Positions 1-64,000 of a DNA stretch of 64,000 bases are shown here, piece after piece. Origin of the DNA: an uncultured Dehalococcoidales bacterium. Lineage in GTDB: Bacteria; Chloroflexota; Dehalococcoidia; GIF9; UBA5629. The translations under genes were made by a program, and so were the position numbers. The notes beneath the pieces are model-generated. The model saw nothing but the letters and a program-made list of their open reading frames with translations. It ran no database searches and was not told where the DNA came from. The stretch covers positions 139,919 through 203,918 of the forward strand of contig CAYNVO010000001.1 in assembly GCA_964400675.1 (NCBI GenBank). Reading direction: 5' to 3'. Each line of letters starts with the position of its first letter. Positions within the stretch are counted from its first letter, which is position 1.

Positions 1-1838
1 TATACAGTCTTTGCGGTGCACAGTAATCCCCTGACTCCGGGTAATATAACCGATAATAGGGTCGCCAGGCAAGGGATTGCAACAGCGGCCTAATTGAGTA
101 AGCAAGTCACCAACGCCGAGAACCTGAATTCCTGCCGCAGTAGTCCTATCGCTGCGTACGGTTTTGGTTATAGAAGGGATTTCTTCCGGTTCGATGGCCA
201 ATTTGAGCGCCAACTGATGTGTGGTAATGCCGCCATAGCCAATAGCTGCCAGAAAATCATCAGAGCTTTCATAATTGAACAGGCGTGCCGTTTCCTCGAT
301 ATTGGTTATGGCAATGTCAAGCCGCTTGAGTTCTCTGTCCAGAATCTGTTTACCGCGTTCTATGTTCTGTGTTCGTTCCTGTTTCTTAAACCACTGGCGA
401 ATTTTTTCTCGGGCGTGGGAAGTCTTGACAAATCCCAGGTCGGGGTTGAGCCAGTCAAGGCTGGGACCCTTGCCGACCTTAGCGGTCATAATATCTATGA
501 TTTCGCTATTCTTGAGTTCGTAGTTCAGGGGCACGAGCCTGCCGTTTACCTTGGTGCCTATGCAGCGATGTCCTAACTCGGTATGGATGCGATATGCGAA
601 ATCCAGTGGAGTGGCGCCTTTGGGCAGAGCTTTTATTTCACCTTTGGGGGTATAAACAAAGACCTGGTCAATGAAGACATCAGTTTTTAACGATTCGAGG
701 AATTCCTCGCTGCCAAGCTCGCTTTGCCACTCAATTAGCTGACGTAGCCAGGCTATCTTGTTTTCGAAGTGTGTATCCTGTTTGGCACCCTCCTTATAAC
801 GCCAGTGGGCAGCCACACCGAAATCGGCAGTTCGGTGCATGCTATAGGTGCGGATTTGTATTTCCAGTGGAGTTGTTCCCTGGCATAGCACTGTGGTGTG
901 CAGTGACTGGTATCCGTTGTCTTTAGGATTGGCGATGAAGTCGTTAAACTCCTCGGGAATAGGATGCCACAGGTTGTGGATAGTACCCAGCGCTTTATAG
1001 CAGTCCGGGATTGTGTCTACCAGTACCCGGAAAGCGAAAAGGTCATGAATGTCGTCGAAGTCTCTGCCTTGAGTCGCATATCGGTTCATTTTATTACAGA
1101 TGCTGTAGATATGCTTTGGTCTGCCTATGATTTCTGCCTTTATATCGGCTTTGTCCAGTTCTTGTTTTAATATCTGTGTAATTTCATTAATAAAAGCCTC
1201 TCGTTGCGTTCTGCGGGTGGCCAGCAAGCGAGCCACTTTATGATATTGGCGTGGCTCAAGGTAGCGGAAAGATAAATCCTCCAGTTGCCACTTTATCTGC
1301 CAGATACCCAGGCGGTGGGCAAGAGGCGCATATATATCCAGTGTCTCTTGGGAAATGCTGCGCCGTTTCTCCGGTGACAGAGGTGCTAAAGTTTGCATGT
1401 TATGCAGCCTGTCGGCCAGTTTGATAAAAACTACCCTCAAGTCCTCTGCTGTAGCTATCAGCATCTTTCGCAGGTTCTGGGCTTGAGATTCTCGTTTCCT
1501 GGCTTCACCACGGCGCAAGGATAATTTGCCCAATTTGGTGGCGCCATCAACAAGCTTGCTTACCTCCGGACCGAATTTAGCCTCGATTTCGGACAGGGGC
1601 ACGTGGCAGTCTTCGGGCACATCATGGAGCAAGGCTGCGGCTAAAGTGGCGGCATCAAGCTGAAGGTTGGCTAGAGTGGTAGCTGTCTGTAACGGATGGT
1701 CTAGATACGGGTCGCCGGACTTCCGCACCTGTCCTTCATGAGCTTTTAGGGCAAATTCATATGCTGCCTCAACCAAAGCCACTTTGGCAGGAGGCAGGTA
1801 TTCGTTGGCTTTTTCCAGGAGGGCGACAGCATCCATCT
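1..1838 (-). CDS. relA: bifunctional (p)ppGpp synthetase/hydrolase, RelA/SpoT family; 3' (C-terminal) end runs off the window
   Basis: Reverse-strand translation from the ATG at 1838 gives MDAVALLEKANEYLPPAKVALVEAAYEFALKAHEGQVRKSGDPYLDHP...LLHDVPEDCHVPLSEIEAKFGPEV (HD hydrolase motif), then ...RVLVDTIPDCYKALGTIHNLWHPIPEEFNDFIANPKDNGYQSLHTTV (RelA/SpoT synthetase motif). Not in the ORF track because there is no stop inside the window. Confidence 0.85.
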
Positions 1839-2065
1839 CAATCCCACTCCGCCAGTATAATAATGCAAACGAAGCGGCATATGCAAATTCAGACTTACTC
1901 GAAAATTTTTGTCTTAATCTGAACAGCCAGAGTCTTACCCTGATTATAGTTACTCATAATCTGAAGCTGGCTAAAATAGCTCAAAGGTAATACAATTGAG
2001 AGATGGCGAAATGGCTCGCAAATATTCGAGCCATAATTCACCAGGAAAAGCAGGGAGTTAAGTTA

Positions 2066-2995
2066 ATGGCTAAAATGGCTAAAGATATTACAGAGCTTAT
2101 CGGAAATACTCCTCTGGTCAGGTTGAACAGGATAACAGCAGGCGCCAAAGCCGAAGTCGTAGCCAAGCTGGAGTTCTTCAACCCTTGCAGCAGCATTAAG
2201 GACCGCATTGCAGTGTCTATGATTAAAGCCGCTGAAGACCAGGGGTTAATAAACAAAGATACGGTGATTGTCGAGCCTACCAGCGGCAACACCGGTATCG
2301 CCCTGGCTTTTGTCTGTGCATCGCGCGGTTATCGCTTGATACTAACCATGCCGGAGACGATGTCAGTGGAGCGAAGGCATATTCTGTCTTTCCTGGGTGC
2401 CGAGCTGGTGCTAACGCCCGGTGGTGAGGGCATGTCCGGTGCAGTACGGAGGGCTGAACAACTGGTAGCCGGGAACAAGAATTACTTTATGCCACAGCAG
2501 TTCAAGAACCCGGCGAATCCTGAAATTCACCGCCAGACCACTGCTGAGGAAATCTGGAAGGACACAGATGGTAAGATAGACATTCTGGTAGCCGGTATTG
2601 GAACAGGCGGCACCATCACCGGTGTAGCTGAGGTGATTAAGAAGAGAAAACCTGGATTTAGGGCTGTTGCCGTCGAGCCGTCTGATTCGCCGGTTCTTTC
2701 CGGCGGCAAAGCTGGCCCGCATAAAATTCAGGGCATAGGCGCCGGTTTTATTCCCGATGTACTGAAGCTGGAGCTGGTCGACGAAATCATCAAGGTAACC
2801 AGCGATGATGCCGGTGCCACAGCCAGGAGGTTAGCCAAAGAGGAGGGGATACTGGCCGGCATATCTTCCGGTGCCGCAGCCTGGGCGGCTCTTGAGGTTG
2901 CCAAGAGAAACGAGAACAAGGGTAGGCTCATCGTGGTGATTTTACCCGATACCGCAGAGCGTTATATATCCACCTGGCTTTTTCAGGAGCTTTGA
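2066..2995 (+). CDS. cysK: cysteine synthase A (O-acetylserine sulfhydrylase)
   Basis: Translation [20 protein letters not shown]...SSIKDRIA...[11 protein letters not shown] is the PLP-dependent CysK/CysM signature. The internal ATG at 2066 is the likely start of the 2003..2995 ORF. Confidence 0.9.
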
Positions 2996-3165
2996 TTTTC
3001 CTGTGCCAGGCATTCGACCAACTGAGCCAATAGGACTATAATATAGCGAATACCCGCATTGCGGACAGAGTTAGCTATAATTTCAAACGGAGGCAAGAGT
3101 AAAAATCGTCACATTTCTCTATTTGCTATACTCGCAGCTCACCGAATTCAACGGAGGATAAGGGT

Positions 3166-3600
3166 ATGGGTAAAATTATTGCCGTCTGCAAAAGCGATGA
3201 AAGAGGAACCAAGAAGGAAGACGTAAAAGAAGGTATTCTGGAGGAAGACTTCGGCCTCGTCGGCGATGCCCATGCTGATTCCTGCACGCATCGGCAGGTG
3301 AGCCTGCTGGCCGTGGAGAGCATCGATAAGATGCGGGCGCTGGGACTGGAGTTAAAGCCGGGCGATTTCGCCGAGAATCTGACTACTGAGGGAATAGAGT
3401 TGATGTCTCTGCCTGTGGGCACGAGGATGTCAGTCGGCGAGCAGGTCGTACTGGAGGTCACTCAAATCGGCAAGGAGTGCCATGCCGGGTGCGCTATCTT
3501 CCAGCAGGTGGGCAAGTGCGTCATGCCTGAAGAGGGCGTGTTTACCAGGGTGATAAAAGGCGGCACTGTCAAATCTGGAGACCACATAAAGGTGGGGTGA
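3166..3600 (+). CDS. MOSC-domain protein (molybdenum cofactor sulfurase C-terminal domain, YiiM-like)
   Basis: 144 aa; the GDFAENLTTEGIEL...CHAGCAIFQQVG pattern is typical of the MOSC beta-barrel. RBS ggaggataagggtATG. Confidence 0.65.
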   Translation: MGKIIAVCKSDERGTKKEDVKEGILEEDFGLVGDAHADSCTHRQVSLLAVESIDKMRALGLELKPGDFAENLTTEGIELMSLPVGTRMSVGEQVVLEVTQIGKECHAGCAIFQQVGKCVMPEEGVFTRVIKGGTVKSGDHIKVG

Positions 3601-3601
3601 G

Positions 3602-4393
3602 ATGGCGGGCGAGGTAGAGAGGGTTCCCATATCGCGGCTTACCGAGGAGGGGAAGAGCCGCACCGATGATGTCGTTGTCAGGGAATTCCTCCTTACAATC
3701 GTATTTAATAACCAGGAGCTGGTAACTTTGCTGTGTTCTCCGGCAAATCTCGATTATCTGGCGGTCGGTTTCCTTTCCTCCGAGGGGCTACTGAAAAGCA
3801 AAGATGACATCAAAAAGATAACGGTTGACGAGCGGCGAGGCGTTGTCCGCGTAGAAACAGAAACGGAGAAAAAAGGGGCTGGCGAGCTGGTGTTTAAGCG
3901 GCTGATTACATCGGGCTGTGGCAGAGGCACTTCTCTTTACAGCGCCGCTGACGTCGGCGGAGGGATAAAAGTAGAATCTCAAACCAGAATATCGGCTATT
4001 GAGGTCTTCGAGCTGGTAGCCGAGTTTCAGCACCGGTCGCAGATTTTCAGGGCTACAGGCGGTGTCCACAGCGCGGCGTTATGCGATACCGGGGGCATAC
4101 TGATTTTCAGAGAAGACATAGGCAGGCATAACGCCATCGACAAGATTTTTGGAGAATGTATCTTGAAAGATATATCTACTGCTGACCGCATACTGGTTAC
4201 CAGCGGCAGAGTTTCATCGGAGATATTGTTTAAAGCGGCTAAAAAGAATATTCCCCTGCTTATCTCAAAATCAGCGCCCACCGACCTAGGTGTGAAGCTA
4301 GCCAGCGATTTGGGCGTCACACTTATCGGTTTTGTCAGGGGAAAGAGGATGAATGTTTACGCAAATGATTGGAGGTTAGCTGACCATGGATAG
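3602..4393 (+). CDS. fdhD: formate dehydrogenase accessory sulfurtransferase FdhD
   Basis: 263 aa; contains IFRATGGVHSAALCD and IGRHNAIDKIFGE, conserved FdhD motifs. Abuts the MOSC gene with a 1-nt gap. Confidence 0.8.
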   Translation: MAGEVERVPISRLTEEGKSRTDDVVVREFLLTIVFNNQELVTLLCSPANLDYLAVGFLSSEGLLKSKDDIKKITVDERRGVVRVETETEKKGAGELVFKRLITSGCGRGTSLYSAADVGGGIKVESQTRISAIEVFELVAEFQHRSQIFRATGGVHSAALCDTGGILIFREDIGRHNAIDKIFGECILKDISTADRILVTSGRVSSEILFKAAKKNIPLLISKSAPTDLGVKLASDLGVTLIGFVRGKRMNVYANDWRLADHG

Positions 4394-5306
4394 AGAGCCA
4401 GAGCTGGCTGAGAAAATCTTGAGGTTAAAGAAAAAGAGAAATGCCGTCATACTCGTCCACAATTATCAACTGGGCGAGGTGCAGGATATAGCCGACTTTG
4501 TTGGCGATTCGCTTGACCTCAGCCAGAGAGCCGCCAAGACCGGTGCCGACGTCATAGTTTTCTGCGGCGTCCATTTCATGGCGGAGACGGCGTCGATTCT
4601 GTGTCCAGATAAGACGGTCTTGCTGCCGGACCTGCACTCTGGCTGCCCCATGGCGGATATGATAACTGCCCCACAGCTTCGCGCCAAGAAGAAAGAGCAT
4701 CCACAGGCTACGGTGGTCTGCTATATCAACTCCTCTGCGGCGGTTAAGGCTGAATCCGATGTTTGCTGCACCTCTGCCAACGCGGTTGGTGTTATTGAGA
4801 GCCTGGATGCGGATGAGATACTTTTCGTCCCTGACCAGTACCTGGGGCATTATGTTTCCACCAGGACGGACAAAAAGATGGTTCTCTGGCCCGGCTTTTG
4901 TCCCACCCACGCCCGGATACTGCCTGAGCATATCATCCAGCTAAGGCAGGAATATCCCGAGGCTAAGGTGGTAGTTCACCCGGAATGCAAGCCCGGGGTG
5001 ATAGCCCTGGCTGACGAGGTATTGAGCACCAGCGGCATGATAAAGTTTGCCGGCAGGGAAGATGTTCAGCAGGTGATAGTGGGCACGGAGGTAGGCATAA
5101 TCTACAGGCTCAGAAAAGAGAATCCGGACAAGAAGTTCATACCTGTATCAGAGCAGGCTATATGCCCCAACATGAAGCTAATCACACTGGAGAAAGTCCT
5201 GTGGTCTCTTGAGGAGATGGCGCCTGAGGTCAAGGTTCCGGAGAAAATACGCCTCAAGGCAAAAAAGGCTGTGGACAGGATGCTGGCAGTGGGCAGGAGC
5301 GCATGA
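4386..5306 (+). CDS. nadA: quinolinate synthase A
   Basis: 306 aa; VILVHNYQLGEVQDIADFVGDSLDLS...VIVFCGVHFMAETASIL and three-domain repeats typical of NadA. Confidence 0.9.
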   Translation: MDREPELAEKILRLKKKRNAVILVHNYQLGEVQDIADFVGDSLDLSQRAAKTGADVIVFCGVHFMAETASILCPDKTVLLPDLHSGCPMADMITAPQLRAKKKEHPQATVVCYINSSAAVKAESDVCCTSANAVGVIESLDADEILFVPDQYLGHYVSTRTDKKMVLWPGFCPTHARILPEHIIQLRQEYPEAKVVVHPECKPGVIALADEVLSTSGMIKFAGREDVQQVIVGTEVGIIYRLRKENPDKKFIPVSEQAICPNMKLITLEKVLWSLEEMAPEVKVPEKIRLKAKKAVDRMLAVGRSA

Positions 5307-5632
5307 AAGATACCGGCAAGGTCGTCATCTTCGTTACCGCCAACTCTGAGGAAGAAGCCCGCAAGATAGCCGACCAATTGCTCACCAGTAGAAAAGCCGC
5401 CTGCGTAAACATCGTGCCAAAGGTAAACTCCTCTTTCTGGTGGCAGGGCAAGCTGGACTCGGCACAGGAAAGCCTGCTCATCATCAAGACCAGAGCCTCG
5501 CTGCTTCAAGAGGTCATTGACCTGGTCAAAGCAGCTCACAGCTACTCAGCCCCCGAGATAATCGCCCTGCCCATCATCGGCGGCAATGAGGATTACCTCA
5601 AGTGGATTGATGACGAGGTTAGGGAAGGCTGA
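5303..5632 (+). CDS. cutA: divalent-cation tolerance protein CutA
   Basis: 109 aa; VVIFVTANSEEEARKIADQLLTSRKAACVNI...WWQGKL matches the CutA1 family. Start overlaps the nadA stop. Confidence 0.85.
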   Translation: MKDTGKVVIFVTANSEEEARKIADQLLTSRKAACVNIVPKVNSSFWWQGKLDSAQESLLIIKTRASLLQEVIDLVKAAHSYSAPEIIALPIIGGNEDYLKWIDDEVREG

Positions 5633-5759
5633 ACAAAACGTCAAAAAGTGCATCTGGTGAGAATCTTGTAGAAGGGACTGGAGTTTAGTAAACTTACCCC
5701 AACTTTATAGTGATTCATGATTGGTTTCACGATTATCTAATGTTTGGAGGTGGGAGACA

Positions 5760-6209
5760 ATGATAGACCAGAAAAAGCAAGTCGCAAAAGAGGCCAAGCG
5801 TGAAGAGAAGCGCATTGCGGAAAAAGCTGCGCGACTAGCCAGAGAGCAGGCAAGAAGAAAAACTGATCTGGCCAGAGAGCAAGCGATTCAAAAAGAGCAA
5901 GCAGCAAGAGGGGCCAAGCGTGAAGAGAAGCGCATTGCGGAAGAACCTGCGCGACTAGCCAGAGAGCAGGCAAGAAGAAAAACTGATCTGGCCAGAGAGC
6001 AAGCGATTCAAAAAGAGCAAGCAGCAAGAGGGGCCAAGCGTGAAGAGAAGCGCATTGCGGAAGAACCTGCGCGACTAGCCAGAGAGCAGGCAAGAAGAAA
6101 AACTGGTCTGGCTAGAGAACAGGCAATAGCCGAAGATCAGGAGGCGAGAAGGCGAGAAATCGAAAAAGCGAAAATCAACCACCAGAATAAGCTAAAGAGG
6201 TATGGGTAG
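5760..6209 (+). CDS. hypothetical highly charged coiled-coil protein built from perfect 40-aa tandem repeats (KREEKRIAE.ARLAREQARRKTDLAREQAIQKEQAARGA)
   Basis: ORF 5721..6209; RBS ggaggtggga precedes the ATG at 5760. The DNA contains 2.6 copies of a 120-bp unit, each encoding 40 aa in frame. Confidence 0.5.
   Translation: MIDQKKQVAKEAKREEKRIAEKAARLAREQARRKTDLAREQAIQKEQAARGAKREEKRIAEEPARLAREQARRKTDLAREQAIQKEQAARGAKREEKRIAEEPARLAREQARRKTGLAREQAIAEDQEARRREIEKAKINHQNKLKRYG
5792..6110. repeat. tandem direct repeat, 120-bp unit x about 2.6 (copies 1 and 2 differ at about 3 positions; copy 3 diverges in its last third)
   Basis: The unit starting ggccaagcgtgaagagaagcgcattgcgg recurs at 5792, 5912 and 6032. 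Confidence 0.9.
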
Positions 6210-6227
6210 TAGGCAAGCCTGTGCATC

Positions 6228-6372
6228 GTTTGCAATTGCGCCTCATTTAGTATACACTAGAAGAGGTGGTTTTTAGTTTACGTTACTTCTTACTTGCCTA
6301 GATCCTCTTAGATTTTTCCAAGTTTCGGGTGACCATAACTCTAACCAACTATTTTAAAAGAGGAGGTCATCC
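6228..6372 (+). promoter_or_regulatory. putative promoter (TTGCAA-N15/17-TATACA/TACACT) plus a conserved long 5' leader of zinc-ribbon gene copy 1
   Basis: The segment aligns with 7588..7734 upstream of paralog 2: shared ttagtRtaYaStagaagWggtggtt...ggtgacc..aactc.aaccaacta...aagaggaggtcatccaATG. Confidence 0.4.
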
Positions 6373-6564
6373 ATGAGTTTCGAAGATAAATCGATTCAGT
6401 GTTCCGATTGTGGTACTACCTTTAGCTTCACTTCCGGGGAACAGGAATTCTTTGCATCTAAAGGTTTTACCAACGAACCTAAGCGTTGTGTTCAGTGCCG
6501 AAGAGCTAAGAAACAACAGAATAGTGGTTCAACCAACTATGCGTTCAGCGACAGTAGAAGATAA
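6373..6564 (+). CDS. small CxxC...CxxC zinc-ribbon protein (paralog 1 of 3)
   Basis: 63 aa; SIQCSDCGTTFSFTSGEQEFFASKGFTNEPKRCVQCRRAKK. Strong RBS aagaggaggtcatccATG. Paralogs at 7735 and 22549. Confidence 0.65.
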   Translation: MSFEDKSIQCSDCGTTFSFTSGEQEFFASKGFTNEPKRCVQCRRAKKQQNSGSTNYAFSDSRR

Positions 6565-6589
6565 GTCAAATAATAGTTGACTTGACCTT

Positions 6590-6634
6590 GAGGACATACA
6601 TAGGCCCGAAATTGTGTGGCTTATGTGTGTCCTC
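6590..6634 (+). terminator. conserved hairpin downstream of the zinc-ribbon gene (stem gaggacatacataggcc / ggcttatgtgtgtcctc); terminator or RNA-stability element, no U-tract
   Basis: An imperfect 17-bp inverted repeat sharing the ACATACATAGGCC core with the hairpin at 7955..7990. Confidence 0.4.
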
Positions 6635-6799
6635 ATACAAGCTGTTAACGAGGAGCTTTGATAAAATGATAGATACTCTTAACAGCGACCATGGTAATTT
6701 GGGAAACAGTGTACCTCTGGTAGAACTGCGTACATGTCATTCCGTACTTAGTTGATTACATATACTTTTTCATCTCGTTACACAAAAAGGAGCGGGAAA

Positions 6800-6991
6800 A
6801 TGAAGTTTGATAAAAGTAAGGGTTTTTGCAATGGGCTTTATGTTCACAATGGAGGATGTGAGGTTACCTTTCATTCATTGAAGCATACAAATAGTGAGGT
6901 TACTATAAGAAACTGTAAAAAGTGTACTTGTCCTTTAGCTAGAAGCCATAGGCAACAATATTCTGATGAAAAAAGAGGGATTATTAAATAA
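6800..6991 (+). CDS. hypothetical small Cys-rich protein (63 aa) in an AT-rich segment
   Basis: RBS aaaaaggagcgggaaaATG at 6800. MKFDKSKGFCNGLYVHNGGCEV...CKKCTCPLA has 6 Cys. Local GC is well below the window average. Could be spurious. Confidence 0.3.
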   Translation: MKFDKSKGFCNGLYVHNGGCEVTFHSLKHTNSEVTIRNCKKCTCPLARSHRQQYSDEKRGIIK

Positions 6992-7381
6992 GGATAAAAT
7001 GACATTTGGATGATTTAATGATGCGAAACAATTCAGTAAGACCTGATATTGACAAAAAGTATCGTGTACATATCATCGTGGAGGTCACTAGTTCTAGATC
7101 CATCCTTAACAACCAGCCAATTTGTGTATAAGAATGGAAGAGCTTAAATATACATTTTTTACCATACTAAATATTTCTATTACGAGAGGCCATTTGATCT
7201 TAAGAATTCAATGAGCTCCGAAGATGATATGGCCTCTCCAAGCATAACTTGAGTTAACTCACGAAAATAAAGGAGTATCTCTGCAACAACTTGTGCTTCA
7301 ACCATAGACCCTGTTTTCCCGTTTTGATCTGTGTAATTAAAGGCCACCCCAGACTTAGTATCAGAAAGCACTTTAATCGCT

Positions 7382-7451
7382 GCGGCAATGAGGATTACCT
7401 CAGGTGGATTGATGACGAGGTTAGGGAAGGCTGAACAAAACGTCAAAAAGT
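7382..7451. repeat. 70-bp direct duplication of the cutA 3' end (copy of 5580..5649; 1 mismatch), including the stop codon and 17 nt downstream
   Basis: ggcaatgaggattacctcaRgtggattgatgacgaggttagggaaggctgaacaaaacgtcaaaaagt is present at both sites. Confidence 0.9.
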
Positions 7452-7587
7452 TACTACTTAGGCAACAAAAAGACCCACCGTGCAGGAGTAAGCAATAATT
7501 CATGTCATTAGTGTTAAGCAAGCGAAGGCTCCTTGGATTTGACCATGGCAATCTTTCTTATTGGGAAGCTTGTCCAGGCTTTTGCAA

Positions 7588-7734
7588 AGCGGGGCGTTTT
7601 AGTGTATAGTAGAAGTGGTGGTTCCAGTTTAGGTTATCACGTACTTAGTTAAATTACTTTAGATTTACCCAACTTACCCAAGCTCCGGATGACCCCAACT
7701 CCAACCAACTACTCGTAAGAGAGGAGGTCATCCA
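7588..7734 (+). promoter_or_regulatory. putative promoter (TTGCAA-N17-TATAGT) plus a conserved long 5' leader of zinc-ribbon gene copy 2
   Basis: Aligns with 6228..6372; the same RBS context aagagaggaggtcatccaATG. Confidence 0.4.
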
Positions 7735-7941
7735 ATGAGTTTCACAGATAAATCGATTCTCTGTCCCGATTGCGGGACCACCTTCACCTTCACTGCTGGG
7801 GAACAAGAATTCTTCGCGTCTAAAGGCTTTACCAACGACCCTAAGCGTTGCCCTCAGTGCCGACAGGCTAAGAAACAACAGCGCGGCGATTCACAAGGTG
7901 GCTACAGCCACAGCAGCACCAGACTTAGTAGGGAATACTAG
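7735..7941 (+). CDS. small CxxC...CxxC zinc-ribbon protein (paralog 2 of 3)
   Basis: 68 aa; SILCPDCGTTFTFTAGEQEFFASKGFTNDPKRCPQCRQAKK. About 75% identical to paralog 1 over the N-terminal 45 aa. Confidence 0.65.
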   Translation: MSFTDKSILCPDCGTTFTFTAGEQEFFASKGFTNDPKRCPQCRQAKKQQRGDSQGGYSHSSTRLSREY

Positions 7942-7954
7942 TTTGGCTTTAAGC

Positions 7955-7990
7955 ACATACATAGGCCGGGGGTACGTGGCCTATGTATGT
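7955..7990 (+). terminator. perfect 13-bp stem hairpin (acatacataggcc / ggcctatgtatgt) between the zinc-ribbon gene and the RRM gene
   Basis: Inverted repeat read directly; the same core as the hairpin at 6590..6634. Confidence 0.45.
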
Positions 7991-8023
7991 TACACAGCGT
8001 GCTAATAGAAGGAGGAGCAAAAC

Positions 8024-8317
8024 ATGAATATCCACGTGGGCAACTTATCGGCTGATGTAACTGAAGAGGAACTGCGGGAGGAGTTCAAGGCTTTTGGAGG
8101 AGTCACTTCCGTAAACATCATAAAAGACAAGTACAGCGGGCAATCCAGGGGATTTGGCTTTGTTGAAATGCCATCTAAGCCTGAAGCCGAAGCTGCAATT
8201 GCCGGCCTCAAAGGAAAAACGCTGAAGGATAGGACGCTCGATGTTAATGAGGCTCGCCCTCGCTCCGACAGCAGAGGCGGAGGGTTTAGCGGAGGAGGCA
8301 GACAGAGAAGATACTAA
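8024..8317 (+). CDS. RRM-type RNA-binding protein with a Gly/Arg-rich tail
   Basis: 97 aa; MNIHVGNLSADVTEEELREEFKAFGGVTSVNIIKDKYSGQSRGFGFVEM carries RNP2 (IHVGNL) and RNP1 (RGFGFVEM). C-terminal RGGGFSGGGRQRR. RBS aggaggagcaaaacATG. Confidence 0.85.
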   Translation: MNIHVGNLSADVTEEELREEFKAFGGVTSVNIIKDKYSGQSRGFGFVEMPSKPEAEAAIAGLKGKTLKDRTLDVNEARPRSDSRGGGFSGGGRQRRY

Positions 8318-8687
8318 ATCGCGTCCTCATCTACAGGCTTAAGACATATAGTATTGATACTTAGCATACAACTGACCGAACAAGCGGGGGTTAGTACATT
8401 GTCGATGGTAATAGAATGATAATCGCGCCAGGATAGAGCGCTTTTATTCTCTTTTAATTATGAAAGACAACGGTGGTCTAAACTCTGAAGACATCCTAAG
8501 CATGAGGTCTGAGGTTGAGTCACTTACACTTCCCAAGACAGCTTGAGACACTTTTCACGACGAGGAGACAGAAGAAGATATTACCGAATCTGACTCTTCT
8601 TGGGAAGCTGAAGAATCTGCTGACCTTGAAGATGAGTGGAGAGATAAGGATGAGTGGAGAGATAAGACAGAAAGAGGAGCTAAGTCT

Positions 8688-10007
8688 GTGCCTGGGCCTA
8701 AAGTAGAGCCTTGGGAACAGCCGGTTGATGACCCGATTGTCATGTATCTCCACGAGATCGGCAAAGTCTCGCTTCTCACCGTAAACGATGAGAAGGTATT
8801 AGCCGGCAAATTAGAAGAAGCCAAGTATCTGGCAAAGATTGAAGGTCTTAGTCCTGAGCAACATGGCAGATATTCCCAAGCGGTTAGCACGACAATCTAT
8901 CTGCTTCGTCACTTACTTGCAGCCCGGCCCATGGTTGATATTCTTGTCAAGCGCTTTGAAATTGCCACGACAGATAGCCTCATCCAGACAATTCGCAATC
9001 CCAAACTGCGGGCGGCTATCAACGGTGTAATCGACCCGGAACTGGTGAAAGCTATTACCGAAGCCAATGGCAAAAGTATCTCAGAGGTTGGGCTAAGCTT
9101 GATATACCTTTCGATAGATAACCGGCTTTTGCCTTCGGAACTACTGGAGAGCATGGTAGACGGAACCTCCTGGAGCCAGATGGAGTCTTGGGTGGCCGAG
9201 CCCGTTAATCTTGAATTCCTTTCCCAGCTTCGTGCTAAGAGCCAGCAGCTTAAAGCCCACTTCAGTGAGGTTAAAAGAACGGCAAGTGAGGCAAAGAAAC
9301 AGCTTATTGAAGCAAATTTGCGCCTGGTTGTGAGTGTCGCCAAGAAATATACCAGACACGGAATACCATTTCTGGACCTTATTCAGGAAGGAAACATTGG
9401 CTTATTCCGGGCTGTGGACAAATTCCAATACAGGAAAGGTTATAAATTCAGCACTTACGCTCATTGGTGGATTAGACAAAGTATTACCCGCTCTATAGCT
9501 GATCAATCCCGTACTATTCGTATCCCAGTGCACATGGTAGAAATTATCAATAAGTTATATAAGACCATTCGTAGCCTGGTTCAAGAGTATGGGCGTGAAC
9601 CAAGCTGCGAGGAAATTGGCAGAGCCATGGACATCCCTTCAGAAAAAGTAAGGGAGGTCTTGAAATTATCTAGAATGCCGTTGTCTTTAGAGGCTCCTGT
9701 TGGCGAAGAGGGAGACAGCGAGCTCGGTGATTTTGTTGAAGATCGAACTACCCTGCCGCCAGCCGAGGCTGCCTCACGAGAATTACTTAAGGCGCAACTA
9801 ATCAAGGTACTTTCTGAACTCAGTGACCGGGAGAGAAGGGTTTTATTGCTCAGGTTTGGTTTAGAGGATGATAGACCCCGAACTTTAGAGGAGGTGGGGA
9901 AGGAGTTCAATCTGACCCGGGAGCGAATCCGCCAGATCGAGGCCAAGGCATTGCGCAAGTTGCGCCATCCCAGCCGCAGCCGGAAACTCAAAGACTACCT
10001 GGAGTAA
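8688..10007 (+). CDS. rpoD: RNA polymerase primary sigma factor (sigma-70 / RpoD family)
   Basis: Region 1.2 [17 protein letters not shown], region 2 ...[34 protein letters not shown], and a region 4 HTH. The ORF starts with GTG at 8688 (see the finding on the upstream in-frame acidic segment). Confidence 0.9.
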
Positions 10008-10225
10008 GCTCACAGGGCACTGCGGGCACAAGGAAAAATCAGAAGAAGTCACTAGGGCTATTCTGGATCTGTTGAGCATCTAAAAGCGCCATGTGAGAGT
10101 AAACATTTAGCCAGAGTGTTTAAAGCAGCGTCCGCATACACTCTAATCTAAGAGAGGACTTGACAAGCCGCATTGCAGCGAAATAAAACTGCCTCCACGA
10201 AAATCTCTTTATAACGATGATCTTC

Positions 10226-12100
10226 TTAGCCCCCCATTTCAGGCACACAGTTGTTCTTAAGCTCCTCTTCTAAATAGTTTGCCTCTTTGTAAACTCGTTC
10301 TACATCGTCTAACCTGAATCGTTCTTGGGGTATCTGTTCATAAATACTTTTCACACTGTCAGCCAGTTCCTTCGCTTCACCAATTAGCCCCTTTGTCATC
10401 TTTCTGTTGCATCCTCTGCGGGCAAGTATAGCCAATCCCAAATTACATTGAGCAATGCGAACTTTGCTTTGGGCAATCATCCTCGGATCGCGCAAGCGCT
10501 CTCTAATTCCCATCGCCTCGTGGTAGGTCTTAAGGGCGCTGCTAAATTCCTCTTCCGCTTTAACAAAGTTCTCTAAGCTCATGAGTTCCTCGGCTAGGAA
10601 TTGGTGCACAAACGCCATGTTGTGCAAAGTCTGACCATAATGAGCCGGTTCACTAGTTTGTCTGAATTGCTCAGCATATTTCCCCAGTTCCTTGATCAAC
10701 CAGCTTCTCCAGCCTGGAGGAGCGAAATCATCTACGTGGCTGCCCATAATATTTTTTGTAGCTCTTGTTGCGTTCATGAATTCCTGAAAAAGAGTGTAAG
10801 CCAGCTCTGGATCGTCGATCAAGGTTCGGAGTCTTGCTGATTCACCAAGAACTACTTTAGCCTTTACATGGTCACCAGCATTTTGCAATATAATACCGTA
10901 TTCATGGAGTGCCCAACCAAGAAGCTTTTGCAACCTCTTTCGAAGGTCCCTGTCTCTTGTCTGTGCTAATGTAGTTTCAATATCGTCTACTACTTTATAG
11001 GACTCTTGCGGTGAGCCCGTTGCAATTGTGCGCCTTATATAGGCCAAGCGTGCCTGGACCTCTAAGTTCATAATTACGTCAGAAGACTCACTCAAAAAAC
11101 GTTCGTAAGCATCCTTGGCTGGCTCGTGCCTGATGTCGCCCTCATAAACTTGGTAGATACGCAGATAGTCAAGAATACGAGCCCAGAGTAGCCTCACCTC
11201 CTTCTTGGATTGGTGCCATAAATCAATCCCCCAGCTTTTCAATTTCGCCTCCCACCAGTCTTTTGGATTACTTGGGCATTGTGTTTGCCAAATATCAAGT
11301 TCTGGATCTGATTCACCTTTGTTAACCTTCTGGTAAACTTTCTGGAAAAACTCATCAACGTCAACTTTGATGGACATATAATGTTTGTCATCTAGTCGTT
11401 TTTTGACATCCCGATCAATGTCACTTCGTACAAGCCATATAACGTTTCGAGGATTTGCTTCCTCGAATAGGACTGGGATAATATCAAACTCATCTGCACC
11501 ACGGTATCCTGCAACTACCACGATTCGGTTTTTCAACATGTCCACGGCTTTCTGCCTCAAATTAGCTTCCAGCGGGGCAAAGATTTGATTAATGGTAAAA
11601 CGTGCGTGTGTGATGTCAATTAAGGTTCCATGCAGCTTTAAGAGCAAGTCTCTATATGGCTCTTTTGAAGATATTCCAAGATTACTACGGTACTTCCAGC
11701 CAGCTGCTTCCTCGATGAGTTCATCATAATTCGTCGTTAGAACAACGTTCCTAAACTCCTTCATCACCCATGCGAGGAATTTATGGGTGGTGCTATAGGA
11801 ATTAGTAGCCATACAAATTTTGATTGCCTTCGTCGCGTTATCGAGCCCTATAACCTGCACCATCTGATAAAGAATAACCTCATTAAAGAGTAAACCCATA
11901 TGAGGCTTTACGTATTGCACCTCATCTTCGCCTTCTTCTCCGGCTATCGCCTCGAGAAGCGACAAAACGAGGTCTGACCATAATGGAACCCAAGATTGCC
12001 GTTCGGCACTAATTCCCGCTCCCACTAGAAACGCTACTTGGCCATCTTGCACTGCCTTGGTCACTTCTGAGACAATTGACTGTTCGTTTTTCACAGACAC
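10226..12100 (-). CDS. SIR2-like (SIR2_2/DSR-type) NADase-domain protein with a roughly 390-aa uncharacterised alpha-helical C-terminal domain
   Basis: 624 aa. The N-terminal 230 aa carry VAFLVGAGISAE...VVLTTNYDELIEEA...LLKLHGTL...RIVVVAGYRGADEFDI, i.e. the GAGxS, N-D and K-x-HG catalytic pattern of defence-associated SIR2 domains (ThsA/DSR-like). The C-terminal domain is Trp-rich and helical with no motif I recognise. Confidence 0.75.
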   Translation of the reverse strand: MSVKNEQSIVSEVTKAVQDGQVAFLVGAGISAERQSWVPLWSDLVLSLLEAIAGEEGEDEVQYVKPHMGLLFNEVILYQMVQVIGLDNATKAIKICMATNSYSTTHKFLAWVMKEFRNVVLTTNYDELIEEAAGWKYRSNLGISSKEPYRDLLLKLHGTLIDITHARFTINQIFAPLEANLRQKAVDMLKNRIVVVAGYRGADEFDIIPVLFEEANPRNVIWLVRSDIDRDVKKRLDDKHYMSIKVDVDEFFQKVYQKVNKGESDPELDIWQTQCPSNPKDWWEAKLKSWGIDLWHQSKKEVRLLWARILDYLRIYQVYEGDIRHEPAKDAYERFLSESSDVIMNLEVQARLAYIRRTIATGSPQESYKVVDDIETTLAQTRDRDLRKRLQKLLGWALHEYGIILQNAGDHVKAKVVLGESARLRTLIDDPELAYTLFQEFMNATRATKNIMGSHVDDFAPPGWRSWLIKELGKYAEQFRQTSEPAHYGQTLHNMAFVHQFLAEELMSLENFVKAEEEFSSALKTYHEAMGIRERLRDPRMIAQSKVRIAQCNLGLAILARRGCNRKMTKGLIGEAKELADSVKSIYEQIPQERFRLDDVERVYKEANYLEEELKNNCVPEMGG

Positions 12101-12226
12101 AATTCTACTGCTGAGACTAGGCTGAACACAACATCGGAAAGTGTACCCGACACCTGATCAAGTTCTGACTCAGGCTTCTTTGGGCGGTATTAGCGGTGGA
12201 GAGGGTAAAAAAGAAGGTTCGCTAAG

Positions 12227-12367
12227 CTAACTCTTGCCGATGCGGAACATCTTGGTGCCGCAGACCGGGCAGACACCCTGGGTTGCGGGTTTACCACTCT
12301 TCATCTTTACGCTTTTGGCGTCCTTCATTTCTCTCTTGGTGCGGCACTTCATACAGTAGGCTTGCAT
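12227..12367 (-). CDS. small CxxC...CxxC zinc-ribbon protein (46 aa), co-oriented 127 bp upstream of the SIR2 gene
   Basis: Reverse translation MQAYCMKCRTKREMKDAKSVKMKSGKPATQGVCPVCGTKMFRIGKS. Strong RBS GGGGAGGAACGAA before the ATG at 12367. Too short for the ORF track. Confidence 0.55.
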   Translation of the reverse strand: MQAYCMKCRTKREMKDAKSVKMKSGKPATQGVCPVCGTKMFRIGKS

Positions 12368-12483
12368 TTCGTTCCTCCCCTTCTGTCGATTTAGCGGGCA
12401 GAATACCAGAGAATGGCTGAAACGTCAACGACCACTTTATGCTCTCGGTTGTGGAGATTAAGTTTCTTCGATGTACCACACTG

Positions 12484-12507
12484 GGGTCACCCCGGGGAGT
12501 TTTTTAT
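12484..12507 (+). terminator. GC hairpin ggggtcaccccgggg followed by tttttta; intrinsic-terminator-like, plus-strand orientation
   Basis: Palindrome and T-tract read directly. There is no annotated plus-strand gene upstream, so it may terminate an unannotated transcript. Confidence 0.35.
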
Positions 12508-13003
12508 GTTTATTAGCGCCAGGATGCTTGTACAATGCCTGCAGAGGTACGTTCATAGATAGAATTTATAGTTTTTATAGTATAGATAGATTGTATTTAT
12601 CTTGGAGACCAGCAAGCGTTTCAGATCTCCAGTATCATAGGATAAAGCCCGCTCGATGACTTCGGTGGACAAAAGACACCGCTCTGGTTTTTATGGCGGC
12701 AGGTAGTGCAGAAAGATTAGGCAGTCCACAGGCAAAGCACGGGCAGTTAATTCGCCCTGAGAGGGGTGACCCCCTTCGGGAGAGCTATATAGGACATCTC
12801 TAAAAAGCTGCCTGCCAAGCTAGAGATGGCAGGAAACCGCCTAGCTAACTGACTAGTATCTGGCAGATCCACGCCATAAACTGCCTAGCTAAAAGGCAGC
12901 TAGTTGGCAGCTAACTGCCAAAAATTGCCTAAATCTGGCAGCTGACCTGCCACCAACAGGCAGGAATGACCCCTTGCAATTTTCCCTTACTATACAGAGG
13001 GAA

Positions 13004-13255
13004 GTTCGGAGTTCGTAGCTGGAGGTTCGTAGCTGGCCACCGAACTCACAACTCGCCAGCTACGAACTAGCTACGAACTTTAAGGAAATTAGTAACTTTT
13101 TGTATTTGGGTTTCTTACGCTGGCCACCGAACTTCCGGCTCATCAGCTACGAACTAGCTACGAACTTTAGGTGAAATTAAACACTTTTTGTATTTGGGTT
13201 TCTTAGTGGGACACCGAACTCCTGGACCACCAGCTACGAACTAGCTACGAACTAT
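13004..13255. repeat. complex repeat block: an inverted copy (agttcgtagctgg x2) at 13004-13036, then about 2.5 tandem copies of an 87-89-bp unit, each carrying cagctacgaactagctacgaact and ctttttgtatttgggtttctta
   Basis: Units start at 13033, 13120 and 13208. The 11-bp core AGCTACGAACT is itself doubled within each unit. Confidence 0.85.
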
Positions 13256-13625
13256 GAAAGCAACAAGGCAGTGGAGAGGAAAGGGTAACTCATTGCTGCG
13301 CTCCTTGCACTAGCGGTGCTTTGTTGCTAAAATCCAAGACTGGAGGGCTAAGTGGCAAGGCGGAAAGCCAGGGCAAAAGTTCTTCTTTCCGTCCAGTAAG
13401 CCCCACCGTGCTAGATTCGAACCATAGCGGTGACCAGCTTAACCACGACGCGGATTGCACAAGCCATCGTTTTGTGCAGGAGATAGAAGCTACTGAGCTG
13501 ATAGCGTGCCTGAGGCTTCACGCCACTCATCCTCTAATATTCTTTTGTTGCTCTTGCCCTAGATAGTCAATTACACTATATTAGCTATTTCATAAAGGGA
13601 TTTTTGCCGGGAAGGAGTTATTGAT

Positions 13626-14285
13626 ATGGATGTAATCGAAGCCATAAGCAAGCGTAAGAGCATAAGGGGATATAAGCCTGAGCCAGTTCCGATGGAAATA
13701 CTGAAAAAAGTCCTGGAGACTGCTGCGCATTCGCCGTCGGCGATGAACACACAGCCGTGGGAGGTCACTGTCGTCAGCGGCGAAACGCTTGATAAGGTGA
13801 GAAGCGCCAATATCGAGATGCTGAAGTCTGGAGCGGAAATCTGGCGCAGTTTTTCTTTTCAGGGCGCTTACAGGCAACGCCAGGTGGACCTGGCGGTTCA
13901 AATCTTTAAGCTCATGGGGATAGCCAGAGAGGACAGGGAGAAAAGAACACAATGGCTGGAAAGAGGCTTCCGCTTTTTCGATGCCCCGGCAGCTATAATT
14001 TTGTCGGTAGATAGCTCGGCACCGGAATCGCTGGCGTTGCTTGATATAGGGGCATTTTGCCAGAGCATCTGCCTGGCTGCACCGGAGTATGGCCTCGGCA
14101 CCTGCATTGAAGACCAGGGGACGGCGTTCCCGGAGGTGCTTAGAAGGTTCATGGGTATACCTGAGTCAAAGCAGATAGTGATAAGCATCGCCATCGGCTA
14201 TCCGGACTGGGATTTCCCGGCGAACAAGCTGGAGACCGACCGTGAGCATATCGATAGTTTCACAACCTGGTGCGGCTTCGATTGA
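13626..14285 (+). CDS. nitroreductase-family protein (FMN-dependent)
   Basis: 219 aa; KRKSIRGYKPEPVPMEILKKVLETAAHSPSAMNTQPWEVTVV is the nitroreductase fold signature. Confidence 0.85.
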   Translation: MDVIEAISKRKSIRGYKPEPVPMEILKKVLETAAHSPSAMNTQPWEVTVVSGETLDKVRSANIEMLKSGAEIWRSFSFQGAYRQRQVDLAVQIFKLMGIAREDREKRTQWLERGFRFFDAPAAIILSVDSSAPESLALLDIGAFCQSICLAAPEYGLGTCIEDQGTAFPEVLRRFMGIPESKQIVISIAIGYPDWDFPANKLETDREHIDSFTTWCGFD

Positions 14286-14318
14286 TAGGTGAAAATGTCG
14301 AGGTCTCAACATAACATC

Positions 14319-14897
14319 TTAGGGCGATGCCTCTTCGGCATAGACTATCTGGTTCTTATTAACAGCTACGAAGACAGCCGATTGTCGAATACCCGATTCT
14401 AGGACGATATCCACGTTTGTCATGGGTAGGAACGTGTCCTTTGTGTTTAGCAGGTCTGACAATCGCTGCCCTTTAGCACGGTGCATCTGTCCACTTAGCG
14501 TATAAGGTGGTATGTAGAACCTGGCGATGAGAAGGAATTTCTCTCTCGTTAGAGGTAGCTCATAACCTGTCTCTGCATCGGGCTCTTCCTGTGGCTCACT
14601 CTCACTTACGAAGAGGATGTTCGACTTGTTAATTAAGGTAAACTGAGTTGTCGTTTCCGTGCCATCCAGGGCGTGTCTGGTAGCTTCGGTGACAGGCAAA
14701 AAGTCGGCACCAAGGCGAAATGACCTCATCACTATGCTGTTGAGCAGGTCCAAAAGGCGTTGCCCCTGCAAGCAATGAGTATATCCGCTGAGCATGCAAG
14801 TGGGAGTGTACACACATACCTGCAATTGTTCCTTGGAAATGTGTCTCTCCGGACTACCGAATAGTAGCCCTGAATCCGATTCAGGTGATGTTGCCAT
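14319..14897 (-). CDS. hypothetical protein with an internally duplicated roughly 90-aa domain
   Basis: 192 aa; the two halves share Y.P....LSG..H...GQRL.DLLN...FLP.T. Confidence 0.45.
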   Translation of the reverse strand: MATSPESDSGLLFGSPERHISKEQLQVCVYTPTCMLSGYTHCLQGQRLLDLLNSIVMRSFRLGADFLPVTEATRHALDGTETTTQFTLINKSNILFVSESEPQEEPDAETGYELPLTREKFLLIARFYIPPYTLSGQMHRAKGQRLSDLLNTKDTFLPMTNVDIVLESGIRQSAVFVAVNKNQIVYAEEASP

Positions 14898-15147
14898 TTC
14901 CCACCTCTCTCACTATGGGCTTCCCGCTATCTAAATGGCCATTTACAGACCGGTAGCTTAACGGCTCCCATCTACATTGATACTTAAGTCTTTATTAGTG
15001 TATTTTTACCTGATAATACCGAAACTGTCAAGTGCCCGGATGGCGACGGGTTAAAGCCTTGCGGCTAATGCGTTCAGGGCACCCCTTTTGTGCTACAATT
15101 GTGCGGCGGCATGATAATTTGTGACATCTATTTCTAAGGAGGTAAAT

Positions 15148-15945
15148 ATGTCCCGGGATAATGTAATGTATGAGAAAAAAGACGGTGTCGGTATTATTAC
15201 CCTGAACCGACCGGAAAAGCTGAATGCCATAACGCACGCTATGCTGAGAAAATTAGTAGAGCTTATAGAAGAGATTAAGAAAGATGATGAAGTAAGGGTT
15301 ATGATTTTAACAGGAACGGGCAGGACTTTTTCGGCTGGCACGGATATATCAGGCGATGTGCCCGTAATGTCACAGCTAGAAATTGAGGTTATGAAGCAAA
15401 AGAATTCCACTGAATACCGACAGTCGATGTGGTATTTTAACAGCATACCGAAACCGACTATATGCGCTATCAATGGCGCCGCAGTAGGCATCGCCTCCGA
15501 GTTTGCCCTTCATTGCGATATCAGAATCGCTGCCGAGAGCGCCAGGTTCGGGCAGGTGTTTGTGTTAAGAGGCATGACTCCGGATACCGGCGCCGGGACC
15601 TATCTGCTGCCGAGAATAGTGGGACTTTCCAAGGCTTGCGAGCTGGTATTTTCCGGGGAGATTATAGATGCGCAGGAGATGCTGAGAATAGGGCTGGTAA
15701 GCCAGGTTGTTCCCGATGACCAGCTAATGCCGGCAGCCATGGCAATGGCAAAGAAGATGCAGCGAGGCGCGCCTCTGGCGGTGCAGATGACGAAGCAGCT
15801 CATGTACATGGGGCTGGAGCGTAGCATGGAAGCGCATTGGGAGGCGACACGCTATGCCTTCCAGCTTAGCTGCAAGACCGAGGATTTCACTGAAGGCATC
15901 AAGTCGTTCTTTGAGAAAAGAGAACCCCGCTGGAAAGGCAAGTAA
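15148..15945 (+). CDS. enoyl-CoA hydratase/isomerase (crotonase) family protein
   Basis: RBS aaggaggtaaatATG. VGIITLNRPEKLNAI...FSAGTDIS...AINGAAVGIASEFALHCDIRIAAE. Confidence 0.85.
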   Translation: MSRDNVMYEKKDGVGIITLNRPEKLNAITHAMLRKLVELIEEIKKDDEVRVMILTGTGRTFSAGTDISGDVPVMSQLEIEVMKQKNSTEYRQSMWYFNSIPKPTICAINGAAVGIASEFALHCDIRIAAESARFGQVFVLRGMTPDTGAGTYLLPRIVGLSKACELVFSGEIIDAQEMLRIGLVSQVVPDDQLMPAAMAMAKKMQRGAPLAVQMTKQLMYMGLERSMEAHWEATRYAFQLSCKTEDFTEGIKSFFEKREPRWKGK

Positions 15946-16062
15946 AAGGGGTCAAACTCCCAATACCAGTCGGCTTGCCTCGCATGTGAGTTGCTATTCT
16001 TAATCGGCATGCCTTTGCCGAATCTATCTGCTATAATGTAGCTTCTAAAGGGGAGACCTTTA

Positions 16063-17325
16063 TTGTATAAAGCGCCTCGAGGTACTGCGGATATTTTACC
16101 TGAAGAGCAGGGCTACTGGAGATTTGTTGAGAACAGTGCCCTTGCTCTTTGTCGGCTTTATGGATACCAGCGCCTCGATACCCCGGCTTTTGAGGACTGG
16201 CAGCTTTTTACCAGGAGCATAGGCGAAGGCACCGATATCGTTACCAAGGAGATGTATACCTTCGAGGACAGGAGCGGCAATATACTGGCACTCAGACCTG
16301 AAGGCACGGCACCGGTGTGCCGGGCTTATCTTGAGCATGGCATGGACAATTTGTCTCAGCCGGTGAAGCTGTATTACCTGTCTGCCATTTTCAGATATGA
16401 GCGGCCGCAGGCGGGGCGGTACCGGCAGCACTACCAGTTCGGCTTTGAGGCTATAGGTGATGCCGAACCGGCTCTGGATGCTGAGGTTATCGAGATGGCA
16501 TGGCGGTTTTTTGAGTCGCTGGGGCTGGGCGGTCTTTACCTGTATCTCAATAGCATCGGGTGCAAGCTATGCCGGCCTGCGTACCTGGAGAGCCTGAAGA
16601 GTTATTATTCCGCTCATCTGGGAGGCTTGTGTTCTGATTGTAAAGCCAGATTTGACAAGAACCCGTTGCGCCTGCTCGATTGTAAGAAACCTGCCTGCTA
16701 TGATGTGGCAGAGGCGGCGCCGAAAAGCACCGAATACCTGTGCCCTGAGTGTAAGGCGCATTTTGAAGCCGTTGTTGAATACCTGAGGGCAGTGAAACTT
16801 CCCTTCGACGTAAATCACAGGCTGGTGCGCGGTCTGGACTACTACACAAAGACTGTTTTTGAAATTCAGCCGCCCGGGGAGGGAGCTCAGATTGCACTTG
16901 GCGGTGGCGGGCGCTATGACGACCTTATCGAAGAGCTAGGCGGTAAGCCTACGCCGGCTATCGGCTTTGCTGCCGGCATGGAGCGCGTTGTGCTTAACCT
17001 CAAGGGTCAGAAAATCGCTGTGCCGGATTTGCCGGCGCCGCCGGTTTTTGTTGCCCATCTCGGCGATGAAGCCAAGCTTGAGGCGGTAAAACTTACCTCC
17101 ACGCTGCGTAAAGACGGCGTTGTTGCCATAATGGCTTCTGGCGACAGAAGTTTAAAAGGTCAATTGAGGCAGGCTAACAGCCTTGGCAGCAAATATGTGG
17201 TGATTATGGGCGAGGATGAGGTCAAAAGCGGCACGGTGACTTTGCGGGATATGATGAGTGGGGAGCAAAAGACCGTATCACCGGTGGAGCTCGGGGAGTT
17301 GCTCGCAAGAGTTACAAAGGAGTGA
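16063..17325 (+). CDS. hisS: histidine--tRNA ligase
   Basis: 420 aa; TTG start. RGTADILPEE...ALRPEGTAPVCRAY...FRYERPQAGRYRQHYQFG are class II HisRS motifs. Confidence 0.9.
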   Translation: MYKAPRGTADILPEEQGYWRFVENSALALCRLYGYQRLDTPAFEDWQLFTRSIGEGTDIVTKEMYTFEDRSGNILALRPEGTAPVCRAYLEHGMDNLSQPVKLYYLSAIFRYERPQAGRYRQHYQFGFEAIGDAEPALDAEVIEMAWRFFESLGLGGLYLYLNSIGCKLCRPAYLESLKSYYSAHLGGLCSDCKARFDKNPLRLLDCKKPACYDVAEAAPKSTEYLCPECKAHFEAVVEYLRAVKLPFDVNHRLVRGLDYYTKTVFEIQPPGEGAQIALGGGGRYDDLIEELGGKPTPAIGFAAGMERVVLNLKGQKIAVPDLPAPPVFVAHLGDEAKLEAVKLTSTLRKDGVVAIMASGDRSLKGQLRQANSLGSKYVVIMGEDEVKSGTVTLRDMMSGEQKTVSPVELGELLARVTKE

Positions 17326-17338
17326 TTTTCCCTCCATT

Positions 17339-17469
17339 GTCATTCTGAGGGAGCGAAACGACCGAAGAATCTCAGGTGTGGGACACCGTGAGATTGCAAT
17401 GTGGAGTTTACAATGAGTGGAGATTCTTCGCTGCGCTCAGAATGACACGAGATGAAGAGCTCGCAATGA
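17339..17469. repeat. REP/MITE-like palindromic element, copy A (arms gtcattctgagggagcgaaacgaccgaagaatctc / gagattcttcgctgcgctcagaatgac, plus gctcgcaatgac half-site)
   Basis: Inverted repeat read directly; immediately 3' of hisS. Confidence 0.8.
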
Positions 17470-17502
17470 CTTAAGAATGAATGGATAGCCAGGAGGCAAG
17501 CA

Positions 17503-18270
17503 ATGGATGAAGTAATTATATCTAAGGCGATAGTGGAAAGCTATTTGAAAGACCTGCTCGGGTTTCTGGAGATGGATGTGGCGGTGGTAGGGGCTGGGCC
17601 GTCAGGCATGGTTGCCGGCTACTATCTGGCGAAGAGTGGTGTTAAGGTGGCTATATTTGAAAAGAAACTGAGCGTTGGCGGCGGCATGTGGGGTGGCGGC
17701 ATGATGTTTAACCGCATCGTGGTTCAGAGCGAGGGGAAGGAGATTCTGGATGAGCTGGGTATCTCCGCTGAGGAGTATCAAGATGGATATTACATAGCTG
17801 ATGCTGTAGAAGCAGTGTCAACCCTTTGTTCCCGGGCGATAAAGGCCGGGTCTAAGATATTCAATTTGCTCGGCGTTGAGGATGTTATGATTCGTGAGGG
17901 TGACAGAGTAACTGGCCTGGTATTAAACTGGAGCGCTGTGTCTCTGGCGAACCTGCATGTTGACCCGCTGGCTATAAGAGCTAAGCTGGTAATAGATGCC
18001 ACAGGTCATGATGCCGAGGTTTGCCGCATAGTGGCTAGAAAAACTGGAGCCGGGGTAGAAGTTATCGGTGAGAAGTCGATGTGGGCTGAAGTTGGCGAAA
18101 AGGAAATCGTGGCAAACACCAAACAGGTTTGCCCCGGTCTACTGGTTACCGGCATGGCAGCCAACGCTGTCTTCGGTGCGCCTCGTATGGGACCTATATT
18201 TGGCGGCATGATTCTTTCAGGCAGGAAGGTTGCTGAACTGGCTATAAATTTGCTGAAGCGAAATAAATAG
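17503..18270 (+). CDS. thi4: thiazole biosynthesis enzyme, Thi4 family
   Basis: 255 aa; [44 protein letters not shown] is the Thi4 FAD/NAD-binding signature. Confidence 0.85.
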
Positions 18271-18286
18271 CGGGTCGAATTTTTAT

Positions 18287-18404
18287 GTCATTGCAGGGGC
18301 GAGATTGACACTTGGAGTTTATCCTGAGCCAGATCCTTCGGTCGTCCTTCCCATTTGGGAAGGACTCTCTCAGGATGACAGAGGCGAAGGACTCGCAATG
18401 ACAG
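18287..18404. repeat. REP/MITE-like palindromic element, copy B (variant: outer gtcattgcaggggcgag / ctcgcaatgacag; inner atcctgag...ctcaggat)
   Basis: Nested inverted repeats, immediately 3' of thi4. Confidence 0.75.
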
Positions 18405-18437
18405 ATTGGATTTCAAGTTTTGAAGAGGTGAGGTGAT

Positions 18438-19643
18438 ATGGCAAAGACAATTGCTGAGATTAACGGAAAAATCAAAAAAGGTCAGGCGGTGGTAGTTACT
18501 GCCGAGGAAATAATTGATATCGCCAGGAAAAAGGGTGTCAGCCAGGCGGCTAAAGAAGTTGACGTGGTGACCACCGGAACATTCGGGCCGATGTGCGGCT
18601 CAGGCGCTTACTTTAACGTCGGGCATACCAAGCCGAGAATTAAGCTTGGTGGAGGCAAGGTCTATCTGAATGATGTTCCCGCCTATACAGGGATAGCCGC
18701 TGTGGATTTCTTTCTGGGGGCAACGGCTTTACCTGATGATGACCCCAAGAACAGAATCTATCCCGGCGAGTTCAGATACGGCGGCGGGCATGTAATAGAA
18801 GAGCTTGTAGCCGGCAAGGATGTCAGACTGGAGGCTGTTGCTTATGGCACCGATTGCTATCCCAGGAAAAAGCTGGAAACCTTGATTAATATCAAGGATA
18901 TAAACGAGGCGGTTTTATTCAATATGAGGAACGCCTATCAAAATTACAATGTGGCGGTGAACCTGTCCGACCGGATTATATATACCTACATGGGGGTGCT
19001 AAAACCGAAGTTGGGAAATGCCAATTACTCGACTTCCGGTCAGCTTTCCCCGTTGTTCAATGACCCGCATTATAAGACCGTAGGCATCGGTACCAAGATA
19101 TTTCTCGGCGGCGGCATCGGCTATGTTGCCTGGCAGGGAACACAGCATAACCCGAATGTTTTGCGGGGCGACAATGGAGTGCCAAAGAGAGGTGCCGGCA
19201 CGCTTGCCGTTATCGGCGACCTGAAGCAAATGAAACCCAAATGGCTGGTGGGCACGAGTTTTCTCGGCTATGGCTGCACGATGACTGTAGGTATTGGAGT
19301 TCCTATACCTGTTCTATCTGAAGAGATGCTCCGCTATACACTGGTGACAGATGCTGAGATTTTTGCCCCCGTGGTCGATTATGCCGAAGCTTACCCCCAG
19401 AGAAAGCCGGACATTCTGACCGAGGTTAGCTATGCCGAGCTAAAGAGCGGTGAGATTAAAGTTAAGGGTCAGGAAGTCCCCACTGCTTCTCTGTCCAGCT
19501 ATTCGAGAGCGGTGGAGATTGCCGGTATCTTGAAGGAGTGGATAAAGAAGGGCGAGTTCTTGTTGACTGAGCCGGTGACGCCATTGCCCGGTGTGGAATC
19601 GGGAATAGTCTTCAAGCCGCTTGAGGAACGTCCGCTTCCGTAA
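18438..19643 (+). CDS. COG1900/DUF39 homocysteine-biosynthesis protein (L-aspartate-semialdehyde sulfurtransferase-like, methanogen MA1821-type)
   Basis: 401 aa; the N-terminus MAKTIAEINGKIKKGQAVVVTAEE...VDVVTTGTFGPMCGSGAYFN is typical of the family. Followed by a NIL-ferredoxin partner. Confidence 0.75.
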   Translation: MAKTIAEINGKIKKGQAVVVTAEEIIDIARKKGVSQAAKEVDVVTTGTFGPMCGSGAYFNVGHTKPRIKLGGGKVYLNDVPAYTGIAAVDFFLGATALPDDDPKNRIYPGEFRYGGGHVIEELVAGKDVRLEAVAYGTDCYPRKKLETLINIKDINEAVLFNMRNAYQNYNVAVNLSDRIIYTYMGVLKPKLGNANYSTSGQLSPLFNDPHYKTVGIGTKIFLGGGIGYVAWQGTQHNPNVLRGDNGVPKRGAGTLAVIGDLKQMKPKWLVGTSFLGYGCTMTVGIGVPIPVLSEEMLRYTLVTDAEIFAPVVDYAEAYPQRKPDILTEVSYAELKSGEIKVKGQEVPTASLSSYSRAVEIAGILKEWIKKGEFLLTEPVTPLPGVESGIVFKPLEERPLP

Positions 19644-19658
19644 AAAAGGAGGGAGAAG

Positions 19659-20072
19659 ATGGCTACTGTTTCGAAAAGATTGGTTTTGCACTTTCCTAAG
19701 CGTTTAACAAACGAGCCTATAGTTTACAAACTGGTGAAAGATTTTGACCTTGAGTTTAATATCCTAAAGGCTTCAGTTACCCCCGGGGAGGAGGGGCTTC
19801 TGGTCATGGAATTAACCGGAGAGCAGAGGGGCTATGATAAGGGGGTGAAATACCTTACTGAGACCGGGGTGAAGATTCAATCCCTGAGCCAGGATGTGGT
19901 CTGGAATGAATCGAGATGTACTCATTGTGGTGCCTGCATTACTCTGTGTCCTACCGGGGCATTTTCTGTCGACCCGAAGACTCGAAAGGTAATTTTCGAC
20001 AATAGCAAATGCGTTGTCTGCGAGATGTGCATCAAAGCCTGTCCGCCTCGAGCCATGGAGCTGTATTTTTAG
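19659..20072 (+). CDS. NIL-domain protein fused to a 2x[4Fe-4S] ferredoxin (MA1822-type partner of COG1900)
   Basis: 137 aa; CTHCGACITLCP and CVVCEMCIKACP cluster motifs after an N-terminal NIL-like domain. Confidence 0.75.
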   Translation: MATVSKRLVLHFPKRLTNEPIVYKLVKDFDLEFNILKASVTPGEEGLLVMELTGEQRGYDKGVKYLTETGVKIQSLSQDVVWNESRCTHCGACITLCPTGAFSVDPKTRKVIFDNSKCVVCEMCIKACPPRAMELYF

Positions 20073-20112
20073 GGATTTACATCTATTAGGCTGGCCACAT
20101 GGCAAATTAGGC

Positions 20113-20275
20113 TGCCATTCTGAGCGTAGCGAAGAATCTATAGCATTGTTCAAAGCAGACCTGGAGAGGAGTTTAAGTCCCACTACCTTTAGCGGGTTAT
20201 ACAGTGTGAGATTCTTCGGTCGCTCCGCTCCCTCAGAATGGCAAAGGGGTGATTGGCTCCCTCAGAATGACAAAG
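20113..20275. repeat. REP/MITE-like palindromic element, copy C (gccattctgagcgtagcgaagaatct ... agattcttcggtcgctccgctccctcagaatggc, plus ctccctcagaatgacaaag)
   Basis: Inverted repeat read directly. It explains the spurious N-terminal extension (CHSERSEESIALF) of ORF 20014. Confidence 0.8.
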
Positions 20276-20295
20276 GGCGAGAATGGTGTTCTAAC

Positions 20296-21018
20296 ATGTA
20301 CCAGCCGAGGACTTATCGTTGCTGGATTAAAGACGACGATTTAGTTTCCTTCGATGTTGCCGTTAAGGAGACCGACCTCTATATTCGAGCGGCAGGCAAG
20401 CTCGAAGCCGAAGCCATAGAAGCGGTCATAAGACACCGCACGCCGCTTGAAGAGTATATCAAAAATCACCCGCTTTTCCTCCATAGTTTGGAGCCTTGTT
20501 CTGTTGAGGAGGATGCTCCGGCTATTGTCAGAGATATGGCACAGGCTGCCCGGATAGCCGGCGTTGGTCCGATGGCAGCCGTGGCTGGAGCTATTGCTGA
20601 GGCTGTGGGCAAAGACCTGCTTGCCCATACGCCGGAGGTAATCGTCGAAAATGGCGGTGATATTTTTATCAGGGTTTTGCGACCCAGGCTGATTGGTGTT
20701 TATGCCGGTGAATCGCTCTTTACGGGCAAAATTGCCCTGGAGATAAATCCCGAGGAAACACCTCTGGGTGTCTGCACTTCTTCGGGAACTGTGGGACATT
20801 CGCTCAGCCTTGGCGCTGCTGATGCTGTGATTGCATTTTCACGTTCTACGGCGCTGGCTGATGCTGCGGCTACGGCAATCGGTAATAGAGTGGGTGATGC
20901 CGAGGATATCGATGTGGCCGTTGAGCAGGCTCAGGATATCAATGGACTGGCTGGCATACTCGTAATAAAAGGCGATAGGATGGGCATGTGGGGCAGCGTG
21001 AAGCTGGTGTCTCTATGA
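20296..21018 (+). CDS. UPF0280/COG2122-like protein (ApbE-superfamily, uncharacterised)
   Basis: Internal ATG start after the repeat element. VGPMAAVAGAIAEAVGKDLL...IVENGGDIF is typical of UPF0280. Confidence 0.55.
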   Translation: MYQPRTYRCWIKDDDLVSFDVAVKETDLYIRAAGKLEAEAIEAVIRHRTPLEEYIKNHPLFLHSLEPCSVEEDAPAIVRDMAQAARIAGVGPMAAVAGAIAEAVGKDLLAHTPEVIVENGGDIFIRVLRPRLIGVYAGESLFTGKIALEINPEETPLGVCTSSGTVGHSLSLGAADAVIAFSRSTALADAAATAIGNRVGDAEDIDVAVEQAQDINGLAGILVIKGDRMGMWGSVKLVSL

Positions 21019-21044
21019 GTGGGTACAACAGCATGTGAAGCTGT

Positions 21045-21722
21045 TTAGAATCCACCGCCGCAGCAAGCCACTGTAAACACAACGGATGCCTCAGCCTTAT
21101 CACCTCTACCATCAGTTACCAAGACAGTGACCGTGCAGTCGCCGGGAACACCGGGTGAAGTCCATCCAACCGTGCTTCCCTCTCCGTTAATTTTGCCACA
21201 CGTGGCTCTCCACAGATAATTTAGCTGGTCGCCATCCGGGTCCTCGGCTCTGCAATGAACGGTTATTGTTCTCCATTCCCTGACTCGATTCTGTTCGGTC
21301 ACCGGGGTTCCGTCTCTTGTTAGACCGATAATGACCGGAGGCTGGTTGGGCTTGTCTATAACAGTTATGGTCGTATACTTGCTGGTAGTACCACCCTTGT
21401 CATCTGTTACCGTGACCTCAACGTTGTAGTTGCCGGCAGTATCAGGCGTGACCCAGGTGATACTGCTGCCCTCTCCTTTGATAGTTCCGCTATCAGCCGA
21501 CCACTGATATGCCAGGCCGTCGCCATCGGCGTCGCTGGCTTCACAGGTTATCTGGGTTTCCGATAGAGTGGGAACCTCCTGTTCCGCTGTCAGGGAACTA
21601 ATGATGGGTGGTTCGTTTGGTGGTGGAGCTGGCGGAATCGGTGGAGCTGGTGGTAGAGTTGGTAAACAGGCGCTGTTTAATAGCAGCGCAGGGGTAAGCA
21701 ACAAAATGATTAACCCGGACAT
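21045..21722 (-). CDS. secreted protein with a signal peptide, a Pro-rich linker and two PKD/Ig-like repeats
   Basis: MSGLIILLLTPALLLNSACLP signal-like N-terminus; PPAPPIPPAPPPNEPP linker; two repeats with D.DGD..Y.W. Confidence 0.55.
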   Translation of the reverse strand: MSGLIILLLTPALLLNSACLPTLPPAPPIPPAPPPNEPPIISSLTAEQEVPTLSETQITCEASDADGDGLAYQWSADSGTIKGEGSSITWVTPDTAGNYNVEVTVTDDKGGTTSKYTTITVIDKPNQPPVIIGLTRDGTPVTEQNRVREWRTITVHCRAEDPDGDQLNYLWRATCGKINGEGSTVGWTSPGVPGDCTVTVLVTDGRGDKAEASVVFTVACCGGGF

Positions 21723-21763
21723 ATATTTTGCTGGCGATGTGTTCCATCTAATGTATATCATAT

Positions 21764-22324
21764 TTATTCCTTTTTGTCTTTATCCCCGGCTCCTTGTCCC
21801 AGTTTATTCAACCATGGCGGCGAAGACAGAAAGCCGCCGGGGTGCACAAATATTATAGTCATTGCCAGGGCAAAAAGCACAATATCGATAGCGAGAGATT
21901 GTACATGTGTGAGCGTGCCGAACATCTCTTCCCATATACCGAAGCATGCGCAGGAAGCGAATTTCATCCAACCATGGCTAATATACCATGAGTTATTGGC
22001 TATAAAGGCTATAATAAGCGGAAGTGATATAGCTGCCATGAGGCGAGGCCAGATGCTCAAAAGGAGAAGCATGCCCAGTGATAGTTCTACATAGGGGATA
22101 ATATAGGGGAACAAGATATCACCAAAAAAGAGTGCCACTTTAGGTGTTAGCCAGGCATTCGGCAGAATGGCACCGATGAACTGCATGGTCTGGCCGGGCA
22201 TCTCACCGAAACCGAACACCTTACCGCTACCTGCTATGAGCAGAGTAAGCCCCAGCAGTACGCCGGCTACCAGGCTTACCATTGACCTCACCCTATGGTG
22301 GCTTGCTTCAGTAGTATTTGACAT
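21764..22324 (-). CDS. DoxX/MauE-like integral membrane protein
   Basis: 186 aa with 4-5 hydrophobic helices. A 2-bp gap to the downstream secreted protein suggests an operon. Confidence 0.5.
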   Translation of the reverse strand: MSNTTEASHHRVRSMVSLVAGVLLGLTLLIAGSGKVFGFGEMPGQTMQFIGAILPNAWLTPKVALFFGDILFPYIIPYVELSLGMLLLLSIWPRLMAAISLPLIIAFIANNSWYISHGWMKFASCACFGIWEEMFGTLTHVQSLAIDIVLFALAMTIIFVHPGGFLSSPPWLNKLGQGAGDKDKKE

Positions 22325-22548
22325 AACATCGGTCCCCAGCTAGTTGTGCTGGACTTGACTAGTTCACTATTATAAATTACACTAGCTATTGTATGCAAAA
22401 ACCTGGCTGGTGCCGTTTCCTAGCTCGGCTTCCTCTTATAGTGGGGAGACCAGCTTGCCGGGGTATTCTTTGCGGCAACTTATATAGAGGTCTTGAGCCG
22501 TTAGAGACAGCAACAGAGACAGGGCATAACTTTCATAAGGAGGCATAG

Positions 22549-22842
22549 ATGGCTCTAGCGGACAAGACTTTGACTTGTAAAGACTGCGGTAGTAGCTTTA
22601 CTTTTACCGTAGGCGAGCAAGAGTTTTACAAGTCACGAGGGCTACAGAATGAGCCTGGTCGGTGCCCAGAGTGCCGAGCAGCTAAAAGACAGAGTCGCTA
22701 CCGGGGCTATGGTCAGCCCAGGGTTATGCATCAAGCAACATGTGCCAAATGTGGCGCTGATTGCGAGGTGCCTTTTGAGCCCAAAGATGACCGTCCCATT
22801 TATTGTAGCGCTTGCTACGCGGAAATGAAACAAAGTAGCTAA
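22549..22842 (+). CDS. CxxC zinc-ribbon protein (paralog 3; double zinc ribbon)
   Basis: 97 aa; LTCKDCGSSFTFTVGEQEFYKSRGLQNEPGRCPECRAAK plus a second ribbon CAKCG...CSAC. Confidence 0.6.
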   Translation: MALADKTLTCKDCGSSFTFTVGEQEFYKSRGLQNEPGRCPECRAAKRQSRYRGYGQPRVMHQATCAKCGADCEVPFEPKDDRPIYCSACYAEMKQSS

Positions 22843-22854
22843 AATAGCCCGATA

Positions 22855-22894
22855 CCCCTCTCAACAGTCTCCCCGCTGAGAGGGGTGTTTTTTT
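22855..22894 (+). terminator. rho-independent terminator (cccctctca...tgagagggg + tgttttttt)
   Basis: 9-bp GC-rich stem followed by a T7 tract immediately after the stop at 22842. Confidence 0.8.
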
Positions 22895-22929
22895 AATAGG
22901 CTGGTTTACCCGTAAGCTGTTCTGAAAAA

Positions 22930-23223
22930 ATGAATGCTGGTATTTGCAGGATAAAACTTCACCTTTCGGATAGTCAATCGCTCAAGGATAAAAGACGAGT
23001 AGTGAAATCTATTACCTCTAGGCTTCGGAGTCAGTATAATATCTCTGTAGCAGAGGTAGATGACCAGGATTTGTGGCAGCTGGTGACCCTGGGAATAGCT
23101 TGTGTTAGCAACCATAACCAGCATGTTGAGGAGATTTTATCCAAGGTGATGAATTTCATAGTCAATAATTACCCCGAGCTGGAAATTATAGACCACCAGA
23201 AAGAGATTTTTTCCGGTCCATAG
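22930..23223 (+). CDS. DUF503 (YlxP-like) protein
   Basis: 97 aa; GICRIKLHLSDSQSLKDKRRVVKSI matches the DUF503 N-terminal signature. Confidence 0.7.
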   Translation: MNAGICRIKLHLSDSQSLKDKRRVVKSITSRLRSQYNISVAEVDDQDLWQLVTLGIACVSNHNQHVEEILSKVMNFIVNNYPELEIIDHQKEIFSGP

Positions 23224-23247
23224 CCTGTAGCCGTTTAAACGATTTCA

Positions 23248-25530
23248 ATGTATGTTGAAGCTTTCCTGCACCACCTCTTGACTTCACCTGATTATAAGCA
23301 GCAGATTGCTCACACCCAGTTTATTCCGTCGCATAATGCCACTTTTGGAGAAATAGATAAGCCTCTCCATTCTGCTCTGCAAGCATGTCTAGAGTCTTCA
23401 GGTATATCGTCTTTGTATACTCATCAAGCCGGGGCTATTAACGCAGCTCGTCTTGGCAAGAATGTAATGGTGGCTACAGCCAGCGCCAGCGGCAAGACAC
23501 TGTGCTATAACCTGGCGGTCATGGAGGCTATACTAAAAGACTCAAGCAGTCGGGCTTTGTATCTTTTCCCGACCAAGGCTCTGGCACAAGACCAGCTGCG
23601 AAGCTTGAACGAGCTAGCTTGCCCTGAGCTTATTTCTTCCGGGAGCTGCGCTACGTTTGATGGTGATACGCCGCAATCTGAGCGGGCTGAGATAAAAAAG
23701 AAAGCCCGGGTCGTGCTCACCAATCCCGACATGCTTCATTTGGGCATTTTGCCTAATCATAAATCATGGTCGAGGTTATTTCGTAACTTGAAATATGTTG
23801 TAGTGGATGAAGCTCATGTCTATCGTGGAATTTTCGGTTCTCATGTAGCCAATGTTTTGCGTCGTCTGCGTCGCCTTTGCGCCTATTATGGCTCCAGGCC
23901 ACAGTTTATTTGTTGTTCGGCGACTATCGCCAACCCTGAAGAGCATGCTGAAAAGCTCGTTGGGCTACCTTTCGAGGTAATCACTGATGATGGTTCGCCT
24001 CACGGTGGCAAGTCCTTTGTCTTCTGGAATCCGCCGTTTATTAATGAGAAGGGGACGGGCAGGCGCAGCTCCAATAGCGAAGCTACCTTTCTTTTCACTG
24101 AACTAGTTCGAAATGGCATTCGTAGCCTGGTTTTTACCCGAACCCGAAAGCTGACCGAACTCATTTACATTTATACTCGGGAGCAACTGGGTTCTTCTCT
24201 TGGTCAGCTAATCAAGCCTTATCGGGCGGGTTATCTTCCCGAAGACAGGAGACAGATTGAGCGGGAGTTGTTCGATGGTCATCTACTGGGTGTTGTGGCT
24301 ACCACTGCCTTGGAACTGGGGGTTGATATCGGTGACCTGGAAGCTACCGTGCTTGTCGGTTACCCGGGAAGTATTGCCAGCACCTGGCAGCAGGCAGGTC
24401 GTAGCGGCAGAGGTGCTGGACAATCTTTGAGCTTTCTTATTGCTCAGGACAATCCGCTCGACCAGTATTTTATGCACCACCCGGATTACTTCTTCGGCAA
24501 AAACTTTGAGAATGCATTGATAAACCCGGAAAACCTTAATATTCTCAAGCCCCATCTTCTTTGCGGCGCCTGGGAGCAGCCCCTTACCGATGTTGATGGC
24601 GCGCTATTTGGTGCTGCCTTCGATTTAGCGCTCTCTGAACTGGAAGCGGAGGGCAAGGTTAGAAGAAGCGGTGGGCGGCGGTATCTTTCTCCCAGAATAT
24701 CGCATCCAGCCCAGGAGATTAATATCAGGTCTGCCTCCGGTAAGAATTACGCTGTTATCGATGCCTCTCGAGGCTACGAGTTAATAGAGACAGTAGAAGC
24801 CAGCGTTGCCTTTTTCCAGATACATCCCGGAGCTATTTATCTTCATCAAGGAGATTCTTATTTGGTGAAGGAGATGGACCGTGAGAATCACGTGGCTATA
24901 GTGGTACCGACCGATGTCACTTATTACACGCAGACCAAGGAAATAACTGACATCAAGATTTTAAGAACTGAGCAGGAGAGACAATGCTCGGGCGTAAAAG
25001 TCTGCTTTGGTGAAGTTGATGTAACCAATACAGTGGTCGGTTTCAAGAAGAAAATGCAGTTCACGGAAGAGGTCATTGGTGAGGAGTCTCTTGACCTGCC
25101 GCCACTGCGTTTTGTCACACAGGCTTTGTGGTTTGAATTGCCCGAGGCAGCCATTGAGCGAGTAGCTGGAGCCGGGTTTGATTTTGCTGGCGGCTTGCAT
25201 GCTGTTGAGCATGCGGCTATTGCCATGTTGCCTCTGTTTGCCCTGTGTGACCGCAATGATATCGGTGGTGTCTCTACTCCCTTCCATCCTGATACGGGGA
25301 AGGCACAAATCTTTATCTATGATGCTTATCCCGGAGGCATTGGTATTACGGCAAAGGGCTTTGAGATGATAAATGAACTATGGTCAGCTACGTTGCAGGC
25401 GATTGAGGAATGTCCCTGCCAGGATGGCTGTCCTAGCTGTATCCAATCGCCCAAGTGCGGCAACAACAACGAGCCACTGGATAAGCAAGCAGCTCTGGCG
25501 TTGCTGCAGGGACTGCTGGGCATCAAGTGA
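23248..25530 (+). CDS. DEAD/DEAH-box helicase with C-terminal DUF1998 (MrfA/YprA-like; related to the DISARM DrmA+DrmB domain pair)
   Basis: 760 aa; Walker A ATASASGKT, DEAH-like VVDEAH, and C-terminal Cys cluster CPCQDGCPSCIQSPKCGNNNE (DUF1998/MrfA zinc-binding domain). Confidence 0.85.
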   Translation: MYVEAFLHHLLTSPDYKQQIAHTQFIPSHNATFGEIDKPLHSALQACLESSGISSLYTHQAGAINAARLGKNVMVATASASGKTLCYNLAVMEAILKDSSSRALYLFPTKALAQDQLRSLNELACPELISSGSCATFDGDTPQSERAEIKKKARVVLTNPDMLHLGILPNHKSWSRLFRNLKYVVVDEAHVYRGIFGSHVANVLRRLRRLCAYYGSRPQFICCSATIANPEEHAEKLVGLPFEVITDDGSPHGGKSFVFWNPPFINEKGTGRRSSNSEATFLFTELVRNGIRSLVFTRTRKLTELIYIYTREQLGSSLGQLIKPYRAGYLPEDRRQIERELFDGHLLGVVATTALELGVDIGDLEATVLVGYPGSIASTWQQAGRSGRGAGQSLSFLIAQDNPLDQYFMHHPDYFFGKNFENALINPENLNILKPHLLCGAWEQPLTDVDGALFGAAFDLALSELEAEGKVRRSGGRRYLSPRISHPAQEINIRSASGKNYAVIDASRGYELIETVEASVAFFQIHPGAIYLHQGDSYLVKEMDRENHVAIVVPTDVTYYTQTKEITDIKILRTEQERQCSGVKVCFGEVDVTNTVVGFKKKMQFTEEVIGEESLDLPPLRFVTQALWFELPEAAIERVAGAGFDFAGGLHAVEHAAIAMLPLFALCDRNDIGGVSTPFHPDTGKAQIFIYDAYPGGIGITAKGFEMINELWSATLQAIEECPCQDGCPSCIQSPKCGNNNEPLDKQAALALLQGLLGIK

Positions 25531-25547
25531 CCTATTGATATTCTGCT

Positions 25548-25714
25548 GTCATTCTGAGCGAAGCGAAGAATCCCTACATTTGAAATTCTTCGGTCACTTC
25601 GCTCGCTCAGAATGACAAGAGAAGCTACTGAGATTGCCACGTCGCTGGCGCTCCTCGCAATGACAGGGAAAGAAGGCGAAGATTGTTTTGTTGGGGTGCT
25701 CCTCGAAACGACAG
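25548..25714. repeat. REP/MITE-like palindromic element, copy D (near-perfect hairpin gtcattctgagcgaagcgaagaat...attcttcggtcacttcgctcgctcagaatgac, plus two cgcaatgacag / cgaaacgacag half-sites)
   Basis: Inverted repeat read directly, 3' of the helicase gene. Confidence 0.85.
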
Positions 25715-25719
25715 ATATA

Positions 25720-25748
25720 TTGCTAATGCAACAATGTTGCATTAGCAA
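25720..25748. promoter_or_regulatory. perfect 14-1-14 palindrome ttgctaatgcaaca-a-tgttgcattagcaa; putative Zur/Fur-family operator upstream of zur-znuABC
   Basis: Palindrome read directly, 25 bp upstream of the Fur-family regulator gene. Confidence 0.55.
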
Positions 25749-25772
25749 TAGTGATATTATAAAATTGAGCCT

Positions 25773-26207
25773 ATGCTTCAGATTTATGATGAACTCAAGG
25801 TCTTACGCAGCAGGGGCTACAAGGTCACTGAGCCTCGAAAGCGTGTGCTCAGGGTTTTAGCAGAGGCACAGAGGCCTGTATCGCCTTATGACATACAAGA
25901 GATTCTAGAGGGAAATGGTAAGCACATACACCATGTCACCATTTACCGCATTCTCGATTTGTTTTGTTCGCTTAATCTGGCTCACAGGGTGTCGTCGCTA
26001 GGTGGCTTTGTGCGGTGTACGCTAGGTGCAAAAGCAGGCTGCCATCGCTTTTTGATGTGCCGGGAGTGCGGTGCTTTCCAGGAGTTTGCCGACGAGGCAC
26101 TGTGTGATGAGGAAAAAGAAATTGCCCGGGACCTAGGTTTCTATACTGAACAGCATTTAGCTGAATCGGTTGGTCTATGTTACGACTGCAAGAAGGACAA
26201 ACAATGA
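25773..26207 (+). CDS. zur: Fur-family transcriptional regulator (likely Zur)
   Basis: 144 aa; wHTH N-terminus and a C-terminal CxxC...CxxC (CRECG...CYDC). First gene of the znuABC cluster. Confidence 0.8.
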   Translation: MLQIYDELKVLRSRGYKVTEPRKRVLRVLAEAQRPVSPYDIQEILEGNGKHIHHVTIYRILDLFCSLNLAHRVSSLGGFVRCTLGAKAGCHRFLMCRECGAFQEFADEALCDEEKEIARDLGFYTEQHLAESVGLCYDCKKDKQ

Positions 26208-27109
26208 GAAAGTATTATGCAGTGTCGCTCTCACTTATTTCGTTGATATTGCTCGTGCTGGCATTTTTAGTTATCTCTTGCCATGAGACAAATCAACCAG
26301 ATGGCAAAATAGGGGTGGTTGTTAGCATAGCACCGCAGGCTGATTTTGTGGAGGCTGTTGGCGGAGAAAAAGTAATTGTTACTGTCATGGTGCCACCAGG
26401 GGCCGACCCTCATACCTACGAGCCGACTCCCAGTCAGATGGTAGGGGTCAGCAAGGCGAATATGTATGCTAAAGTGGGCTCTGGCATAGAATTCGAATTA
26501 GCCTGGATGGACAAGATTAGCCAGCAGAATAAGAAAATGCTGGTTGTTGACTGCTCGAAGAGCATACAGATGATGGAGATGGAGGAACATCACGCTGATG
26601 AACATGATGATAAGCAACATCAAGGCGAGGACCCTCATATCTGGCTTTCCCCCCAGAATGCCAAATTAATGGTGGGGGACATTTGTAGCGGCTTAATTAA
26701 AGTCGACCATCAAAATGAGTCATATTACACTCGAAATAGAGACGAGTATCTGGCGAAGCTAGATGCGCTGGATAAGGATATTAGGGAGGGGCTCTCTGGG
26801 GTTATAAATAGACGTTTTATTGTCTTTCATCCGGCTTGGGGGTATTTCGCCAGGGGCTATGGCTTGGAGCAGATATCGATAGAAATTGGTGGCAAGGAGC
26901 CGAGTGCGAAGGATATTGCCGATTTGATACAAAAAGCCAAGGAACTAGGTATCAAGATTATTTTTGCTGAGCCTCAATTTAATCCAAGAAGTGCCGAAAT
27001 CATTGCCAAGGAAATTGGTGGCAGAGTTGTATTTATAGATCCGTTGGCTGAAGATTATATCGGCAATATGCGTTTGGTTCTAGATGAGCTAGTTAAAGCA
27101 ATGGAGTAA
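26204..27109 (+). CDS. znuA: zinc ABC transporter substrate-binding lipoprotein ZnuA-like
   Basis: Lipoprotein-like N-terminus ...LVISC; His/Asp-rich loop HHADEHDDKQHQGEDPH typical of ZnuA. Confidence 0.8.
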   Translation: MRKYYAVSLSLISLILLVLAFLVISCHETNQPDGKIGVVVSIAPQADFVEAVGGEKVIVTVMVPPGADPHTYEPTPSQMVGVSKANMYAKVGSGIEFELAWMDKISQQNKKMLVVDCSKSIQMMEMEEHHADEHDDKQHQGEDPHIWLSPQNAKLMVGDICSGLIKVDHQNESYYTRNRDEYLAKLDALDKDIREGLSGVINRRFIVFHPAWGYFARGYGLEQISIEIGGKEPSAKDIADLIQKAKELGIKIIFAEPQFNPRSAEIIAKEIGGRVVFIDPLAEDYIGNMRLVLDELVKAME

Positions 27110-27111
27110 AA

Positions 27112-27867
27112 ATGACTAGCAAAGAGTTGGTCAAGTTGGAAAACATCTGGGTGCATTATGATAATGTAGCCATATTAGAGGATGTAAACTTATCTATAGA
27201 CCAGGATGACTTTCTGGGCATAATAGGACCTAACGGAGGAGGCAAAACAACCTTGCTTAAAGTCATTCTTGGGCTGGTGAAGCCAAGCCGAGGCGAAGTC
27301 ACCGTTCTCGGCAGCACTCCAGAGCGGAACAGGAAATTCATCGGCTATATTGCTCAGAGTAGTTTGTTTGACCATGACTTTCCCATAAGCGTCTTGGAGG
27401 TGGTGCTCATGGGGCGTTATGGGAAGGTGGGGTTAATAAAGCGGTTCAGCAACGAGGATAAAAATTTGGCTCTTAAAGCGCTGGAAACTGTCGAGATGCT
27501 TGATTACAAGGACAGGCAGATAGGTAGGCTCTCTGGAGGTGAGCAGCAGAGGGTTTTTATCGCCAGGGCTTTAGTAGCCGAGCCGAAGATGTTGCTTCTT
27601 GATGAGCCAACGACAGGCATTGATACGCCTATGCAGACTGAATTTTATGAATTATTAGCCGAGCTGAAGCACGCGATGGCAATAGTCTTGGTATCACATG
27701 ACATAAGTGCTGTTTCCATCTATGTTGACAAGATTGCTTGTCTAAATCACCAATTGTATTATCATGGGTCGAAAGAAGTTGGACCTGAGATACTGGAGGC
27801 TACCTATAAGTGTCCGGTGCAAATGATAGCCCACGGTGTGCCTCACCGGGTATTAAAGGAACATTGA
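27112..27867 (+). CDS. znuC: zinc ABC transporter ATP-binding protein
   Basis: Walker A GPNGGGKTT, signature LSGGEQQR, Walker B LLLDEP. Confidence 0.85.
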   Translation: MTSKELVKLENIWVHYDNVAILEDVNLSIDQDDFLGIIGPNGGGKTTLLKVILGLVKPSRGEVTVLGSTPERNRKFIGYIAQSSLFDHDFPISVLEVVLMGRYGKVGLIKRFSNEDKNLALKALETVEMLDYKDRQIGRLSGGEQQRVFIARALVAEPKMLLLDEPTTGIDTPMQTEFYELLAELKHAMAIVLVSHDISAVSIYVDKIACLNHQLYYHGSKEVGPEILEATYKCPVQMIAHGVPHRVLKEH

Positions 27868-27874
27868 GGGGTAA

Positions 27875-28705
27875 ATGCTAGAGGTATTACAGTATGATTT
27901 TATGAGAAATGCCTTGGCGGCTGGAGTGCTAGCGGCTGTTGCCTGCGGGATTGTCGGTGTTTATGTAGTGGTAAAGAAAATTGTCTTCATCAGTGGCGGC
28001 ATAGCCCATGCTTCGTTTGGTGGCGTAGGATTAGGTTTCTTGCTGGGCATAAACCCTGTCGTGGGGGCACTGTTCTTTACTCTTGCCTCTGCTTTAGGTA
28101 TTGGTACACTGAGCCGAAGAACAAGTTTACCCGAAGATACAGTCATAGGAGTTTTTTGGGCAGTAGGTATGGCTTTGGGTGTAATCTTCATCGGCTTAAG
28201 CCCCGGCTATGCTGTCGATTTATTTAGTTATCTCTTCGGGAATATTCTATTTGTGCCTACTTCAGACCTAGTCTTGATGCTGATATTAGATGCTGTTATA
28301 GCTTTGGTAGTTTTTCTGCTCTATAAAGAGTTCATGGCTATCTCCTTTGATGAAGAGTTTGGTATTGTAGTCGGAGTTCCTGTCGAACGTTTATATTTGA
28401 CTCTATTGTGCCTTATAGCACTAACGGTGGTGGTGTTAATAAGGGTGGTTGGCGTTATCCTAGTAATAGCTATGCTGACGATCCCGGCGGCAATGGCGAA
28501 ACAGTTTACATATAACCTCAAGAAAATGATGTTTTTTTCAGCCCTGTTAGGTATTATTTTTGTTCTTTGCGGACTATGGCTTTCTTATGAGCTTGACCTG
28601 GCATCGGGAGCTACGATTGTAATTGTCAGCGGAGTCTTTTTCTTGGTTTCCTTTGGATTTCGGAGATTAGTCAGCCGGAAACATCCCATTGCTCAACCAC
28701 CATAG
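27875..28705 (+). CDS. znuB: zinc ABC transporter permease
   Basis: 276 aa, 8-9 TM helices, ABC-3 family pattern. Confidence 0.85.
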   Translation: MLEVLQYDFMRNALAAGVLAAVACGIVGVYVVVKKIVFISGGIAHASFGGVGLGFLLGINPVVGALFFTLASALGIGTLSRRTSLPEDTVIGVFWAVGMALGVIFIGLSPGYAVDLFSYLFGNILFVPTSDLVLMLILDAVIALVVFLLYKEFMAISFDEEFGIVVGVPVERLYLTLLCLIALTVVVLIRVVGVILVIAMLTIPAAMAKQFTYNLKKMMFFSALLGIIFVLCGLWLSYELDLASGATIVIVSGVFFLVSFGFRRLVSRKHPIAQPP

Positions 28706-28774
28706 AAACTTATTTGCTTTGTTTTACTACCGAGTGGTGTGCTAACATTCTGAAATTTGTGAAATTGTATTGAT

Positions 28775-29683
28775 ATGCGTGATTTGGCGAATAAAACTGA
28801 ACAAGGCGTAAAGCGTAGCCGGGAGACTTGGTTTGGCAAAATGGCTCATCTTTTTGACCGAACCAGAGTCGGAGACGAGGTCTGGGATGAGTTAGAAGAG
28901 TTGCTCATTGCCGCGGATGTTGGGGTGGCTACCGTACAGAAGCTAATCGAAAAGGTGAAGCAACGAGTTAGAACAGAGAATCTGAGCGAAGGGATACAGG
29001 TGCGTGCAGCCTTAAAAGAGGAGATGGTGAACCTGCTGAAGGTTGCTGGTGGAGTGTCAAGTGTTTCCGGTCCGGCTGACATACAGGTCATTCTGGTAGT
29101 GGGGGTAAACGGTTCGGGCAAGACGACTAGCATTGCTAAGCTTGCCTATTGTTTCAAGAGTGAGGGTAAAAAGGTAATCCTGGCTGCTGCGGACACCTTC
29201 AGGGCTGCGGCTATCGACCAGCTTGAAAGCTGGGGTGAAAAGATTGGGGTGGAAGTTGTGGCTCATAAGCCTGGTGGCGACCCGGGTGCGGTGGTTTATG
29301 ATGCTCTTCAGGCAGCTCAAAACAGGCAGGCTCAGGTGGTCGTAATTGACACTGCCGGACGTCTTCATACCAAATTCAACCTTATGGAGGAGCTCAAGAA
29401 GATAAAGCGTGTGGCTGGTAAGTATGAGATGCCTCAGGAGGTGCTGCTGGTAATCGATGCCACTACCGGTCAGAATGGTCTGGCTCAAGCCAGGCATTTC
29501 ACTGAAGCTGTAGGGGTGAATGGAATTTTTTTGGCTAAGCTCGATGGGACTGCCAAAGGTGGGATAGTTCTGGCAGTCTGTGATGAGCTGAGGATTCCCA
29601 TCACATATATTGGGACCGGCGAGCAACTTGACGACATGGCCGCCTTCGATGCTAACATTTTTGTGGAGGCGATTTTTTCGTAA
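28775..29683 (+). CDS. ftsY: signal recognition particle receptor FtsY (short form without the acidic A domain)
   Basis: GVNGSGKTTSIAKLA, DTAGR and GDPGAVVYDA SRP-GTPase motifs. Confidence 0.9.
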   Translation: MRDLANKTEQGVKRSRETWFGKMAHLFDRTRVGDEVWDELEELLIAADVGVATVQKLIEKVKQRVRTENLSEGIQVRAALKEEMVNLLKVAGGVSSVSGPADIQVILVVGVNGSGKTTSIAKLAYCFKSEGKKVILAAADTFRAAAIDQLESWGEKIGVEVVAHKPGGDPGAVVYDALQAAQNRQAQVVVIDTAGRLHTKFNLMEELKKIKRVAGKYEMPQEVLLVIDATTGQNGLAQARHFTEAVGVNGIFLAKLDGTAKGGIVLAVCDELRIPITYIGTGEQLDDMAAFDANIFVEAIFS

Positions 29684-29703
29684 AGCGTCTAGAAGTCTTG
29701 CCT

Positions 29704-29787
29704 GTCATTCTGAGCGAAGCGAAGAATCTGGCTGAAGGCAAACTCTCTGAGAAATGCAGAGACCCTTCGCTGTCGCTCAGGGTGACA
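29704..29787. repeat. REP/MITE-like palindromic element, copy E
   Basis: gtcattctgagcgaagcgaagaatctgg ... ccttcgctgtcgctcagggtgaca, 3' of ftsY. Confidence 0.8.
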
Positions 29788-29829
29788 ATGTAAGTAAGCT
29801 ATTTTGGGACTTTAGGTAAAGGAGAAAGA

Positions 29830-30651
29830 ATGATTAATATAGACATAGCCCCGGTTGCTTTCAGTATTGGAATTTTTGAGGTGAGATGGTATGGGATTAT
29901 GGTTGTCCTGGCTATTGTGGCAGTCATTGCCATATCGTTGTTGGAAGCCAGACGCGTTGGTCTGGCTGAAGACCATATTTATAGTATGGGATTATGGGCT
30001 ATCATCGGTGGTGTTTTAGTTTCGCGATTGTTTCATGTTATTGACAAGTGGGATTATTATATGGCTAATCCCAGACAGATTATTGGTTTTGAAGGTTTGA
30101 CCGTTTACGGAGCGGTCTTGGGCGCCCTTTTGGCGGTTTTTATTTATTGCCGGGTTAAGAAGCTCTCCTTCTGGCAAGTAGGTGATGTCGTCGCTCCCGG
30201 GGCGATTCTGGGGCAGGCTATAGGCAGGATTGGCTGCACCATAAATGGTTGCTGCTATGGGTTACCTACGTCTTTGCCCTGGGGTGTGGTTTATACTAAT
30301 CCGGGCAGTTATGGGCCTGCCGAAGCTGTACAGCCTACACAGATTTATCACTTGCTCTGGAATCTCATAGGATTTGGCATACTCTGGTCGCTGCGCCGCA
30401 GGCTTAAGCCTCAGGGTTCGCTCTTTCTACTGTATCTGGCCGTTTACGCTGCTGGCGATTTGGGCATAAGATTTGTGCGAGCCGGAGACCCCTTCCTTTT
30501 CGGTATGCAGCAAGCTCAATTAATAGGGATAATAATATTGGTGGTGACAGTGCCCTGGCTTGTTATCAGGATGTGGCGTTATCGAACTAATCGACCGGTC
30601 TCATCAAATGTTGGCGAGGTCAGTGGGCCGGGTCAAAATCAAGGAGCTTGA
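29830..30651 (+). CDS. lgt: prolipoprotein diacylglyceryl transferase
   Basis: FSIGIFEVRWYGIMVVLAIVAV... and GRIGCTINGCCYG are Lgt signatures. Confidence 0.85.
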   Translation: MINIDIAPVAFSIGIFEVRWYGIMVVLAIVAVIAISLLEARRVGLAEDHIYSMGLWAIIGGVLVSRLFHVIDKWDYYMANPRQIIGFEGLTVYGAVLGALLAVFIYCRVKKLSFWQVGDVVAPGAILGQAIGRIGCTINGCCYGLPTSLPWGVVYTNPGSYGPAEAVQPTQIYHLLWNLIGFGILWSLRRRLKPQGSLFLLYLAVYAAGDLGIRFVRAGDPFLFGMQQAQLIGIIILVVTVPWLVIRMWRYRTNRPVSSNVGEVSGPGQNQGA

Positions 30652-32299
30652 GTCGGAGTCTTTGCCCACCGTTCCAGCGGTCTATATCCAGATTATAGGC
30701 TATATCCAGATAAGTTGTTATTTCTTGAGCACGGTTGCCAAAGCGGAAGCCGATGGCGTCCCAGGCTAGTCCACCCTGCTTTAGCTTCAACCCCAGATGC
30801 TCGCCCTGGCTGCCAATCGGGCGCCGGTCGACGATTTCGACATGGCGGCTGACAAAGGTGGGCAGCGGGTTGCCGGAGCCGAAGGGAGCCAGCTTTTGTA
30901 TCTCTTTGAAGGTCTCGCCGGCAAAGACCGATAAAGGCACTTCAGCATCGATGTCAATGTGAGGACGCAAATCCAGACCAGTCAGTTGAGCTTCAGCGAG
31001 GGCGAGTAAACGTTTTCGGAGCTCGGGGAGATTGTTGGTAGGCACGCTGAAGCCGGCCGCTTTGGTATGGCCACCGAAATTCGATAAAAGGTCGCGGCAG
31101 TCTTTGAAGGCAGCCATGAGGTCAAACTCGGGTATACTCCTTCCGCTGCCACGGCATAGCTCGGCACCGAATTTGAAAAGTATTACCGGGCGGTAGAACT
31201 CTTCTGAGAGCCGACCGGCAACGAGACCCATAACGCCAGCCGGGTAGTCTTCTTCGCCTGTCATCAGTAGTGGGAGGTCGGTTCCGGTGGCAATTATGCT
31301 TTTTCGGGCTCGTTCCATTAGTTCACTGGTTAGCCTTTGTCGTCTGGCGTTCTTTTCCTCAAGTTCTGAAGCCAGTGAGGCGGCCTCTTTTGGGTCTTGC
31401 GTGAGAAGCAACTGGTAACTTGTGGCAGCGTCATCAAGTCTACCGGCTGCATTGAGGCGAGGCCCCAGTATCCATGAAATACTTTCAGTATCGAGATTAC
31501 CTGGTTTTAGATTGGCACCGCGCATCATCTCTTTAAGCCCGATGCGCTCGGTGTTGTTAAGGAGTTCAAGCCCACGCTTCACCCAGTAGCGATTGTCGCC
31601 AGTCAGCGGAACCATATCGGTTACGGTGCCTAAAGCTACCAGGTCTAGCAATCCGTTCAGTAATTCTTCCCGCCCGCTGCCTTTCAGGAGCGCCTGGAGA
31701 AATTTGAAAGCGACACCTACTCCGGCAAATTCGGTGGTTTGGCAGGCGGAATCACTTCTTTTGTGGTTAACCACTGCCAGAGCTGGCGGCAGGGAGGCCA
31801 GAGGCAGATGGTGGTCTGTGACAATTACGTCCATTCCCATCTTTTGGGCTTTTTGAATTTCGGCAATGGCAGTGATGCCGGTGTCGACAGTTATGATAAG
31901 GCTGATGCCCTTTTTGCGGAGCTTTTCTATGGCAGCTACCTGCAAGCCGTAACCTTCACGGTAACGGTGTGGTATATATGGAATTACTTTGCCGCCAAGT
32001 GCTGAAAGTCCTTGAACCAGTACTGCCGTGGCGGTGATACCATCGGCGTCAAAGTCGCCGTAGATGGCGATTTCCTCGCCGGTAAGCAGAGCCTGATAAG
32101 TCCTGCTTATTGCTTGATTTATGTCAGGTAAAAGAAAGGGGTCGGCTTCCAATCGACTGTCGGCATTGAGGAAAAGCTCGACCTGGGAAAGCTCGGATAT
32201 TCCTCGATTGCAAAGCAGTTTAGCTAATAGCGGGTGAACCCCAGGTGTGTCAATTGGCGATGTGTCTGGGGTCAGTAATTTCCAGTGGGTGCGGCTCAA
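30620..32299 (-). CDS. recJ: single-stranded-DNA-specific exonuclease RecJ
   Basis: DHH motifs IYGDFDADGITATAVL, VIVTDHH and DHH-associated domain; 559 aa. Confidence 0.9.
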   Translation of the reverse strand: MSRTHWKLLTPDTSPIDTPGVHPLLAKLLCNRGISELSQVELFLNADSRLEADPFLLPDINQAISRTYQALLTGEEIAIYGDFDADGITATAVLVQGLSALGGKVIPYIPHRYREGYGLQVAAIEKLRKKGISLIITVDTGITAIAEIQKAQKMGMDVIVTDHHLPLASLPPALAVVNHKRSDSACQTTEFAGVGVAFKFLQALLKGSGREELLNGLLDLVALGTVTDMVPLTGDNRYWVKRGLELLNNTERIGLKEMMRGANLKPGNLDTESISWILGPRLNAAGRLDDAATSYQLLLTQDPKEAASLASELEEKNARRQRLTSELMERARKSIIATGTDLPLLMTGEEDYPAGVMGLVAGRLSEEFYRPVILFKFGAELCRGSGRSIPEFDLMAAFKDCRDLLSNFGGHTKAAGFSVPTNNLPELRKRLLALAEAQLTGLDLRPHIDIDAEVPLSVFAGETFKEIQKLAPFGSGNPLPTFVSRHVEIVDRRPIGSQGEHLGLKLKQGGLAWDAIGFRFGNRAQEITTYLDIAYNLDIDRWNGGQRLRLKLLDFDPAH

Positions 32300-32401
32300 G
32301 CCTTTGCCTCGGACATCCGATTGGCTGATTTATATCATAAGTTGTCACCTTCTGCAAGGTAAGCAGGCTGGTTTGACCGGGCAAGTATGCGGCAAATATA
32401 A

Positions 32402-33691
32402 TTGTCATTGAGCGTAGACATGGAAGTTAAGCTGAGAATTGCCTTTCATACCCTGGGCTGTAAGCTTAATCAAGCTGAGAGCGAATTGCTGGCTCGGCAA
32501 TTTGCCGACGCGGGTTATCAAATTGTTAGCGGTGACGGGGCTGATATTTATGCCTTAAACACCTGCACAGTTACTCACATTGCAGACCGCAAGTCACGGC
32601 ATTTGGTGAGGCTGTGGCGGAAAAGAAACCCACAAGCCTTAATTATCGCCACCGGCTGCTATGCGCAAAGAGCTCCTAAAGAGCTGGCTCAAGCCGGTGC
32701 TGGCCTTGTTGTGGGCAACGAGAGGAAGATGTGTCTTCTGGATGAGCTAAAAAATATGCTCGTCCCTGCGGCTCATTGCTTATCGGGACAGCTCGTGGCA
32801 GATGGTGTCACTCGGGTTCGCAGTTTTTTGAAGATTCAGGATGGCTGCAACGATTATTGTGCCTATTGCATTGTGCCTCATGTGCGCGGACGAGAGCATT
32901 CTTTGCCAATGGCGGAGGTGGTTAGCGAGGTGAAGACGAGAGTCGCTGCTGGTTATAAAGAGTTGGTGCTAACCGGGACTAAAATTGGCGACTATGAGCA
33001 TAACGGGGCAAATCTCAAGCGGCTGGTTGAGCAAGCTCTGGAGGTTACTAGTGTGGAACGGTTGCATCTTTCTTCTTTGCAGCCCCAGGATGTTTCTGCA
33101 GAGCTGCTCAGCTTGTGGCAAGACGCTCGCTTATGTCGGCACTTTCATCTGGCTTTGCAAAGCGGTAGTGATGCTGTGCTTCGACGGATGAAGCGACATT
33201 ATACCGTGGAGGATTATAAAAAGGCGGTGTCTTTGATTCGAAAGTCCGTGCCTGATGTAGCTATAACTACGGATATTATGGTAGGCTTTCCCGGTGAGAG
33301 CGCTGAAGAATTTGATGAGAGCTACCGCTTTTGCGAAGAAATCGATTTCGCCAATATTCATGTCTTCAGCTATTCCTCTAGACCGGGTACGCTGGCGGCG
33401 GGGATGTCAGGGCAGATTGATGATAGACTGAAGAAGGAGCGCAGTTTGCGAATGCTGGAGCTGGCTCAACTGAGTGTGCGCAAATTCTGTCAGAGGTTCC
33501 TAGGGCAGAAAATGACTGTCTTGTGGGAAAATGAGGTTAAGCCGGGCAGCGGGGTATATTCTGGGCTTAGCCATAACTATATTCGGGTTTTCACCCACAG
33601 CAATGAGCCGTTGACCAATAAGTTTTACTCGGTACGGCCGGTCCGGGTGTATGGTCAGGGGTTGTGGGGGGAGGTTACAGGTGAAGATTAG
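32402..33691 (+). CDS. mtaB: tRNA methylthiotransferase (MtaB/MiaB-like radical SAM)
   Basis: N-terminal MTTase domain FHTLGCKLNQAESE, radical SAM CNDYCAYC, and LALQSGSDAVLRRMKRHYT. Confidence 0.8.
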   Translation: MSLSVDMEVKLRIAFHTLGCKLNQAESELLARQFADAGYQIVSGDGADIYALNTCTVTHIADRKSRHLVRLWRKRNPQALIIATGCYAQRAPKELAQAGAGLVVGNERKMCLLDELKNMLVPAAHCLSGQLVADGVTRVRSFLKIQDGCNDYCAYCIVPHVRGREHSLPMAEVVSEVKTRVAAGYKELVLTGTKIGDYEHNGANLKRLVEQALEVTSVERLHLSSLQPQDVSAELLSLWQDARLCRHFHLALQSGSDAVLRRMKRHYTVEDYKKAVSLIRKSVPDVAITTDIMVGFPGESAEEFDESYRFCEEIDFANIHVFSYSSRPGTLAAGMSGQIDDRLKKERSLRMLELAQLSVRKFCQRFLGQKMTVLWENEVKPGSGVYSGLSHNYIRVFTHSNEPLTNKFYSVRPVRVYGQGLWGEVTGED

Positions 33692-33905
33692 CGTCAAGGT
33701 GGTTCCCAATTCGAAGACCGAGGAGGTTATCAAGGAAGGTGACAGGCTTCTGGTGAGGGTCAAAGAGCCTGCGAAAGAAGGCAAAGCTAATAAGGCGGTT
33801 ATCAAATTGCTGGCCGGGCATTTTGGAGTTCCTCAGAGGCAGGTAGTCATCTCAAGCGGTTTTGGAAGCAGAAACAAGGTTATCGAAGTTTTAGAAATAC
33901 GATAG
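33680..33905 (+). CDS. DUF167 (YggU-like) protein
   Basis: GTG start after ggaggttacag. ISVKVVPNSKTEEV...LLVRVKEPAKEGKANKAVIKLLA matches DUF167. Confidence 0.6.
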
Positions 33906-34011
33906 TGTGCGGGTCACTATAGTTGTGCTAGGCATTGACTGGCATGTTATACTCTTGTGGTAATGGTATTATACATAAATCTAATGCATGAGGAGAATGA
34001 ACGTGTCACGT

Positions 34012-34911
34012 ATGAGAGTTATAGTTAATCCGGCGGCTGGTGCGGGAAAAACTGCCAGGAAATGGCCGCAGATTATGGTGTTGATGAAGAGCCTGGGACT
34101 TGACTTTGAGCATGATGTTACGGAAGCTCCAGGTCATGCCATGGAGCTGGCTAAATTAGCGGTTGAGAAGGGCTATGAGATGGTGGTTTCTGTGGGTGGT
34201 GACGGGACCATACATGAGATTGTGAATGGCTTACATGAGGCTGGTGGTGGTGCTGATGTGGCAGTGGGCATCGTAAACACAGGGACGGGTGCCGATTACA
34301 TCCGTACCATCGGTGTACCTCGTCGCTATAAAGAGGCTTGCAAGTGTCTCTTAAGCAAGAACAGGCGTGTGGTGGACCTTGGCGTCGTTGAATATACAAA
34401 GGATGGGCAACGAATGAAACGGTTGTTTGTCAATTTTGCCGGTATTGGCTTCGATGCCGAAGTTGTCAAGGCAACTACCGAGAAGTTTAAGGCTCTGGGG
34501 GATATGCCTTCCTATCTGATGGGACTATTCTCTACCCTTATGTCCTACGAAAACAGAGATGTTTCTATTACAGTGGATGGCGAACATGGAGAGAGACGGA
34601 TTTGCACTGTCTTGTTGAATAACGGCAGGTATGGAGGTGGAGGCATGATGCCGGCACCTAATGCTGACCCGGGGGATGGTTTTTTTGACCTGGTGATAAT
34701 AGATGACATAACCAAACCAGACCTTATCATGTCGCTGCCGAGAATCTATAGGGGCACTCATCTGACCCACCCCAAAGTGACCTTGATGAGGGCGCGGGAG
34801 GTAGAGATAAAGCCGACACTGACATCGGCTGTTCAGGCTGATGGTGAACTGCTCGGAGAAGCACCGGCCCGTTTCAGCGTATTGCCCGGGGCACTTACCG
34901 TTATTGTCTAG
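34012..34911 (+). CDS. diacylglycerol-kinase-family lipid kinase (YegS/DagK-like)
   Basis: MRVIVNPAAGAGK...VVSVGGDGTIHEIVNGL are DAGK catalytic-domain motifs. Confidence 0.8.
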   Translation: MRVIVNPAAGAGKTARKWPQIMVLMKSLGLDFEHDVTEAPGHAMELAKLAVEKGYEMVVSVGGDGTIHEIVNGLHEAGGGADVAVGIVNTGTGADYIRTIGVPRRYKEACKCLLSKNRRVVDLGVVEYTKDGQRMKRLFVNFAGIGFDAEVVKATTEKFKALGDMPSYLMGLFSTLMSYENRDVSITVDGEHGERRICTVLLNNGRYGGGGMMPAPNADPGDGFFDLVIIDDITKPDLIMSLPRIYRGTHLTHPKVTLMRAREVEIKPTLTSAVQADGELLGEAPARFSVLPGALTVIV

Positions 34912-34972
34912 GCGGCTATTTGTGGTTTGACTTGAATCAGCAGCGCCTCTATAGCGCTAAATTTGGAGCGAG

Positions 34973-35227
34973 CTAAGCTTTTTCCAAAATCTCAGCCAGG
35001 CCGGGGGCTTCTTGAATAAGCTGGTCCAGTGAAATTTCCTCCCCTGTGATGTCGAAGGCTTTCTTTGTCGATAGCGAAGTCACTACTACGCTTACAGGTT
35101 TTTTGACGCCAGAGAAGAAGATACCACCACAGCTGGGCTGGCAGTTAAATGATAATTTAACCACCGGCATTACAGTTGTTCCGGCTATTGCAACAGGGTC
35201 GCCGACTATTACTCTTTCCGTTTCCAT
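34973..35227 (-). CDS. GerW/YtfJ-family protein (paralog)
   Basis: 84 aa; VGDPVAIAGTTVMPVVKLSFNCQPSCGG resembles the YtfJ core. Confidence 0.55.
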   Translation of the reverse strand: METERVIVGDPVAIAGTTVMPVVKLSFNCQPSCGGIFFSGVKKPVSVVVTSLSTKKAFDITGEEISLDQLIQEAPGLAEILEKA

Positions 35228-35814
35228 TTAGAAAAAACCAATTTTTTAATAGCTCGCAATGTGGGCAATGAGAAGGCGAATCCAATCAGAGGTGCAGCCA
35301 GTTGGATAGGCCTGACCCTTACCGTTCCGTGAAGATATCCTTCGATGATAGCCTCGCCGGTAAATGAAGGCTCCAGTCTTATGCGGTGAGGTGAGAAGTA
35401 GCTCAGAAGTAGATTAAGTGGTGCTAAAAAGGCAAAGAGCAGACCTATATCAGCCGGATTTTCAAGTCCTATTTTGAAGTCTGCTGTGAGTTCCTTGACC
35501 TTAATGCGCCTGAGAGTTCTTTTCGTAAAGCTGATGAGTTGTCTTAAGAAGCCTTTGATTCGCAGGGTTTCTGATGTAGCTCTTATACCCCGTATCCAAT
35601 CCTGACGCTTCTGTTTATGTTCAATCGCCGTCTTTTCTTCAGGCTCTTTTTTTGTTTGTCTCAGTTCCTTACTAACTAACCCGAAAAGCCACACTAATCT
35701 GATGCTGAATTTGGGCTTTCCATATACGCTTGTACGGAAAACCAGGTCAAGCGACACACAGAGGAGAAGAGTGATGAGTATCGCCAGGCTAGCTAGAACA
35801 GCGATGGCCCACAA
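35209..35814 (-). CDS. DUF2953 (YtfI-like) membrane protein
   Basis: 201 aa; N-terminal TM helix; sits between two YtfJ-like genes, as in the Bacillus ytfI-ytfJ arrangement. Confidence 0.5.
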   Translation of the reverse strand: MWAIAVLASLAILITLLLCVSLDLVFRTSVYGKPKFSIRLVWLFGLVSKELRQTKKEPEEKTAIEHKQKRQDWIRGIRATSETLRIKGFLRQLISFTKRTLRRIKVKELTADFKIGLENPADIGLLFAFLAPLNLLLSYFSPHRIRLEPSFTGEAIIEGYLHGTVRVRPIQLAAPLIGFAFSLPTLRAIKKLVFSKWKRKE

Positions 35815-36198
35815 CTATTTTCCCCCGTCCTTTTTGCGTTCTCCCCATCTCTCGGTGAGTTTTGCTGCGATGTCGGGTATGGTTTCGCTCAGTTTCTCTA
35901 TGGCTGTTGCCATACCTCCCTTGATTGGCTCTATGCGGACGCCGTCCTTATCGATGACTATGATAGCTATAGGTCTTACCCCGGCACCGCCGCCGCTGCC
36001 ACTGCCTCCACCTTCAGTTGCCTCTTTGGACTCTCCTTTACCTGAGCCACCCCCGGCGGCAAAACCGAAGCCAACGCTCATCAAGGGAATTAAGGTTGTG
36101 CCTGCGACAGTTATGGGTTCACCGACAACGGTCTTAGCGTCGAGAACTTTCTCGATTTCTCCGAGTGTTGTCTTGACCAGTTTCTCAATATCGTCCAT
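35815..36198 (-). CDS. GerW/YtfJ-family protein
   Basis: 127 aa; VVGEPITVAGTTLIPLMSVGFGFAAGGGSG...GAGVRPIAIIVIDKDGVR is the GerW/YtfJ signature. Confidence 0.7.
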   Translation of the reverse strand: MDDIEKLVKTTLGEIEKVLDAKTVVGEPITVAGTTLIPLMSVGFGFAAGGGSGKGESKEATEGGGSGSGGGAGVRPIAIIVIDKDGVRIEPIKGGMATAIEKLSETIPDIAAKLTERWGERKKDGGK

Positions 36199-36302
36199 AA
36201 TTCAAAGCTCCTCCCAAGCTTGTTCTCTCTGCAGTACAAGACATTATATCATGGTCTGGAGATATGCCTGAAAGTGCAGATTATCGACATGTTAGAATAG
36301 AT

Positions 36303-36947
36303 TCAGGCCTCCGGTTGGCTATCGGCCTCCGATTCTTTTGCTGCGGTGTGGTCGCGAAGCCAGCGGCGAATTTCATCGAGTGCCGGTGGTGCCACGCTGA
36401 ATACCTCGATGTCCTGGGGGAATTGCACCGCATGCCCTTCCCTGATGAACAGTATAGCCGTTTCATCAGCTTTGAGCATTTCGTCTATCTTTTTGCTGAT
36501 CTGTTCGTATCTTCTCCTGGAGGCTTCGATGTAAAATTCAGACACTTTCCTGGCCACTTTATCGCTCAGAAATCCGATGAATAAGCACCTCTCCCAGTCG
36601 ATGGTTTCCTCAGCTAGCTCTTTGTCTTCTATTACCTCAAGTTTAGCGCCGCCCTGGCACTTTTGCCTGGCGATCTGGCAGCTCTCCGGATTCAGCTTCT
36701 CCATAATCTTAAGTCCGTCATCGCCACCCAAGCTGATTGATTCATGGTATACCTGGCTAATAGTGCCTATTTTGGCTTCTAGGTTAGCTAAATGCTCTGC
36801 CACCTGCTTCCAGTAGAGTTCGTATTTCTCTGTGTAATCAGGAGGCGCGTCTTTGTATGAGTATATCAATGGAACGAGGAGAAGTTTCCTCCCGCTTTTA
36901 AAGCTATTTGCCTCTGGTTTGTTTATTTTGCCTAGCTCCTGTGCCAT
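36303..36947 (-). CDS. hypothetical protein
   Basis: 214-aa ORF with a plausible RBS; no recognisable motif. Confidence 0.4.
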   Translation of the reverse strand: MAQELGKINKPEANSFKSGRKLLLVPLIYSYKDAPPDYTEKYELYWKQVAEHLANLEAKIGTISQVYHESISLGGDDGLKIMEKLNPESCQIARQKCQGGAKLEVIEDKELAEETIDWERCLFIGFLSDKVARKVSEFYIEASRRRYEQISKKIDEMLKADETAILFIREGHAVQFPQDIEVFSVAPPALDEIRRWLRDHTAAKESEADSQPEA

Positions 36948-37060
36948 GATTACTTTCCTCTCTTCTAGTTTACCACAAGGTTACCTTTCTAAGAAATGCA
37001 GGCAAGTCAGGGGTGTATAATCGGGTGGTGTGAAAGATGCCGGTATGAATAGATAGATAG

Positions 37061-37134
37061 CGCGCCTAGAGGGATTCGAACCCACGACCCCCGGTTCCGA
37101 AGACCGGTGCTCTTGTCCGCTGAGCTATAGGCGC
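37061..37134 (-). tRNA. tRNA-Arg (anticodon TCG)
   Basis: Reverse complement GCGCCTATAGCTCAGCGGACAAGAGCACCGGTCTTCGGAACCGGGGGTCGTGGGTTCGAATCCCTCTAGGCGCG folds as a cloverleaf: 7-bp acceptor, T-loop GGTTCGAATCC, anticodon loop CTTCGGA. Confidence 0.8.
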
Positions 37135-37175
37135 AATTAGAGCCGCAAGGGCACGGTTTTTAAAGCTCTTAGTTT

Positions 37176-37253
37176 TGGGGTGAGCGGAGGGATTCGAACC
37201 CTCGTTCTTCAGGGCCACAACCTGACGCCTTAAACCACTCGGCTACGCTCACC
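37176..37253 (-). tRNA. tRNA-His (anticodon GTG) with encoded G-1 and CCA
   Basis: Reverse complement G-GTGAGCGTAGCCGAGTGGTTTAAGGCGTCAGGTTGTGGCCCTGAAGAACGAGGGTTCGAATCCCTCCGCTCACCCCA; anticodon loop TTGTGGC. Confidence 0.8.
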
Positions 37254-37408
37254 ATGGGTCACAGTTAATCATTATAACTGAGCAGGTATTTCTATTCAAT
37301 TAAGTTTTAAATTTAGCTTAAAAGGTGGATAGAAGGCTGAATTTCTATTGACAATAGGCGATAACAGGGTTAAAATTCGCCACCAACGGGAGCAAGAAAC
37401 GATTATCT

Positions 37409-38953
37409 GTGCGTAACGATTGGCAGCCCAAACTAGGCGATAAGGTTATCCGTCGTCCTCGAATCAAAGCATATCCTTTAAGGCGTGTACTAGGCATTCC
37501 CGGTCTATTTAGTGTTGGCTATGGTAATGTCGGCTCCTCCATTTACTATGCTCTGGGTATTGTCGTCTTGGTGGCGATGGGGGCAGCACCGGTAGTATTG
37601 GCTATAGCCGGCATTTTATTTATTTTCACTGCTCTCACCTATGCTGAAGGCACAGCTATGTATCCTGAAGCTGGCGGCTCATCCAGCTTTGCTCGACATG
37701 GATTTAATGATTCAGTCGGCTTTATCTCCGGTTGGGCGCTGATGTTGAGTTACATCGTGACTATAGCTATCTCTGCCTTTGTTATCCCGCCTTACCTGGG
37801 CTACTTTTGGCCACCGCTAAAGGAATCTGCTGTTATTGGCACGGCTGTATCGATGGGCATCATATTCTTCCTCATGGTAATTAATGTCATCGGTGTCAGA
37901 GAAACTTCAGTTGTTAATGTTTTTGCGTCAGTGTTTGATGTACTGGTTCAGCTACTGATAATATCTTTAGGCTTTTTGGTTGTATTTAATTTTGATGTCT
38001 TTGTAAATAACATCACATTTTATTGGCCGAGCTGGGAAAACCTGATTTTCGGTGTAGCCTTAGCTGCTATAGCCTATACTGGAGTTGAAACTATGTCTCA
38101 GATGGCTGAAGAGACTAAGCAACCAGCGAAGAGAGTGCCCAGAGCGCTTATTTTGATGATAATCACCGTGCTGGTTCTATTCACTGGCGTGTCTACTGTA
38201 GGTCTTTCAGCCATGACGCCTCAAGAGCTCGCCAATTCCTGGGCGACTGACCCTATAGCCGGAATCGCTCATAGTATATCCATGGCTATAACGCCACAGG
38301 AAATGGCAGCTACGCTTTCTACAGGAACTGAGATTATTATTGTTCTTACCTGGATATTCACCGGTCTTCGTGATGTGTTGCCAGTTCTAGTAGCTGTGCT
38401 CGCAGCCAGCATCCTTTTCATAGCCACTAATGCCGGACTTATGGGCATATCACGCCTTGCCTTCTCTCTAGGGAGGTATCAGTTGATACCCCCGGTTCTA
38501 GGGCGTGTTCATCAACGATTTAAAACCCCTTACATTGCCATCATTCTTTTTTCGGTGGTAGCTCTTGCTATTCTGGTCCCCGGTTTTTTCGCACCGGGCA
38601 TGTTCGTTGAGCTTGGAGCTTTATATGCTTTTGGCTCCTTGCTTTCATTTGTCCTGGCTCATGCTTCTATTATGAGTTTGCGCATTAAAAATCCTGACTT
38701 TCCTCGTCCTTTTAGGTTGGGTTGGAACATCAGGTTCAGACAACGGGAGTTACCTGTTACTGCCGTTTTAGGATTATTAGGCACAGCCGTTGTATGGCTG
38801 GTCGTGATATTTACTCAACCTTATAGCCGTGTGGTTGGCTTTGCCTGGATGGCTGTGGGGCTTGTTATCTATGTTATCTACCGCTGGCGACGGAAATCGT
38901 CCTTGCATAAAGCAGACAGTTCGTTGGCTGGCATTACGGGAAGCCAGAAATGA
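37409..38953 (+). CDS. APC-family amino-acid permease
   Basis: 514 aa, 12 or more TM helices; the FSVGYGNVGSSIYYALG...AEGTAMYPEAGGSSSFA pattern matches amino-acid/polyamine transporters. Confidence 0.85.
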   Translation: MRNDWQPKLGDKVIRRPRIKAYPLRRVLGIPGLFSVGYGNVGSSIYYALGIVVLVAMGAAPVVLAIAGILFIFTALTYAEGTAMYPEAGGSSSFARHGFNDSVGFISGWALMLSYIVTIAISAFVIPPYLGYFWPPLKESAVIGTAVSMGIIFFLMVINVIGVRETSVVNVFASVFDVLVQLLIISLGFLVVFNFDVFVNNITFYWPSWENLIFGVALAAIAYTGVETMSQMAEETKQPAKRVPRALILMIITVLVLFTGVSTVGLSAMTPQELANSWATDPIAGIAHSISMAITPQEMAATLSTGTEIIIVLTWIFTGLRDVLPVLVAVLAASILFIATNAGLMGISRLAFSLGRYQLIPPVLGRVHQRFKTPYIAIILFSVVALAILVPGFFAPGMFVELGALYAFGSLLSFVLAHASIMSLRIKNPDFPRPFRLGWNIRFRQRELPVTAVLGLLGTAVVWLVVIFTQPYSRVVGFAWMAVGLVIYVIYRWRRKSSLHKADSSLAGITGSQK

Positions 38954-38997
38954 TTGCACAACTTGGCGGGCGAAACTATAATGGATAACACAGTCTG

Positions 38998-39423
38998 ATG
39001 AGACTTGAGAGAATACTGGTAGCGGTAAGTGGTAAAGACGCTGATGTTGAAGCGGTGAAGCTAGCCTGTGATTTGGCTAAGAAATCGAAGGCAAAGGTTT
39101 ACGTTGTGTACGTTATCGAAGTCAAGCGCAGCTTGCCGTTGGACGCGGTGATAGATTCCGAGATAGCAAAGGCAGAAAAAGCACTGACTCGTGCCGAGGA
39201 GGTTGCTGCCGATAGGGATTATGAGGTAGAAACCGACTTGGTTCAGGCGCGGGAAGTAGGTCCGGCTATCGTGGACGAGGCAATGGAAAGAGAAGTCGAC
39301 TTGATTTTGATGGGCGTTACTTATAAGAAAAGTTTTGGTGTTTTTAGTTTGGGCAGGATCATACCTTATGTTTTAGAAGGAGCTCCCTGTCGTGTCCTGC
39401 TGTGCCGCGAACCAATGTCTTGA
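38998..39423 (+). CDS. uspA: universal stress protein (UspA family)
   Basis: 141 aa; ILVAVSG...VDLILMG...PCRVLLC pattern. Confidence 0.8.
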   Translation: MRLERILVAVSGKDADVEAVKLACDLAKKSKAKVYVVYVIEVKRSLPLDAVIDSEIAKAEKALTRAEEVAADRDYEVETDLVQAREVGPAIVDEAMEREVDLILMGVTYKKSFGVFSLGRIIPYVLEGAPCRVLLCREPMS

Positions 39424-39433
39424 GGTAAGAATT

Positions 39434-39835
39434 ATGAAAATCGTTATTATGGGGTGTGGGCGGGTTGGAGCCCAATTAGCCAGCTTACTCGATGCTGATG
39501 GGCACAAGATAATTGTTCTGGATGTGGATGCCCATAGTTTTAGAAGGTTGCCGCCAAGCTTCGGCGGTACGGCGCTGGTCGGTGATGGGACTGACGAGGA
39601 GGTGCTAAGGAAGTCTGGCATTGGGGAAGCGGATGCCTTTGTGGCAGTGACTCAAGGTGATAATCGCAATGTTATGGCAGCTCAAATAGCAAAACATGTT
39701 TTTAGCGTCCCGAAGGTGCTATGCCGCATATATGACCCGTTACGTAAAGATGTCTATGAGACACTTGGACTTGAGGCTGTAAGCCCGACAACTGTTTTTG
39801 CTCAGTTGTTGAAGGATAAACTGCTGGCTGAGTGA
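39434..39835 (+). CDS. trkA: TrkA-N (NAD-binding) potassium-transport regulatory protein
   Basis: MKIVIMGCGRVGAQLASLL Rossmann motif; 133 aa. Confidence 0.75.
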   Translation: MKIVIMGCGRVGAQLASLLDADGHKIIVLDVDAHSFRRLPPSFGGTALVGDGTDEEVLRKSGIGEADAFVAVTQGDNRNVMAAQIAKHVFSVPKVLCRIYDPLRKDVYETLGLEAVSPTTVFAQLLKDKLLAE

Positions 39836-39854
39836 AAGAGGTGAAACTGCATAA

Positions 39855-40517
39855 ATGTATATAATTATCGTCGGTGGCGGCAGTGTTGGCTATCATCTGT
39901 GTAAAGCGCTGCTTAAGGAGGAGCACGAGGTATTGGTGCTGGACAAGGATGCTACTAAGTGTGAGAATTTTGAGGATGATATGGGGAGCGTTTGTGTGAG
40001 AGGTGACGGTTGTGAAGTGGCTACTCTGGCTGAGGCAGGTGTATCCAGGGCTGAGGTTTTTATAGCAGCTACCGATGAGGATGAGGATAACCTGGTAGCC
40101 TGCCAGATAGCCAAGCATAAATTTGGTGTGCCGCGAACTATCGCTCGAGTTAATGACCCTAAAAACGAAGAAATCTTCAGGAAGTTGGGTGTTGACTGTC
40201 CCATCAGTGTTACTAATCTCATTCTGGAACATATTGAAGAGAAAATACCCACACATCCGCTAATTCACCTTTTGACTATGGGGGAGGAGAAGATAGAGAT
40301 TGTTGAGGTTAAAATACTGGATGGGTCAAAAGCAGCAGGTAAGTCGGTTAAGGAGCTGTCATTGCCTCCCGATTCTCTTTTAGCCCTGCTAATACGAAAT
40401 GGGCACAAGCCTCAGGTGCCCACAGCCGATACTGTTCTGGAGGTTAATGACCGCATCATCGCCTTGACAACTACTGGTAGTGAAGAGGCTTTGGAAGAGG
40501 AATTGGCTAGTGATTAG
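39855..40517 (+). CDS. trkA: TrkA-family protein (TrkA-N + TrkA-C domains)
   Basis: MYIIIVGGGSVGYHLCKAL Rossmann motif plus a C-terminal TrkA-C domain. Confidence 0.8.
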   Translation: MYIIIVGGGSVGYHLCKALLKEEHEVLVLDKDATKCENFEDDMGSVCVRGDGCEVATLAEAGVSRAEVFIAATDEDEDNLVACQIAKHKFGVPRTIARVNDPKNEEIFRKLGVDCPISVTNLILEHIEEKIPTHPLIHLLTMGEEKIEIVEVKILDGSKAAGKSVKELSLPPDSLLALLIRNGHKPQVPTADTVLEVNDRIIALTTTGSEEALEEELASD

Positions 40518-40537
40518 CCCTCGTATTGGGTGGAGTG

Positions 40538-41359
40538 ATGGCTAAGGTTGCTTTTCAGGGGGAGAGGGGAGCGTTCAGTGAAGATGCCGTAATCACCTTT
40601 TTTGGTGATGCCGAGCTTTTCCCCAGCCGTTATATAGGCGACGTTTTCGAAGCTGTGCTTAAGGGTAAGGTCGATTTCGGTGTAGTGCCGGTAGAGAATT
40701 CTCAAGCCGGTAGTATTAATGATACATATGACCTGTTGCTAAGCTATCCTCTGAATATCTTTGGTGAGATTCATCTCAGGATAAGCCATTGCTTAATGGC
40801 TTTGCCCGGAGAAAGTCTGGAGGGAATAAAGGTTATCTATTCACATCCTCAGGCGTTAGCCCAGTGCGAGGAGTTTTTGGGGAAGCTCAAGGCTGAGATT
40901 ATACCCACCTACGATACTGCTGGTAGCGCCAAAAAGATAAAGGAAGCTGGTCTTAAGGGGTATGCTGCTGTGGCAAGCAAGCGGGCGGCTCAAATTTATT
41001 GTCTGGAGATACTGGCGGAGAAGATTGAAACCAATGTCAATAACTATACCAGGTTTTTTGTTATTTCCAAGATAAAGGCTGAGCCCACGCCGAAAAGCAA
41101 AACGTCTCTGGTCTTTAGCACCAAGAATATTCCGGGGGCGTTATATGATTGTCTGGGGGCTTTTGCCATGAGGGATGTAAACCTGACGAAACTGGAATCT
41201 AGGCCAAGCAGAGATAAACCCTGGGAATATGTATTTTATGTTGATTTTGAGGGATATATAGATGATAAGGTCTGCCAGGAAGTCCTGGCAGACCTTAATA
41301 GAAGAACCAATTTCATAAAGATACTCGGCTCTTATCCCCGTGCCGCGCTTGATAGCTAG
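40538..41359 (+). CDS. pheA: prephenate dehydratase
   Basis: VAFQGERGAFSEDA...TRF..I PDT motifs and a C-terminal ACT domain (ESRPS). Confidence 0.85.
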   Translation: MAKVAFQGERGAFSEDAVITFFGDAELFPSRYIGDVFEAVLKGKVDFGVVPVENSQAGSINDTYDLLLSYPLNIFGEIHLRISHCLMALPGESLEGIKVIYSHPQALAQCEEFLGKLKAEIIPTYDTAGSAKKIKEAGLKGYAAVASKRAAQIYCLEILAEKIETNVNNYTRFFVISKIKAEPTPKSKTSLVFSTKNIPGALYDCLGAFAMRDVNLTKLESRPSRDKPWEYVFYVDFEGYIDDKVCQEVLADLNRRTNFIKILGSYPRAALDS

Positions 41360-41842
41360 GTCATATTCGGCAAACTGTCCTTTAACTTCTTGTAAGTTTT
41401 TGCTAGTGCTTCTGGCAGGACTTTGGTATCTGCAATAACCGGCATGAAGTTGGTATCACCCTGCCAACGAGGCACTATGTGAGTGTGAATGTGGTCATCT
41501 ACCCCTGCACCAGCCGCCTTTCCTAGATTCATGCCGATGTTGAAACCGGCTGGTTTTACTACCTCGATTAGCAATTTGAGGCCAAGCTTAACCAGATTAA
41601 AGTGTTCCTTCGCCTCTTCATCGGTGAGCCCATCGAGGTTGCCTATATGGCGATAGGGTGCTACCATCAGATGCCCTGTGTTATAGGGGAATGAGTTTAG
41701 AATTATGAAATTGCCTTTGCCCCGGTAGAGTATCAGGTTGGACTCATCTTTGGATTCCTTGGGTTTCTCGCAGAGAAAGCAGCCGTCTTTTTCAGCTTGA
41801 AGTATATATTCTATTCGCCATGGTGCCCAGAGCTGTTCCATT
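41356..41842 (-). CDS. HIT-family nucleotide hydrolase/transferase
   Basis: Histidine triad DDHIHTHIVPRW. Confidence 0.75.
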
Positions 41843-41940
41843 TTTGTCTTTTGTTCTTGCCTTATCTTACATGGCTTAACAGCTAATTGCAATGGTATTG
41901 ACTTTACTGACTAACATTGTTATCTTTGTTATTAACAAGC

Positions 41941-42795
41941 ATGGCTACCGTTGAGCTGAACGTCATTACCAGCGGCAATATCCCTTGGGGGTTAAAGAGG
42001 GACATTGAAAATATATTCCGCGATTGCTATCGGCGGTTCGGGTCTAGAGTTCCTTACAAAGTTGAAATTCATGTGGTTGATAGGGAAGGTAACATGCGAG
42101 CCCTGCTTAAAGAGGATAAGCTCAGGCTCGGTATAGCTACAAGCGGCGATGAGGAATTTATCTGTTCACATGATGCCTGGCGCGGCTACCCACGGGTGAT
42201 TTGCTGCGTGGAGAAGCTAGCTAAACTTAACAGGTTAGCCAGGCCTGGGGCAATAAGGCATGAGGCAGCTCACAGCGCAATTCACGGTTCGCTGGAGTAT
42301 TATATTTTCAGGATTCCCGATGATTGCCGTCATACGGCCACGATTAAGGCGCTTGATTCGACTGTACTGGACCAGGCTCTTTACTATGTGTCTGTGGCGG
42401 TTAAAGATTTCGAAGCCACCAAATTTTTGATTCAGCATGACTTCATTAGCTGCCAGCTTGCTTTTGCGCTAGATTTTTTGCAACCCTCGGAGCGGGATAA
42501 ATCTGACTGGAAATTGGTCCAGACAAATCGCCAGACTAAATTTATCTATCTGACAACTTTGCTTAAGCCGATACTTTTCGCTCATCCCTTGTTGGCGTTG
42601 CCACGGTCGTCAAAGGGTGTTTCTTTGGAGCACCAGGTGCAACTGGCAAGAAGAGTGGAAGAGTTGCTGGAACACCTGGGGAGCGCAGAGCAGAATAAAT
42701 TGTTGCAGGTGGCAAATATGATAGCCGAAGACGCCACAGAAGATACGCATAAAAATGTTGATTCTGCTATGCGCCACGCTATGAACCTGGCTTAA
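41941..42795 (+). CDS. hypothetical protein with an HExxH motif (possible metallopeptidase-like)
   Basis: AIRHEAAHSAIHGS contains HEAAH; no other recognisable domain. Confidence 0.4.
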   Translation: MATVELNVITSGNIPWGLKRDIENIFRDCYRRFGSRVPYKVEIHVVDREGNMRALLKEDKLRLGIATSGDEEFICSHDAWRGYPRVICCVEKLAKLNRLARPGAIRHEAAHSAIHGSLEYYIFRIPDDCRHTATIKALDSTVLDQALYYVSVAVKDFEATKFLIQHDFISCQLAFALDFLQPSERDKSDWKLVQTNRQTKFIYLTTLLKPILFAHPLLALPRSSKGVSLEHQVQLARRVEELLEHLGSAEQNKLLQVANMIAEDATEDTHKNVDSAMRHAMNLA

Positions 42796-42845
42796 ACTGC
42801 TGCTTCGCGGTTATCTAGCACTGGTGCGATTTCTTTCAGACCAAT

Positions 42846-43409
42846 TTAAGCGTGTGCATTGCTTAAGAGTTCGTGTTTGAGGTAGTTCAATCTGTCTTCA
42901 AAGGGATGAGCCAATTGGCTCAGCTTTTTCTGCCATTCATCTCTGGCTCGAGTATTAATCTGGCTGATGGCTGTGCCGGAGATTCTCAACTGCTGGAGCA
43001 TCTCCCTGCCAGCCTTTTCTATCTCTTGTCTTTCTCTGCTTTCAGCCTCCTCGTATTCCTGGAAAAGCTCCTTTATTTTGCCTAGAGTTGTTGTAGCCGT
43101 TATATTGTCGGTTAAAGTTAGAATGCCTTGACTTATTTTGTCTAACGTTGGGATGTATCTCAGGTCAATCCCTTCAATGAGTCGGTGGATGGCTGCTTCG
43201 CTTATTGAGCTTTTATCCTGAGTGCTATGTTTGCCGAGCTCGGCTCCGAGGGAGCTGATGTCATATTGACTGAGGTATTTCTCAGCCAGCGATTTCCCGA
43301 TCAGGCGGCATCGGCTTTGTCTTTGTTTCTCTCGTTCTTCGATAGATAGCTCGCCTAACTTACTGGCCTTTGCCTGAGCGATTTCCCAGGCGCTCTTAAT
43401 TTCTCCCAT
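42846..43409 (-). CDS. hypothetical coiled-coil protein
   Basis: 187-aa ORF, Glu/Lys/Gln-rich; no recognisable motif. Confidence 0.4.
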   Translation of the reverse strand: MGEIKSAWEIAQAKASKLGELSIEEREKQRQSRCRLIGKSLAEKYLSQYDISSLGAELGKHSTQDKSSISEAAIHRLIEGIDLRYIPTLDKISQGILTLTDNITATTTLGKIKELFQEYEEAESRERQEIEKAGREMLQQLRISGTAISQINTRARDEWQKKLSQLAHPFEDRLNYLKHELLSNAHA

Positions 43410-43492
43410 ATAGCTTATACCTGACGCCCGAATTGGTTTTCGCTGGAATTTTACCTTATAATTTTAAGGTATTCAAAGTTATTTTTTGAGCT

Positions 43493-44248
43493 ATGGTGGT
43501 AAAGGATATGGTTTATCGGTCGTCTAGCCCTTTTAAGTCTGTGCAGCTTGCCGACGACTTTTACTGTTACATCTGGCAGGGAAGCGGTAATAATTGCAAT
43601 ACTTGTTTGTTTGCTAATGTGCTTAGGGGCGAACGACCTCACGCTATCGTTGACCCGGGGCACGTGACTAATGAATTCGGCGAGACATGTTTTGATTACC
43701 TGACTGACGCTATGGAGCAGGATGGTTTTAAGGTTGATGACTTAGGATTGATAATCAATACTCATAGTCATCCTGACCACTGCCAGGCAAATGAGCTGGT
43801 GGTCAAAAAAAGCGGAGCCTGGGTTACTTTGTCCGAGGAGGAAGACGAATTTCGAAACACGTTGGGGGAGAAAATGTACTCGATGCTGGGGGCAAAAGTG
43901 CCCAATTTCACGCCTCTGTTTTATCTTAAAGAAGGAAACCTGAGTATGGGCACTAAAAGCAAGGTTGAACTTCAGGTTTTTCATACTCCTGGTCACTCGC
44001 CGGGCTCGATTTGCCTTTACTGGCCGGATAATAAGATTCTGATAACGGGAGATGTGGTTTTCTATGGCAGTATTGGCAGGACTGATTTCCCCAGCGGCAG
44101 CCTTTCATTGCTTAAGAGGAGCATTGATAGATTATCGAAGCTCGATGTGGAGTGCTTGGTTCCCGGTCACAGCACCGAGTATGGAAGCATTGTTAAAGGT
44201 AAAGCGAATGTGGAGCGTAATTTTCAGGCGGTTAAGCTGTTTCTTTAG
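43493..44248 (+). CDS. MBL-fold metallo-hydrolase
   Basis: INTHSHPDHCQANE (HxHxDH) and HTPGHSPGS motifs. Confidence 0.8.
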   Translation: MVVKDMVYRSSSPFKSVQLADDFYCYIWQGSGNNCNTCLFANVLRGERPHAIVDPGHVTNEFGETCFDYLTDAMEQDGFKVDDLGLIINTHSHPDHCQANELVVKKSGAWVTLSEEEDEFRNTLGEKMYSMLGAKVPNFTPLFYLKEGNLSMGTKSKVELQVFHTPGHSPGSICLYWPDNKILITGDVVFYGSIGRTDFPSGSLSLLKRSIDRLSKLDVECLVPGHSTEYGSIVKGKANVERNFQAVKLFL

Positions 44249-44322
44249 ATATTTACCTGTCGCCCTGAGCAATAGCGGATGGTCTCGGGATTTTTCGCGG
44301 CGGTTGTCCTGATAATTGTTGT

Positions 44323-44482
44323 GAGATTCTTCGCTCCGCTCAGAATGACAGGTTGGAGGGTTCAGAATGACAGGTTGGAGGGTTCAGAATGACAGGTTGG
44401 AGGGCTCAGAGTGACAGATGGGAAGGGCTCGGAATGACAGACGGGAGAGGGTGCAGAGAGGCAGACGGGAGGGGCTTAGAAT
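44323..44482. repeat. REP-like right arm (gagattcttcgctccgctcagaatgacag) followed by about 7 degenerate tandem copies of its 22-bp half-site (gttcagaatgacaggttggagg)
   Basis: Tandem array read directly, 3' of the MBL gene. Confidence 0.85.
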
Positions 44483-44491
44483 GACGGGCAG

Positions 44492-45175
44492 GTGATTTTT
44501 ATGGAAGCTGATGAAAGAATTCAATACGCTATTGAACGTACTGAAGTATTGAGAACGCCTTCGCAGAGTCTGGCTACCTTCGGTACCACCAATGTCTACT
44601 ACTATTTAGTTACCGAGTTGGCTGCATGGGTTAATGTGGTCAGGGAGGGGAGAGTGATTGCCGCACAGCCGAAGATTGTTACCCCGTCTTATCTCATCAA
44701 TCTGGAAGGTTTTAGCCTGCATGCCAAAAGGTTTATAGAGATGATGGCGGAGAAGCACCCTCACGAGCCTGGCATTTTCTATACCTACAAAAATGAGCCC
44801 GGAGAGATGAACATTGTTTCTGAGCCTGTGGAGATAATAGTGGACAAAATCAATCGGCGCATAGATAACCAGCATGACCCGTTGACTGCCATTGTTAAAG
44901 GGATTGAAGAGCTGTGGGATGTATCGTTGCTCAAGTTCACTTACGAACTGACCAGAAGCTCGATGCAAAGCAATGTGGCTGAATTGGAAAGACATGGGCT
45001 TTTGCGTGTGGATTCAGCAGGCGTGCCCCGAGACGCCAGAAACCATATCGAAGAGCTTTTTGAAAAGACCAGCCGAGATCCATCCTGGGCATCCGAGCTG
45101 ATAGCTGAATTAAGGCGATGGAATTTGTTTTACGAGTACCAGGACAGGTTTCTCAGCCTGTTTAAGAAGAGATGA
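44492..45175 (+). CDS. hypothetical protein
   Basis: 227-aa ORF; no recognisable motif. Confidence 0.4.
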   Translation: MIFMEADERIQYAIERTEVLRTPSQSLATFGTTNVYYYLVTELAAWVNVVREGRVIAAQPKIVTPSYLINLEGFSLHAKRFIEMMAEKHPHEPGIFYTYKNEPGEMNIVSEPVEIIVDKINRRIDNQHDPLTAIVKGIEELWDVSLLKFTYELTRSSMQSNVAELERHGLLRVDSAGVPRDARNHIEELFEKTSRDPSWASELIAELRRWNLFYEYQDRFLSLFKKR

Positions 45176-45374
45176 GACTGTCTGAATCTTCTTCTCAAGC
45201 TGCTTCCCTGCCCATCTGCAATTTCGAGGAAGTCCTCAGTCTGAGCAGCTAAATTCTAGGCAAAATTTTTTTACTGACGACGACTGGGAGCCTATTGACA
45301 GCGGCTCTTTGGGGGGTGGTATAGTACTGTTGTCCCTGCCAAGTGGTTCCAACTCATTTTTTGGGGGTAGTGTT

Positions 45375-45647
45375 ATGCACCGGAGGAGATCTAACATCGA
45401 AATAATAGGCGATATGTTGAGGGTGGGTACAAATGGGGCCGGCAAGACAGAGATAATGTACAGCGCAAACATGAGCTATAGTCAACTGCAGAAATACCTG
45501 AGCTTACTTATTAGCCAGGGTTTTATCGATAGGTTGGAGGTGGGGAATCCGGTAGTTACCTACCTGGTAACGCCAAGGGGCTCAGCGCTATTGAAAAGCA
45601 TAGACACCATACTGGATGTGCTTGAATTCAGAAATAATGGTTATTAA
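45375..45647 (+). CDS. small winged-helix (HTH_45-like) putative transcriptional regulator
   Basis: SNIEIIGDMLRVGTNGAGKTEIMYSANMSYSQLQKYLSLLISQGFI resembles archaeal-type wHTH regulators. Promoter TTGACA-N18-TATAGT upstream. Confidence 0.5.
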   Translation: MHRRRSNIEIIGDMLRVGTNGAGKTEIMYSANMSYSQLQKYLSLLISQGFIDRLEVGNPVVTYLVTPRGSALLKSIDTILDVLEFRNNGY

Positions 45648-45673
45648 ATCGCTAATTTTCAATAGAAAGGAGA

Positions 45674-46006
45674 TTGCCTATGCCCGAGAAAAAGATGCTT
45701 ATAGTAGATTCAGATGTAGCCAGAAAGATAGATGAAAACCGTGGTGATATGAGCATTTCACATTTTCTCAGTTTTCTTGTTGACAGCCAATTGAAACAGG
45801 ATGTCGTAGGACAAAGTGATGGACATGTGACTAAAGAAGAATTCCGTCAGTTCGAGCAGGGGATACGGGAGCTTTTGCGCAACTTCCTCGAGTTCTTCCT
45901 TAGCTATGGACTGGAGCTGGGCAAACAGCCGACGGATAGCGAGCTTGACAAGCTGAGTCAAAAGCTACGTGTCCTGAACATCTCTGCTAAGAGTAAAGGC
46001 TCTTAA
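45674..46006 (+). CDS. hypothetical small protein
   Basis: 110-aa ORF, 26 bp after the wHTH gene; RBS aaaggagattgcctATG. Confidence 0.4.
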   Translation: MPMPEKKMLIVDSDVARKIDENRGDMSISHFLSFLVDSQLKQDVVGQSDGHVTKEEFRQFEQGIRELLRNFLEFFLSYGLELGKQPTDSELDKLSQKLRVLNISAKSKGS

Positions 46007-46152
46007 AAATCCGCAGATTTCCTCATCTTATCCCACCCTACTAACCTTCCCAGTCCCATAAGATAGAACTATTTTCTAGAACACAATCACTTCCCAAGTC
46101 AGCCAAACCGTGTCATATTGGGTGTAGACCATTTTGGTCTAGGAGGTGCGCT

Positions 46153-47835
46153 GTGTCTAAAGTTCTGGAGCTTTTGCGTCAGGGGAGACGTGAGGAGTTG
46201 TGGCAGATGTGCTGTGGTTTTATTGACCTCAGCCTGGAGCAGTTTATGTCTATCCAGAAACGTCTGTTGCTGGAGCAGATCGAGCTGCTGAGAAACTGTG
46301 AGCTGGGCAGGAAGGTGATGCGCGGCGCCATGCCCGAGACCGTGGAGGAATTCAGAGAGCAAGTGCCTTTGACCACCTATCATGACTATTGCCCTGAGCT
46401 TTTGGAGAAGATGGAAGATGTGCTGCCGGCAAAACCGGCTAGATGGCTGCGCACGTCTGGCAGGTCGGGCGAATATTCGGCTAAGTGGGTGCCGATGTCT
46501 GAGGATTTCTGGCGTGAATATTTAACCGTAGGTGGCGCCATTGTCCTGCTTGCCTTTTGCAATGGTCGGGGCGATATTTCTCGGGTTAAAGAGCACATGA
46601 AAATATTGTTCACGCTGGGGCCGCCGGACTATGGCTCAGGGGCTATGGGTGACGTAGTTCAGAAAGCGGTTGGTTTTGATTTTTTGCCTTCAAATATGAC
46701 TGAAGACATGTCTTTTCAAGAGAAGATAAAGGCGGGTTTTGCAGAAGCCTTATATAAAGGAATTGACGGCTTTGGTGGTTTACCCTCTGTCCTGGTTACT
46801 GTGGGTGAACAATTCAAGCAACGGTCAGGTAAAATGAATATGCGCTTCTTATTGTCTCATCCCACGGCGCTTTTCCGTCTGGTAAAAGGATTGGTTAAAA
46901 GCAAAATAGCCCGCCGTCCTATGTTGCCCAAAGACCTCTGGTCGGTAAAAGGAGTTGTAGGTGGCGGCACTGATACCGGAATTTTCAAGGCGAAGGTAAG
47001 GGATTTATGGGGCAAGTATCCACTTGAGGTATATGCTGGCACCGAAGGTGCTCTTTATGCTATCGAGACATGGGACTATGAAGGTATGGTCTTTGTTCCG
47101 ACCCTCAATTTCTTTGAGTTTATCCCTGAGGATGAGCATTTCAAATGGCAGCTTGACCATTCGTATCAGCCGAAGACCCTTTTACTGGACGAGGTAAGGG
47201 ATGGTGAGGTTTATGAGGTGGTAATCACCAATCTTCACGGTGGCATCATGACCAGATACCGCCTTGGTGACTTGGTTAAGATAATCTCGCTGCGTAATGA
47301 GACGTCGAATATTGATATTCCGCAGATTGCATTTGAGCGACGTGGTGATGAGCTTATTGACATCACCGGTTTTGGGAGGCTAACAGAGAGGATAATCTGG
47401 CAGGCTATTGAAAATACTAATATTCCCTATGCAGACTGGACAGCGCGCAAGGAGTCAATTGGAGATAATCCAATGTTGCATCTCTACATTGAGCTAAAGA
47501 ATGACTATGTTGCCAGTGAAAAGGGTGTGGCCACCGCTGTCTATAATGAGCTGCTGAAGCTGGATGATGAATATGATTACAATTGTTACAAGATGTTCGG
47601 TAGTCTGGAAGCTGTACTAGATATAAAACCAGTGAGGGTTACATTACTACCTCATGGTGCTTTTATGAGATATATTGCCCAACGTCAAGCCGAAGGTGCT
47701 CCGTTGGGCCACCTTAAGGTAGTACACGTCAATCCTTCAGATAAGGCACTTGCGTTGTTGGGTGCAAAACCAGAACAAATGCCAGAAGTAGAGGTTGCTG
47801 TTGAATCTCAGACTGAGGCTGTAGTCAGGCAATAA
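46153..47835 (+). CDS. GH3-family (acyl-acid amido synthetase / adenylate-forming) protein
   Basis: 560 aa; the N-terminal architecture (…FREQVPLTTYHDY...) and overall length match the GH3 auxin-responsive-promoter family. Confidence 0.7.
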   Translation: MSKVLELLRQGRREELWQMCCGFIDLSLEQFMSIQKRLLLEQIELLRNCELGRKVMRGAMPETVEEFREQVPLTTYHDYCPELLEKMEDVLPAKPARWLRTSGRSGEYSAKWVPMSEDFWREYLTVGGAIVLLAFCNGRGDISRVKEHMKILFTLGPPDYGSGAMGDVVQKAVGFDFLPSNMTEDMSFQEKIKAGFAEALYKGIDGFGGLPSVLVTVGEQFKQRSGKMNMRFLLSHPTALFRLVKGLVKSKIARRPMLPKDLWSVKGVVGGGTDTGIFKAKVRDLWGKYPLEVYAGTEGALYAIETWDYEGMVFVPTLNFFEFIPEDEHFKWQLDHSYQPKTLLLDEVRDGEVYEVVITNLHGGIMTRYRLGDLVKIISLRNETSNIDIPQIAFERRGDELIDITGFGRLTERIIWQAIENTNIPYADWTARKESIGDNPMLHLYIELKNDYVASEKGVATAVYNELLKLDDEYDYNCYKMFGSLEAVLDIKPVRVTLLPHGAFMRYIAQRQAEGAPLGHLKVVHVNPSDKALALLGAKPEQMPEVEVAVESQTEAVVRQ

Positions 47836-47862
47836 GTCTGTTCGTAGCTTTTAAATCGAGGT

Positions 47863-47898
47863 AAAGCGGTGGCTCCATGAGCCACCGCTTTATTTTTG
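47863..47898 (+). terminator. rho-independent terminator (aaagcggtggctc...gagccaccgcttt + atttttg)
   Basis: 12-bp stem plus T-tract after the GH3 stop. Confidence 0.8.
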
Positions 47899-48019
47899 CT
47901 TATGGATACGTTAGTTCAATGATATTCGTTATCGTTGGTTAAATTATGTATCTTGACAACCTGCATAGCTAGAGACATAATAAGACAATTCTTAAATATG
48001 GTGAAGTAGAAGATTCTAA

Positions 48020-51000
48020 ATGAACACATACTCTTTAATCCCCTTGGCTGCCGCGATTGCATTCATACCGTTACTCGTTATTTTAATTTTTAACCGCCCC
48101 TGGCAAAAACAGCATAAGCTTCTGTTCTGGTATCTGTTAGCGACCATTCTGTGGAGTATGACAGATTTCTTCTTCCGCGGTGATTTTCTCTTAGAATACA
48201 AGCTTTTGTTGGCTAAGGTGGGTCTATGGTTTGGGCTCCTGAGCGCAATCCAATATCTTTATATTGTCCGGTATTTTTCTAAGGTTCAATGGTTTAGGAT
48301 TCATTTTATTTACTTTCTGCTGTTGGTGCTTACTGTTCTAGAAGTGCTTGACTATGTCCCTAGAGGGATTGCTGTTACTGCTAGCGGCGTTCATGTTCAG
48401 TACGGTATCTGGTTTATACTTGTAGCTCTGGCCTTATTCATTGCGGTTAGTGCAGACTTGTATTTTTTAGTGAGTAGACTCGTTCGTTCAAAAAATCCAG
48501 AAGAACGCAATCAAACTAGCTATTTATTAGCGGGTGTCTCGGTTCTCTCTATATGTGTTTTCGCCTCTTTCATACCTGATGTGGGGAAATTCCCGCTAGC
48601 CCTTGTTGGCAATTTATCCAATGCTGCCATTTTGACTTATGCTGTTTTGAGGCATCGCTTATTGGATATCAATATCGTTTTCCGCCGAGTGCTAGCCTGG
48701 GCAGGTCTGATTGCTGCTGGCATCGGTATCTATGTGCTTTTGTTGTTCTTGATACACTGGATTACTGGTGTCAAATTGGATGGGCGTATTTTAGCCCTGA
48801 GCACACTGGCGGCAGCAGCTGTCGGTATCAGTGTTTATCTGTTGCAAAAGTTCTTTCTACGGAGTGCAGACCGATTTTTCTATAGAGCGCGGTATGATTA
48901 CCGTCAGAGGCTGCATGACTTTGTGAATCGGGAATTAAGCGGTGTTTTTAGCCTGAGGGAGTTGAGTGAAAGATTGCTGCCGTTGCTTTCCGGGGCATTG
49001 GATTGCAAGCAGACAATTTTATTACTTCCGGACCCGGGAAGTGGCGATTTTATTGCTGAGTTTAGCCTGTCTCAATCCGAAGATGTTTCACCGCTGATAA
49101 TAAAAAAAGATAATCCAGTTATGGAGTGGCTGAAGCGAGAGAATAGATACCTGAGCAAAGAAAATCTGGATATACTGCCTGAATTTCGCGGTATTTGGGC
49201 TGAGGAAAAAGAGGGGCTGGAAGCTCTGGACATGGAATTGCTGTTTCCTCTGATAAACCGCGGCAATTTGATTGCTGTGTTGGCTTTAGCCAAAAATAAA
49301 TCTGGCAGATATTCGCTCGAGGACGTCAATCTGGTTGATACTGTCACCTCTCAGGTGGCAGCAAGTCTGGAGAAAGAATATCTCCAGGAACAGCTAAGGA
49401 AGCGGGAGCAGGAGCTGGCTTTGATTAACCGGCTGACCGCAGTCATTATTTCCAGTTTGAATATACGAGAGGTATATGATGCCTTTATCACAGGGTTGAG
49501 GGAGGTGGTTAACATTGATTGGGCGACGATTGCCCTGATAGAAGGTGACGAGCTTAGTTTAGAGGTTTTGTCCACGGAGGTGGGCTCGGCGTGGGGAGCG
49601 GGGGAAAAGATGCCACTTAAGGGTACAGGCACCGAGTGGGTAGTCAAACATAAAAAGGCTTTGTTCGAGCCTGACCTAAAGAAAAAGAAGAGGTTCTGGA
49701 CAGGTGAGGAACACTTAAAGCGGGGAATCAGGTCAGTAGTTTACCTTCCATTACTGGTAAGGGGACAGGCGATAGGCAGTTTGATTATAGCCAGCCGTAA
49801 ACCGAATGCTTACACTCCCGGTCAGGTACACCTTCTGGAGCGTCTGGCTTCTCAGATTGCCATGCCGGTGGAGAACAGTCGGCTTTATGCCAGAGCCGAG
49901 CAGAGGGCTCGGATCGACGAGCTTACGAACTTGTTCAACCGCCGTCACTTCGATGAACGTATAAAACAGGAGATTGAGCGTCATGCTCGTTACAGGGGGA
50001 TGCTGTCTTTGGTTCTTCTCGACCTTGATTTCTTCAAGGCCTACAATGACACACAGGGGCATACGGCTGGTGACAAGATTCTGGAATTGATAGGCAAGTT
50101 GATTAACAAGACTATAAGGAATACCGACCTGGCTTTTCGTTATGGTGGTGATGAGTTTGCTATCATACTACCGCAATCGGCGACTAATGATGCTCTTGTG
50201 GTAGCCGAGAGGGTTCGGGGTAGGATTGCATCCGAGATGAGCAAGAGGGATATCAGGATAAGTGCCAGTCTTGGCTTAGCATCGTGGCCCAACGATGGAG
50301 TTACAACTGAAGAGCTTGTAAATGCGGCTGACAGGGCGTTGTATTATGCTAAGGAGACGGGAGGCAATATGACTTGCATTGCCTCCAAGATGCTGCCTTC
50401 TCTAACTGAGATGTCTAATAATAGAGTAACAACTGAAAGAGAGGTGCTGAGCATCATCTATAACTTAGCGGCAACTATCGAAGCCAGGCACCCGTATATT
50501 TATGGTCATTCACGTAAGGTTAGCGGCTATGCTGTAGCACTGGCTGAAGCTGTTGGTTTACCCGCGGAGAAAGTGGCTTTAATCGGCACGGCGGCTTTGC
50601 TTCATGACATTGGCAAAGTAGGCATTCCCGACGAGGTGCTTAATAAGGCTGGTAAACTTGAGGCTGAAGCATGGGAATTGATTAAATCGCATCCTAAATT
50701 GTCAGCAACTATAGCCGGTCACGTGGTCAGTTTAATTGCTTGTCTTCCAGCTATCCTCCATCATCATGAGCGATGGGATGGTGGCGGCTACCCGGACAGG
50801 TTAGAGGGTGATGCTATCCCCATCGAGGCTCGTATTTTGTCTTTGGCTGATGCCTTTGATGCCATGACGTCTTCCCGACCATATCGTGGTAAGATGTCCT
50901 ATAAGAAAGTACTGCAAGAACTCAAGCATTGTGCTGGCACTCAATTTGACCCGAAGCTGGTTGAGGCGTTCTTGCCCATTGCTTTATCTACGGCTCCGGA

Positions 51001-51049
51001 GGAAGCGGGAGTAGGGGAAGACAGCGGCAGCACAAAAACAGATTCATAG
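48020..51049 (+). CDS. membrane sensor protein: N-terminal multi-pass (7TM-like) domain - GAF - GGDEF diguanylate cyclase - HD-GYP phosphodiesterase
   Basis: 1009 aa; RYGGDEFAIIL (GGDEF); C-terminal HDIGK...HHHERWDGGGYP (HD-GYP); about 7 N-terminal TM helices. Confidence 0.85.
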   Translation: MNTYSLIPLAAAIAFIPLLVILIFNRPWQKQHKLLFWYLLATILWSMTDFFFRGDFLLEYKLLLAKVGLWFGLLSAIQYLYIVRYFSKVQWFRIHFIYFLLLVLTVLEVLDYVPRGIAVTASGVHVQYGIWFILVALALFIAVSADLYFLVSRLVRSKNPEERNQTSYLLAGVSVLSICVFASFIPDVGKFPLALVGNLSNAAILTYAVLRHRLLDINIVFRRVLAWAGLIAAGIGIYVLLLFLIHWITGVKLDGRILALSTLAAAAVGISVYLLQKFFLRSADRFFYRARYDYRQRLHDFVNRELSGVFSLRELSERLLPLLSGALDCKQTILLLPDPGSGDFIAEFSLSQSEDVSPLIIKKDNPVMEWLKRENRYLSKENLDILPEFRGIWAEEKEGLEALDMELLFPLINRGNLIAVLALAKNKSGRYSLEDVNLVDTVTSQVAASLEKEYLQEQLRKREQELALINRLTAVIISSLNIREVYDAFITGLREVVNIDWATIALIEGDELSLEVLSTEVGSAWGAGEKMPLKGTGTEWVVKHKKALFEPDLKKKKRFWTGEEHLKRGIRSVVYLPLLVRGQAIGSLIIASRKPNAYTPGQVHLLERLASQIAMPVENSRLYARAEQRARIDELTNLFNRRHFDERIKQEIERHARYRGMLSLVLLDLDFFKAYNDTQGHTAGDKILELIGKLINKTIRNTDLAFRYGGDEFAIILPQSATNDALVVAERVRGRIASEMSKRDIRISASLGLASWPNDGVTTEELVNAADRALYYAKETGGNMTCIASKMLPSLTEMSNNRVTTEREVLSIIYNLAATIEARHPYIYGHSRKVSGYAVALAEAVGLPAEKVALIGTAALLHDIGKVGIPDEVLNKAGKLEAEAWELIKSHPKLSATIAGHVVSLIACLPAILHHHERWDGGGYPDRLEGDAIPIEARILSLADAFDAMTSSRPYRGKMSYKKVLQELKHCAGTQFDPKLVEAFLPIALSTAPEEAGVGEDSGSTKTDS

Positions 51050-51218
51050 CATTTATCTTACTTTAGCCAGTGCCTGCTCCTGCGGATAAATTCTAAATCC
51101 GAATGATTTTTTTGTTGCCACGCATTTCCGCAATTATGGGCGAATAACCCGTTTTTACCCTCTTGACAACCTTCAGGGCTGAGTACATAATTAGTCAAAC
51201 GTAGTAAAGCTGAGGCTG

Positions 51219-53687
51219 ATGAATATCTACGCTATACCTCCTCTATTGGCAGCCATTGCCTATATCCCATTGCTTGCTATCCTGCTGGCTAATCGACCCT
51301 GTAACAGACAGCAGAGGCTTTTTGCCTGGTTTCTAATCGCTGCCGTACTCTGGAGTGGCAGTGACATCCTCTTCCGCGGCGATTTCTTTATGCAAGATAA
51401 GTTTCTCCTGGCTAAAGTTGTTGCCTGCACTTTCACCTTAGCAGCGGCGCAGTTACACTGCTTTATATCCTCCTACTATCCTCCAAATAAGGGCCGTTGG
51501 CTGCCCCTAGCCTATGCTTCGTTAGCCATCATGATATTCTTGGTAGCGATGGGCTATGTTCCTAAAGACGTTATTGTTACCGGTAACAAAATGTACCTCG
51601 TGTATGGCAATGGTGTTTTCTTAATGGGGTTGCCTCTGGCTATCCTGACGGTCAGAAGTGTACACATTTTATGGCAGCAGTTTCGAACTTCAGACGACCC
51701 GGTACTGCGTAACCAGATGGTTTATCTATTATTGAGTATTGGCATTTTGGTTGCCGCCGTGTTTACAGTTTTCATTCCCTGGGGAAATGAAGTTCCGATT
51801 AGCCACATTGGAAATTTAATCAACGCTGTTATTCTGAACTATGCTGTACTCAGACATCGTTTATTAGATATCAAGGTTGTTTTCCGCCGTGGGCTAGTCT
51901 GGGTAGGTTTAATCGCTGTCAGTATAGGTCTCTATCTGGCTTTGTTTCTATTAATCCACTCTTTTACTGGCATCGAGTTAGATATAATCACCTTAGCTCT
52001 GGCTACACTGGCAGCAATTGCTATAGGTGGTGGTGTTTATCTGTCGCAGAGTTTCTTTTCCAGAGGTGCAGACCGGCTTTACTATAGAGCGCGGTATGAT
52101 TACATTCAGAGACTGCGCATTTTCCTGAGGAATGAATTAAGCGGCGTTCTTAGCCTGAGGGAGTTGATTAAGGAATTGCTGCCATTGCTTACCGGGGCTT
52201 TGGATTGCAGGCAGGTATACTTATTGTTGCCAGACTCAGGGGGTGGCGACCTCGTTGTACAGTTTTCTGAACCAAAAAGGGATGATGTTCCGCAAGTGAG
52301 ATTGATGTGGGACAATCAAGTTTTGGGATGGTTGCGCCGAGAAAATAGATACCTGCTTAAGGAAAGCCTGGATATCAACCCTGAATTTAGCGGTATGCGG
52401 GGTGAGGAAAAAGATTGGCTAAAAGACCTGGATGTGGAATTACTATTTCCTGTGGTAAGCCGTGGCAGCCTTATTGGCGTATTGGCGCTAGGCGAAAAGG
52501 AATCCGGCAAGTACTCGCTTGAAGATGTCAATCTAGTCGAGACTGTCATAACTAAGGTAGCCGTAAGTGTAGAGAAGGAATATCTTCAGGAGGGACTCAG
52601 AAAGCGGGAGCAAGAATATCTTCAGGGAGAACTTAGAAAGCGGGAGCAAGAGCTAGACCTGATTAACCGGCTGGCTATAGTTATTACCTCCAGTTTAAAT
52701 ATACGAGAGGTATATGATGCCTTTATCACAGGGTTGAGGGAGGTGGTTAACATTGATTGGGCGACGATTGCCCTGATAGAAGGTGACGAGCTTAGTTTAG
52801 AGGTTTTGTCCACGGAGGTGGGCTCGGCGTGGGGAGCGGGGGAAAAGATGCCACTTAAGGGTACAGGCACCGAGTGGGTAGTCAAACATAAAAAGGCTTT
52901 GTTCGAGCCTGACCTAAAGAAAAAGAAGAGGTTCTGGACAGGTGAGGAACACTTAAAGCGGGGAATCAGGTCAGTAGTTTACCTTCCATTACTGGTAAGG
53001 GGACAGGCGATAGGCAGTTTGATTATAGCCAGCCGTAAACCGAATGCTTACACTCCCGGTCAGGTACACCTTCTGGAGCGTCTGGCTTCTCAGATTGCCA
53101 TGCCGGTGGAGAACAGTCGGCTTTATGCCAGAGCCGAGCAGAGGGCTCGGATCGACGAGCTTACGAACTTGTTCAACCGCCGTCACTTCGATGAACGTAT
53201 AAAACAGGAGATTGAGCGTCATGCTCGTTACAGGGGGATGCTGTCTTTGGTTCTTCTCGACCTTGATTTCTTCAAGGCCTACAATGACACACAGGGGCAT
53301 ACGGCTGGTGACAAGATTCTGGAATTGATAGGCAAGTTGATTAACAAGACTATAAGGAATACCGACCTGGCTTTTCGTTATGGTGGTGATGAGTTTGCTA
53401 TCATACTACCGCAATCGGCGACTAATGATGCTCTTGTGGTAGCCGAGAGGGTTCGGGGTAGGATTGCATCCGAGATGAGCAAGAGGGATATCAGGATAAG
53501 TGCCAGTCTTGGCTTAGCATCGTGGCCTAGCGATGGTGTGGCAACTAACGAACTTATCAATGCGGCTGACAGGGCGTTGTATTATGCTAAGGAGACGGGA
53601 GGTAATCGGACCTGTATTGCCTCCAAGATGTTGCCTTCTCCGACCGGGAAGGCTACTACGAGAGCTAAATCGAAAGACAAAATTTGA
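51219..53687 (+). CDS. membrane sensor diguanylate cyclase: 7TM-like domain - GAF - GGDEF (paralog lacking HD-GYP)
   Basis: 822 aa; identical GAF-GGDEF block to the upstream paralog; internal 11-aa duplication EKEYLQEGLRKREQEYLQGELRKREQE. Confidence 0.85.
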   Translation: MNIYAIPPLLAAIAYIPLLAILLANRPCNRQQRLFAWFLIAAVLWSGSDILFRGDFFMQDKFLLAKVVACTFTLAAAQLHCFISSYYPPNKGRWLPLAYASLAIMIFLVAMGYVPKDVIVTGNKMYLVYGNGVFLMGLPLAILTVRSVHILWQQFRTSDDPVLRNQMVYLLLSIGILVAAVFTVFIPWGNEVPISHIGNLINAVILNYAVLRHRLLDIKVVFRRGLVWVGLIAVSIGLYLALFLLIHSFTGIELDIITLALATLAAIAIGGGVYLSQSFFSRGADRLYYRARYDYIQRLRIFLRNELSGVLSLRELIKELLPLLTGALDCRQVYLLLPDSGGGDLVVQFSEPKRDDVPQVRLMWDNQVLGWLRRENRYLLKESLDINPEFSGMRGEEKDWLKDLDVELLFPVVSRGSLIGVLALGEKESGKYSLEDVNLVETVITKVAVSVEKEYLQEGLRKREQEYLQGELRKREQELDLINRLAIVITSSLNIREVYDAFITGLREVVNIDWATIALIEGDELSLEVLSTEVGSAWGAGEKMPLKGTGTEWVVKHKKALFEPDLKKKKRFWTGEEHLKRGIRSVVYLPLLVRGQAIGSLIIASRKPNAYTPGQVHLLERLASQIAMPVENSRLYARAEQRARIDELTNLFNRRHFDERIKQEIERHARYRGMLSLVLLDLDFFKAYNDTQGHTAGDKILELIGKLINKTIRNTDLAFRYGGDEFAIILPQSATNDALVVAERVRGRIASEMSKRDIRISASLGLASWPSDGVATNELINAADRALYYAKETGGNRTCIASKMLPSPTGKATTRAKSKDKI

Positions 53688-53707
53688 GCATAATCCATGC
53701 TCAGGAG

Positions 53708-54358
53708 TTACCGTTTTTTGGCCAGGACGCATATATTCCGAGAGAAGAACTTGAATGGGAAGCGGTAAGATTTCTCCGGGAAGATGCTGATAATCTCAAA
53801 GCCAACCTCGTTTAATAAGCTGCGGAGTTCCGGATAGGAAAAGAGGTAGTAATAGCGGTAAAAGACTTTCCTCCTCGATTTCCAGGGTATATTGACCTCT
53901 TTGCTTTTTAGCCAGAAGCCTGGTTGCCATTTGTTCCAAACGGTGATAAAGGCTTCACCTCCTGGCTTCAGAACACGCCTAAGTTCCTGGAAAGCCTTTT
54001 GTCTTTGCTTTTCTCCCTTGATGTGGTGGTAGGCGGCTACTGCTATTGCCTTGTCGAAGTTGTTATCGGGGTAGGGCAAAGATATAGCATCGGCTACCAT
54101 CAGATTTACTTTAAAGTCGAACTTGTCGGCATATTTCTGTGCCAGTCTGACCATTTGTGCAGAAAAGTCCACTCCCCACAGCTCAAACCGGTCTTTGAAA
54201 GGCAGGAAGTCCGGTCCGTGAGCACAACCGATGTTCAAGAGCTTGCCCGTGTGCCATCTGCGTGCCATCTCCTCAAGCTCTTTGGTGAAGCGAGACCAGT
54301 GCCTGAATCGGTACCAGCTCCCGGCTATTTCGTCGAATATTTCTCTGTTTGTTGACAT
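53708..54358 (-). CDS. class I SAM-dependent methyltransferase
   Basis: LLNIGCAHGPD (motif I) ... VLKPGGEAFI. Confidence 0.8.
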   Translation of the reverse strand: MSTNREIFDEIAGSWYRFRHWSRFTKELEEMARRWHTGKLLNIGCAHGPDFLPFKDRFELWGVDFSAQMVRLAQKYADKFDFKVNLMVADAISLPYPDNNFDKAIAVAAYHHIKGEKQRQKAFQELRRVLKPGGEAFITVWNKWQPGFWLKSKEVNIPWKSRRKVFYRYYYLFSYPELRSLLNEVGFEIISIFPEKSYRFPFKFFSRNICVLAKKR

Positions 54359-54436
54359 AGTTATAATTTGCTAAACTCTGATGGGGTGAGTTCAGTAATT
54401 ATAAATTATACTTGTAATTAAAGGCTCTTCACACTC

Positions 54437-54492
54437 TGCCATTCTGAGCGAAGCGAAGAATCTGGAGACCTTTCGCTACCACTCAGGGTGAC
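54437..54492. repeat. REP/MITE-like palindromic element, copy G
   Basis: gccattctgagcgaagcgaagaatctgg ... cctttcgctaccactcagggtgaca. Confidence 0.8.
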
Positions 54493-54522
54493 AGGAGAGG
54501 GTATATTTAAGGAAAGCATAAA

Positions 54523-55932
54523 GTGAGGAAAATTTCAAGGACTATATCCGGGGTGACGCCGGTGGCTGTTATGGGCAAGCCGATAGGTTGTCCAGGAGAA
54601 TGCATTTATTGCCCCGCTTTTCCTGATGCACCGAAGAGCTATACGCCGGAATCACCAGCGGTGCTCAGGGCTAAGCTGTGTAATTATGAGCCCAGAAGAC
54701 AGGTTGAGGAGAGGGTGAGGATTCTTTTGGACATGGGGCATCCGGCTGATAAGGTCGAGCTCATTATCATGGGGGGCACTTTCCTGGCTTATCCTGAGGA
54801 GTATCAATACCATTTTATAAAGGATTGCTATGATGGCTTGAATGGCATTGAGTCTCTAAGTTTGGAGGCAGCCAAGCAGATAAATGAAACTGCTGAACAC
54901 AGGTGTGTGGGGCTATGCATTGAGACCAGACCTGATTGGTGTCGGGAGGAGGAAGTCAAGAGAATGCTGGAATTCGGTACCACCCGGGTTGAGCTAGGGG
55001 TGCAGACACTGGACGATGACATATACCGGGTGGTTAAGCGAGGGCATAATGTAGCCGAGGTGGTGAGGGCTACAAAGCTACTGAAGGACTACGGCTTCAA
55101 GGTCTATTATCACTGGATGCCGGGATTGCCCGGTTCAACTTCAGAGCATGACCTGGAGTTGTCTAAGGAGCTTTTCACCAATGAGGATTTTAGACCTGAC
55201 GGACTAAAGCTTTACCCGACACTGGTTATTGCTGGCACCGAGCTCGAGACATGGTACAGAGATGACCGCTATCAACCTTATCCTATGGACGAGATGGTAG
55301 ATTTGATGATAAACATCAAGACTCATGTTCCCGGCTATATCAGGATTCCACGCGTGATGCGTGATATTCCCAGCAAATTCATAGTGGCTGGCTGTAAAGA
55401 TTTAGCATTGAGGAGTTCGATTAAGAAGCGGATGGAAGAGATTGGCGTTCGGTGTAGCTGCATCCGCTGTCGTGAGTACGGGCATCGTATGAGAGATGGC
55501 TGGAAAATCGGCGCGCCAAATTTGATGAGGCAGGATTATGGGGCATCAGGGGGAAAGGAAGTGTTTCTTTCTTTCGAAGACGAGGACGAAACCTTATTTG
55601 GTCTGCTTCGGATGCGGGTAGATTATTCGGCATCTGGTATCGGTGGTTTGGCTATGGTCAGGGAACTACACGTATTCGGTTCAGAGGTTCCTCTGGGGGA
55701 GCAGTTGGCTGAGGCGGCTCAGCATAGAGGTCTTGGGGGGGAGTTGCTCAAAGAAGCTGAAAGAATTGCTCGTGATGAATTTCAAGCTCGCAGGATTGCT
55801 ATTATCAGTGGCGTCGGTGCCAGGGGATATTTCCGCTCCGAATGCGGCTATGAGTTAGATGGCGCCTATATGGTTAAAGAGTTGGTTGGGGCAGCTTCAC
55901 CTAACATTCATGGAGATGCGTTTCAACATTAA
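54523..55932 (+). CDS. elp3: Elp3-like tRNA uridine(34) modification enzyme (radical SAM + GNAT acetyltransferase)
   Basis: CPGECIYCP radical SAM cluster; C-terminal GNAT domain; 469 aa, typical of bacterial/archaeal Elp3. Confidence 0.85.
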   Translation: MRKISRTISGVTPVAVMGKPIGCPGECIYCPAFPDAPKSYTPESPAVLRAKLCNYEPRRQVEERVRILLDMGHPADKVELIIMGGTFLAYPEEYQYHFIKDCYDGLNGIESLSLEAAKQINETAEHRCVGLCIETRPDWCREEEVKRMLEFGTTRVELGVQTLDDDIYRVVKRGHNVAEVVRATKLLKDYGFKVYYHWMPGLPGSTSEHDLELSKELFTNEDFRPDGLKLYPTLVIAGTELETWYRDDRYQPYPMDEMVDLMINIKTHVPGYIRIPRVMRDIPSKFIVAGCKDLALRSSIKKRMEEIGVRCSCIRCREYGHRMRDGWKIGAPNLMRQDYGASGGKEVFLSFEDEDETLFGLLRMRVDYSASGIGGLAMVRELHVFGSEVPLGEQLAEAAQHRGLGGELLKEAERIARDEFQARRIAIISGVGARGYFRSECGYELDGAYMVKELVGAASPNIHGDAFQH

Positions 55933-55996
55933 GAAAGAATGAAAGTTTGATACGGAGAAGTAAATTTCTGGCAGCAAGACTTGAAAGTTAGCTAAG

Positions 55997-57229
55997 TTAT
56001 TTTTGTTTCAGCCGTTTTGCAGGATATTCAGTTTCATAAGTATGTTGTACAATAGGGCTGTCAAGAATTTTAGTCTTTTTTTGCAATTCTTCCATAGCTC
56101 TTTGGTTTTTCTCTGTCCAATCAGGGATGTCAAATAAACAAAAATCATATGAAAATAAGGGCTGGTACTTTTTTTCGGTCGCAATACCAAGAACCTTTTT
56201 ATTTTCTTGGTACTTACCTCGTGCAATAAAGCACATATTGGTAAGCATTACCTTGCGGTGATTTCTTGGGATTGAATCATCTTGGAATAAAAAACAATAG
56301 GTGACACCCTTGCTCTCAAATGTACGCCGAAATATGTTATGTATATCATCTCTGTCTGCCTTAATAGATGCATCAAAATAGTGTTTGCTTAAAACACGTC
56401 TTTCGAAACGATTTGGACGTGCAAGTTCCCTAGCTATTGTTTCGTAAATAGATCGGGGTGAAGCCTTATGGCATTCGTTGATAAGACTATCCCAAAGGTA
56501 ACTTATCTCATCTGCTTTCTTCTTTGCCTTATATTCCGCCTTGTTCTGAAGCTGTTCCCAAGAGCCGTCCATGATTGTTATCATTGTTGCCTCTTGTAAT
56601 TCTTTAAAACTCCGGTTGTTTCCCAAATATTCAGCCAATAGCTCTTCTTCTCCGCCAATAATTAGTATATGTACATCCTTGGAGAATAGCTCTTCTTTTG
56701 CTCGGATGTAGCTAATGAAATCGCTAATCGTATTAAGCTCGTTCAAAATAATTTGTGTGAAATTTTTAGTAAAGACATGGGCAATATGGTTTTTGATGCT
56801 TTCTGTGGGAGAAAAGAAATCTTCACCGGCTCCAAGAAGTACAGATATAAGATGAATTTCCCTTATTATTATCGGGTCAAATTGTTCTTTATCCCTTCGC
56901 GGATTCTCAAGCTCTATGGCTTTTTGTAGGTTGAAAAGTTGCCTGCGAGCGCCAGCAAGTTGTCGCAGATTCTTTTCAACCTCTGTTTTTTTGTATTTGC
57001 CGTGTTTGTTAAGTTTCAAGTCTTTGATCTGCCAAATGATTGCGATATCATCAAAGATAACTAACAAGTCGCATAGTTCTTTGCCGTCAGGTAATCGTGG
57101 ATTCAGATAGCACCAGTCTCTAAAGAAAGTCTTTAAAGCTAAATCCTGAACAAAACTCTCTGCGTTCTTCCCTTTGATAAAGAAATAATCCCCCCCAATA
57201 TTCATTTTTAGTATGCTTTCTTTTCGCAA
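55997..57229 (-). CDS. hypothetical AT-rich protein with an N-terminal NERD-like / PD-(D/E)xK nuclease-like motif
   Basis: 410 aa; GKNAESFVQDLALKTFFRDWCYLNPRLPDGKELCDLLVIFDDIAIIWQIKDLK fits the NERD pattern (G..aE..V...L...y.....l...E.D.lvi....i.iiE/QvK). GC about 35% against about 49% for the window. Confidence 0.55.
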   Translation of the reverse strand: MRKESILKMNIGGDYFFIKGKNAESFVQDLALKTFFRDWCYLNPRLPDGKELCDLLVIFDDIAIIWQIKDLKLNKHGKYKKTEVEKNLRQLAGARRQLFNLQKAIELENPRRDKEQFDPIIIREIHLISVLLGAGEDFFSPTESIKNHIAHVFTKNFTQIILNELNTISDFISYIRAKEELFSKDVHILIIGGEEELLAEYLGNNRSFKELQEATMITIMDGSWEQLQNKAEYKAKKKADEISYLWDSLINECHKASPRSIYETIARELARPNRFERRVLSKHYFDASIKADRDDIHNIFRRTFESKGVTYCFLFQDDSIPRNHRKVMLTNMCFIARGKYQENKKVLGIATEKKYQPLFSYDFCLFDIPDWTEKNQRAMEELQKKTKILDSPIVQHTYETEYPAKRLKQK

Positions 57230-57249
57230 TTTAATTTTGGGCTTGTTTC

Positions 57250-58236
57250 TTATTCAGATTGGTTTGTTTGATTATACAGGTGACAGGCGACGAAATGACC
57301 TTCTGCTATTTCAGCTAATTCGGGTTCCTCTTGTTTACAGATTGGTATTACCCGATGACATCTGGGGTGGAAGTGGCAGCCGGGTGGGGGGTTGAGAGGA
57401 GAAGGCACATCTCCATGCAAGAGTATTCTGGCTTTATCTTTTTGCTTAAAGCTGGGTACCGCTGAAAGTAAAGCTTCAGTATAAGGATGTAGAGGATTTT
57501 CGAAGAGGTCCTTATTATTTGCCAGCTCCACGATTTTCCCCAAATACATTATGGTTACCCTTTGTGCCATATGCCTTATCACCGATAAATCGTGGGCGAT
57601 GAGCAAATAAGCCAGGCCGAACCTTTCCTGAATGTCCATCATCAGATTCAGAATCTGAGCCTGTATGGATACATCCAGTGCACTCACTGGTTCGTCAGCG
57701 ATGATAAGCTTCGGGTTCATAGCTAAGGCACGAGCGATGCCGATGCGCTGTTTCTGGCCGCCGCTGAACTCATGTGGATATAGATTAGCTTGCCCGGATT
57801 CCAAGCCGACTTGTTCCATTAACTCAGCTATCCTATCTATTCGTTCCCTTTCGGTGCCAATCTTATGGATAATCAGGGGTTCGCATATGGAATCACCGGC
57901 GGTCATTCTCGGGTCGAGAGAGGCGTCGGGGTCCTGGAATATTATTTGGATTTCCCTTCTTAATTCCCTGAGCTCCTTGTTGTCCAGCCTGGTAACATCG
58001 GTTCCTTTGTATAGAATTTCTCCGCTGGTTGGTTCCTCCAGCCTGGGGATTGTTCTGCCCAGTGTTGATTTGCCGCATCCTGATTCGCCAACTAAACCTA
58101 TGATTTCTCTTTCGCTTATGTCGAAGGTCACCCCATCTACGGCTTTTATATCTCCGATATGACGTGAGAAGAATCCGGCGGTCACCGGATAGTACTTTTT
58201 GAGGTTTTTTATTTGTAATAAATTGTGATTCAGCAT
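57250..58236 (-). CDS. oppF: oligopeptide ABC transporter ATP-binding protein
   Basis: Walker A GESGCGKST, LSGGQKQR, C-terminal oligopeptide/dipeptide ABC domain. Confidence 0.85.
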   Translation of the reverse strand: MLNHNLLQIKNLKKYYPVTAGFFSRHIGDIKAVDGVTFDISEREIIGLVGESGCGKSTLGRTIPRLEEPTSGEILYKGTDVTRLDNKELRELRREIQIIFQDPDASLDPRMTAGDSICEPLIIHKIGTERERIDRIAELMEQVGLESGQANLYPHEFSGGQKQRIGIARALAMNPKLIIADEPVSALDVSIQAQILNLMMDIQERFGLAYLLIAHDLSVIRHMAQRVTIMYLGKIVELANNKDLFENPLHPYTEALLSAVPSFKQKDKARILLHGDVPSPLNPPPGCHFHPRCHRVIPICKQEEPELAEIAEGHFVACHLYNQTNQSE

Positions 58237-59201
58237 GGGTATAAATGGCAGCTTACCTTGTGCTCCTTTGAAATCGTTGTTTCCGGCGGCTCTTTTTGGC
58301 TACAGATTTTCATCGCCTTGGGACATCTGGGGTGGAAAGCACAACCTTGAGGCATTTCGGTAGGATTGGGTGTTGTCCCGGGAATCGATACCAGCCTGCC
58401 TGTGGAGTTGGAGGCGCCAGGCAGGCATTCGATTAAGCCGGAAGTGTAGGGATGCTTCGGGTTGCCAATTATTTCAGAGACTGATGCCGTCTCGACATCC
58501 TTTCCGCCGTACATGACAACGGCTCGGTCTCCTATTTCAGCTACTACTGCCAGGTCGTGTGTTATGAAGATGGTGGACATCTGTCTACTTGCCTTTAACT
58601 CGCGAAAGATGTCCAGAATTTGAGCCTTTATAGTAACATCTACGGCAGTTGTTGGTTCGTCAGCGATGAGGATTTGTGGGTCGCAGGATAGGCTTATGGC
58701 TATTAATACTCTTTGTTTCATGCCACCTGATAGCTGGTGTGGGTAGTAACTCATCACTCTTTCTGCTGATGGTATGCCCATTTCGCTGAGCAAGGTTATA
58801 GCTCTGTGTCTAGCCTTGCTGTCATCCAATGGCAGATGGTTCTTTATTTGTTCGATTATCTGGTCACCTATAGTCAATACAGGATTCAGTGCAGATTGCG
58901 CCTCTTGAAAGACTATAGCGATATCTTTACCTCTAATTTGCCTTAGTTGTTTTGAGGAGCATTTGGTCAGGTTCAAGCCGTCATAGCTTATTTGACCGTC
59001 GACTATCTTCCCCGGGGGGCTATCAAATAGGCGCAAAATGGATAGTGCTGTAACTGTCTTGCCGCAGCCGGATTCGCCGACGAGGCAGAGACATTCACCG
59101 CGCCTGAGTTCGAAGTCAACACCGTCTACAGCTTTGACTATGCCGCGACCGGTGAAGAAGTATGTCTTAAGATTGCTGACCTTCAAAATGATATTGTCCA
59201 T
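58230..59201 (-). CDS. oppD: oligopeptide ABC transporter ATP-binding protein
   Basis: [16 protein letters not shown]. Confidence 0.85.
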
Positions 59202-59206
59202 GGCGT

Positions 59207-60169
59207 CTATATGTTGCTCTTGGGGTCGAAGGCGTCTCTGAGTCCATCGCCCAAAAAATTAAAAGCAAGAACTGTCAGGAAAAGCATGACTCCTGGTTCC
59301 ACAGCTACCCACCAGGCAGTGTTGAGGCTATGTTGGCCGGCTTCCAGGATTATTCCCCAGCTAGGTACTGTGGGGTCACCCAAACCGATAAAACTCAAAG
59401 CAGCTTCGGCTAGGATTACCCCCGGGATAGATAGGGTGGCCATGACAATAATCAGGCTCATGACGTTGGGTATGAGGTGGCGGAAGATGACTCTGTTATC
59501 GCTGGCGCCCAAAGCTTTTGCAGCGACTATGAACTCTCTTGTTCTGAGCGACAGAGACTCGCTTCTAATTAACCTGGCAGTGCCTGTCCAGCCGGTCAGC
59601 CCTATTGCCAGCACTATGAAAGCCAGACTTGGGCCAAAAATGAAAATTATGAGCACCAGTAACAGGAAGAAGGGAAAGGTCATCATAATGTCGGTGAATC
59701 TCATCAGAGCGTTGTCGACCCATCCGCCCAGATAAGCTGATAAGACGCCGATGATCGTTCCCAGGATTATGGCTATGCCGGTGGCAATCAAGCCAACCAG
59801 CAAGGAGACCCTGGCTCCAGAGACTATCATTGCCAGCATGTCGCGCCCTTTGCTATCTGTGCCCAGCGGATGTTCCCATGTTCCGGAGATTTCTTTCGTG
59901 GTGGATTCATCGGTCTCTATGCTGTATAGGGATTGTTCGATGGTAAAGCCCACGGGCGGCATGTTTTTTTTCTCGAAATTGACTGCTGTTGGGTCTAATG
60001 TAAAGGATGGTCCAATTATGGCCAGTACGACCAAGAAGATTATGAAAGCCAGGCCAGATACGGCTAATTTGTTTCTTCGCGTCCTTTGCCAGTAGTAATT
60101 GACCAGTCGTGTGTTGGGGCGTAAATGCTGGCTAATTTTTCTGACTTTATCTCGTAGCATTTCAGTCAT
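59207..60169 (-). CDS. oppC: oligopeptide ABC transporter permease
   Basis: BPD-transport permease with 6 TM helices; EAA-like loop. Confidence 0.85.
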   Translation of the reverse strand: MTEMLRDKVRKISQHLRPNTRLVNYYWQRTRRNKLAVSGLAFIIFLVVLAIIGPSFTLDPTAVNFEKKNMPPVGFTIEQSLYSIETDESTTKEISGTWEHPLGTDSKGRDMLAMIVSGARVSLLVGLIATGIAIILGTIIGVLSAYLGGWVDNALMRFTDIMMTFPFFLLLVLIIFIFGPSLAFIVLAIGLTGWTGTARLIRSESLSLRTREFIVAAKALGASDNRVIFRHLIPNVMSLIIVMATLSIPGVILAEAALSFIGLGDPTVPSWGIILEAGQHSLNTAWWVAVEPGVMLFLTVLAFNFLGDGLRDAFDPKSNI

Positions 60170-61139
60170 ATCTTATCCTTGGGTCAAGATAAGTATAGGT
60201 AACGTCGGTTACCAAGTTGACCAGCAGCACTATGGATGTCCCGATGAGGGTCACAGCTACTACCACGGGATAATCATTAGCAAAGATGGCGTTGAAGGAT
60301 ATTTGCCCTAGTCCTGGTATACCGAAGATGATTTCGGTGAGATAGGCTCCGCCGAAAACGATGCTGCCTAAATCGAACATTATTATGGTGATGAGGGGCA
60401 GCATAGCATTTCTGAAGACATGTTTGCCGATTACAGTTCGTTCGGGCAAGCCTTTAGCTCGAGCGGTGGTGACGAATGCCTTCCTCAGATTATCGAGCAT
60501 AGCCGACCTGGTATACCTGACATAGCCAGCTAGCATCCCTGTGCCCAAGGTTATAACGGGCAGCACCAACGCTTTTAGATTATCAATAGAGAACAGGGGC
60601 AAAGTGGTGTCGTAGTAGGTCTTGAATATCCCCAGTTGTACCGAGAAAACCAGAATAAGCATGATGCCGAGCCAGAAGTTTGGTATCGATATTCCGATAA
60701 ATGAGAGGAAGGTAAAAGCATAATCTGTCTTGGTATATTGCTTAACCGCTGAGTAAATGCCGATTAAGATGCCGAGGAAAGCAGCAAACAGGCTACTTAA
60801 TAGTATGAGTTGAAATGAGTAAATCCAGTGGGTCTTGATTAGTTCGGTTACCGGCATAGAGGTACTGAAAGACCATCCCCAATTCCCCTGGAATAGGTTG
60901 CCCACATAGTCTATATATTGCTCGTAGATAGGCTTGTCCAGGCCGTACCGCGCCTCAATGGCAGCCTTTACCTGTGCCACATCCTGTCCTCTGACAGCGA
61001 GGTTTGCCAGATACTTATCAGCTGGCGAACTGGGGCCCACTCTGACCAAAATGAAGGTGATGGTCAGTATGCCAAATGCGATGATGACCGTGTAGATGAG
61101 CCTCTTGATAATGTAATCCCTGAGCCAGCTTTTCCCCAT
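60162..61139 (-). CDS. oppB: oligopeptide ABC transporter permease
   Basis: 325 aa permease, overlaps oppC by 8 nt. Confidence 0.85.
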   Translation of the reverse strand: MGKSWLRDYIIKRLIYTVIIAFGILTITFILVRVGPSSPADKYLANLAVRGQDVAQVKAAIEARYGLDKPIYEQYIDYVGNLFQGNWGWSFSTSMPVTELIKTHWIYSFQLILLSSLFAAFLGILIGIYSAVKQYTKTDYAFTFLSFIGISIPNFWLGIMLILVFSVQLGIFKTYYDTTLPLFSIDNLKALVLPVITLGTGMLAGYVRYTRSAMLDNLRKAFVTTARAKGLPERTVIGKHVFRNAMLPLITIIMFDLGSIVFGGAYLTEIIFGIPGLGQISFNAIFANDYPVVVAVTLIGTSIVLLVNLVTDVTYTYLDPRIRYD

Positions 61140-61245
61140 GAAGGATGCTTACCTCGTCACTATGAAACTGAGTCAAGAGGGCTGGATTCTTAGACCGCTC
61201 TGCTCGAGGTTCTTCGTTTCGTCTAGTATGACAGGAAATGAAGCT

Positions 61246-62982
61246 TTATTCAAAATACCACAGATAGTAGTTATAGCCTATGCTGGGGCCAGGTTCTATC
61301 CCCATGACGTTCTTCTGGAAGCCTAGATTGACTCTGTGATAGAGGAGGAAATCCGCAGGCAAGTCCTCAGAAAGCAGAAGAGATAGCTCGGCGTATATTT
61401 GTTTACGGGCCTCTATGTCTAGCGCCTCTTTTGTTTTAATTTGTTTGAATAAATTGTCCACTTCGGGGTTAGAATAGCCCATAAAATTGAGGCCTCCGTC
61501 GGTGGCGTAGAAAACTTGGCTTCCGGATGGTGCCAGCACATCGCTGCCAAAGCCCAACAAAAGCATGTCCCACGCCTGCTCGCTCACCGCTTCAGCACCA
61601 TTGTTGTCTCGGGGTTCCTGGTCACTACCGGGGACTTTGTTCTCCATGAATTGCCTTAGTAGCGTAGCCCATGGTACCAGCTTTATCTCTGTTTCTATCC
61701 CTAAAGTAAGGAGTTCCCGTCTTACCTGGAAAGCTATGTCCTCGGCAACTTTGCTACCCTGATTGGTTACCAGGACTAGATTAAGAAGACTGCCGTCTTT
61801 CTTGGTGACACTTATGGTGCCATCTTCTTTTTTGACTCCATAGCCTTCCTGGTAAAAAATCTCGGCGGCTTTCTCCTTATCATAAAGCTCTCCCACTCCG
61901 TATCTGGCTATACTCTCATTGTCATACCATGGGGATATTGAAGGGATAAAGCTGAAGGCAGGCTCGGCGAATCCGAGGAGTATAGACTGCGTAATGGTAT
62001 CTTTGCTTATTGACATGGCTATGGCTTGTCTGATGGACTTGTTTTTCAATCCATCCCAGCCGTTAGCTCGCTGATTAAAAGCTAAGACGGTACAACCCCC
62101 GCTTGGTAGGGTGTACACTTTGATATTCTCCATATTTCTGAATCTGTTGGCTTGTTCCGGTTCTATTCCAGAGTAGGTTATGTCACCGGCTTCTAGAGCT
62201 GCCTGCCTGGTGGCTGGGGTGCCGAAGAGTTTTACTATGTATTGGTCAAAGTAGGGAGCTCCGGCATCTTTCCCCAGATAATATTCGGGATTACGCTCAA
62301 CCAGGAACTTATCATTCCTGTTCCACTCCTTGAATCGGTATGGCCCTAGGTTTCCCGTGTAGGTCAGGTTGTTGAACTCAGGTGCTTCGGTAAAGGCTTT
62401 GACATCACCCTCGTATATAGTGGCGATATACTTGGGGTAGGGGAACAGGTCGTAAATGATGTAGACGAACTCAGGGTCAACGGTTCTGCGGGTTATCTTG
62501 AATGTGGTGGCATCGATTACTTCAGGTGTGACAAAGACCTTCTCGCCGTTCAACTCTTCTTGCCAGTCTCCTTTGTATGGATAGTTCAGCCAGTCTGAGA
62601 ACATGAGGTTCTTCAGTGTGTAGACATAGTCTTCCGCAGTGACTTGTGAGCCACTGCTCCATTTGAGGTCATCTCTGATGGTTACAGTATAAACCAAACC
62701 GTCTGTTGATACCTCTACATCCTTAGCCAGACAACGCAACTGGATGTTGAAGTTGTTGTCGTACGTGGCTAGCGAGTCTACTGTGTGGTCGTAATAACTC
62801 GAAGAAGTGGCATCACTGATCAGTATCCGGTTTAGGCTCTCGGCATCACCGCCTGAAACTCCTTCTATAAAGTTGCCTCTAGTTGAGATGCCTTCGTCTT
62901 CTTTAATCTCGCCTTTGGTGCACCCTGCGGTCAATATAATCAGTACAATTGATATGGCTATGAGAATTCTTAATTTCTTCAT
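61246..62982 (-). CDS. oppA: oligopeptide ABC transporter substrate-binding lipoprotein (solute-binding protein family 5)
   Basis: Lipobox LTAGC; 578 aa. Confidence 0.85.
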   Translation of the reverse strand: MKKLRILIAISIVLIILTAGCTKGEIKEDEGISTRGNFIEGVSGGDAESLNRILISDATSSSYYDHTVDSLATYDNNFNIQLRCLAKDVEVSTDGLVYTVTIRDDLKWSSGSQVTAEDYVYTLKNLMFSDWLNYPYKGDWQEELNGEKVFVTPEVIDATTFKITRRTVDPEFVYIIYDLFPYPKYIATIYEGDVKAFTEAPEFNNLTYTGNLGPYRFKEWNRNDKFLVERNPEYYLGKDAGAPYFDQYIVKLFGTPATRQAALEAGDITYSGIEPEQANRFRNMENIKVYTLPSGGCTVLAFNQRANGWDGLKNKSIRQAIAMSISKDTITQSILLGFAEPAFSFIPSISPWYDNESIARYGVGELYDKEKAAEIFYQEGYGVKKEDGTISVTKKDGSLLNLVLVTNQGSKVAEDIAFQVRRELLTLGIETEIKLVPWATLLRQFMENKVPGSDQEPRDNNGAEAVSEQAWDMLLLGFGSDVLAPSGSQVFYATDGGLNFMGYSNPEVDNLFKQIKTKEALDIEARKQIYAELSLLLSEDLPADFLLYHRVNLGFQKNVMGIEPGPSIGYNYYLWYFE

Positions 62983-63153
62983 CTGTCAACCTTCCTAGAT
63001 TTTGTATTTGTGTCGCTTTGACCGTAGCTATCTTTTTTTATTGGCTCGTTTCGATTGTTGCCTACCCTTAGTTTCGTTTGTTGCTTTATTGCCTTGCCTG
63101 ACTTGAAACGATTCAAATTAAGAAAACCTTTGCTTGACATAAAACAAATAATC

Positions 63154-64000
63154 CTAAATGAAGCTTTCCTTTATCTGAAGAATTACCTCGTCAACGCTGT
63201 CAGGGGTTTCTGAGATAATACGCTTGATGGCTTCTTCGACTTTCTGATATTTATGCGTATCGTAAAGGTCATCCAGTTTCTCATAATAGCCGGCCCTTCT
63301 TCCCAGCCTGAAATTGAGTTTTTCCCGGGGTGGTAGTGTTAGATATCTGTTTATTGTAGCCAGACAGGCTGATTTTGCCTCTGGGAATTTACCTTCTAAT
63401 TCGGGCAGGAGATTCAATATATGGTCGCTCTTAAATTCACTGGTTACCTCGAGCTTTTCAATGAGTTTACCGATTTCTTCAACCACCTCGTCTTCTTTCT
63501 GGAGTTCAAAATCGCCAGCTTCTACTTTTGACCACAAGAGTATATTCTCACGGACATGAAGGGTGCGTAATCTGATGTAATCGGGGTCGATTTCATTAAG
63601 AACTCTGGCTGTGCCGGTGATGTGGTCCGATGACATTTTTCTGCCGCCGAGTCCGGGCATAATATATTCACATAATGAAATGCCAGCCTCTTTTATGTTT
63701 TTGCCACCTGCGATGTGTTCTTCCGCTGTAACCCCTTTCTCCATATAGCTGAGCACAAGGTTGGAGCCGCTTTCCATTCCGATGTGTAATCGGGAAAGTC
63801 CGGCATCTTTTAGCTCTTTCAATTCGTCTAATGACTTTTTGGCGGCAGTCTTTGAACGGGCATACGAGGTTATCCTGTTGAGTTCTGGAAAAGCTTGTTT
63901 CAGAAAAGAGACTACTTTTACCAGATCAGGCGTCCTCATTATAAGGGTATTAGCATCTTGAAGAAATGCGGAATTGCCACCTGCCCATAGCCAGAGAGCC
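63154..64000 (-). CDS. radical SAM-domain protein, 5' (N-terminal) end beyond the window
   Basis: The reading frame stays open upstream of the annotated Met to the window edge. LHIGMESGSNLVLSYMEKGVTAEE resembles the MiaB/HemN-type [LH].[VM][EQ]SGS..VL..M.RG.T motif. Confidence 0.55.
   Translation of the reverse strand, partial: ALWLWAGGNSAFLQDANTLIMRTPDLVKVVSFLKQAFPELNRITSYARSKTAAKKSLDELKELKDAGLSRLHIGMESGSNLVLSYMEKGVTAEEHIAGGKNIKEAGISLCEYIMPGLGGRKMSSDHITGTARVLNEIDPDYIRLRTLHVRENILLWSKVEAGDFELQKEDEVVEEIGKLIEKLEVTSEFKSDHILNLLPELEGKFPEAKSACLATINRYLTLPPREKLNFRLGRRAGYYEKLDDLYDTHKYQKVEEAIKRIISETPDSVDEVILQIKESFI

What the first reader, a model, noticed from the sequence alone, without database searches (positions are those of the whole stretch)
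10226..12367. Stand-alone SIR2-like NADase protein with an unknown C-terminal domain plus a co-oriented mini zinc-ribbon gene: candidate single-protein defence module
The 624-aa protein (minus strand) has an N-terminal domain matching defence-type SIR2 (SIR2_2). Seen in sequence: GAGIS at residues 27-31; TTNYDEL with the invariant N-D pair; KLHG with the catalytic His. This is the NAD+-depleting effector domain of Thoeris ThsA, DSR1/DSR2, SIR2-HerA, SPARSA and Avs5. The remaining roughly 390 aa form a Trp-rich helical domain with no motif I can assign. It is not SLOG, not a STAND NTPase (no Walker A), and not HerA. A 46-aa CxxC..CxxC zinc-ribbon gene with a perfect GGAGG RBS sits 127 bp upstream in the same orientation. 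The pair lies between convergently arranged rpoD and a nitroreductase and is followed by a 1.1 kb repeat-rich non-coding region. This architecture (SIR2 plus a novel sensor domain, 624 aa) does not match any named system that I can place from sequence alone.
Basis: partly seen in the sequence, partly recalled or inferred. Interest (0 to 1): 0.78.

Follow-up and report, generated by a model that had tools for sequence, protein, structure and literature searches.

The report
Stand-alone SIR2–TPR candidate defence NADase
This gene encodes a rare, unnamed one-protein combination of an NAD-destroying "immune sirtuin" domain and a TPR-like repeat sensor, most likely an anti-virus suicide switch of the DSR type, and the tiny zinc-ribbon gene next to it is an unrelated neighbour.

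The parts
10226..12100 (-). Complete SIR2-TPR gene (624 aa, GTG start, no obvious Shine-Dalgarno sequence)
   Evidence: ORF. There are 76 homologues, mostly 600-635 aa. The AlphaFold2 model has pLDDT 93.0 and pTM 0.90.
11315..12100 (-). N-terminal SIR2_2 (immune-type sirtuin) domain, residues about 1-262. It contains GAGIS 27-31, T122/N124/D126, K155/H157/G158 and GYxGxDxFD 198-206.
10250..11257 (-). C-terminal TPR-like alpha-solenoid, residues about 282-617, about 14 helices. Conserved motifs include LWARIL, LLGWxLHxxGxxLQ, FQxFMN, HNxAFxxQ and RLRDPRMIAQS.
12227..12367 (-). Adjacent 46-aa DUF5679 zinc-ribbon gene. It is judged NOT to be part of the module and is listed only because the finding included it.
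   Evidence: PF18930 scores 57.3 bits. It has its own promoter-like site at 12428-12400. It is absent next to every other family member. A 78%-identical orthologue is free-standing in L094.

Best explanation
The gene encodes a single-polypeptide, DSR-like abortive-infection module acquired by horizontal transfer. The C-terminal TPR-like solenoid holds the N-terminal SIR2 domain inactive. When the solenoid binds an infection-derived ligand, most likely a phage protein or peptide captured in its groove, the protein changes conformation and/or oligomerises. The SIR2 domain then hydrolyses NAD+ to ADP-ribose and nicotinamide. This depletes NAD+ and aborts phage or mobile-element replication.

In a subclade found elsewhere, but not in this window, a dedicated catalytic NUDIX domain is fused or adjacent. 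It presumably acts on the ADP-ribose-type product or on NAD+ itself.

Shown here: the domain identities, the intact catalytic residues, the predicted fold, the family's rarity and patchy distribution, the absence of any conserved partner gene, the defence and mobile contexts of relatives, and the gene's absence from syntenic relatives. Inferred: NADase activity, ligand-triggered activation, oligomerisation, anti-phage function and the role of NUDIX.
For: - SIR2_2 scores above the Pfam cut-off.
- N124, D126, H157 and the GAGIS and GYxGxD motifs are invariant across 47 sequences that are as little as 28% identical.
- The closest solved relatives of the N-terminal domain are mainly defence NADases (DSR2, KomC, SPARSA-Sir2, ThsA, SIR2-HerA, Avs5), plus human FAM118B.
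- The Zn module and the GIPxFR loop of deacylase sirtuins are absent.
- SIR2 followed by an alpha-solenoid sensor is the architecture of DSR2, where the C-terminal domain detects phage and activates the SIR2 (PMC11850899; 10.1101/2024.02.11.579819; 10.1101/2021.12.14.472415).
- Several family loci are defence or mobile contexts:
  - L001 has McrBC, a SIR2-STAND protein and a type III REase (E 6e-157) with its methylase.
  - L087 has IS66, a MkoA-like helicase and a BrxP/SspD/DndC-like gene.
  - L084 has a transposase, a ZorD/DpdE/DrmD-like SNF2 helicase and a methylase.
  - L089 has RHS, IS1 and AIPR genes.
  - L091 has a second SIR2 protein.
  - L177 has a type II R-M pair nearby.
  - L176 lies inside a Mu-like prophage.
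- No partner gene is conserved across 12 loci.
- The family is scattered across bacterial and archaeal phyla.
- The gene is absent downstream of rpoD in relatives with 84-87% DNA identity, and homology stops 7-22 nt after the rpoD stop codon.
- The gene's GC content is slightly low, z=-1.2.
Against: - There are no experimental data for any family member.
- The window's own neighbours are housekeeping genes, as are those of L002 and L178.
- Both flanks of the conserved zf_Tbcl-RRM-rpoD block are rearranged in relatives. The gene's absence there is therefore not a clean insertion or deletion.
- The TPR-like domain is nearly as conserved as the SIR2 domain, with mean pairwise identity 0.35 against 0.38 and many invariant polar residues. 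This is unlike fast-evolving phage-protein sensors. It fits better with a conserved ligand or an intramolecular or oligomer interface.
- No effector swapping was seen on this sensor.
- No full-length member was found in IMG/VR, and no PADLOC system model matches.
- The count of defence contexts comes from 12 loci, with no background statistic.
Confidence: 0.6

Rival explanations
1. It is a regulatory or housekeeping NAD-dependent enzyme. The TPR domain recruits a cellular protein substrate, and the SIR2 domain deacylates or ADP-ribosylates it. The target could lie in stress or NAD(P) metabolism, and there is no role in immunity.
Against: The protein lacks the Zn module and cofactor-binding loop of deacylase sirtuins. 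By sequence it is closest to immune NADases, not CobB, and NCBIfam gives no hit. The family is extremely rare and patchy, with 44 clusters in 1.84 billion representatives. It is absent from close relatives of the host. Several loci are clear defence islands or a prophage.
Confidence: 0.15
2. It is a mobile-element-borne weapon or addiction module rather than host immunity. A phage or island carries it to exclude competitors (superinfection exclusion), or it acts as a toxin that stabilises the element. The copy in the window would be a stranded remnant of such an element.
For: P0044 sits between the methylase and the terminase of a Mu-like (pro)phage, in the same orientation as the phage genes. 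Transposases flank several copies. The window copy lies at a synteny breakpoint beside a 1.26-kb repeat-rich non-coding stretch.
Against: No integrase, transposase or att-like tRNA fragment lies near the window copy. No full-length member is present in IMG/VR or BFVD. This reading overlaps mechanistically with the best explanation: the biochemistry is the same and only the beneficiary differs.
Confidence: 0.15
3. The SIR2 domain is catalytically inert or acts only as an NAD/ADPR-binding sensor, and the protein serves as a scaffold or regulator.
For: The Pfam score is modest (34 bits), and many relatives score only 'weak' or 'faint' for SIR2_2.
Against: All catalytic residues are invariant across the family. 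The active-site region of the model has pLDDT above 90.
Confidence: 0.05

Closest known systems
DSR2 (defence-associated sirtuin 2, Bacillus subtilis)
   Same: It is a single polypeptide with an N-terminal immune-type SIR2 followed by an all-alpha solenoid, and it has no NTPase. The DSR2 SIR2 domain is the best sequence match among solved structures (E 1.4e-10, query residues 7-205) and the top Foldseek hit.
   Different: DSR2 is about 1000 aa, with a MID domain and a HEAT-like C-terminal domain that binds phage tail tube protein (PMC11850899). This protein is 624 aa, and its solenoid is TPR-like (LGN/Rap/MalT class). No homology was detected outside the SIR2 domain, and no DSR model appears among the PADLOC hits.
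DSR1
   Same: It is a single SIR2-domain defence protein with a C-terminal sensing region (10.1101/2021.12.14.472415; 10.1101/2024.02.11.579819).
   Different: The two are not detectably homologous beyond SIR2, and no DSR1 model appears among the PADLOC hits at E<=1. The protein here is much shorter.
Thoeris ThsA
   Different: ThsA has a C-terminal SLOG/STALD domain that binds gcADPR and needs a TIR protein, ThsB. Here the C-terminus is TPR-like, and no TIR gene lies within +-10 kb.
Avs5 / SIR2-STAND (AVAST type 5)
   Same: It has an N-terminal SIR2 effector and C-terminal repeat sensors, and Foldseek finds it (9nc9, 9jap).
   Different: Avs5 has a central STAND NTPase. None of the 47 family members has a Walker A motif. 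A true SIR2-STAND gene sits next to the family member in L001 as a separate gene.
RRNPP / MalT-domain-III / LGN-type TPR receptors
   Different: There is no sequence-level membership, because Pfam TPR hits are below threshold. There is no HTH or phosphatase output domain; the output here is SIR2.

Membership tests
Pfam SIR2_2 (PF13289), immune-type sirtuins | Profile score above the gathering threshold | tested here: met
   34.1 bits against a cut-off of 24.5, residues 119-206.
Pfam SIR2_2 / defence NADases | Catalytic Asn and His plus the Rossmann GxGxS motif are conserved | tested here: met
   G27-S31, N124, D126 and H157 are invariant or nearly invariant in 47 sequences.
Pfam SIR2_2 / defence NADases | NAD+ hydrolase activity that depletes cellular NAD+ | not testable with these tools
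   This needs an enzyme assay or LC-MS of infected cells.
Canonical sirtuin deacylases (CobB/Sir2/SIRT) | Four-Cys zinc-binding module and the GAGxSxxxGIPxFR cofactor loop | tested here: not met
   There is no CxxC, the SIR2 domain contains a single Cys, and there is no GIPxFR. NCBIfam gives no hit.
DSR2 | SIR2 domain homologous to that of DSR2 | tested here: met
   The family profile matches DSR2 chains at E 1.4e-10 over query residues 7-205.
DSR2 | About 1000 aa with MID and HEAT-like C-terminal domains homologous to DSR2 | tested here: not met
   The protein is 624 aa. The sequence match stops at residue 205. The C-terminal domain aligns with TPR proteins. Full-length Foldseek TM-scores are only 0.18-0.30.
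DSR2 | Activation by phage tail tube protein | not testable with these tools
   This needs binding or activation assays.
Thoeris (ThsA/ThsB) | C-terminal SLOG/STALD domain and a neighbouring TIR gene (ThsB) | tested here: not met
   The C-terminus is TPR-like. PADLOC ThsA hits cover only the N-terminal part of the model. No TIR gene lies within +-10 kb.
Avs5 / SIR2-STAND | Central STAND NTPase with a Walker A motif | tested here: not met
   No [GA]x4GK[ST] motif in any of 47 members, and no NTPase Pfam hit.
SIR2-HerA (Nezha) and SPARSA (SIR2-APAZ/pAgo) | An adjacent HerA helicase gene or a short pAgo gene | tested here: not met
   Neither is present in the window's neighbourhood. No ORF family is shared between any two of the 12 family loci.
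TPR superfamily | Tandem helix-turn-helix repeats that form a right-handed superhelix | tested here: met
TPR superfamily | Sequence-profile match above the Pfam threshold | tested here: inconclusive
   TPR_2, TPR_12 and TPR_14 score 14.5-15.7 bits, below their cut-offs. Some relatives do pass.
Anti-phage defence systems (operational definition) | Enrichment in defence islands or mobile elements, with variable presence among relatives | tested here: inconclusive
   At least 6 of 12 independent loci have defence or mobile-element neighbours. The gene is absent at the syntenic site in two relatives. No genome-wide background statistic was possible, and the window's own context is housekeeping.
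Two-gene module with DUF5679 | The small gene co-occurs with the family | tested here: not met
   DUF5679 is found only on the window's own contig and, free-standing, in L094.

The most novel reading that the evidence does not exclude
SIR2-TPR(-NUDIX) is a distinct, previously unnamed immune family of uncultivated anaerobic bacteria and archaea. Its unusually conserved TPR-like pocket senses a conserved, non-protein or peptide infection signal rather than a variable phage protein. In the NUDIX-bearing forms, the second enzyme destroys ADP-ribose or ADPR-PP. Phages then cannot rebuild NAD+ through NARP1-type pathways, which would make the NUDIX a built-in counter to a phage anti-defence.
Probability: 0.15. 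Interest if true: 0.75.

Novelty: new variant of a known kind. Interest (0 to 1): 0.5.

Why it matters
If the defence role is confirmed, this would add a compact (624 aa) SIR2 defence protein with no NTPase to the DSR group. It comes from lineages where almost no immunity has been tested experimentally (Dehalococcoidia, Bathyarchaeia, methanogens, Planctomycetes). Its sensor domain is unusually conserved, so the trigger may be identifiable. The NUDIX-fused relatives suggest a directly testable idea: some NAD-depleting systems may also remove ADP-ribose to block phage NAD+ reconstitution. If the defence role is not confirmed, this is simply one more uncharacterised SIR2_2 protein.

Tried and rejected
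- DUF5679 as a partner gene: rejected. It is absent from every other family locus, and its orthologue is free-standing in a close relative.
- Any other conserved partner: none found. An all-vs-all BLASTP of 662 ORFs within +-4 kb across 12 loci gave no cross-locus hit.
- Effector swapping on the TPR-like sensor: not seen. Every full-length hit checked carries SIR2_2.
- An RNA gene, tRNA or att remnant in the 1.26-kb upstream region: no tRNA, no Rfam hit even at E<=1 and no phage DNA match.
- A NUDIX partner in the window: none. No Nudix box occurs in the 64 kb.
- NUDIX substrate assignment: failed. Only the Nudix box aligns to characterised enzymes.
- Full-length members on viral contigs or in BFVD: none.
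- Literature: no paper uses 'SIR2-TPR', and there is no relevant paper on DUF5679.
- AFDB Foldseek: the library was unavailable.
- The closest relative's contig (L094, 97.7% DNA identity) ends 106 nt past rpoD, so it cannot show whether the gene is present there.

Full report
**1. Observation**

The minus-strand ORF at 10226-12100 (624 aa, GTG start) and the 46-aa ORF at 12227-12367 exist exactly as described. The quoted motifs are present: GAGIS at residues 27-31, LTTNYDEL with N124 and D126, and KLHG with H157. The GGAGG upstream of the small gene is there, and the gap between the two genes is 126 nt. rpoD (8688-10007, +) is convergent with the large gene. The nitroreductase (13626-14285, +) lies beyond a 1258-nt non-coding stretch on the 5' side of the pair.

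The window matches a 90.7-kb metagenomic contig (ENA ERZ27248961). Its RpoD is 84-97% identical to those of Chloroflexota/Dehalococcoidia MAGs. The identical protein was also assembled from other sequencing runs.

**2. The N-terminal domain**

- Pfam SIR2_2 scores 34.1 bits against a cut-off of 24.5.
- In a 47-sequence family alignment reaching down to 28% identity, the following are invariant or nearly invariant: G27-A28-G29-I30-S31, T122, N124, D126, K155, H157, G158 and G198-Y199-x-G201-x-D203-x-F205-D206.
- The domain has no CxxC, no zinc module and no GIPxFR cofactor loop. NCBIfam models do not hit it.
- A family profile searched against PDB sequences finds mostly defence NADases: DSR2 (E 1.4e-10), KomC (2e-9), SPARSA Sir2 (7e-6), ThsA (1.6e-5) and SIR2-HerA (2e-4). 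It also finds human FAM118B at 2.5e-4.

**3. The C-terminal domain**

The AlphaFold2 model built from the family alignment is confident (pLDDT 93.0, pTM 0.90). Residues about 282-617 form about 14 long helices.

None of the 47 family members has a Walker A motif. This excludes a hidden STAND NTPase.

**4. The family**

The word-indexed search found 76 homologues, mostly 600-635 aa. Sources label them as coming from Dehalococcoidia, Bathyarchaeota and Euryarchaeota.

It also found a more distant SIR2 + canonical-TPR protein.

A profile of the C-terminal domain alone, run exhaustively against 1.84 billion representatives, found only 44 clusters at E<1e-30. In every full-length hit the domain starts at about residue 270-330. 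All ten newly found full-length hits that I scanned have an N-terminal SIR2_2. This sensor was therefore found only joined to SIR2, with no effector swapping.

The two domains are about equally conserved, with mean pairwise identity 0.38 for SIR2 and 0.35 for TPR. Many invariant polar residues lie in the TPR part.

**5. A NUDIX-bearing subclade**

Five representatives are SIR2-TPR-NUDIX fusions of 829-876 aa: P0059, P0204, P0208, P0214 and the Stieleria protein. The four whose sequences I read (P0059, P0204, P0208, P0214) have an intact or near-intact Nudix box.

In L091 a stand-alone 211-aa NUDIX gene immediately follows the SIR2-TPR gene. It is the same lineage as the fused domain: 34-35% identity over 170-200 residues, E about 1e-25. 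This is a true fusion/fission linkage.

The NUDIX substrate cannot be assigned from sequence. The window has no Nudix box anywhere, so it carries the minimal form.

**6. Genomic context**

An all-vs-all comparison of 662 ORFs within +-4 kb of the gene in 12 independent loci found no gene family shared between any two loci. The family behaves as a single-gene module.

The neighbourhoods vary, and several are typical of defence or mobile regions:

| Locus | Neighbours |
|---|---|
| L001 (Stieleria) | McrBC component, the fusion, an Avs5-like SIR2-nSTAND protein, type III REase (PADLOC E 5.9e-157), methylase |
| L087 | IS66 transposase, MkoA-like helicase, BrxP/SspD/DndC-like PAPS reductase |
| L084 | DDE transposase, Schlafen/AlbA-type protein, ZorD/DpdE/DrmD-like SNF2 helicase, NOV_C, methylase |
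| L089 | RHS, IS1, AIPR |
| L091 | a second SIR2_2 protein |
| L177 | MvaI/BcnI-type endonuclease and methylase within about 7 kb |
| L176 | inside a Mu-like (pro)phage, between a methylase and the terminase, portal and MuF genes |
| L002, L178, the window | housekeeping genes |

**7. Synteny around the window copy**

The zf_Tbcl-RRM-rpoD block (window about 7577-10029) is conserved at 84-98% DNA identity in three relatives. In the two informative ones, homology stops 7-22 nt after the rpoD stop codon. There the downstream genes are HD_5, AF_0334 and HpaB, with no SIR2 gene. The nearest relative's contig ends too early to tell.

The SIR2 gene has slightly low GC content: 0.446 against 0.487 +- 0.033, the fourth lowest of 41 genes.

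The gene is therefore accessory and sits at a rearrangement breakpoint. This is not a clean indel, because both flanks differ.

**8. The zinc-ribbon gene**

The small gene is Pfam DUF5679 at 57 bits, and it has its own promoter-like site. tblastn finds it next to the SIR2 gene only on the window's own contig.

It is absent from all other family loci. In L094, a relative with 97.7% DNA identity, a 78%-identical orthologue is a free-standing gene with its own promoter-like and terminator-like signals, about 4.4 kb on the other side of rpoD and with no SIR2 gene beside it.

It is a neighbour, not a component.

**9. Mechanism**

By analogy with DSR2 and DSR1, where a C-terminal region detects phage and switches on an N-terminal SIR2 NADase (10.1101/2021.12.14.472415; 10.1101/2024.02.11.579819; PMC11850899), I propose three steps:

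- The TPR-like solenoid binds an infection-derived ligand.
- Binding releases or assembles the SIR2 domain.
- The SIR2 domain then depletes NAD+.

The steps shown here are domain identity, the intact active site, the predicted fold, single-gene behaviour, patchy distribution and defence or mobile contexts. The steps inferred are catalysis, the trigger, oligomerisation and the phenotype.

The strong conservation of the sensor is a real oddity. It points to a conserved ligand or to an intramolecular or oligomer interface rather than to a fast-evolving phage-protein receptor.

For the NUDIX forms, one attractive but untested idea rests on two published observations. Phage NARP1 rebuilds NAD+ from ADPR via ADPR-PP, and the NUDIX enzyme NudC cleaves ADPR-PP (10.1101/2024.02.11.579819). 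A linked NUDIX domain might therefore remove the substrate for reconstitution.

**10. Comparison with known systems, and novelty**

The protein works most like DSR2 or DSR1, but it is not a member of either. Homology to DSR2 ends with the SIR2 domain. The protein is 624 aa rather than about 1000 aa, and its solenoid is TPR-like rather than HEAT-like.

It fails the defining features of Thoeris (no SLOG domain or TIR partner), Avs5 (no NTPase), SIR2-HerA and SPARSA. PADLOC v2 gives only partial, weak domain hits. No paper in the searchable library uses the term 'SIR2-TPR'.

I rate it a new variant of a known kind. It is a plausible and testable candidate, but it is not a conceptual surprise, because SIR2 effectors fused to repeat sensors are an established theme. 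I set interest at 0.5. The NUDIX linkage and the conserved sensor raise it, and the lack of any functional evidence, the small context sample and the housekeeping surroundings of the window copy lower it.

Noticed in passing
window 12368-13625 (core 13005-13258 and 12894-12944): This is a 1258-nt non-coding stretch. The 11-mer AGCTACGAACT occurs 8 times within 250 nt: three tandem pairs spaced 87 nt apart inside three 87-bp direct repeats, plus two inverted copies. About 0.6 copies are expected in the whole window. A second cluster of TAGCTGCC-like motifs lies nearby. There is no tRNA, no Rfam hit at E<=1 and no phage DNA match. It could be an iteron-like or transcription-factor-binding array, but its function is unexplained.
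   Followed up: partly
L001 1953-4646; L089 4643-7132; L091 5285-7975; proteins P0204, P0208, P0214: A subclade of the family carries a C-terminal catalytic NUDIX domain, or a NUDIX gene of the same lineage immediately downstream. The substrate is unknown. This is a possible two-step NAD+/ADPR-destroying variant.
   Followed up: partly
L176 4652-6562: A family member (P0044, 39% identical) lies inside a Mu-like (pro)phage, in the same orientation as the phage genes. It sits between a DNA methylase and the terminase, portal and MuF genes.
   Followed up: partly
L001 5898-8342 and L091 7959-10286: In two loci a second, different SIR2_2 protein sits within one or two genes of the SIR2-TPR gene. 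One is a SIR2-nSTAND5 protein of 814 aa, and the other is a 775-aa SIR2 protein.
   Followed up: no
L025 9929-12337 and L120 7370-8995: This is a distant (23% identical), 802-aa SIR2_2 protein with a canonical TPR_12 array. In L025 a Macro-domain gene and two LMW phosphatase genes lie just upstream. It may be an independent SIR2+TPR invention or a far relative.
   Followed up: partly
loci L006-L078: Dozens of Asgard (Promethearchaeota, Hodarchaeota, Hermodarchaeota, Thorarchaeota) contigs encode proteins that share only the SIR2 domain (residues about 20-223, 23-30% identity). Their C-terminal architectures were not examined.
   Followed up: no
proteins P0241, P0250, P0256, P0257, P0261, P0262, P0277, P0278, P0280, P0283: These are roughly 225-260-aa proteins that match profile positions about 60-330 of the TPR-like domain in one stretch (E 1e-10 to 1e-19). 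They may be stand-alone relatives of the sensor domain, or they may be fragments.
   Followed up: no
window 6200-7700: This is a low-GC (0.38-0.43), ORF-poor stretch. It contains a second, diverged copy of the zf_Tbcl gene region (6246-6531, about 76-78% identical to the copy at about 7600-7900 in relatives). It lies on the other edge of the conserved zf_Tbcl-RRM-rpoD block.
   Followed up: no
window 5772-6118: A 120-bp tandem repeat with 2.9 copies at 96% identity lies inside the ORF 5721-6209. It encodes a Lys/Glu/Ala-rich repeat.
   Followed up: no
window 44338-44485: An intergenic tandem array with a 22/44-bp period and 3-4.6 copies (consensus GCTCAGAATGACAGGTTGGAGG).
   Followed up: no

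Follow-up and report, generated by a model that had tools for sequence, protein, structure and literature searches.

A 64,000-nucleotide stretch of DNA from an uncultured Dehalococcoidales bacterium, here called the window, carries beside a SIR2-like gene about 1.2 kb of nested direct and inverted repeats. We asked what this repeat region is and why it lies there. A sequence-only reading had described it as free of ORFs and had proposed iteron-like binding arrays, a structured RNA or the scar of an integration event; the features that it listed were all present, with small corrections to their coordinates. Positions 12440-13510 are a real gene-free stretch of ~1.2 kb. No ORF between 12440 and 13600 exceeded 81 amino acids, the eight longest gave no Pfam match (E ≤ 1), and we found no conserved ORF there that would mark a protein-coding gene or pseudogene. 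The two longest ORFs of the region were interrupted by breakpoints of its homology to a related locus, L109. The Rfam/Infernal scan suggested earlier (cmscan, 11500-14500, E ≤ 1) assigned no RNA family to the repeats, its sole match being a chance 5.8S hit within the nitroreductase gene. Rfam searches of 11 repeat-bearing contigs returned nothing relevant, just sub-threshold matches to microRNA models that most likely reflect the (TA)n and (TG)n runs of those contigs. ARAGORN called only a tRNA-Arg and a tRNA-His in the 64-kb window, both at 37 kb, and no tRNA or tmRNA in the repeat region. BLAST of 12440-13510 against phage and plasmid sequences gave no match, viral contigs scanned with the 22-mer and both recombinases described below were blank or yielded relatives of just 24-33%, and a full-text literature search for the palindromes and the 11-mer returned chance primer or site matches only.

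Three modules make up 12440-13510, and in each of them a GGGGTNACCCC palindrome leads into an array of short words. On the left, the unassigned DNA proper is bounded by a promoter-like site on the minus strand (12400-12428; TTGACG-17-TATTCT) for the DUF5679 zinc-ribbon gene at 12227-12367, and this site is kept in L109. The two palindromes, previously placed at 12487 and 12762, lie at 12483-12493 (GGGGTCACCCC) and 12763-12773 (GGGGTGACCCC), and are the only two matches to GGGGT[CG]ACCCC in the 64 kb (~0.03 expected). Motif search and comparison with L109 delimited palindrome 1 as 12483-12505, in which GGGGTCACCCC is followed by GGGGAG and T6. It had been flagged as terminator-like on the plus strand, a reading that is weak because L109 keeps the palindrome and GGGGAG but has lost the T-run. 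An equivalent palindrome sits 277 nt ahead of the 11-mer block in L092, and palindrome 1, which delimits module 0, belongs to a recurring kind of module delimiter.

Module 0 (12552-12599, plus strand) is an AT-rich cluster of ATAGATAG and TATAGT words that is identical to L109 at 48 of 48 positions, between flanks that have diverged. GC content over 12540-12600 was 25%, and a promoter-like match falls at 12552-12581. Homologous clusters follow the first palindrome in L092 and L094, and similar words precede the recombinase-operon promoters of L098, L102, L107 and L125. The moderately conserved filler that follows (12600-12762, plus strand; ~75-80% identity to L109) contains two small hairpins seen by eye, TGGAGA..TCTCCA at ~12605-12633 and CGGTG..CACCG at ~12662-12680. 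A T-run trails the latter, which L109 keeps only with a register shift.

Palindrome 2, together with head 1 (GGGGTGACCCCCTTCGGGAGAGCTATATAGG), spans 12763-12797 and was located by motif search; it has a 25-nt match inside the recombinase element L123. The module 1 array (12800-12962) had been described as built almost entirely from short words, and word counts agreed: ~11 CTGCC/GGCAG words in both orientations, many fused to AGCTA, compared with 0.6 expected in 170 nt. In L109, at least five of these words read CTGCA/TGCAG instead, with both partners changed, so that one word family has changed in concert between the window and this relative. All five changed pairs were compensatory, and none of the 40 predicted pairs was broken. 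Inverted CTGCC words are spaced 4, 7 or 9 nt apart (by eye), which fits hairpins better than a rigid dimer site. In both the window and L109 the module sits inserted at the palindrome centre. Sensitive BLAST of 12368-12960 against the sequence following the 11-mer block at recombinase loci produced no alignment, only shared words.

The third module opens with head 2 (12967-13003, plus strand), a half palindrome GGAA|TGACCCC followed by TTGCAATTTTCCCTTACTATACAGAGGGAAG, which locus comparison identified as the left boundary of a module common to other loci. The heads resemble T3/T7 promoters; no gene for a single-subunit RNA polymerase was seen. Repeat and motif searches and folding placed AGTTCGG and an inverted 11-mer doublet (AGTTCGTAGCTGG, then GGTTCGTAGCTGG) on the minus strand at 13004-13036, the doublet itself occupying 13010-13036. 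Three plus-strand units follow (13037-13253; TRF and motif searches), each composed of CACCGAACT, 12 nt and the doubled 11-mer AGCTACGAACTAGCTACGAACT. The doubled 11-mers start at 13058, 13145 and 13232, a spacing of 87 nt, and the tandem arrangement reported earlier was recovered by TRF (period 87, 2.3 copies, 86% matches, 13056-13253). Conserved tails, CTTTTTGTATTTGGGTTTCTTA, lie between units at 13096 and 13184; the tail had been noted before, and its 22-nt sequence indeed occurs twice in the window against an expectation of 0. The words at 13004-13253 amount to one inverted and three direct AGCTACGAACT doublets, and 8 of the 10 matches to AGCTACGAACT in the 64-kb window (at most one mismatch; 0.6 expected) fall within the repeat block. 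The suggestion that the whole block folds as a long cruciform was overstated: the inverted doublet pairs with the first direct doublet over roughly 25-26 bp with a 3-nt bulge (fold z = -4.7 for 12967-13260), but units 2 and 3 have no partner.

To the right of the block lies a plus-strand segment, R2 (13254-13407), that is ~96% identical in L109 (6 mismatches and 1 indel over 154 nt, counted by eye) and recognisably related in L099 and L112. Its fold was unremarkable (z = -1.6 on the plus and -0.9 on the minus strand), and a consensus RNA structure from four sequences, at -5.9 kcal/mol, was not convincing. Homology to L109 ends at 13407 and backbone homology restarts at 13510 (L115/L116) or 13533 (L113); these limits define a junction segment, 13408-13509, unique to the species. 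It contains the tRNA-T-arm-like motif GATTCGAACC, at 13414-13423 rather than 13410, but ARAGORN calls no tRNA or tmRNA here. Applied to 12 loci, ARAGORN made a single call, a tRNA-Gln in L112 roughly at the place of the motif, and the similarity of the motif to this tRNA was not significant. An apparent tRNA 3' fragment, seen by eye and not called by ARAGORN, lies roughly there in L099.

Comparison with relatives placed the repeat region within a variable segment of 7.9 kb (5644-13509) bounded by cutA1 and the nitroreductase gene. The sigma-70, SIR2-like and DUF5679 genes lie in this segment too, and close relatives lack it. The slot to the left of the repeats is occupied by the SIR2-like gene in the window, by a restriction-modification cluster in L109, by other genes in L094 and L098, and by nothing in L112. 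The proposal that the region is a scar of the event that delivered the SIR2 gene gained, in outline, from the variable segment, the swappable slot and a link to serine integrases elsewhere; around the SIR2 gene itself we found neither flanking direct repeats nor an integrase. The locus is fixed in 22 of 22 contigs of the species and is therefore not visibly mobile now. Identical-protein look-ups with the nitroreductase and DUF5679 proteins returned this species only, in an unchanged arrangement, and HisRS-based synteny, with one genome per species, gave a best identity of 68% and no shared neighbours.

The 11-mer block recurs well beyond the species. Positions 12967-13259 matched 10 metagenome contigs, in at least 8 distinct Dehalococcoidia contexts, at 80-88% identity, with sharp boundaries and with different genes on either side; the block is a discrete module. 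Across 21 units from 9 loci, the 22-mer was 99% identical, a value partly inflated by the retrieval of loci through an exact match to it, CCGAACT was invariant in 20 of 21, and tails and spacers were only ~60% identical; the number of units per locus ranged from 1 to 3. Such a pattern of invariant words among drifting spacers fits sequence-specific sites. A ~185-nt cassette of palindrome plus ATAGATAG is present in L094 and missing from L102, which is 91% identical; modules thus appear to have been gained and lost between loci. L098 and L102 also have ~85 nt in common to the left of the palindrome. The right flanks fell into two classes, 'solo' with R2-type sequence (the window, L109, L099 and L112) and 'occupied' with the tail plus ATAGAATAG (L098, L102, L092, L107 and L094), and the two diverge right after the last doublet.

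Three independent contexts, L098, L102 (which shares its genome with L097) and L092 (identical in sequence to L106), have the block 0.2-0.7 kb ahead of an operon that closes with the gene for a large serine recombinase. The order in all three is block, tail, ATAGAATAG words, one or more small genes and, last, the recombinase, a protein of 544-574 aa with Resolvase, Recombinase and Zn_ribbon_recom domains and a match to phrog_95 'integrase'. Such a gene adjoins the block in these three loci and is absent from beside it in the window, where tblastn over the whole 64 kb found neither a remnant nor a homologue of the operon. A consensus TTGACA-17-TATAAT promoter was seen by eye in L098, L102 and L107. 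BLASTP found no mutual match between the two recombinases of these loci, which belong to unrelated families, and the first genes of the operons gave no Pfam, NCBIfam or informative PHROG match, their ribbon-helix-helix appearance being judged by eye only. Since unrelated first genes and unrelated recombinases stand behind one and the same 11-mer block, none of them is its specific partner.

Leaders of comparable design were also found at more distant relatives of one of the recombinases (61-64% identity), where 0.5-1.4 kb of sequence holds GGGGTNACCC palindromes and word arrays. The words themselves differ: ATATGCG in L128, and GGTGGCTATCTACT, CAGCTAGGGC and GGTGGTAAAC in L130. Comparable modules lie between internal genes in L123 and L125, and no such array leader was found in the relatives L135, L136 and L137-L139 or ahead of the L123 operon. 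The 100% match of the L092 recombinase was found only on contigs of at most 3.3 kb, and none of the contigs examined, among them those of the array-free relatives L135-L139, reached the far end of an island.

Because the same type of module precedes serine-integrase operons in related Dehalococcoidia, the window probably carries an orphaned control or attachment region. Given the anatomy and modularity of the region, its conservation pattern, its association with recombinase operons and its position in a variable segment, all read directly from the comparisons above, the interpretation that we favour, at a little under an even chance, is that 12440-13510 is a protein-binding array acting in cis, derived from the leader or attachment region of serine-integrase islands and now orphaned. 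In related islands this leader would precede an operon for a small protein resembling ribbon-helix-helix factors (by eye), usually a second small protein, and the large serine recombinase. Each of its modules opens with a GGGGTNACCCC palindrome and continues as an array in which a single short word recurs in both orientations, and from the behaviour of these words we infer that they are putative binding sites of proteins that recognise specific DNA sequences. With several copies distributed over 100-300 bp, some of them in doublets, they could assemble a higher-order protein-DNA complex, which may control the neighbouring recombinase operon, recombination at the island end, or both, in a manner likened to the operator and centromere arrays of omega, ParR and ParG or to the accessory sites of resolvases and integrases. 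As the operon is gone and the arrays are conserved, an island at another place in the genome may continue to use them in trans, and the window would then hold a cis-mobilisable end beside swappable defence cargo. Of the explanations offered at the outset, iteron-like binding arrays fit the comparisons, the invariant words and the concerted word switch best as far as binding is concerned, but no replication gene lies nearby.

Other readings draw on the same observations. It is possible, though unlikely, that the block is instead a chromosomal, attB-side target, a scarred hot spot at which different serine-integrase islands enter directly behind the last doubled 11-mer; earlier insertions would have left the 87-nt units (a left-end tail plus a right-end CACCGAACT..doublet), whose number slippage between direct repeats of 22-54 nt would later have raised or lowered. 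Two unrelated recombinases are indeed found next to this block, with like orientation and at comparable distances, the switch between right-flank classes comes immediately after the last doublet, the tails between units resemble the post-block sequence of occupied loci, and the unit number varies from 1 to 3. tRNA genes are typical neighbourhoods of integration, and both the L112 tRNA-Gln and the apparent tRNA 3' fragment of L099 (by eye) lie near solo blocks. The ssrA islands of Dehalococcoides offer a precedent (PMC3146451). However, no recovered contig reaches the far end of an island and no flanking repeat copy was seen, the contiguous 13-14-nt arrays of L128 and L130 and modules 0 and 1 are left unexplained, the ~85 nt shared by L098 and L102 extend to the left of the palindrome, and it is implausible that, short of a dedicated mechanism, entire islands were repeatedly cut down to precisely 87-88 nt. 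A still less likely reading is that of one or several non-coding RNAs. Each module would then be a small transcription unit in which the head, with its CTATA(T/C)AG, serves as promoter and the GC palindrome that comes next ends transcription, and its RNA would be a string of identical hairpins or repeated words that acts as a protein sponge, guide or regulator. Here the hairpins formed by inverted words count in favour, as do a block that folds far better than shuffled sequences (z = -4.7), the CTGCC-module substitutions (5 of 5 changed pairs compensatory, 0 of 40 predicted pairs broken), loops that differ in length over constant stems (by eye), terminator-like hairpins on the plus strand, the promoter-like match within the 48-nt module 0, and the ~96% conservation of R2. 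The stems are nevertheless invariant across loci and give no covariation signal, and a concerted change that affects all copies equally is expected for protein sites too. The heads make poor sigma-70 promoters (three promoter-like matches in total, 0 of them in heads), in relatives the good promoters are on the downstream side of the arrays, no consensus structure is supported for R2, and the T-run of the first 'terminator' is unconserved. With Rfam blank at E ≤ 1 and informative covariation limited to the concerted word change, the earlier proposal of a structured non-coding RNA was not supported.

We regard as improbable a more far-reaching reading in which the GGGGTNACCCC palindromes are crossover sites and each palindrome with its array is a small non-coding cassette shuffled by Chloroflexota serine-integrase islands. 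Islands would gain, lose and reorder such units as integrons do, with regulatory or RNA cargo instead of genes, and each cassette would serve a different factor, through binding sites or a repeat RNA; unassigned 'class B' contigs, which carry kilobase-long AGCTACGAACT arrays with GGGTTAACCC palindromes, would be runaway versions. Even less probable is a replication origin or centromere-like partition site of an integrated plasmid-like element, with the doubled 11-mers as iterons or centromere repeats and AT-rich module 0 as the unwinding element. Direct and inverted copies of one word do adjoin a 25%-GC stretch, and related recombinase elements encode genes of replication type (a faint MCM-like match and DUF3854) and a ParA-like ATPase. 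Against this, no rep or par gene is annotated among the window neighbours, the region holds no DnaA box (at most one mismatch) or parS-like site, the arrays of relatives adjoin a recombinase operon rather than replication genes, and cumulative GC skew climbs almost without interruption and does not turn for good at the region, its single dip at 10-12 kb coinciding with the minus-strand SIR2-like gene. Least probable of all is a modular dispersed repeat of the BOX, MITE or REPIN kind, without function for the host and moved by a transposase encoded elsewhere, with a head, 1-3 internal units and terminal inverted copies. Its discrete boundaries, varying unit number, inverted word copies at both block ends (I1 and I2) and occurrence in many differing contexts of related genomes would agree with this, but there is one copy only in the 64-kb window, we noticed no duplication of a target site, the right end has no mirror image of the head and left extension, and the strong, recurring link to recombinase operons is unexpected for a random intergenic repeat. 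Several further candidates were rejected: a CRISPR array (the 65-nt 'spacers' are 70-80% alike, and there are no cas genes among the neighbours); an integron cassette array (one GTTRRRY in the region against 1.7 expected, and no tyrosine integrase nearby); an iteron origin proper, despite the repeats and the 25%-GC stretch, for want of a neighbouring rep gene, a DnaA box or a lasting skew turn; parS or dif sites, no parS-like site being present in the region; a type Ib or II partition centromere (no such operon in the window, and no ATPase or ribbon-helix-helix family match in the operons of relatives); and a tRNA or tmRNA integration target (no cloverleaf or tmRNA called in the region by ARAGORN).

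If the arrays are indeed a control or attachment platform of serine-integrase islands, as in the orphan-leader interpretation, they would provide a sequence landmark by which the ends of islands, and hot spots of defence genes, could be located in genomes of uncultured Dehalococcoidia. To our knowledge, the borders of islands in these genomes have otherwise been established chiefly in Dehalococcoides, for islands linked to the tmRNA gene. The usual account of large serine integrases is that short attachment sites and a single directionality factor suffice; a conserved array of many sites next to two unrelated integrases would thus suggest a further level of control or a host factor common to both. 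The change of one word family in step between two close relatives is a natural experiment in the co-evolution of a protein and its DNA sites.

Among known systems, the operator and centromere arrays of ribbon-helix-helix proteins (the omega heptads of pSM19035, parC of R1 with its 11-bp repeats, and parH of TP228) resemble the present arrays in having many direct and inverted copies of a short word ahead of an operon that begins with the gene for a small putative DNA-binding protein, in an 11-bp period equal to one helical turn, and in words that vary among related elements. The operons here, however, lack a partition ATPase, their promoter is not covered by the array but lies downstream of it, the doublets recur every 87 nt with conserved spacers between them, one array goes with different first genes, and the ribbon-helix-helix character of the first product was judged by eye only. 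Iteron plasmid origins of the pSC101, pPS10 and R6K type combine direct iterons with an inverted copy for autoregulation; the window likewise has a 22-bp direct-repeat element, an inverted copy of the word and an AT-rich stretch nearby, but its repeats are non-contiguous, and it has no rep gene, DnaA boxes or skew signal. Arm-type sites, as in the attP of lambda, P2 and L5, belong to tyrosine integrases, and we know of no large serine integrase that requires them. Like these sites and the accessory sites of resolvase res, the array has paired direct sites of 10-11 bp with inverted copies opposite, spread over 200-300 bp beside a recombination junction. Unlike arm-type sites, it leaves ~18 nt between the inverted and direct doublets, too short for a core and bending sites, and has no tyrosine integrase next to it. 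BOX elements of Streptococcus pneumoniae (boxA, n copies of boxB, boxC) and REPIN doublets share with the array a modular intergenic design, a varying number of internal units and ends that can form a hairpin; BOX and REPIN copies number tens to hundreds per genome, however, in contrast to the one copy in 64 kb and the consistent recombinase-operon link seen here.

A further close comparison is with the ssrA islands of Dehalococcoides, which are bounded by 20-bp direct repeats, have as their landmark a single such repeat of the end of the tmRNA gene, embedded in the integrase gene, and carry a serine recombinase of ~540 aa (DsiB) near one island end, with the integration genes on the reverse strand beside attL (McMurdie et al., 2011; PMC3146451). 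That account also describes variable cargo, tandem accretion and some islands without an integrase, proposed to be cis-mobilisable (PMC3146451). In the window the tmRNA or tRNA target is absent, the recombinase of relatives is the last gene of a forward operon, and the landmark consists of 0.3-1.2 kb of palindromes and word arrays, a feature that the account, as far as consulted, does not describe for ssrA islands (PMC3146451). Like those islands, which belong to the same bacterial class, the repeat region lies at the edge of a variable segment, and its relatives encode large serine recombinases of similar kind, 544-574 aa in length.

The repeat region lies in a gap of 1258 nt between a DUF5679 zinc-ribbon gene (12227-12367, minus strand) and a nitroreductase gene (13626-14285). 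Promoter-like sites of these two genes occupy its left edge (12428-12400, minus strand) and right edge (13554-13582, plus strand), and ~1.07 kb was left without assignment once both were taken off. The longest open reading frame in this unassigned region was at most 81 amino acids, a Pfam search with its eight longest frames gave no match at E ≤ 1, an Rfam search of the region at the same threshold gave no family match, and ARAGORN detected neither a tRNA nor a tmRNA in it. The repeats described in the sequence-only reading were all present, far above chance, as judged by TRF and by word counts in the window. TRF found 2.3 copies of an 87-nt unit at 13056-13253; the 11-mer AGCTACGAACT is doubled at 13058, 13145 and 13232 and has an inverted doublet at 13010-13036. 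The 64-kb window has ten matches to the 11-mer where 0.6 would be expected, and eight fall inside the repeat region. The whole 64 kb holds just two GGGGT[CG]ACCCC palindromes, those at 12483 and 12763, and CTGCC/GGCAG words reach ~11 per 170 nt, compared to 0.6 expected. The repeat region is real and non-random, and is neither a known RNA nor a known gene.

Parsed by a grammar of palindrome plus words, the region resolves into three modules: module 0, with the palindrome at 12483 and ATAGATAG words at 12552-12599; module 1, with the palindrome at 12763 and CTGCC/GGCAG words at 12800-12960; and a third, with a half palindrome at ~12970 and the 11-mer block (12967-13259). Of the long cruciform proposed earlier, folding left a single strong hairpin, in which the inverted doublet pairs with the first of the direct doublets. 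The first palindrome is indeed accompanied by a T-tract, but its proposed role as a terminator is doubtful, since the T-run is not conserved in L109 (L numbers denote contigs of relatives or metagenomes compared with the window). The motif noted for its likeness to a tRNA T arm is no tRNA gene according to ARAGORN; it sits in a junction of 102 nt (13408-13509), with the module common to the window and L109 on one side and the backbone on the other. An intact tRNA-Gln lies ~105 nt from the 11-mer block of L112, and an apparent tRNA 3' fragment was read by eye in L099. The window motif may be what is left of such a tRNA gene.

HisRS placed the window in Dehalococcoidia, with a best species-representative match of 68%, and no gene order was common to the window and the HisRS-matched species-representative genomes. 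Same-species contigs from many samples were 100% identical in the region and always equal in arrangement. Closer relatives (L113, L115 and L116; 85-88% identity) were found through the nitroreductase. Their backbone matched the window to the end of cutA1 (5643) and resumed at 13510 (L115, L116) or 13533 (L113), with wholly different genes in between. This places the repeat region at the right edge of a variable segment of 7.9 kb, in which a sigma-70 gene, the SIR2-like gene and DUF5679 are also located.

Several other features of this segment were observed. The sigma-70 gene (8688-10007) is full-length (regions 1.2, 2, 3 and 4), is missing from the cutA-nitroreductase interval of the closest relatives, and also accompanies the repeat block in L094 and L112; either a primary sigma gene was relocated, or the gene travels with the variable segment. 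The 3' end of cutA1 is duplicated 1.8 kb downstream as a direct repeat of 69-70 nt with one mismatch (5580-5649 and 7382-7451), bracketing a low-GC insert (~41-43%) that carries a zf_Tbcl zinc-ribbon gene besides small ORFs. L115 and L116 hold the first copy only, and the insert seems to have entered the cutA1 end site-specifically. Two small zf_Tbcl paralogues (6374-6565 and 7736-7942) have similar ~120-nt leaders (~6230-6370 and 7590-7735) and similar hairpins, acatacataggcc..ggcctatgtatgt, behind them. An ORF of 162 aa (5721-6209) contains near-perfect 120-nt tandem repeats (KREEKRIAE.. motif), whose number varies, as seen from the 109-aa and 149-aa versions in the same-species contigs L001 and L002. 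Two Logan assemblies of this species (L004, L005) start at 13378, inside R2, the right flank of the block (13254-13407), and 248 nt before the nitroreductase gene; probably other genomes in those samples carry nearly identical R2 copies, and these fork the assembly graph.

A metagenome scan with the exact 22-mer, that is, the doubled 11-mer, yielded 27 contigs. Eleven of these (class A), representing at least eight distinct contexts, aligned to window 12967-13259 at 80-88% identity, with sharp boundaries and differing flanks. The gene to the left of the block was DUF5679 in the window, L109 and L098, UPF0158 in L094 and L097/L102, an exonuclease-like gene in L092, in L099 a gene judged DnaJ-like from its N-terminal sequence, and a sigma-70 gene, only ~570 nt off, in L112. 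Judged from these alignments, the 11-mer block is a discrete, travelling module. Loci carried one to three units per block. Among 21 units from nine loci the 22-mer was 99% identical, a value partly imposed by the exact-match search, although 12 of the 21 doublets and all copies of the upstream CCGAACT were free to vary. CCGAACT was invariant in 20 of the 21 units, and the sequence between it and the 22-mer, as well as the tails, was 50-80% identical. Within the block head AAATACCCTCACTATATAGAGGA (for example, L102 1862-1890 and window 12985-13003), ACCCTCACTA also occurs in the RNA-polymerase promoter of phage T3, and TCACTATA in that of T7. The nucleotides at these positions differ among loci, and no single-subunit RNA polymerase gene was seen.

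The 11-mer was also present in 16 further contigs (class B), in 15 of them (L086-L091, L093, L096, L100, L101, L103, L104, L108, L110 and L111) as tandem arrays of AGCTACGAACT variants of up to ~80 copies. These arrays adjoin CGGGTTAACCCG palindromes, and the richest contigs hold 8-14 GGGT(N1-2)ACCC palindromes each. In several, CGGGTTAACCCG palindromes are numerous, or (TA)n microsatellites or poly-C tracts occur, with hardly any recognisable genes, and a Pfam search with the long ORFs of class B contigs gave no match. Class B may be an unrelated satellite sharing the 11-nt unit by chance, or it may be an expanded form of the palindrome-plus-word design. Separately, L095, a bacterial contig with PBP1A, acyl-CoA synthetase and DJ-1/PfpI genes, has about six tandem AGCTA(C/T)GAACT copies right behind the DJ-1 gene (11642-11707).

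The modules differ among loci. L109 is ~83% identical to the window over the aligned interval; module 0 is identical at 48 of 48 positions between diverging flanks, and the 11-mers are the same, with one unit fewer. In L109, five or more CTGCC/GGCAG words have changed to CTGCA/TGCAG, in both partners, and the last inverted pair is the same. The CTGCC module of the window and L109 sits exactly in the middle of a palindrome that is complete in other loci (GGAA|TGACCCC versus GGGG|TGACCCC), and a ~185-nt cassette of palindrome plus ATAGATAG in L094 is missing from the 91%-identical L102. These comparisons show modules being gained and lost. The slot adjoining DUF5679, next to which the arrays lie, is occupied by SIR2 in the window, by a restriction-modification-like cluster (cytosine methyltransferase, helicase and Vsr-type nicking endonuclease) in L109 (432-7690), by a PADLOC candidate gene (PDC-M41B/M30B) in L098 (334-2080), and is empty in L112; it behaves as a defence-gene hot spot.

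In L098, L102 (from the same genome as L097) and L092 (identical in sequence to L106), the block precedes a recombinase operon. Right after it come a tail like those between units, a ATAGAATAG-type word cluster, and a promoter identified by eye (TTGACA-17-TATAAT consensus in L098 and L102, TTGACA-17-TATACT in L107), followed by one or more small genes and a protein of 544 or 574 aa with Resolvase, Recombinase and Zn_ribbon_recom domains. Both recombinases match PHROG family 95 'integrase'; they show no BLASTP similarity to each other, and the first genes of the two operons belong to different families. Large serine recombinase genes are expected at only a few per genome, so three independent adjacencies cannot be due to chance. 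No homologue of the operon was found in the 64-kb window.

Relatives of the 544-aa recombinase (61-64% identity) lie in the same three-gene operon behind non-coding leaders of 0.5-1.4 kb that are alike in build. The L130 leader has three GGGGTNACCC palindromes, each followed by an array (2 x GGTGGCTATCTACT, 4 x CAGCTAGGGC and 4 x GGTGGTAAAC), and that of L128 has about nine ATATGCG/CGCATAT words about one palindrome. Modules of palindrome, GGGAGAG and word array also occur between internal genes, in both cases two minus-strand genes of the recombinase element: GGGGGGTGACCCCCTGCGGGAGAGG then 3 x GCGTATTTACTGG in L123 (13754-13936), and GGGTGACCCC then AGCGCT-type words in L125 (8545-8665). The design is general, with differing words, and is limited to a clade because the more distant relatives L135, L136 and L137-L139 have no such leader. 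Insertion sequences lie directly upstream of recombinase operons in L125 (3076-4155, rve-type) and L127 (241-2814, ISL3 and IstB), where other loci carry the repeat leader; leaders appear to be frequent sites of insertion or rearrangement.

We tentatively favour, at a little short of even confidence, the reading that the region comes from the non-coding DNA that serves serine-integrase islands for control or attachment, has lost its operon and is recognised sequence-specifically. Recognition and island membership are suggested by invariant words in drifting spacers, their occurrence in both orientations, element-specific words and the concerted word switch, and by the position before recombinase operons, the first genes of which have products resembling small DNA-binding proteins. 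The window copy would have lost its operon, yet its arrays are conserved between two species, as fits a cis-acting island end kept without its own integrase. One weakness of this reading is that the same block stands beside unrelated operons, so the putative array-binding protein may be host-encoded; another is that the inverted CTGCC words are variably spaced, which suits hairpins. Hairpins and compensatory changes would be accounted for by non-coding RNAs, an improbable explanation given the lack of an Rfam match, a good promoter or independent covariation. Somewhat better placed, though still unlikely, is the possibility that the repeats are scars of attachment sites: the right flank changes class exactly after the last doublet, and the inter-unit tails resemble the start of the occupied-site sequence. 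However, no far end of an island was recovered among the contigs, and the other arrays would be left without explanation.

An origin or centromere is very unlikely: in or near the region there is neither a rep nor a par gene, and no DnaA box and no signal in the GC skew was found. A dispersed repeat is likewise very unlikely; the 64-kb window has one copy only, and the link to integrases speaks against it.

The palindrome-plus-word architecture was not found in searches of the literature or of phage and plasmid sequences. The region is best filed among the cis-acting repeat arrays of mobile elements, and the closest known system is that of the serine-recombinase islands of Dehalococcoides (PMC3146451). 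The modular architecture seen in the window is not described for those islands in the part of the published account consulted. A cis-acting end kept without an integrase is what that account proposes for integrase-less ssrA islands of Dehalococcoides, and the window copy fits that picture (PMC3146451).

Follow-up and report, generated by a model that had tools for sequence, protein, structure and literature searches.

TGTC-tagged hairpin repeats in a Dehalococcoidales genome: a probable G·A-mismatch sub-type of Ssn-related motifs

Introduction

What are the palindromic elements that recur between the genes of an uncultured Dehalococcoidales bacterium, and do they act as DNA or as RNA? The stretch of 64,000 nucleotides analysed here (the window) carries seven clusters of them, which a first-pass annotation described as arms of long REP/MITE-like palindromes at gene 3' ends, compatible with terminators or mRNA stabilisers. 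It is likely that they are Ssn-related motifs (SRM) of the TGTC-tagged REP type, forming a sub-type that the published SRM pattern misses on account of a G·A mismatch. In Neisseria, NTS/SRM hairpins are bound and cut as single-stranded DNA by the 94-aa GIY-YIG nuclease SsnA, with the T-GTC and 3' C positions controlling cutting and binding (Chenal et al., Nat Commun 2025, PMC11893778).

Repeat units in the window

The sequences described earlier are present at all seven loci, far above chance, and the neighbouring genes had been identified correctly. The arm 25-mer GTCATTCTGAGCGAAGCGAAGAATC gives 6 matches with up to 3 mismatches (0.00 expected), the motif YTCAGRRTGAC gives 13 (0.24 expected), and a strict structural definition yields 9 units against 0.12 in shuffles. 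Similarly, a covariation model, R1, recovers 11 units at E<=1e-3 as well as weaker ones. Units stand head-to-head with their tags outward, one per strand, while extra units and 22-bp half-site arrays lie on one side.

The first dimer begins 14 nt past the hisS stop with GTCATTCTGAGGGAGCGAAACGACCGAAGAATC on the plus strand (17339-17371; R1 17334-17376, E 3e-6), faces GTCATTCTGAGCGCAGCGAAGAATC on the minus strand (17422-17446; E 1.1e-10) and is followed by an extra half-site, CTCGCAATGAC (17460-17470). The second cluster (18287-18402, inverted repeat I4, no strand assigned) is a decayed composite. It opens at 18287 with a degenerate left unit of the ATTGC type; a right unit enlarged by a long stem-loop insertion, tagged on the minus strand (18332-18379; partial R1 match 18331-18376, E 0.48), and a further CTCGCAATGAC half-site (18392-18402) follow. 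Dimer 3 starts 41 nt past the NIL-ferredoxin stop and pairs GCCATTCTGAGCGTAGCGAAGAATC, tagged GCC (20114-20138, plus; E 1.8e-7), with GCCATTCTGAGGGAGCGGAGCGACCGAAGAATC (20210-20242, minus; E 4.5e-4), beside an extra half-site at 20261-20271.

Dimer 4, 17 nt past the helicase stop, joins a canonical GTCATTCTGAGCGAAGCGAAGAATC unit (25548-25572, plus; E 2.6e-10) to GTCATTCTGAGCGAGCGAAGTGACCGAAGAATT, which has T for the 3' C (25584-25616, minus; R1 25579-25621, E 1e-3). The two segments beside it, formerly listed as variant half-sites, are in fact complete but decayed minus-strand units of other sub-types: an ATTGC type (25632-25664; R1 25627-25669, E 0.29) and a GTTTC type read from the sequence only (25681-25712). 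In dimer 5, 20 nt past the ftsY stop, a canonical unit (29704-29728, plus; E 1e-10) faces GTCACCCTGAGCGACAGCGAAGGGTC, an ACCCT/AGGGT stem variant (29761-29786, minus; E 2.8e-8). At the sixth copy the right unit GTCATTCTGAGCGGAGCGAAGAATC (44325-44349, minus; E 3.5e-10) adjoins a minus-strand half-site array. The amplification of its right half-site had been recognised, but the right half does not stand alone: a weak, decayed left unit, GTCGCCCTGAGCAATAGCGGATGGTC, lies 10 nt past the MBL stop (44259-44284, plus; R1 44254-44289, E 5.6). Dimer 7 lies in a divergent spacer and consists of GCCATTCTGAGCGAAGCGAAGAATC (54438-54462, plus; E 4.8e-8) and GTCACCCTGAGTGGTAGCGAAAGGTC (54467-54492, minus; E 8.8e-4). 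A doubtful further unit, GTCATACTAGACGAAACGAAGAACC (61208-61232, minus), between two minus-strand genes and absent from R1 at E<=10, may be a relic.

Unit anatomy and covariation

Each unit is a directional element of about 25-45 nt that reads T-GTC-[5-nt stem]-GA-[stem-loop]-GA-[5-nt stem]-C. Its hairpin forms on one DNA strand, leaving the T-GTC tag and the 3' C unpaired; within the stem, a tandem G·A/A·G mismatch encloses a small inner stem-loop, mostly GCGAAGC. GTC and the 3' C are present in 34/34 units and the T before GTC in 33/34. In an unbiased scan of IMG/VR, the pattern GTCANNNNGAGCGAAGCGANNNNTC occurred at 112 distinct sites, and in 103 of these N4/N4 is fully complementary, as 10 Watson-Crick variants. 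Furthermore, among 33 aligned units six of the seven pairs vary on both sides, and 98% of cells are paired as against 18-50% when the partners are slid.

This compensation operates inside each unit even where dimer partners differ. The dimer at 29704/29761 combines ATTCT with ACCCT/AGGGT, and at loci L055 and L058 ATTCT is coupled with ATGCT, with the stems compensated unit by unit in each case. The arms of the first-pass annotation are genuine sequences, but each is a self-folding unit of its own and not merely half of a palindrome. The stems of 25-30 bp proposed for whole copies are imperfect. As DNA the dimers reach -23 kcal/mol (z -5 to -7), and the five clear ones are all heterodimers: either the central stem-loop or the stem is not the same in the two units. 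It counts against the Ssn-related reading that a single unit reaches only -1.9 kcal/mol under nearest-neighbour DNA parameters, no better than shuffles, and that the dimer fold would compete with folding of the units. GCGAAGC and Py-GA-Pu tandem mismatches are unusually stable in DNA, which fits a role as single-stranded DNA.

The covariation within each end also bears on the MITE label. The ends read TGTCA...TGACA, and in many phyla half-sites recur every 19-27 bp, close to two helical turns; the TGT...ACA ends could be terminal inverted repeats of DDE-transposon MITEs bound as double-stranded DNA, with the 22-bp subterminal repeats as transposase-binding sites, as in Tn7 or Mu. An independently covarying hairpin at each end points instead to a single-stranded fold. 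Moreover, units are also found as singlets, none of the seven loci shows a target-site duplication, no DDE transposase recurs near the repeats, and about 2 Mb of repeat-bearing loci contained no full-length element with a DDE transposase between such ends and target duplications. A MITE origin is therefore highly improbable.

Genomic context and a possible RNA role

The placement of the copies is what most readily suggests an RNA element. Six of the seven clusters start 10-41 nt past the stop codon of a co-directional gene. The earlier statement that every copy follows a stop codon fails at copy 7 (54437-54492), which separates the start of a minus-strand methyltransferase gene (53708-54358, Pfam-supported) from the Elp3 start. 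Across 120 loci from many phyla, the flanking ORFs are unidirectional in 88 cases and convergent in 48, against 19 divergent. Folded as RNA, a check proposed by the first-pass annotation, the dimers reach -25 to -62 kcal/mol, and G·U pairs link two of the right units to their partners on the plus strand only. A dimer transcribed with its upstream gene could in this case be kept as a terminator or a barrier to 3' exonucleases, like REP elements, and a role in RNA has likewise been argued for tagged REPs (PMC3733652).

Several features speak against such a role, which we do not favour and regard as rather unlikely. A U-tract is absent after every copy, and a scan for sense-strand terminators picks up none of them. 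Single units in the 120 loci are split 45:43 between the two directions with respect to transcription, and copy 7 occupies a divergent promoter spacer. A terminator needs neither compensation within the unit nor strictly conserved unpaired bases; the invariance of the GTC tag, the 3' C and GA/GA matches the needs of a sequence-specific protein. SsnA of Neisseria does not bind the RNA form of its hairpin (PMC11893778), and the bias towards gene 3' sides may merely mirror sites that tolerate insertion. A side-effect on RNA can nevertheless coexist with a role in DNA.

Association with Ssn nuclease genes and known repeat families

The arm 25-mer brackets GIY-YIG genes in loci L030 and L041. In a set of 80 metagenome loci with a gene for an Ssn homolog, the 200 nt upstream of that gene contain a strict unit in 46/75 cases and the 200 nt downstream in 48/73; 35/68 have one on each side. 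Units occur at 4.9 per kb close to the gene and at 0.11 per kb beyond 1 kb from it, a 45-fold enrichment within 200 nt. The unit-flanked homologs are about 95 aa long, carry only the Pfam GIY-YIG domain and share 40% identity with the 94-aa gonococcal SsnA homolog (tblastn E 1e-11, pairwise E 1e-20), whose own gene is bracketed by canonical NTS copies.

Resemblance to the NTS/SRM-SsnA system (PMC11893778) extends to the repeats. The unit consensus TGTCATTCTGAGCGAAGCGAAGAATCTC aligns with the NTS CGTCATTCCCGCGMAVGCGGGAATCYRG, and both are directional hairpins with a 5' (C/T)GTC-AT tag, a stem starting A/T and an invariant C past the palindrome, extragenic and multi-copy, whose units bracket a single-domain GIY-YIG gene of about 94 aa in other genomes (SRM-ssn-SRM). 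The differences are that the stem here is broken by the tandem G·A/A·G mismatch and that a mini stem-loop of its own, not fixed in length, occupies the centre. Because of this mismatch the published SRM degenerate search sequence finds 0 matches in the window and 0/80 among the Ssn-homolog loci. The hosts here include Chloroflexota, Acidobacteriota, CPR and Bacillota, among others, whereas mainly Pseudomonadati are stressed for NTS/SRM (PMC11893778). Unlike in that system, neither the window nor the 81 kb of source contig searched contains an Ssn or GIY-YIG gene. Like the failure of the published pattern, this counts against the assignment, and a cognate enzyme in this organism would be putative.

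The REP-like class proposed earlier agrees with the TGTC/CGTC-tagged REP superfamily, which includes Neisseria dRS3 and Rickettsia RPE-4 and RPE-6 (Di Nocera, De Gregorio and Rocco, BMC Genomics 2013, PMC3733652). Both have a TGTC tag at the end and 8-9 stem positions, A-T first; both form head-to-head dimers, frequently heterodimers, with spacers of 20-100 bp, and lie between unidirectional or convergent ORFs near the stop codon of the upstream one. In both, copies are occasionally in frame or give rise to spurious ORFs, and no transposase is linked. In the tagged REP families the stem is continuous, loops measure 4-5 nt and the tail is CCA, whereas the window sub-type has G·A/A·G in the stem, a GAA loop inside GCGAAGC and a C-T-C tail. 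Those families are recorded from 5 phyla (PMC3733652), as against at least 15 phyla, plus viral contigs, for the arm 25-mer of the window sub-type.

REPINs mobilised by a RAYT, a Y1 HUH transposase, as are the GTAG-tagged REPs found in Pseudomonas and E. coli, have the same architecture of short palindromes in inverted doublets, singlets and clusters (PMC3116915, PMC3733652). Singlets that are decayed doublets and a bracketed single-copy gene are likewise common to both. There is very little chance that the window repeats are REPINs: their tag is TGTC and not GTAG, and the gene that units bracket elsewhere encodes a GIY-YIG Ssn homolog and not a HUH Y1 enzyme. The RAYT or transposase partner once suggested for them is wrong: no Y1/RAYT gene recurs near the repeats, and the ORFs of 155 repeat-bearing loci include no recurrent transposase-like family; CGTC-type REPs also lack linkage to transposase genes (PMC3733652). 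Moreover, the arm 25-mer is common to many phyla, whereas REPIN populations are lineage-specific.

Tandem expansion and proposed mechanism

The array beside copy 6 was correctly described as about seven 22-bp copies: it spans 44338-44486, and seven half-sites are readable by eye. TRF reports a period of 22 (4.6 copies, 90% identity) and of 44 (3.3 copies). On the plus strand each repeat comprises the tag, the 5' stem half and a purine-rich spacer; repeats 1-3 are identical and later ones decayed. In a second, otherwise identical assembly of the same population, the array is shorter by exactly one repeat. Similarly, locus L277, compared with L276 and L272, has gained about 140 nt of unit-bearing DNA beside ssn, exactly at the tag boundary after ...AATGACA.

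By analogy with Neisseria NTS, whenever the tag strand is single-stranded, at a replication fork or in incoming transforming or conjugative DNA, a small single-domain Ssn-family GIY-YIG nuclease would bind the hairpin together with the 3' C. Cleavage would follow a few bases to the 5' side of the GTC tag, and an Ssn may act in this way on the window copies in the source organism. The head-to-head, tags-outward layout in the window is the one that brackets ssn genes elsewhere, so the gene-less dimers would most simply be non-autonomous copies of the SRM-ssn-SRM module. Extra units and 22-bp half-site arrays gather on the tag-outer side of a unit, which would be the side cut by Ssn, and such cutting could drive these expansions. 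The sole established biological role of Ssn is the modulation of natural transformation in Neisseria, which may not apply to this uncultured organism.

Two effects on gene prediction noted at the outset were also borne out. The gene caller places the start of AbpE/UPF0280 at 20296, in agreement with the suspected ORF artefact there, and it predicts junk ORFs of 31 and 37 aa within the array at 44338.

Repeat elements of the window

The most plausible reading of the palindromic elements of the window is that they are a G·A-mismatch sub-type of the Ssn-related motifs (SRMs), the hairpin motifs associated with a family of small GIY-YIG nucleases (Ssn), or in other words TGTC-tagged REPs. The sequences that the first-pass annotation described are present at all seven loci (7/7, all read), its class assignment of REP-like was right, and with the corrections of detail given here the observation holds. 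The canonical arm, the 25-mer GTCATTCTGAGCGAAGCGAAGAATC, occurs six times in the window at up to three mismatches (0.00 in shuffles), and the outer box YTCAGRRTGAC 13 times against 0.24 expected. The building block is a directional hairpin of 25-45 nt (for example TGTCATTCTGAGCGAAGCGAAGAATCTC), hereafter the unit; two units head-to-head make a dimer, and the tag with the 5' stem half alone is a half-site.

A covariation model of the unit (R1), run on the window without filters, returned 11 units at E<=1e-3, at 17334, 20109, 25543, 29699 and 54433 on the plus strand and at 17417, 20205, 25579, 29756, 44320 and 54462 on the minus strand. Weaker R1 matches lie at 25627, 18331 and 44254, plus one within the tandem array. 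By R1 there are five clear head-to-head dimers with their tags outward and two decayed ones (18287-18402; 44259/44325), and extra units or half-sites in the window lie on the right side in every case. The sixth copy is more than a right half: a decayed left partner sits at 44259-44284. Among the variant half-sites reported for the fourth copy, two are complete but decayed units of other sub-types. The 22-bp array is real and is placed by TRF at 44338-44485. In the 17 kb of source contig flanking the window no further units were found. Contigs of the source population occur in the metagenomes JGI 3300028156 (contig Ga0268281_1000006), 3300005645, 3300028619 and 3300029689 and ENA ERZ27248962 and ERZ27248965.

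The long stems proposed for the copies are imperfect because each clear dimer joins two different units. RNA folding of the clusters gave -25 to -62 kcal/mol, and DNA folding of the dimers about -23 kcal/mol (z -5 to -7). With nearest-neighbour DNA parameters a single unit reaches only -1.9 kcal/mol. Tandem G·A pairs and GCGAAGC are unusually stable in DNA.

Neighbouring genes had been identified correctly, as judged by the precomputed Pfam matches of the source contig and hmmscan: hisS, Thi4, HcyBio, NIL-ferredoxin, AbpE/UPF0280, a DEAD/MZB helicase, Fur, FtsY, Lgt, an MBL-fold protein, a methyltransferase and Elp3. A position after a stop codon, claimed for every copy, does not apply to the seventh, which lies in a divergent spacer between the starts of the minus-strand methyltransferase gene (53708-54358) and of Elp3; the other clusters (6/7) are in unidirectional spacers. 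The gene caller agrees that the UPF0280 gene starts at 20296, and it calls junk ORFs of 31 and 37 aa within the 44338 array, as had been anticipated.

Anatomy and covariation of the unit

Places bearing the 25-mer were gathered from public collections, yielding 35 viral contigs and at least 120 genome stretches, the latter with a query degenerate at two positions (GTCATTCYGAGCGAAGCGARGAATC); these loci carry L-numbers. Among the matches listed, a right-arm partner could not be recognised within 200 nt for 123 of 176 seed arms, and partner arms were often unlike at the centre. The arm centre is itself a small stem-loop of varying length (GCGAAGC, GGCTGCTTTGCAGCC, GGCCCGCTCGGCGGGCC and others). 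Lone arms, differing centres and a stem-loop centre mean, therefore, that the arm is a self-contained hairpin, laid out as T-GTC, a 5-nt stem, GA, the inner stem-loop, GA, the complementary 5 nt and then C. In this G·A-type unit the stem comprises nine positions including the tandem G·A and A·G mismatch, the loop is GAA and the tail C-T-C.

In an alignment of 33 units beside ssn genes, six of seven pairs are changed on both sides and 98% of cells are paired, compared with 18-50% when the partners are slid, although these units had been selected for pairing. The clean test is for that reason the unbiased scan of IMG/VR with the pattern GTCANNNNGAGCGAAGCGANNNNTC, in which the N4 blocks were fully complementary in 103 of 112 distinct sites, with ten Watson-Crick variants (including TTCT/AGAA, TCCT/AGGA, TTCC/GGAA, TGTT/AACA and TCCC/GGGA). 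Stem pair 1 is A-T in 31/33 units, and pair 2 is mostly T-A (23/33) or C-G (9/33). Outside the stem, the T-GTC-A of the 5' side and the C of the 3' side are essentially invariant: the T and the A of the tag flank are each present in 33/34 units, its GTC and Y each in 34/34, and C directly follows the palindrome in 34/34. Window units carry the tag TGTC or TGCC, and 10 of the 11 confident ones have the 3' C, which is replaced by T in the unit at 25584-25616.

Where the partners of a dimer differ, the change is compensated within the unit and not between units. In the dimer that pairs 29704 (ATTCT) with 29761 (ACCCT/AGGGT), each unit is self-compensated, and the ATGCT/AGCAT stem variant of L055 and L058 is likewise compensated within the unit. 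It is therefore the unit fold that is conserved. A comparison of G·T with A·C asymmetry for the folding strand gave no clear bias.

A second module, GGAGTTTAYCCTGAG or its complement, lies in the dimer spacers at 17395-17415, 18306-18331 and 20165-20180 and within the central loops of units from other phyla (L004 and several of L227-L306); it may be another small repeat travelling with the units.

Link to Ssn nucleases

The Neisseria member of the family, SsnA, is a 94-aa GIY-YIG protein that binds its motif NTS as ssDNA only and cuts a few bases upstream (PMC11893778). NTS is a directional 28-nt sequence, CGTCATTCCCGCGMAVGCGGGAATCYRG, corresponding to about half of the copies of the Neisseria repeat dRS3; the three bases before its palindrome govern cutting, whereas the C after it governs binding and is the most important base for binding in Neisseria (PMC11893778). 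Homologs of ssnA in various phyla are bracketed by SRMs (PMC11893778). In its tag, its A/T-start stem and its 3' C the unit aligns with NTS base for base, and it shares the features of the SRM class, namely a 20-50-nt imperfect palindrome with a one-strand hairpin, a 5' HGTC-W-Y flank and a 3' C.

ORFs of about 95 aa encoding GIY-YIG proteins lie between two 25-mer copies at L030 and L041; used as queries against metagenomes, these two proteins retrieved 80 loci. Both flanks of the Ssn homolog at L236 bear the 25-mer of the window. With units defined strictly by structure (0.12 expected in a shuffled 64-kb window), a unit lies within 200 nt of the gene on its upstream side in 46/75 loci, on its downstream side in 48/73 and on both in 35/68. 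Near the gene the units number 4.9 per kb, against 0.11 per kb at distances beyond 1 kb, a 45-fold enrichment.

The only Pfam match of these proteins is GIY-YIG, no specific NCBIfam model or PDB structure was found for them, and in PDB the UPF0213 protein BH0048 comes closest (E 2e-4). In plasmid and chromosome records, tblastn found homologs in Sinorhizobium, Azospirillum, Novosphingobium and Sphingobium, genera that include species named as CGTC hosts by Di Nocera (PMC3733652). One N. gonorrhoeae gene was also matched (tblastn E 1e-11; pairwise E 1e-20); it encodes 94 aa, is 40% identical to the L041 protein and stands between NTS copies, eight of them within 1 kb. Set against the published threshold for an Ssn homolog (tblastn E<1e-10; PMC11893778), this match places the predicted proteins beside G·A-type units among the Ssn homologs, as judged from sequence.

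The published SRM pattern, HGTCWYN(0-2)YYVSBRHN(0-5)WNVSBRGN(0-2)RNCYNB, matches an NTS control sequence and had no matches in the window (shuffles 0-2) or at any of the 80 Ssn-homolog loci (0/80). It misses the units because its S positions need G/C where the G·A pair sits. No ssn gene was found over 81 kb of the source contig: jackhmmer found no Ssn homolog in the window, and the gene tables of the 17 kb of flanking contig list no GIY-YIG family.

A Planktothrix agardhii plasmid (L310; NZ_LR882964.1, 18450-19513) carries a gene annotated as 'GIY-YIG nuclease family protein', an Ssn homolog that shares 62% identity with the L041 protein. It sits between an MmeI-type restriction-modification gene and DISARM drmA, a defence-island setting, with G·A-type units and a tandem of three 23-nt half-sites at its flanks.

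Comparison with other repeat classes

A REP superfamily tagged CGTC, 'changed to TGTC ... in many repeats', has been described (Di Nocera et al. 2013, PMC3733652), of which Neisseria dRS3 is a member. Its stems are 8-9 bp and start with A/T pairs, its repeats form head-to-head dimers with spacers of 20-100 bp and frequent heterodimers, and they lie just after upstream ORFs with no linked transposase (PMC3733652). The present units similarly have a terminal TGTC tag on one side of a short stem-loop and are mostly head-to-head and extragenic, in unidirectional or convergent spacers. The CGTC/TGTC REPs are described with complementary A/T residues at stem positions 1 and 2, a loop of 4-5 nt and a CCA tail; here the loop is GAA and the tail C-T-C.

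A RAYT transposase, suggested earlier as a possible partner, is not supported, as the tag is TGTC rather than GTAG and the bracketed gene is a GIY-YIG nuclease rather than the Y1 transposase of a REPIN/RAYT system. Among the matches listed, 155 repeat-bearing loci contained no recurrent transposase-like family, and ORF clustering of these loci for a recurrent mobility gene gave only generic families and one phage capsid module. Nor is a MITE supported, with no target-site duplication at the seven loci, ends that each fold alone and no transposase found in the 155 loci. Integron attC sites would need an R-box, which is missing, and a CRISPR array was likewise rejected. A search of the full-text literature for the 25-mer or its peptides returned nothing.

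Proposed RNA-level roles and genomic position

A function as transcription terminator or mRNA stabiliser, as the first-pass annotation proposed, is not supported. No U-tract follows any copy (the bases after right units are ACAAG, ACACG, ACAAT and ACAGG), the terminator scan flagged no copy on the sense strand, and of 15 terminator-like sites between 16.5 and 30.5 kb none falls on an element in that orientation. Rfam, at gathering and permissive thresholds, gave only tRNAs and generic miRNA-hairpin noise and no RNA family that fits, and a hammerhead-like or k-turn-like reading of CUGA...GAA was discarded since the core lacks NGA and the 3-nt bulge.

In 120 loci among the matches listed, 155 of 191 classified units lie outside ORFs and 36 inside, on a crude ORF map in which about 21% of the sequence is intergenic. 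Units are thus mostly extragenic, with unidirectional (88) and convergent (48) spacers preferred to divergent ones (19), and single units are oriented 45:43 with respect to the direction of transcription. Hairpins at mRNA 3' ends may well exert side-effects. The conserved unpaired bases and the compensation within units point instead to a putative recognition by a protein on the single strand.

Distribution across phyla and viruses

Among the matches listed, MAGs or isolates bearing the 25-mer (degenerate at two positions) are labelled Nitrospirota, Planctomycetota, Acidobacteriota, Ignavibacteria/Bacteroidota, Bacillota, Gemmatimonadota, Chloroflexota, Armatimonadota, Nitrospinota, 'delta proteobacteria', Pseudomonadota, Cyanobacteriota, Verrucomicrobiota, Campylobacterota and Patescibacteria (Gracilibacteria, Saccharimonadales, Roizmanbacteria). 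The exact 25-mer is present in 35 viral contigs, eleven of them with a common capsid module, and BLAST of the dimer against plasmids gave few matches (Planktothrix, Calothrix, Granulicella). Cultivable hosts of the sub-type include Calothrix PCC 7716 and Planktothrix strains. This host range is wider than emphasised in PMC3733652 or PMC11893778.

The capsid-module contigs from IMG/VR are L001, L004, L005, L009, L012, L016, L021, L025, L026, L034 and L035, and the position of the 25-mer differs in each. In another viral contig, L028, a phage ORF may extend further upstream, and a unit lies in frame with that extension.

Half-site arrays and length differences between loci

Arrays that repeat the tag, the 5' stem half and a short spacer every 19-27 bp are found in many phyla and lie without exception on the tag-outer side of a unit; on the Planktothrix plasmid one is directly beside the ssn gene. 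In the window array the first three repeats are identical and the later ones decayed. A same-population assembly, L308, is identical to the window over 4.5 kb except for one 22-bp repeat fewer at 44338-44403, which could be either real copy-number variation or an assembly collapse. Among near-identical ssn loci, L277 (3300-3450) carries about 140 nt of unit-bearing DNA beyond L276 and L272, exactly at the ...GCAATGACA| tag boundary. The arrays, the difference in repeat number and this boundary insertion are compatible with growth, which we infer, at the Ssn cut site; errors of short-read assembly could also produce such differences.

A more far-reaching and rather doubtful possibility is that the G·A unit and its Ssn clade form a selfish module (unit-ssn-unit) of very broad host range, the gene-less dimers being non-autonomous copies and the arrays scars left as Ssn cutting and repair recurred. 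Such a module would fit the occurrence of a near-identical 25-mer in viral contigs and at least 15 phyla, the length polymorphism of 22 bp and an insertion that falls exactly on the tag boundary. If it exists, Ssn would be a GIY-YIG-based ssDNA transposition or expansion system and not merely a restriction-like nuclease.

Implications for enzymology and annotation

The Ssn family was characterised only in 2025, and its published pattern misses the whole G·A sub-type, which shows a tight link with a single clade of Ssn homologs and occurs in many phyla as well as in viral contigs. As such, this clade and its units offer a ready candidate enzyme/site pair whose predicted specificity, a hairpin with a tandem G·A mismatch, would be new. 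Furthermore, the dimers, singlets, half-site arrays and one insertion polymorphism provide a data set on how such repeats multiply.

The units are also a common origin of junk ORFs with VILSEAKNL, HSERSEES and RFLASLGMT-type peptides, of falsely extended N-termini and of broken contigs in metagenome assemblies; annotation would gain if they were recognised. The repeats appear to break assemblies: contig Ga0077109_1001358 (L224) terminates within the 20113-20275 element, at window position 20240.

Other features of the window

Right after a repeat cluster, a perfect 16+16-nt palindrome (TATTGCTAATGCAACA / TGTTGCATTAGCAATA) lies at 25718-25750, 22 nt before the Fur-family gene at 25773, and looks like a predicted operator for that regulator. 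Two further tandem repeats are present. At 13056-13253, within a 661-nt gap without a long ORF, an 87-bp repeat (2.3 copies, 86% identity) contains a doubled 11-mer, AGCTACGAACT, in each copy; at 5772-6118, a 120-bp repeat (2.9 copies, 96% identity) is a charged coding repeat in the ORF 5721-6209. The minus-strand gene at 10226-12100 encodes a SIR2_2-domain protein of 622-624 aa, possibly a defence gene, and adjoins a 46-aa DUF5679 gene. Finally, two 12-mers are repeated at an identical 189-nt spacing at 49851-50051 and 53089-53289, in the adjacent large genes 48020-51049 and 51219-53687, of which the second has GAF and GGDEF domains; the shared spacing suggests that these genes are tandem paralogues.
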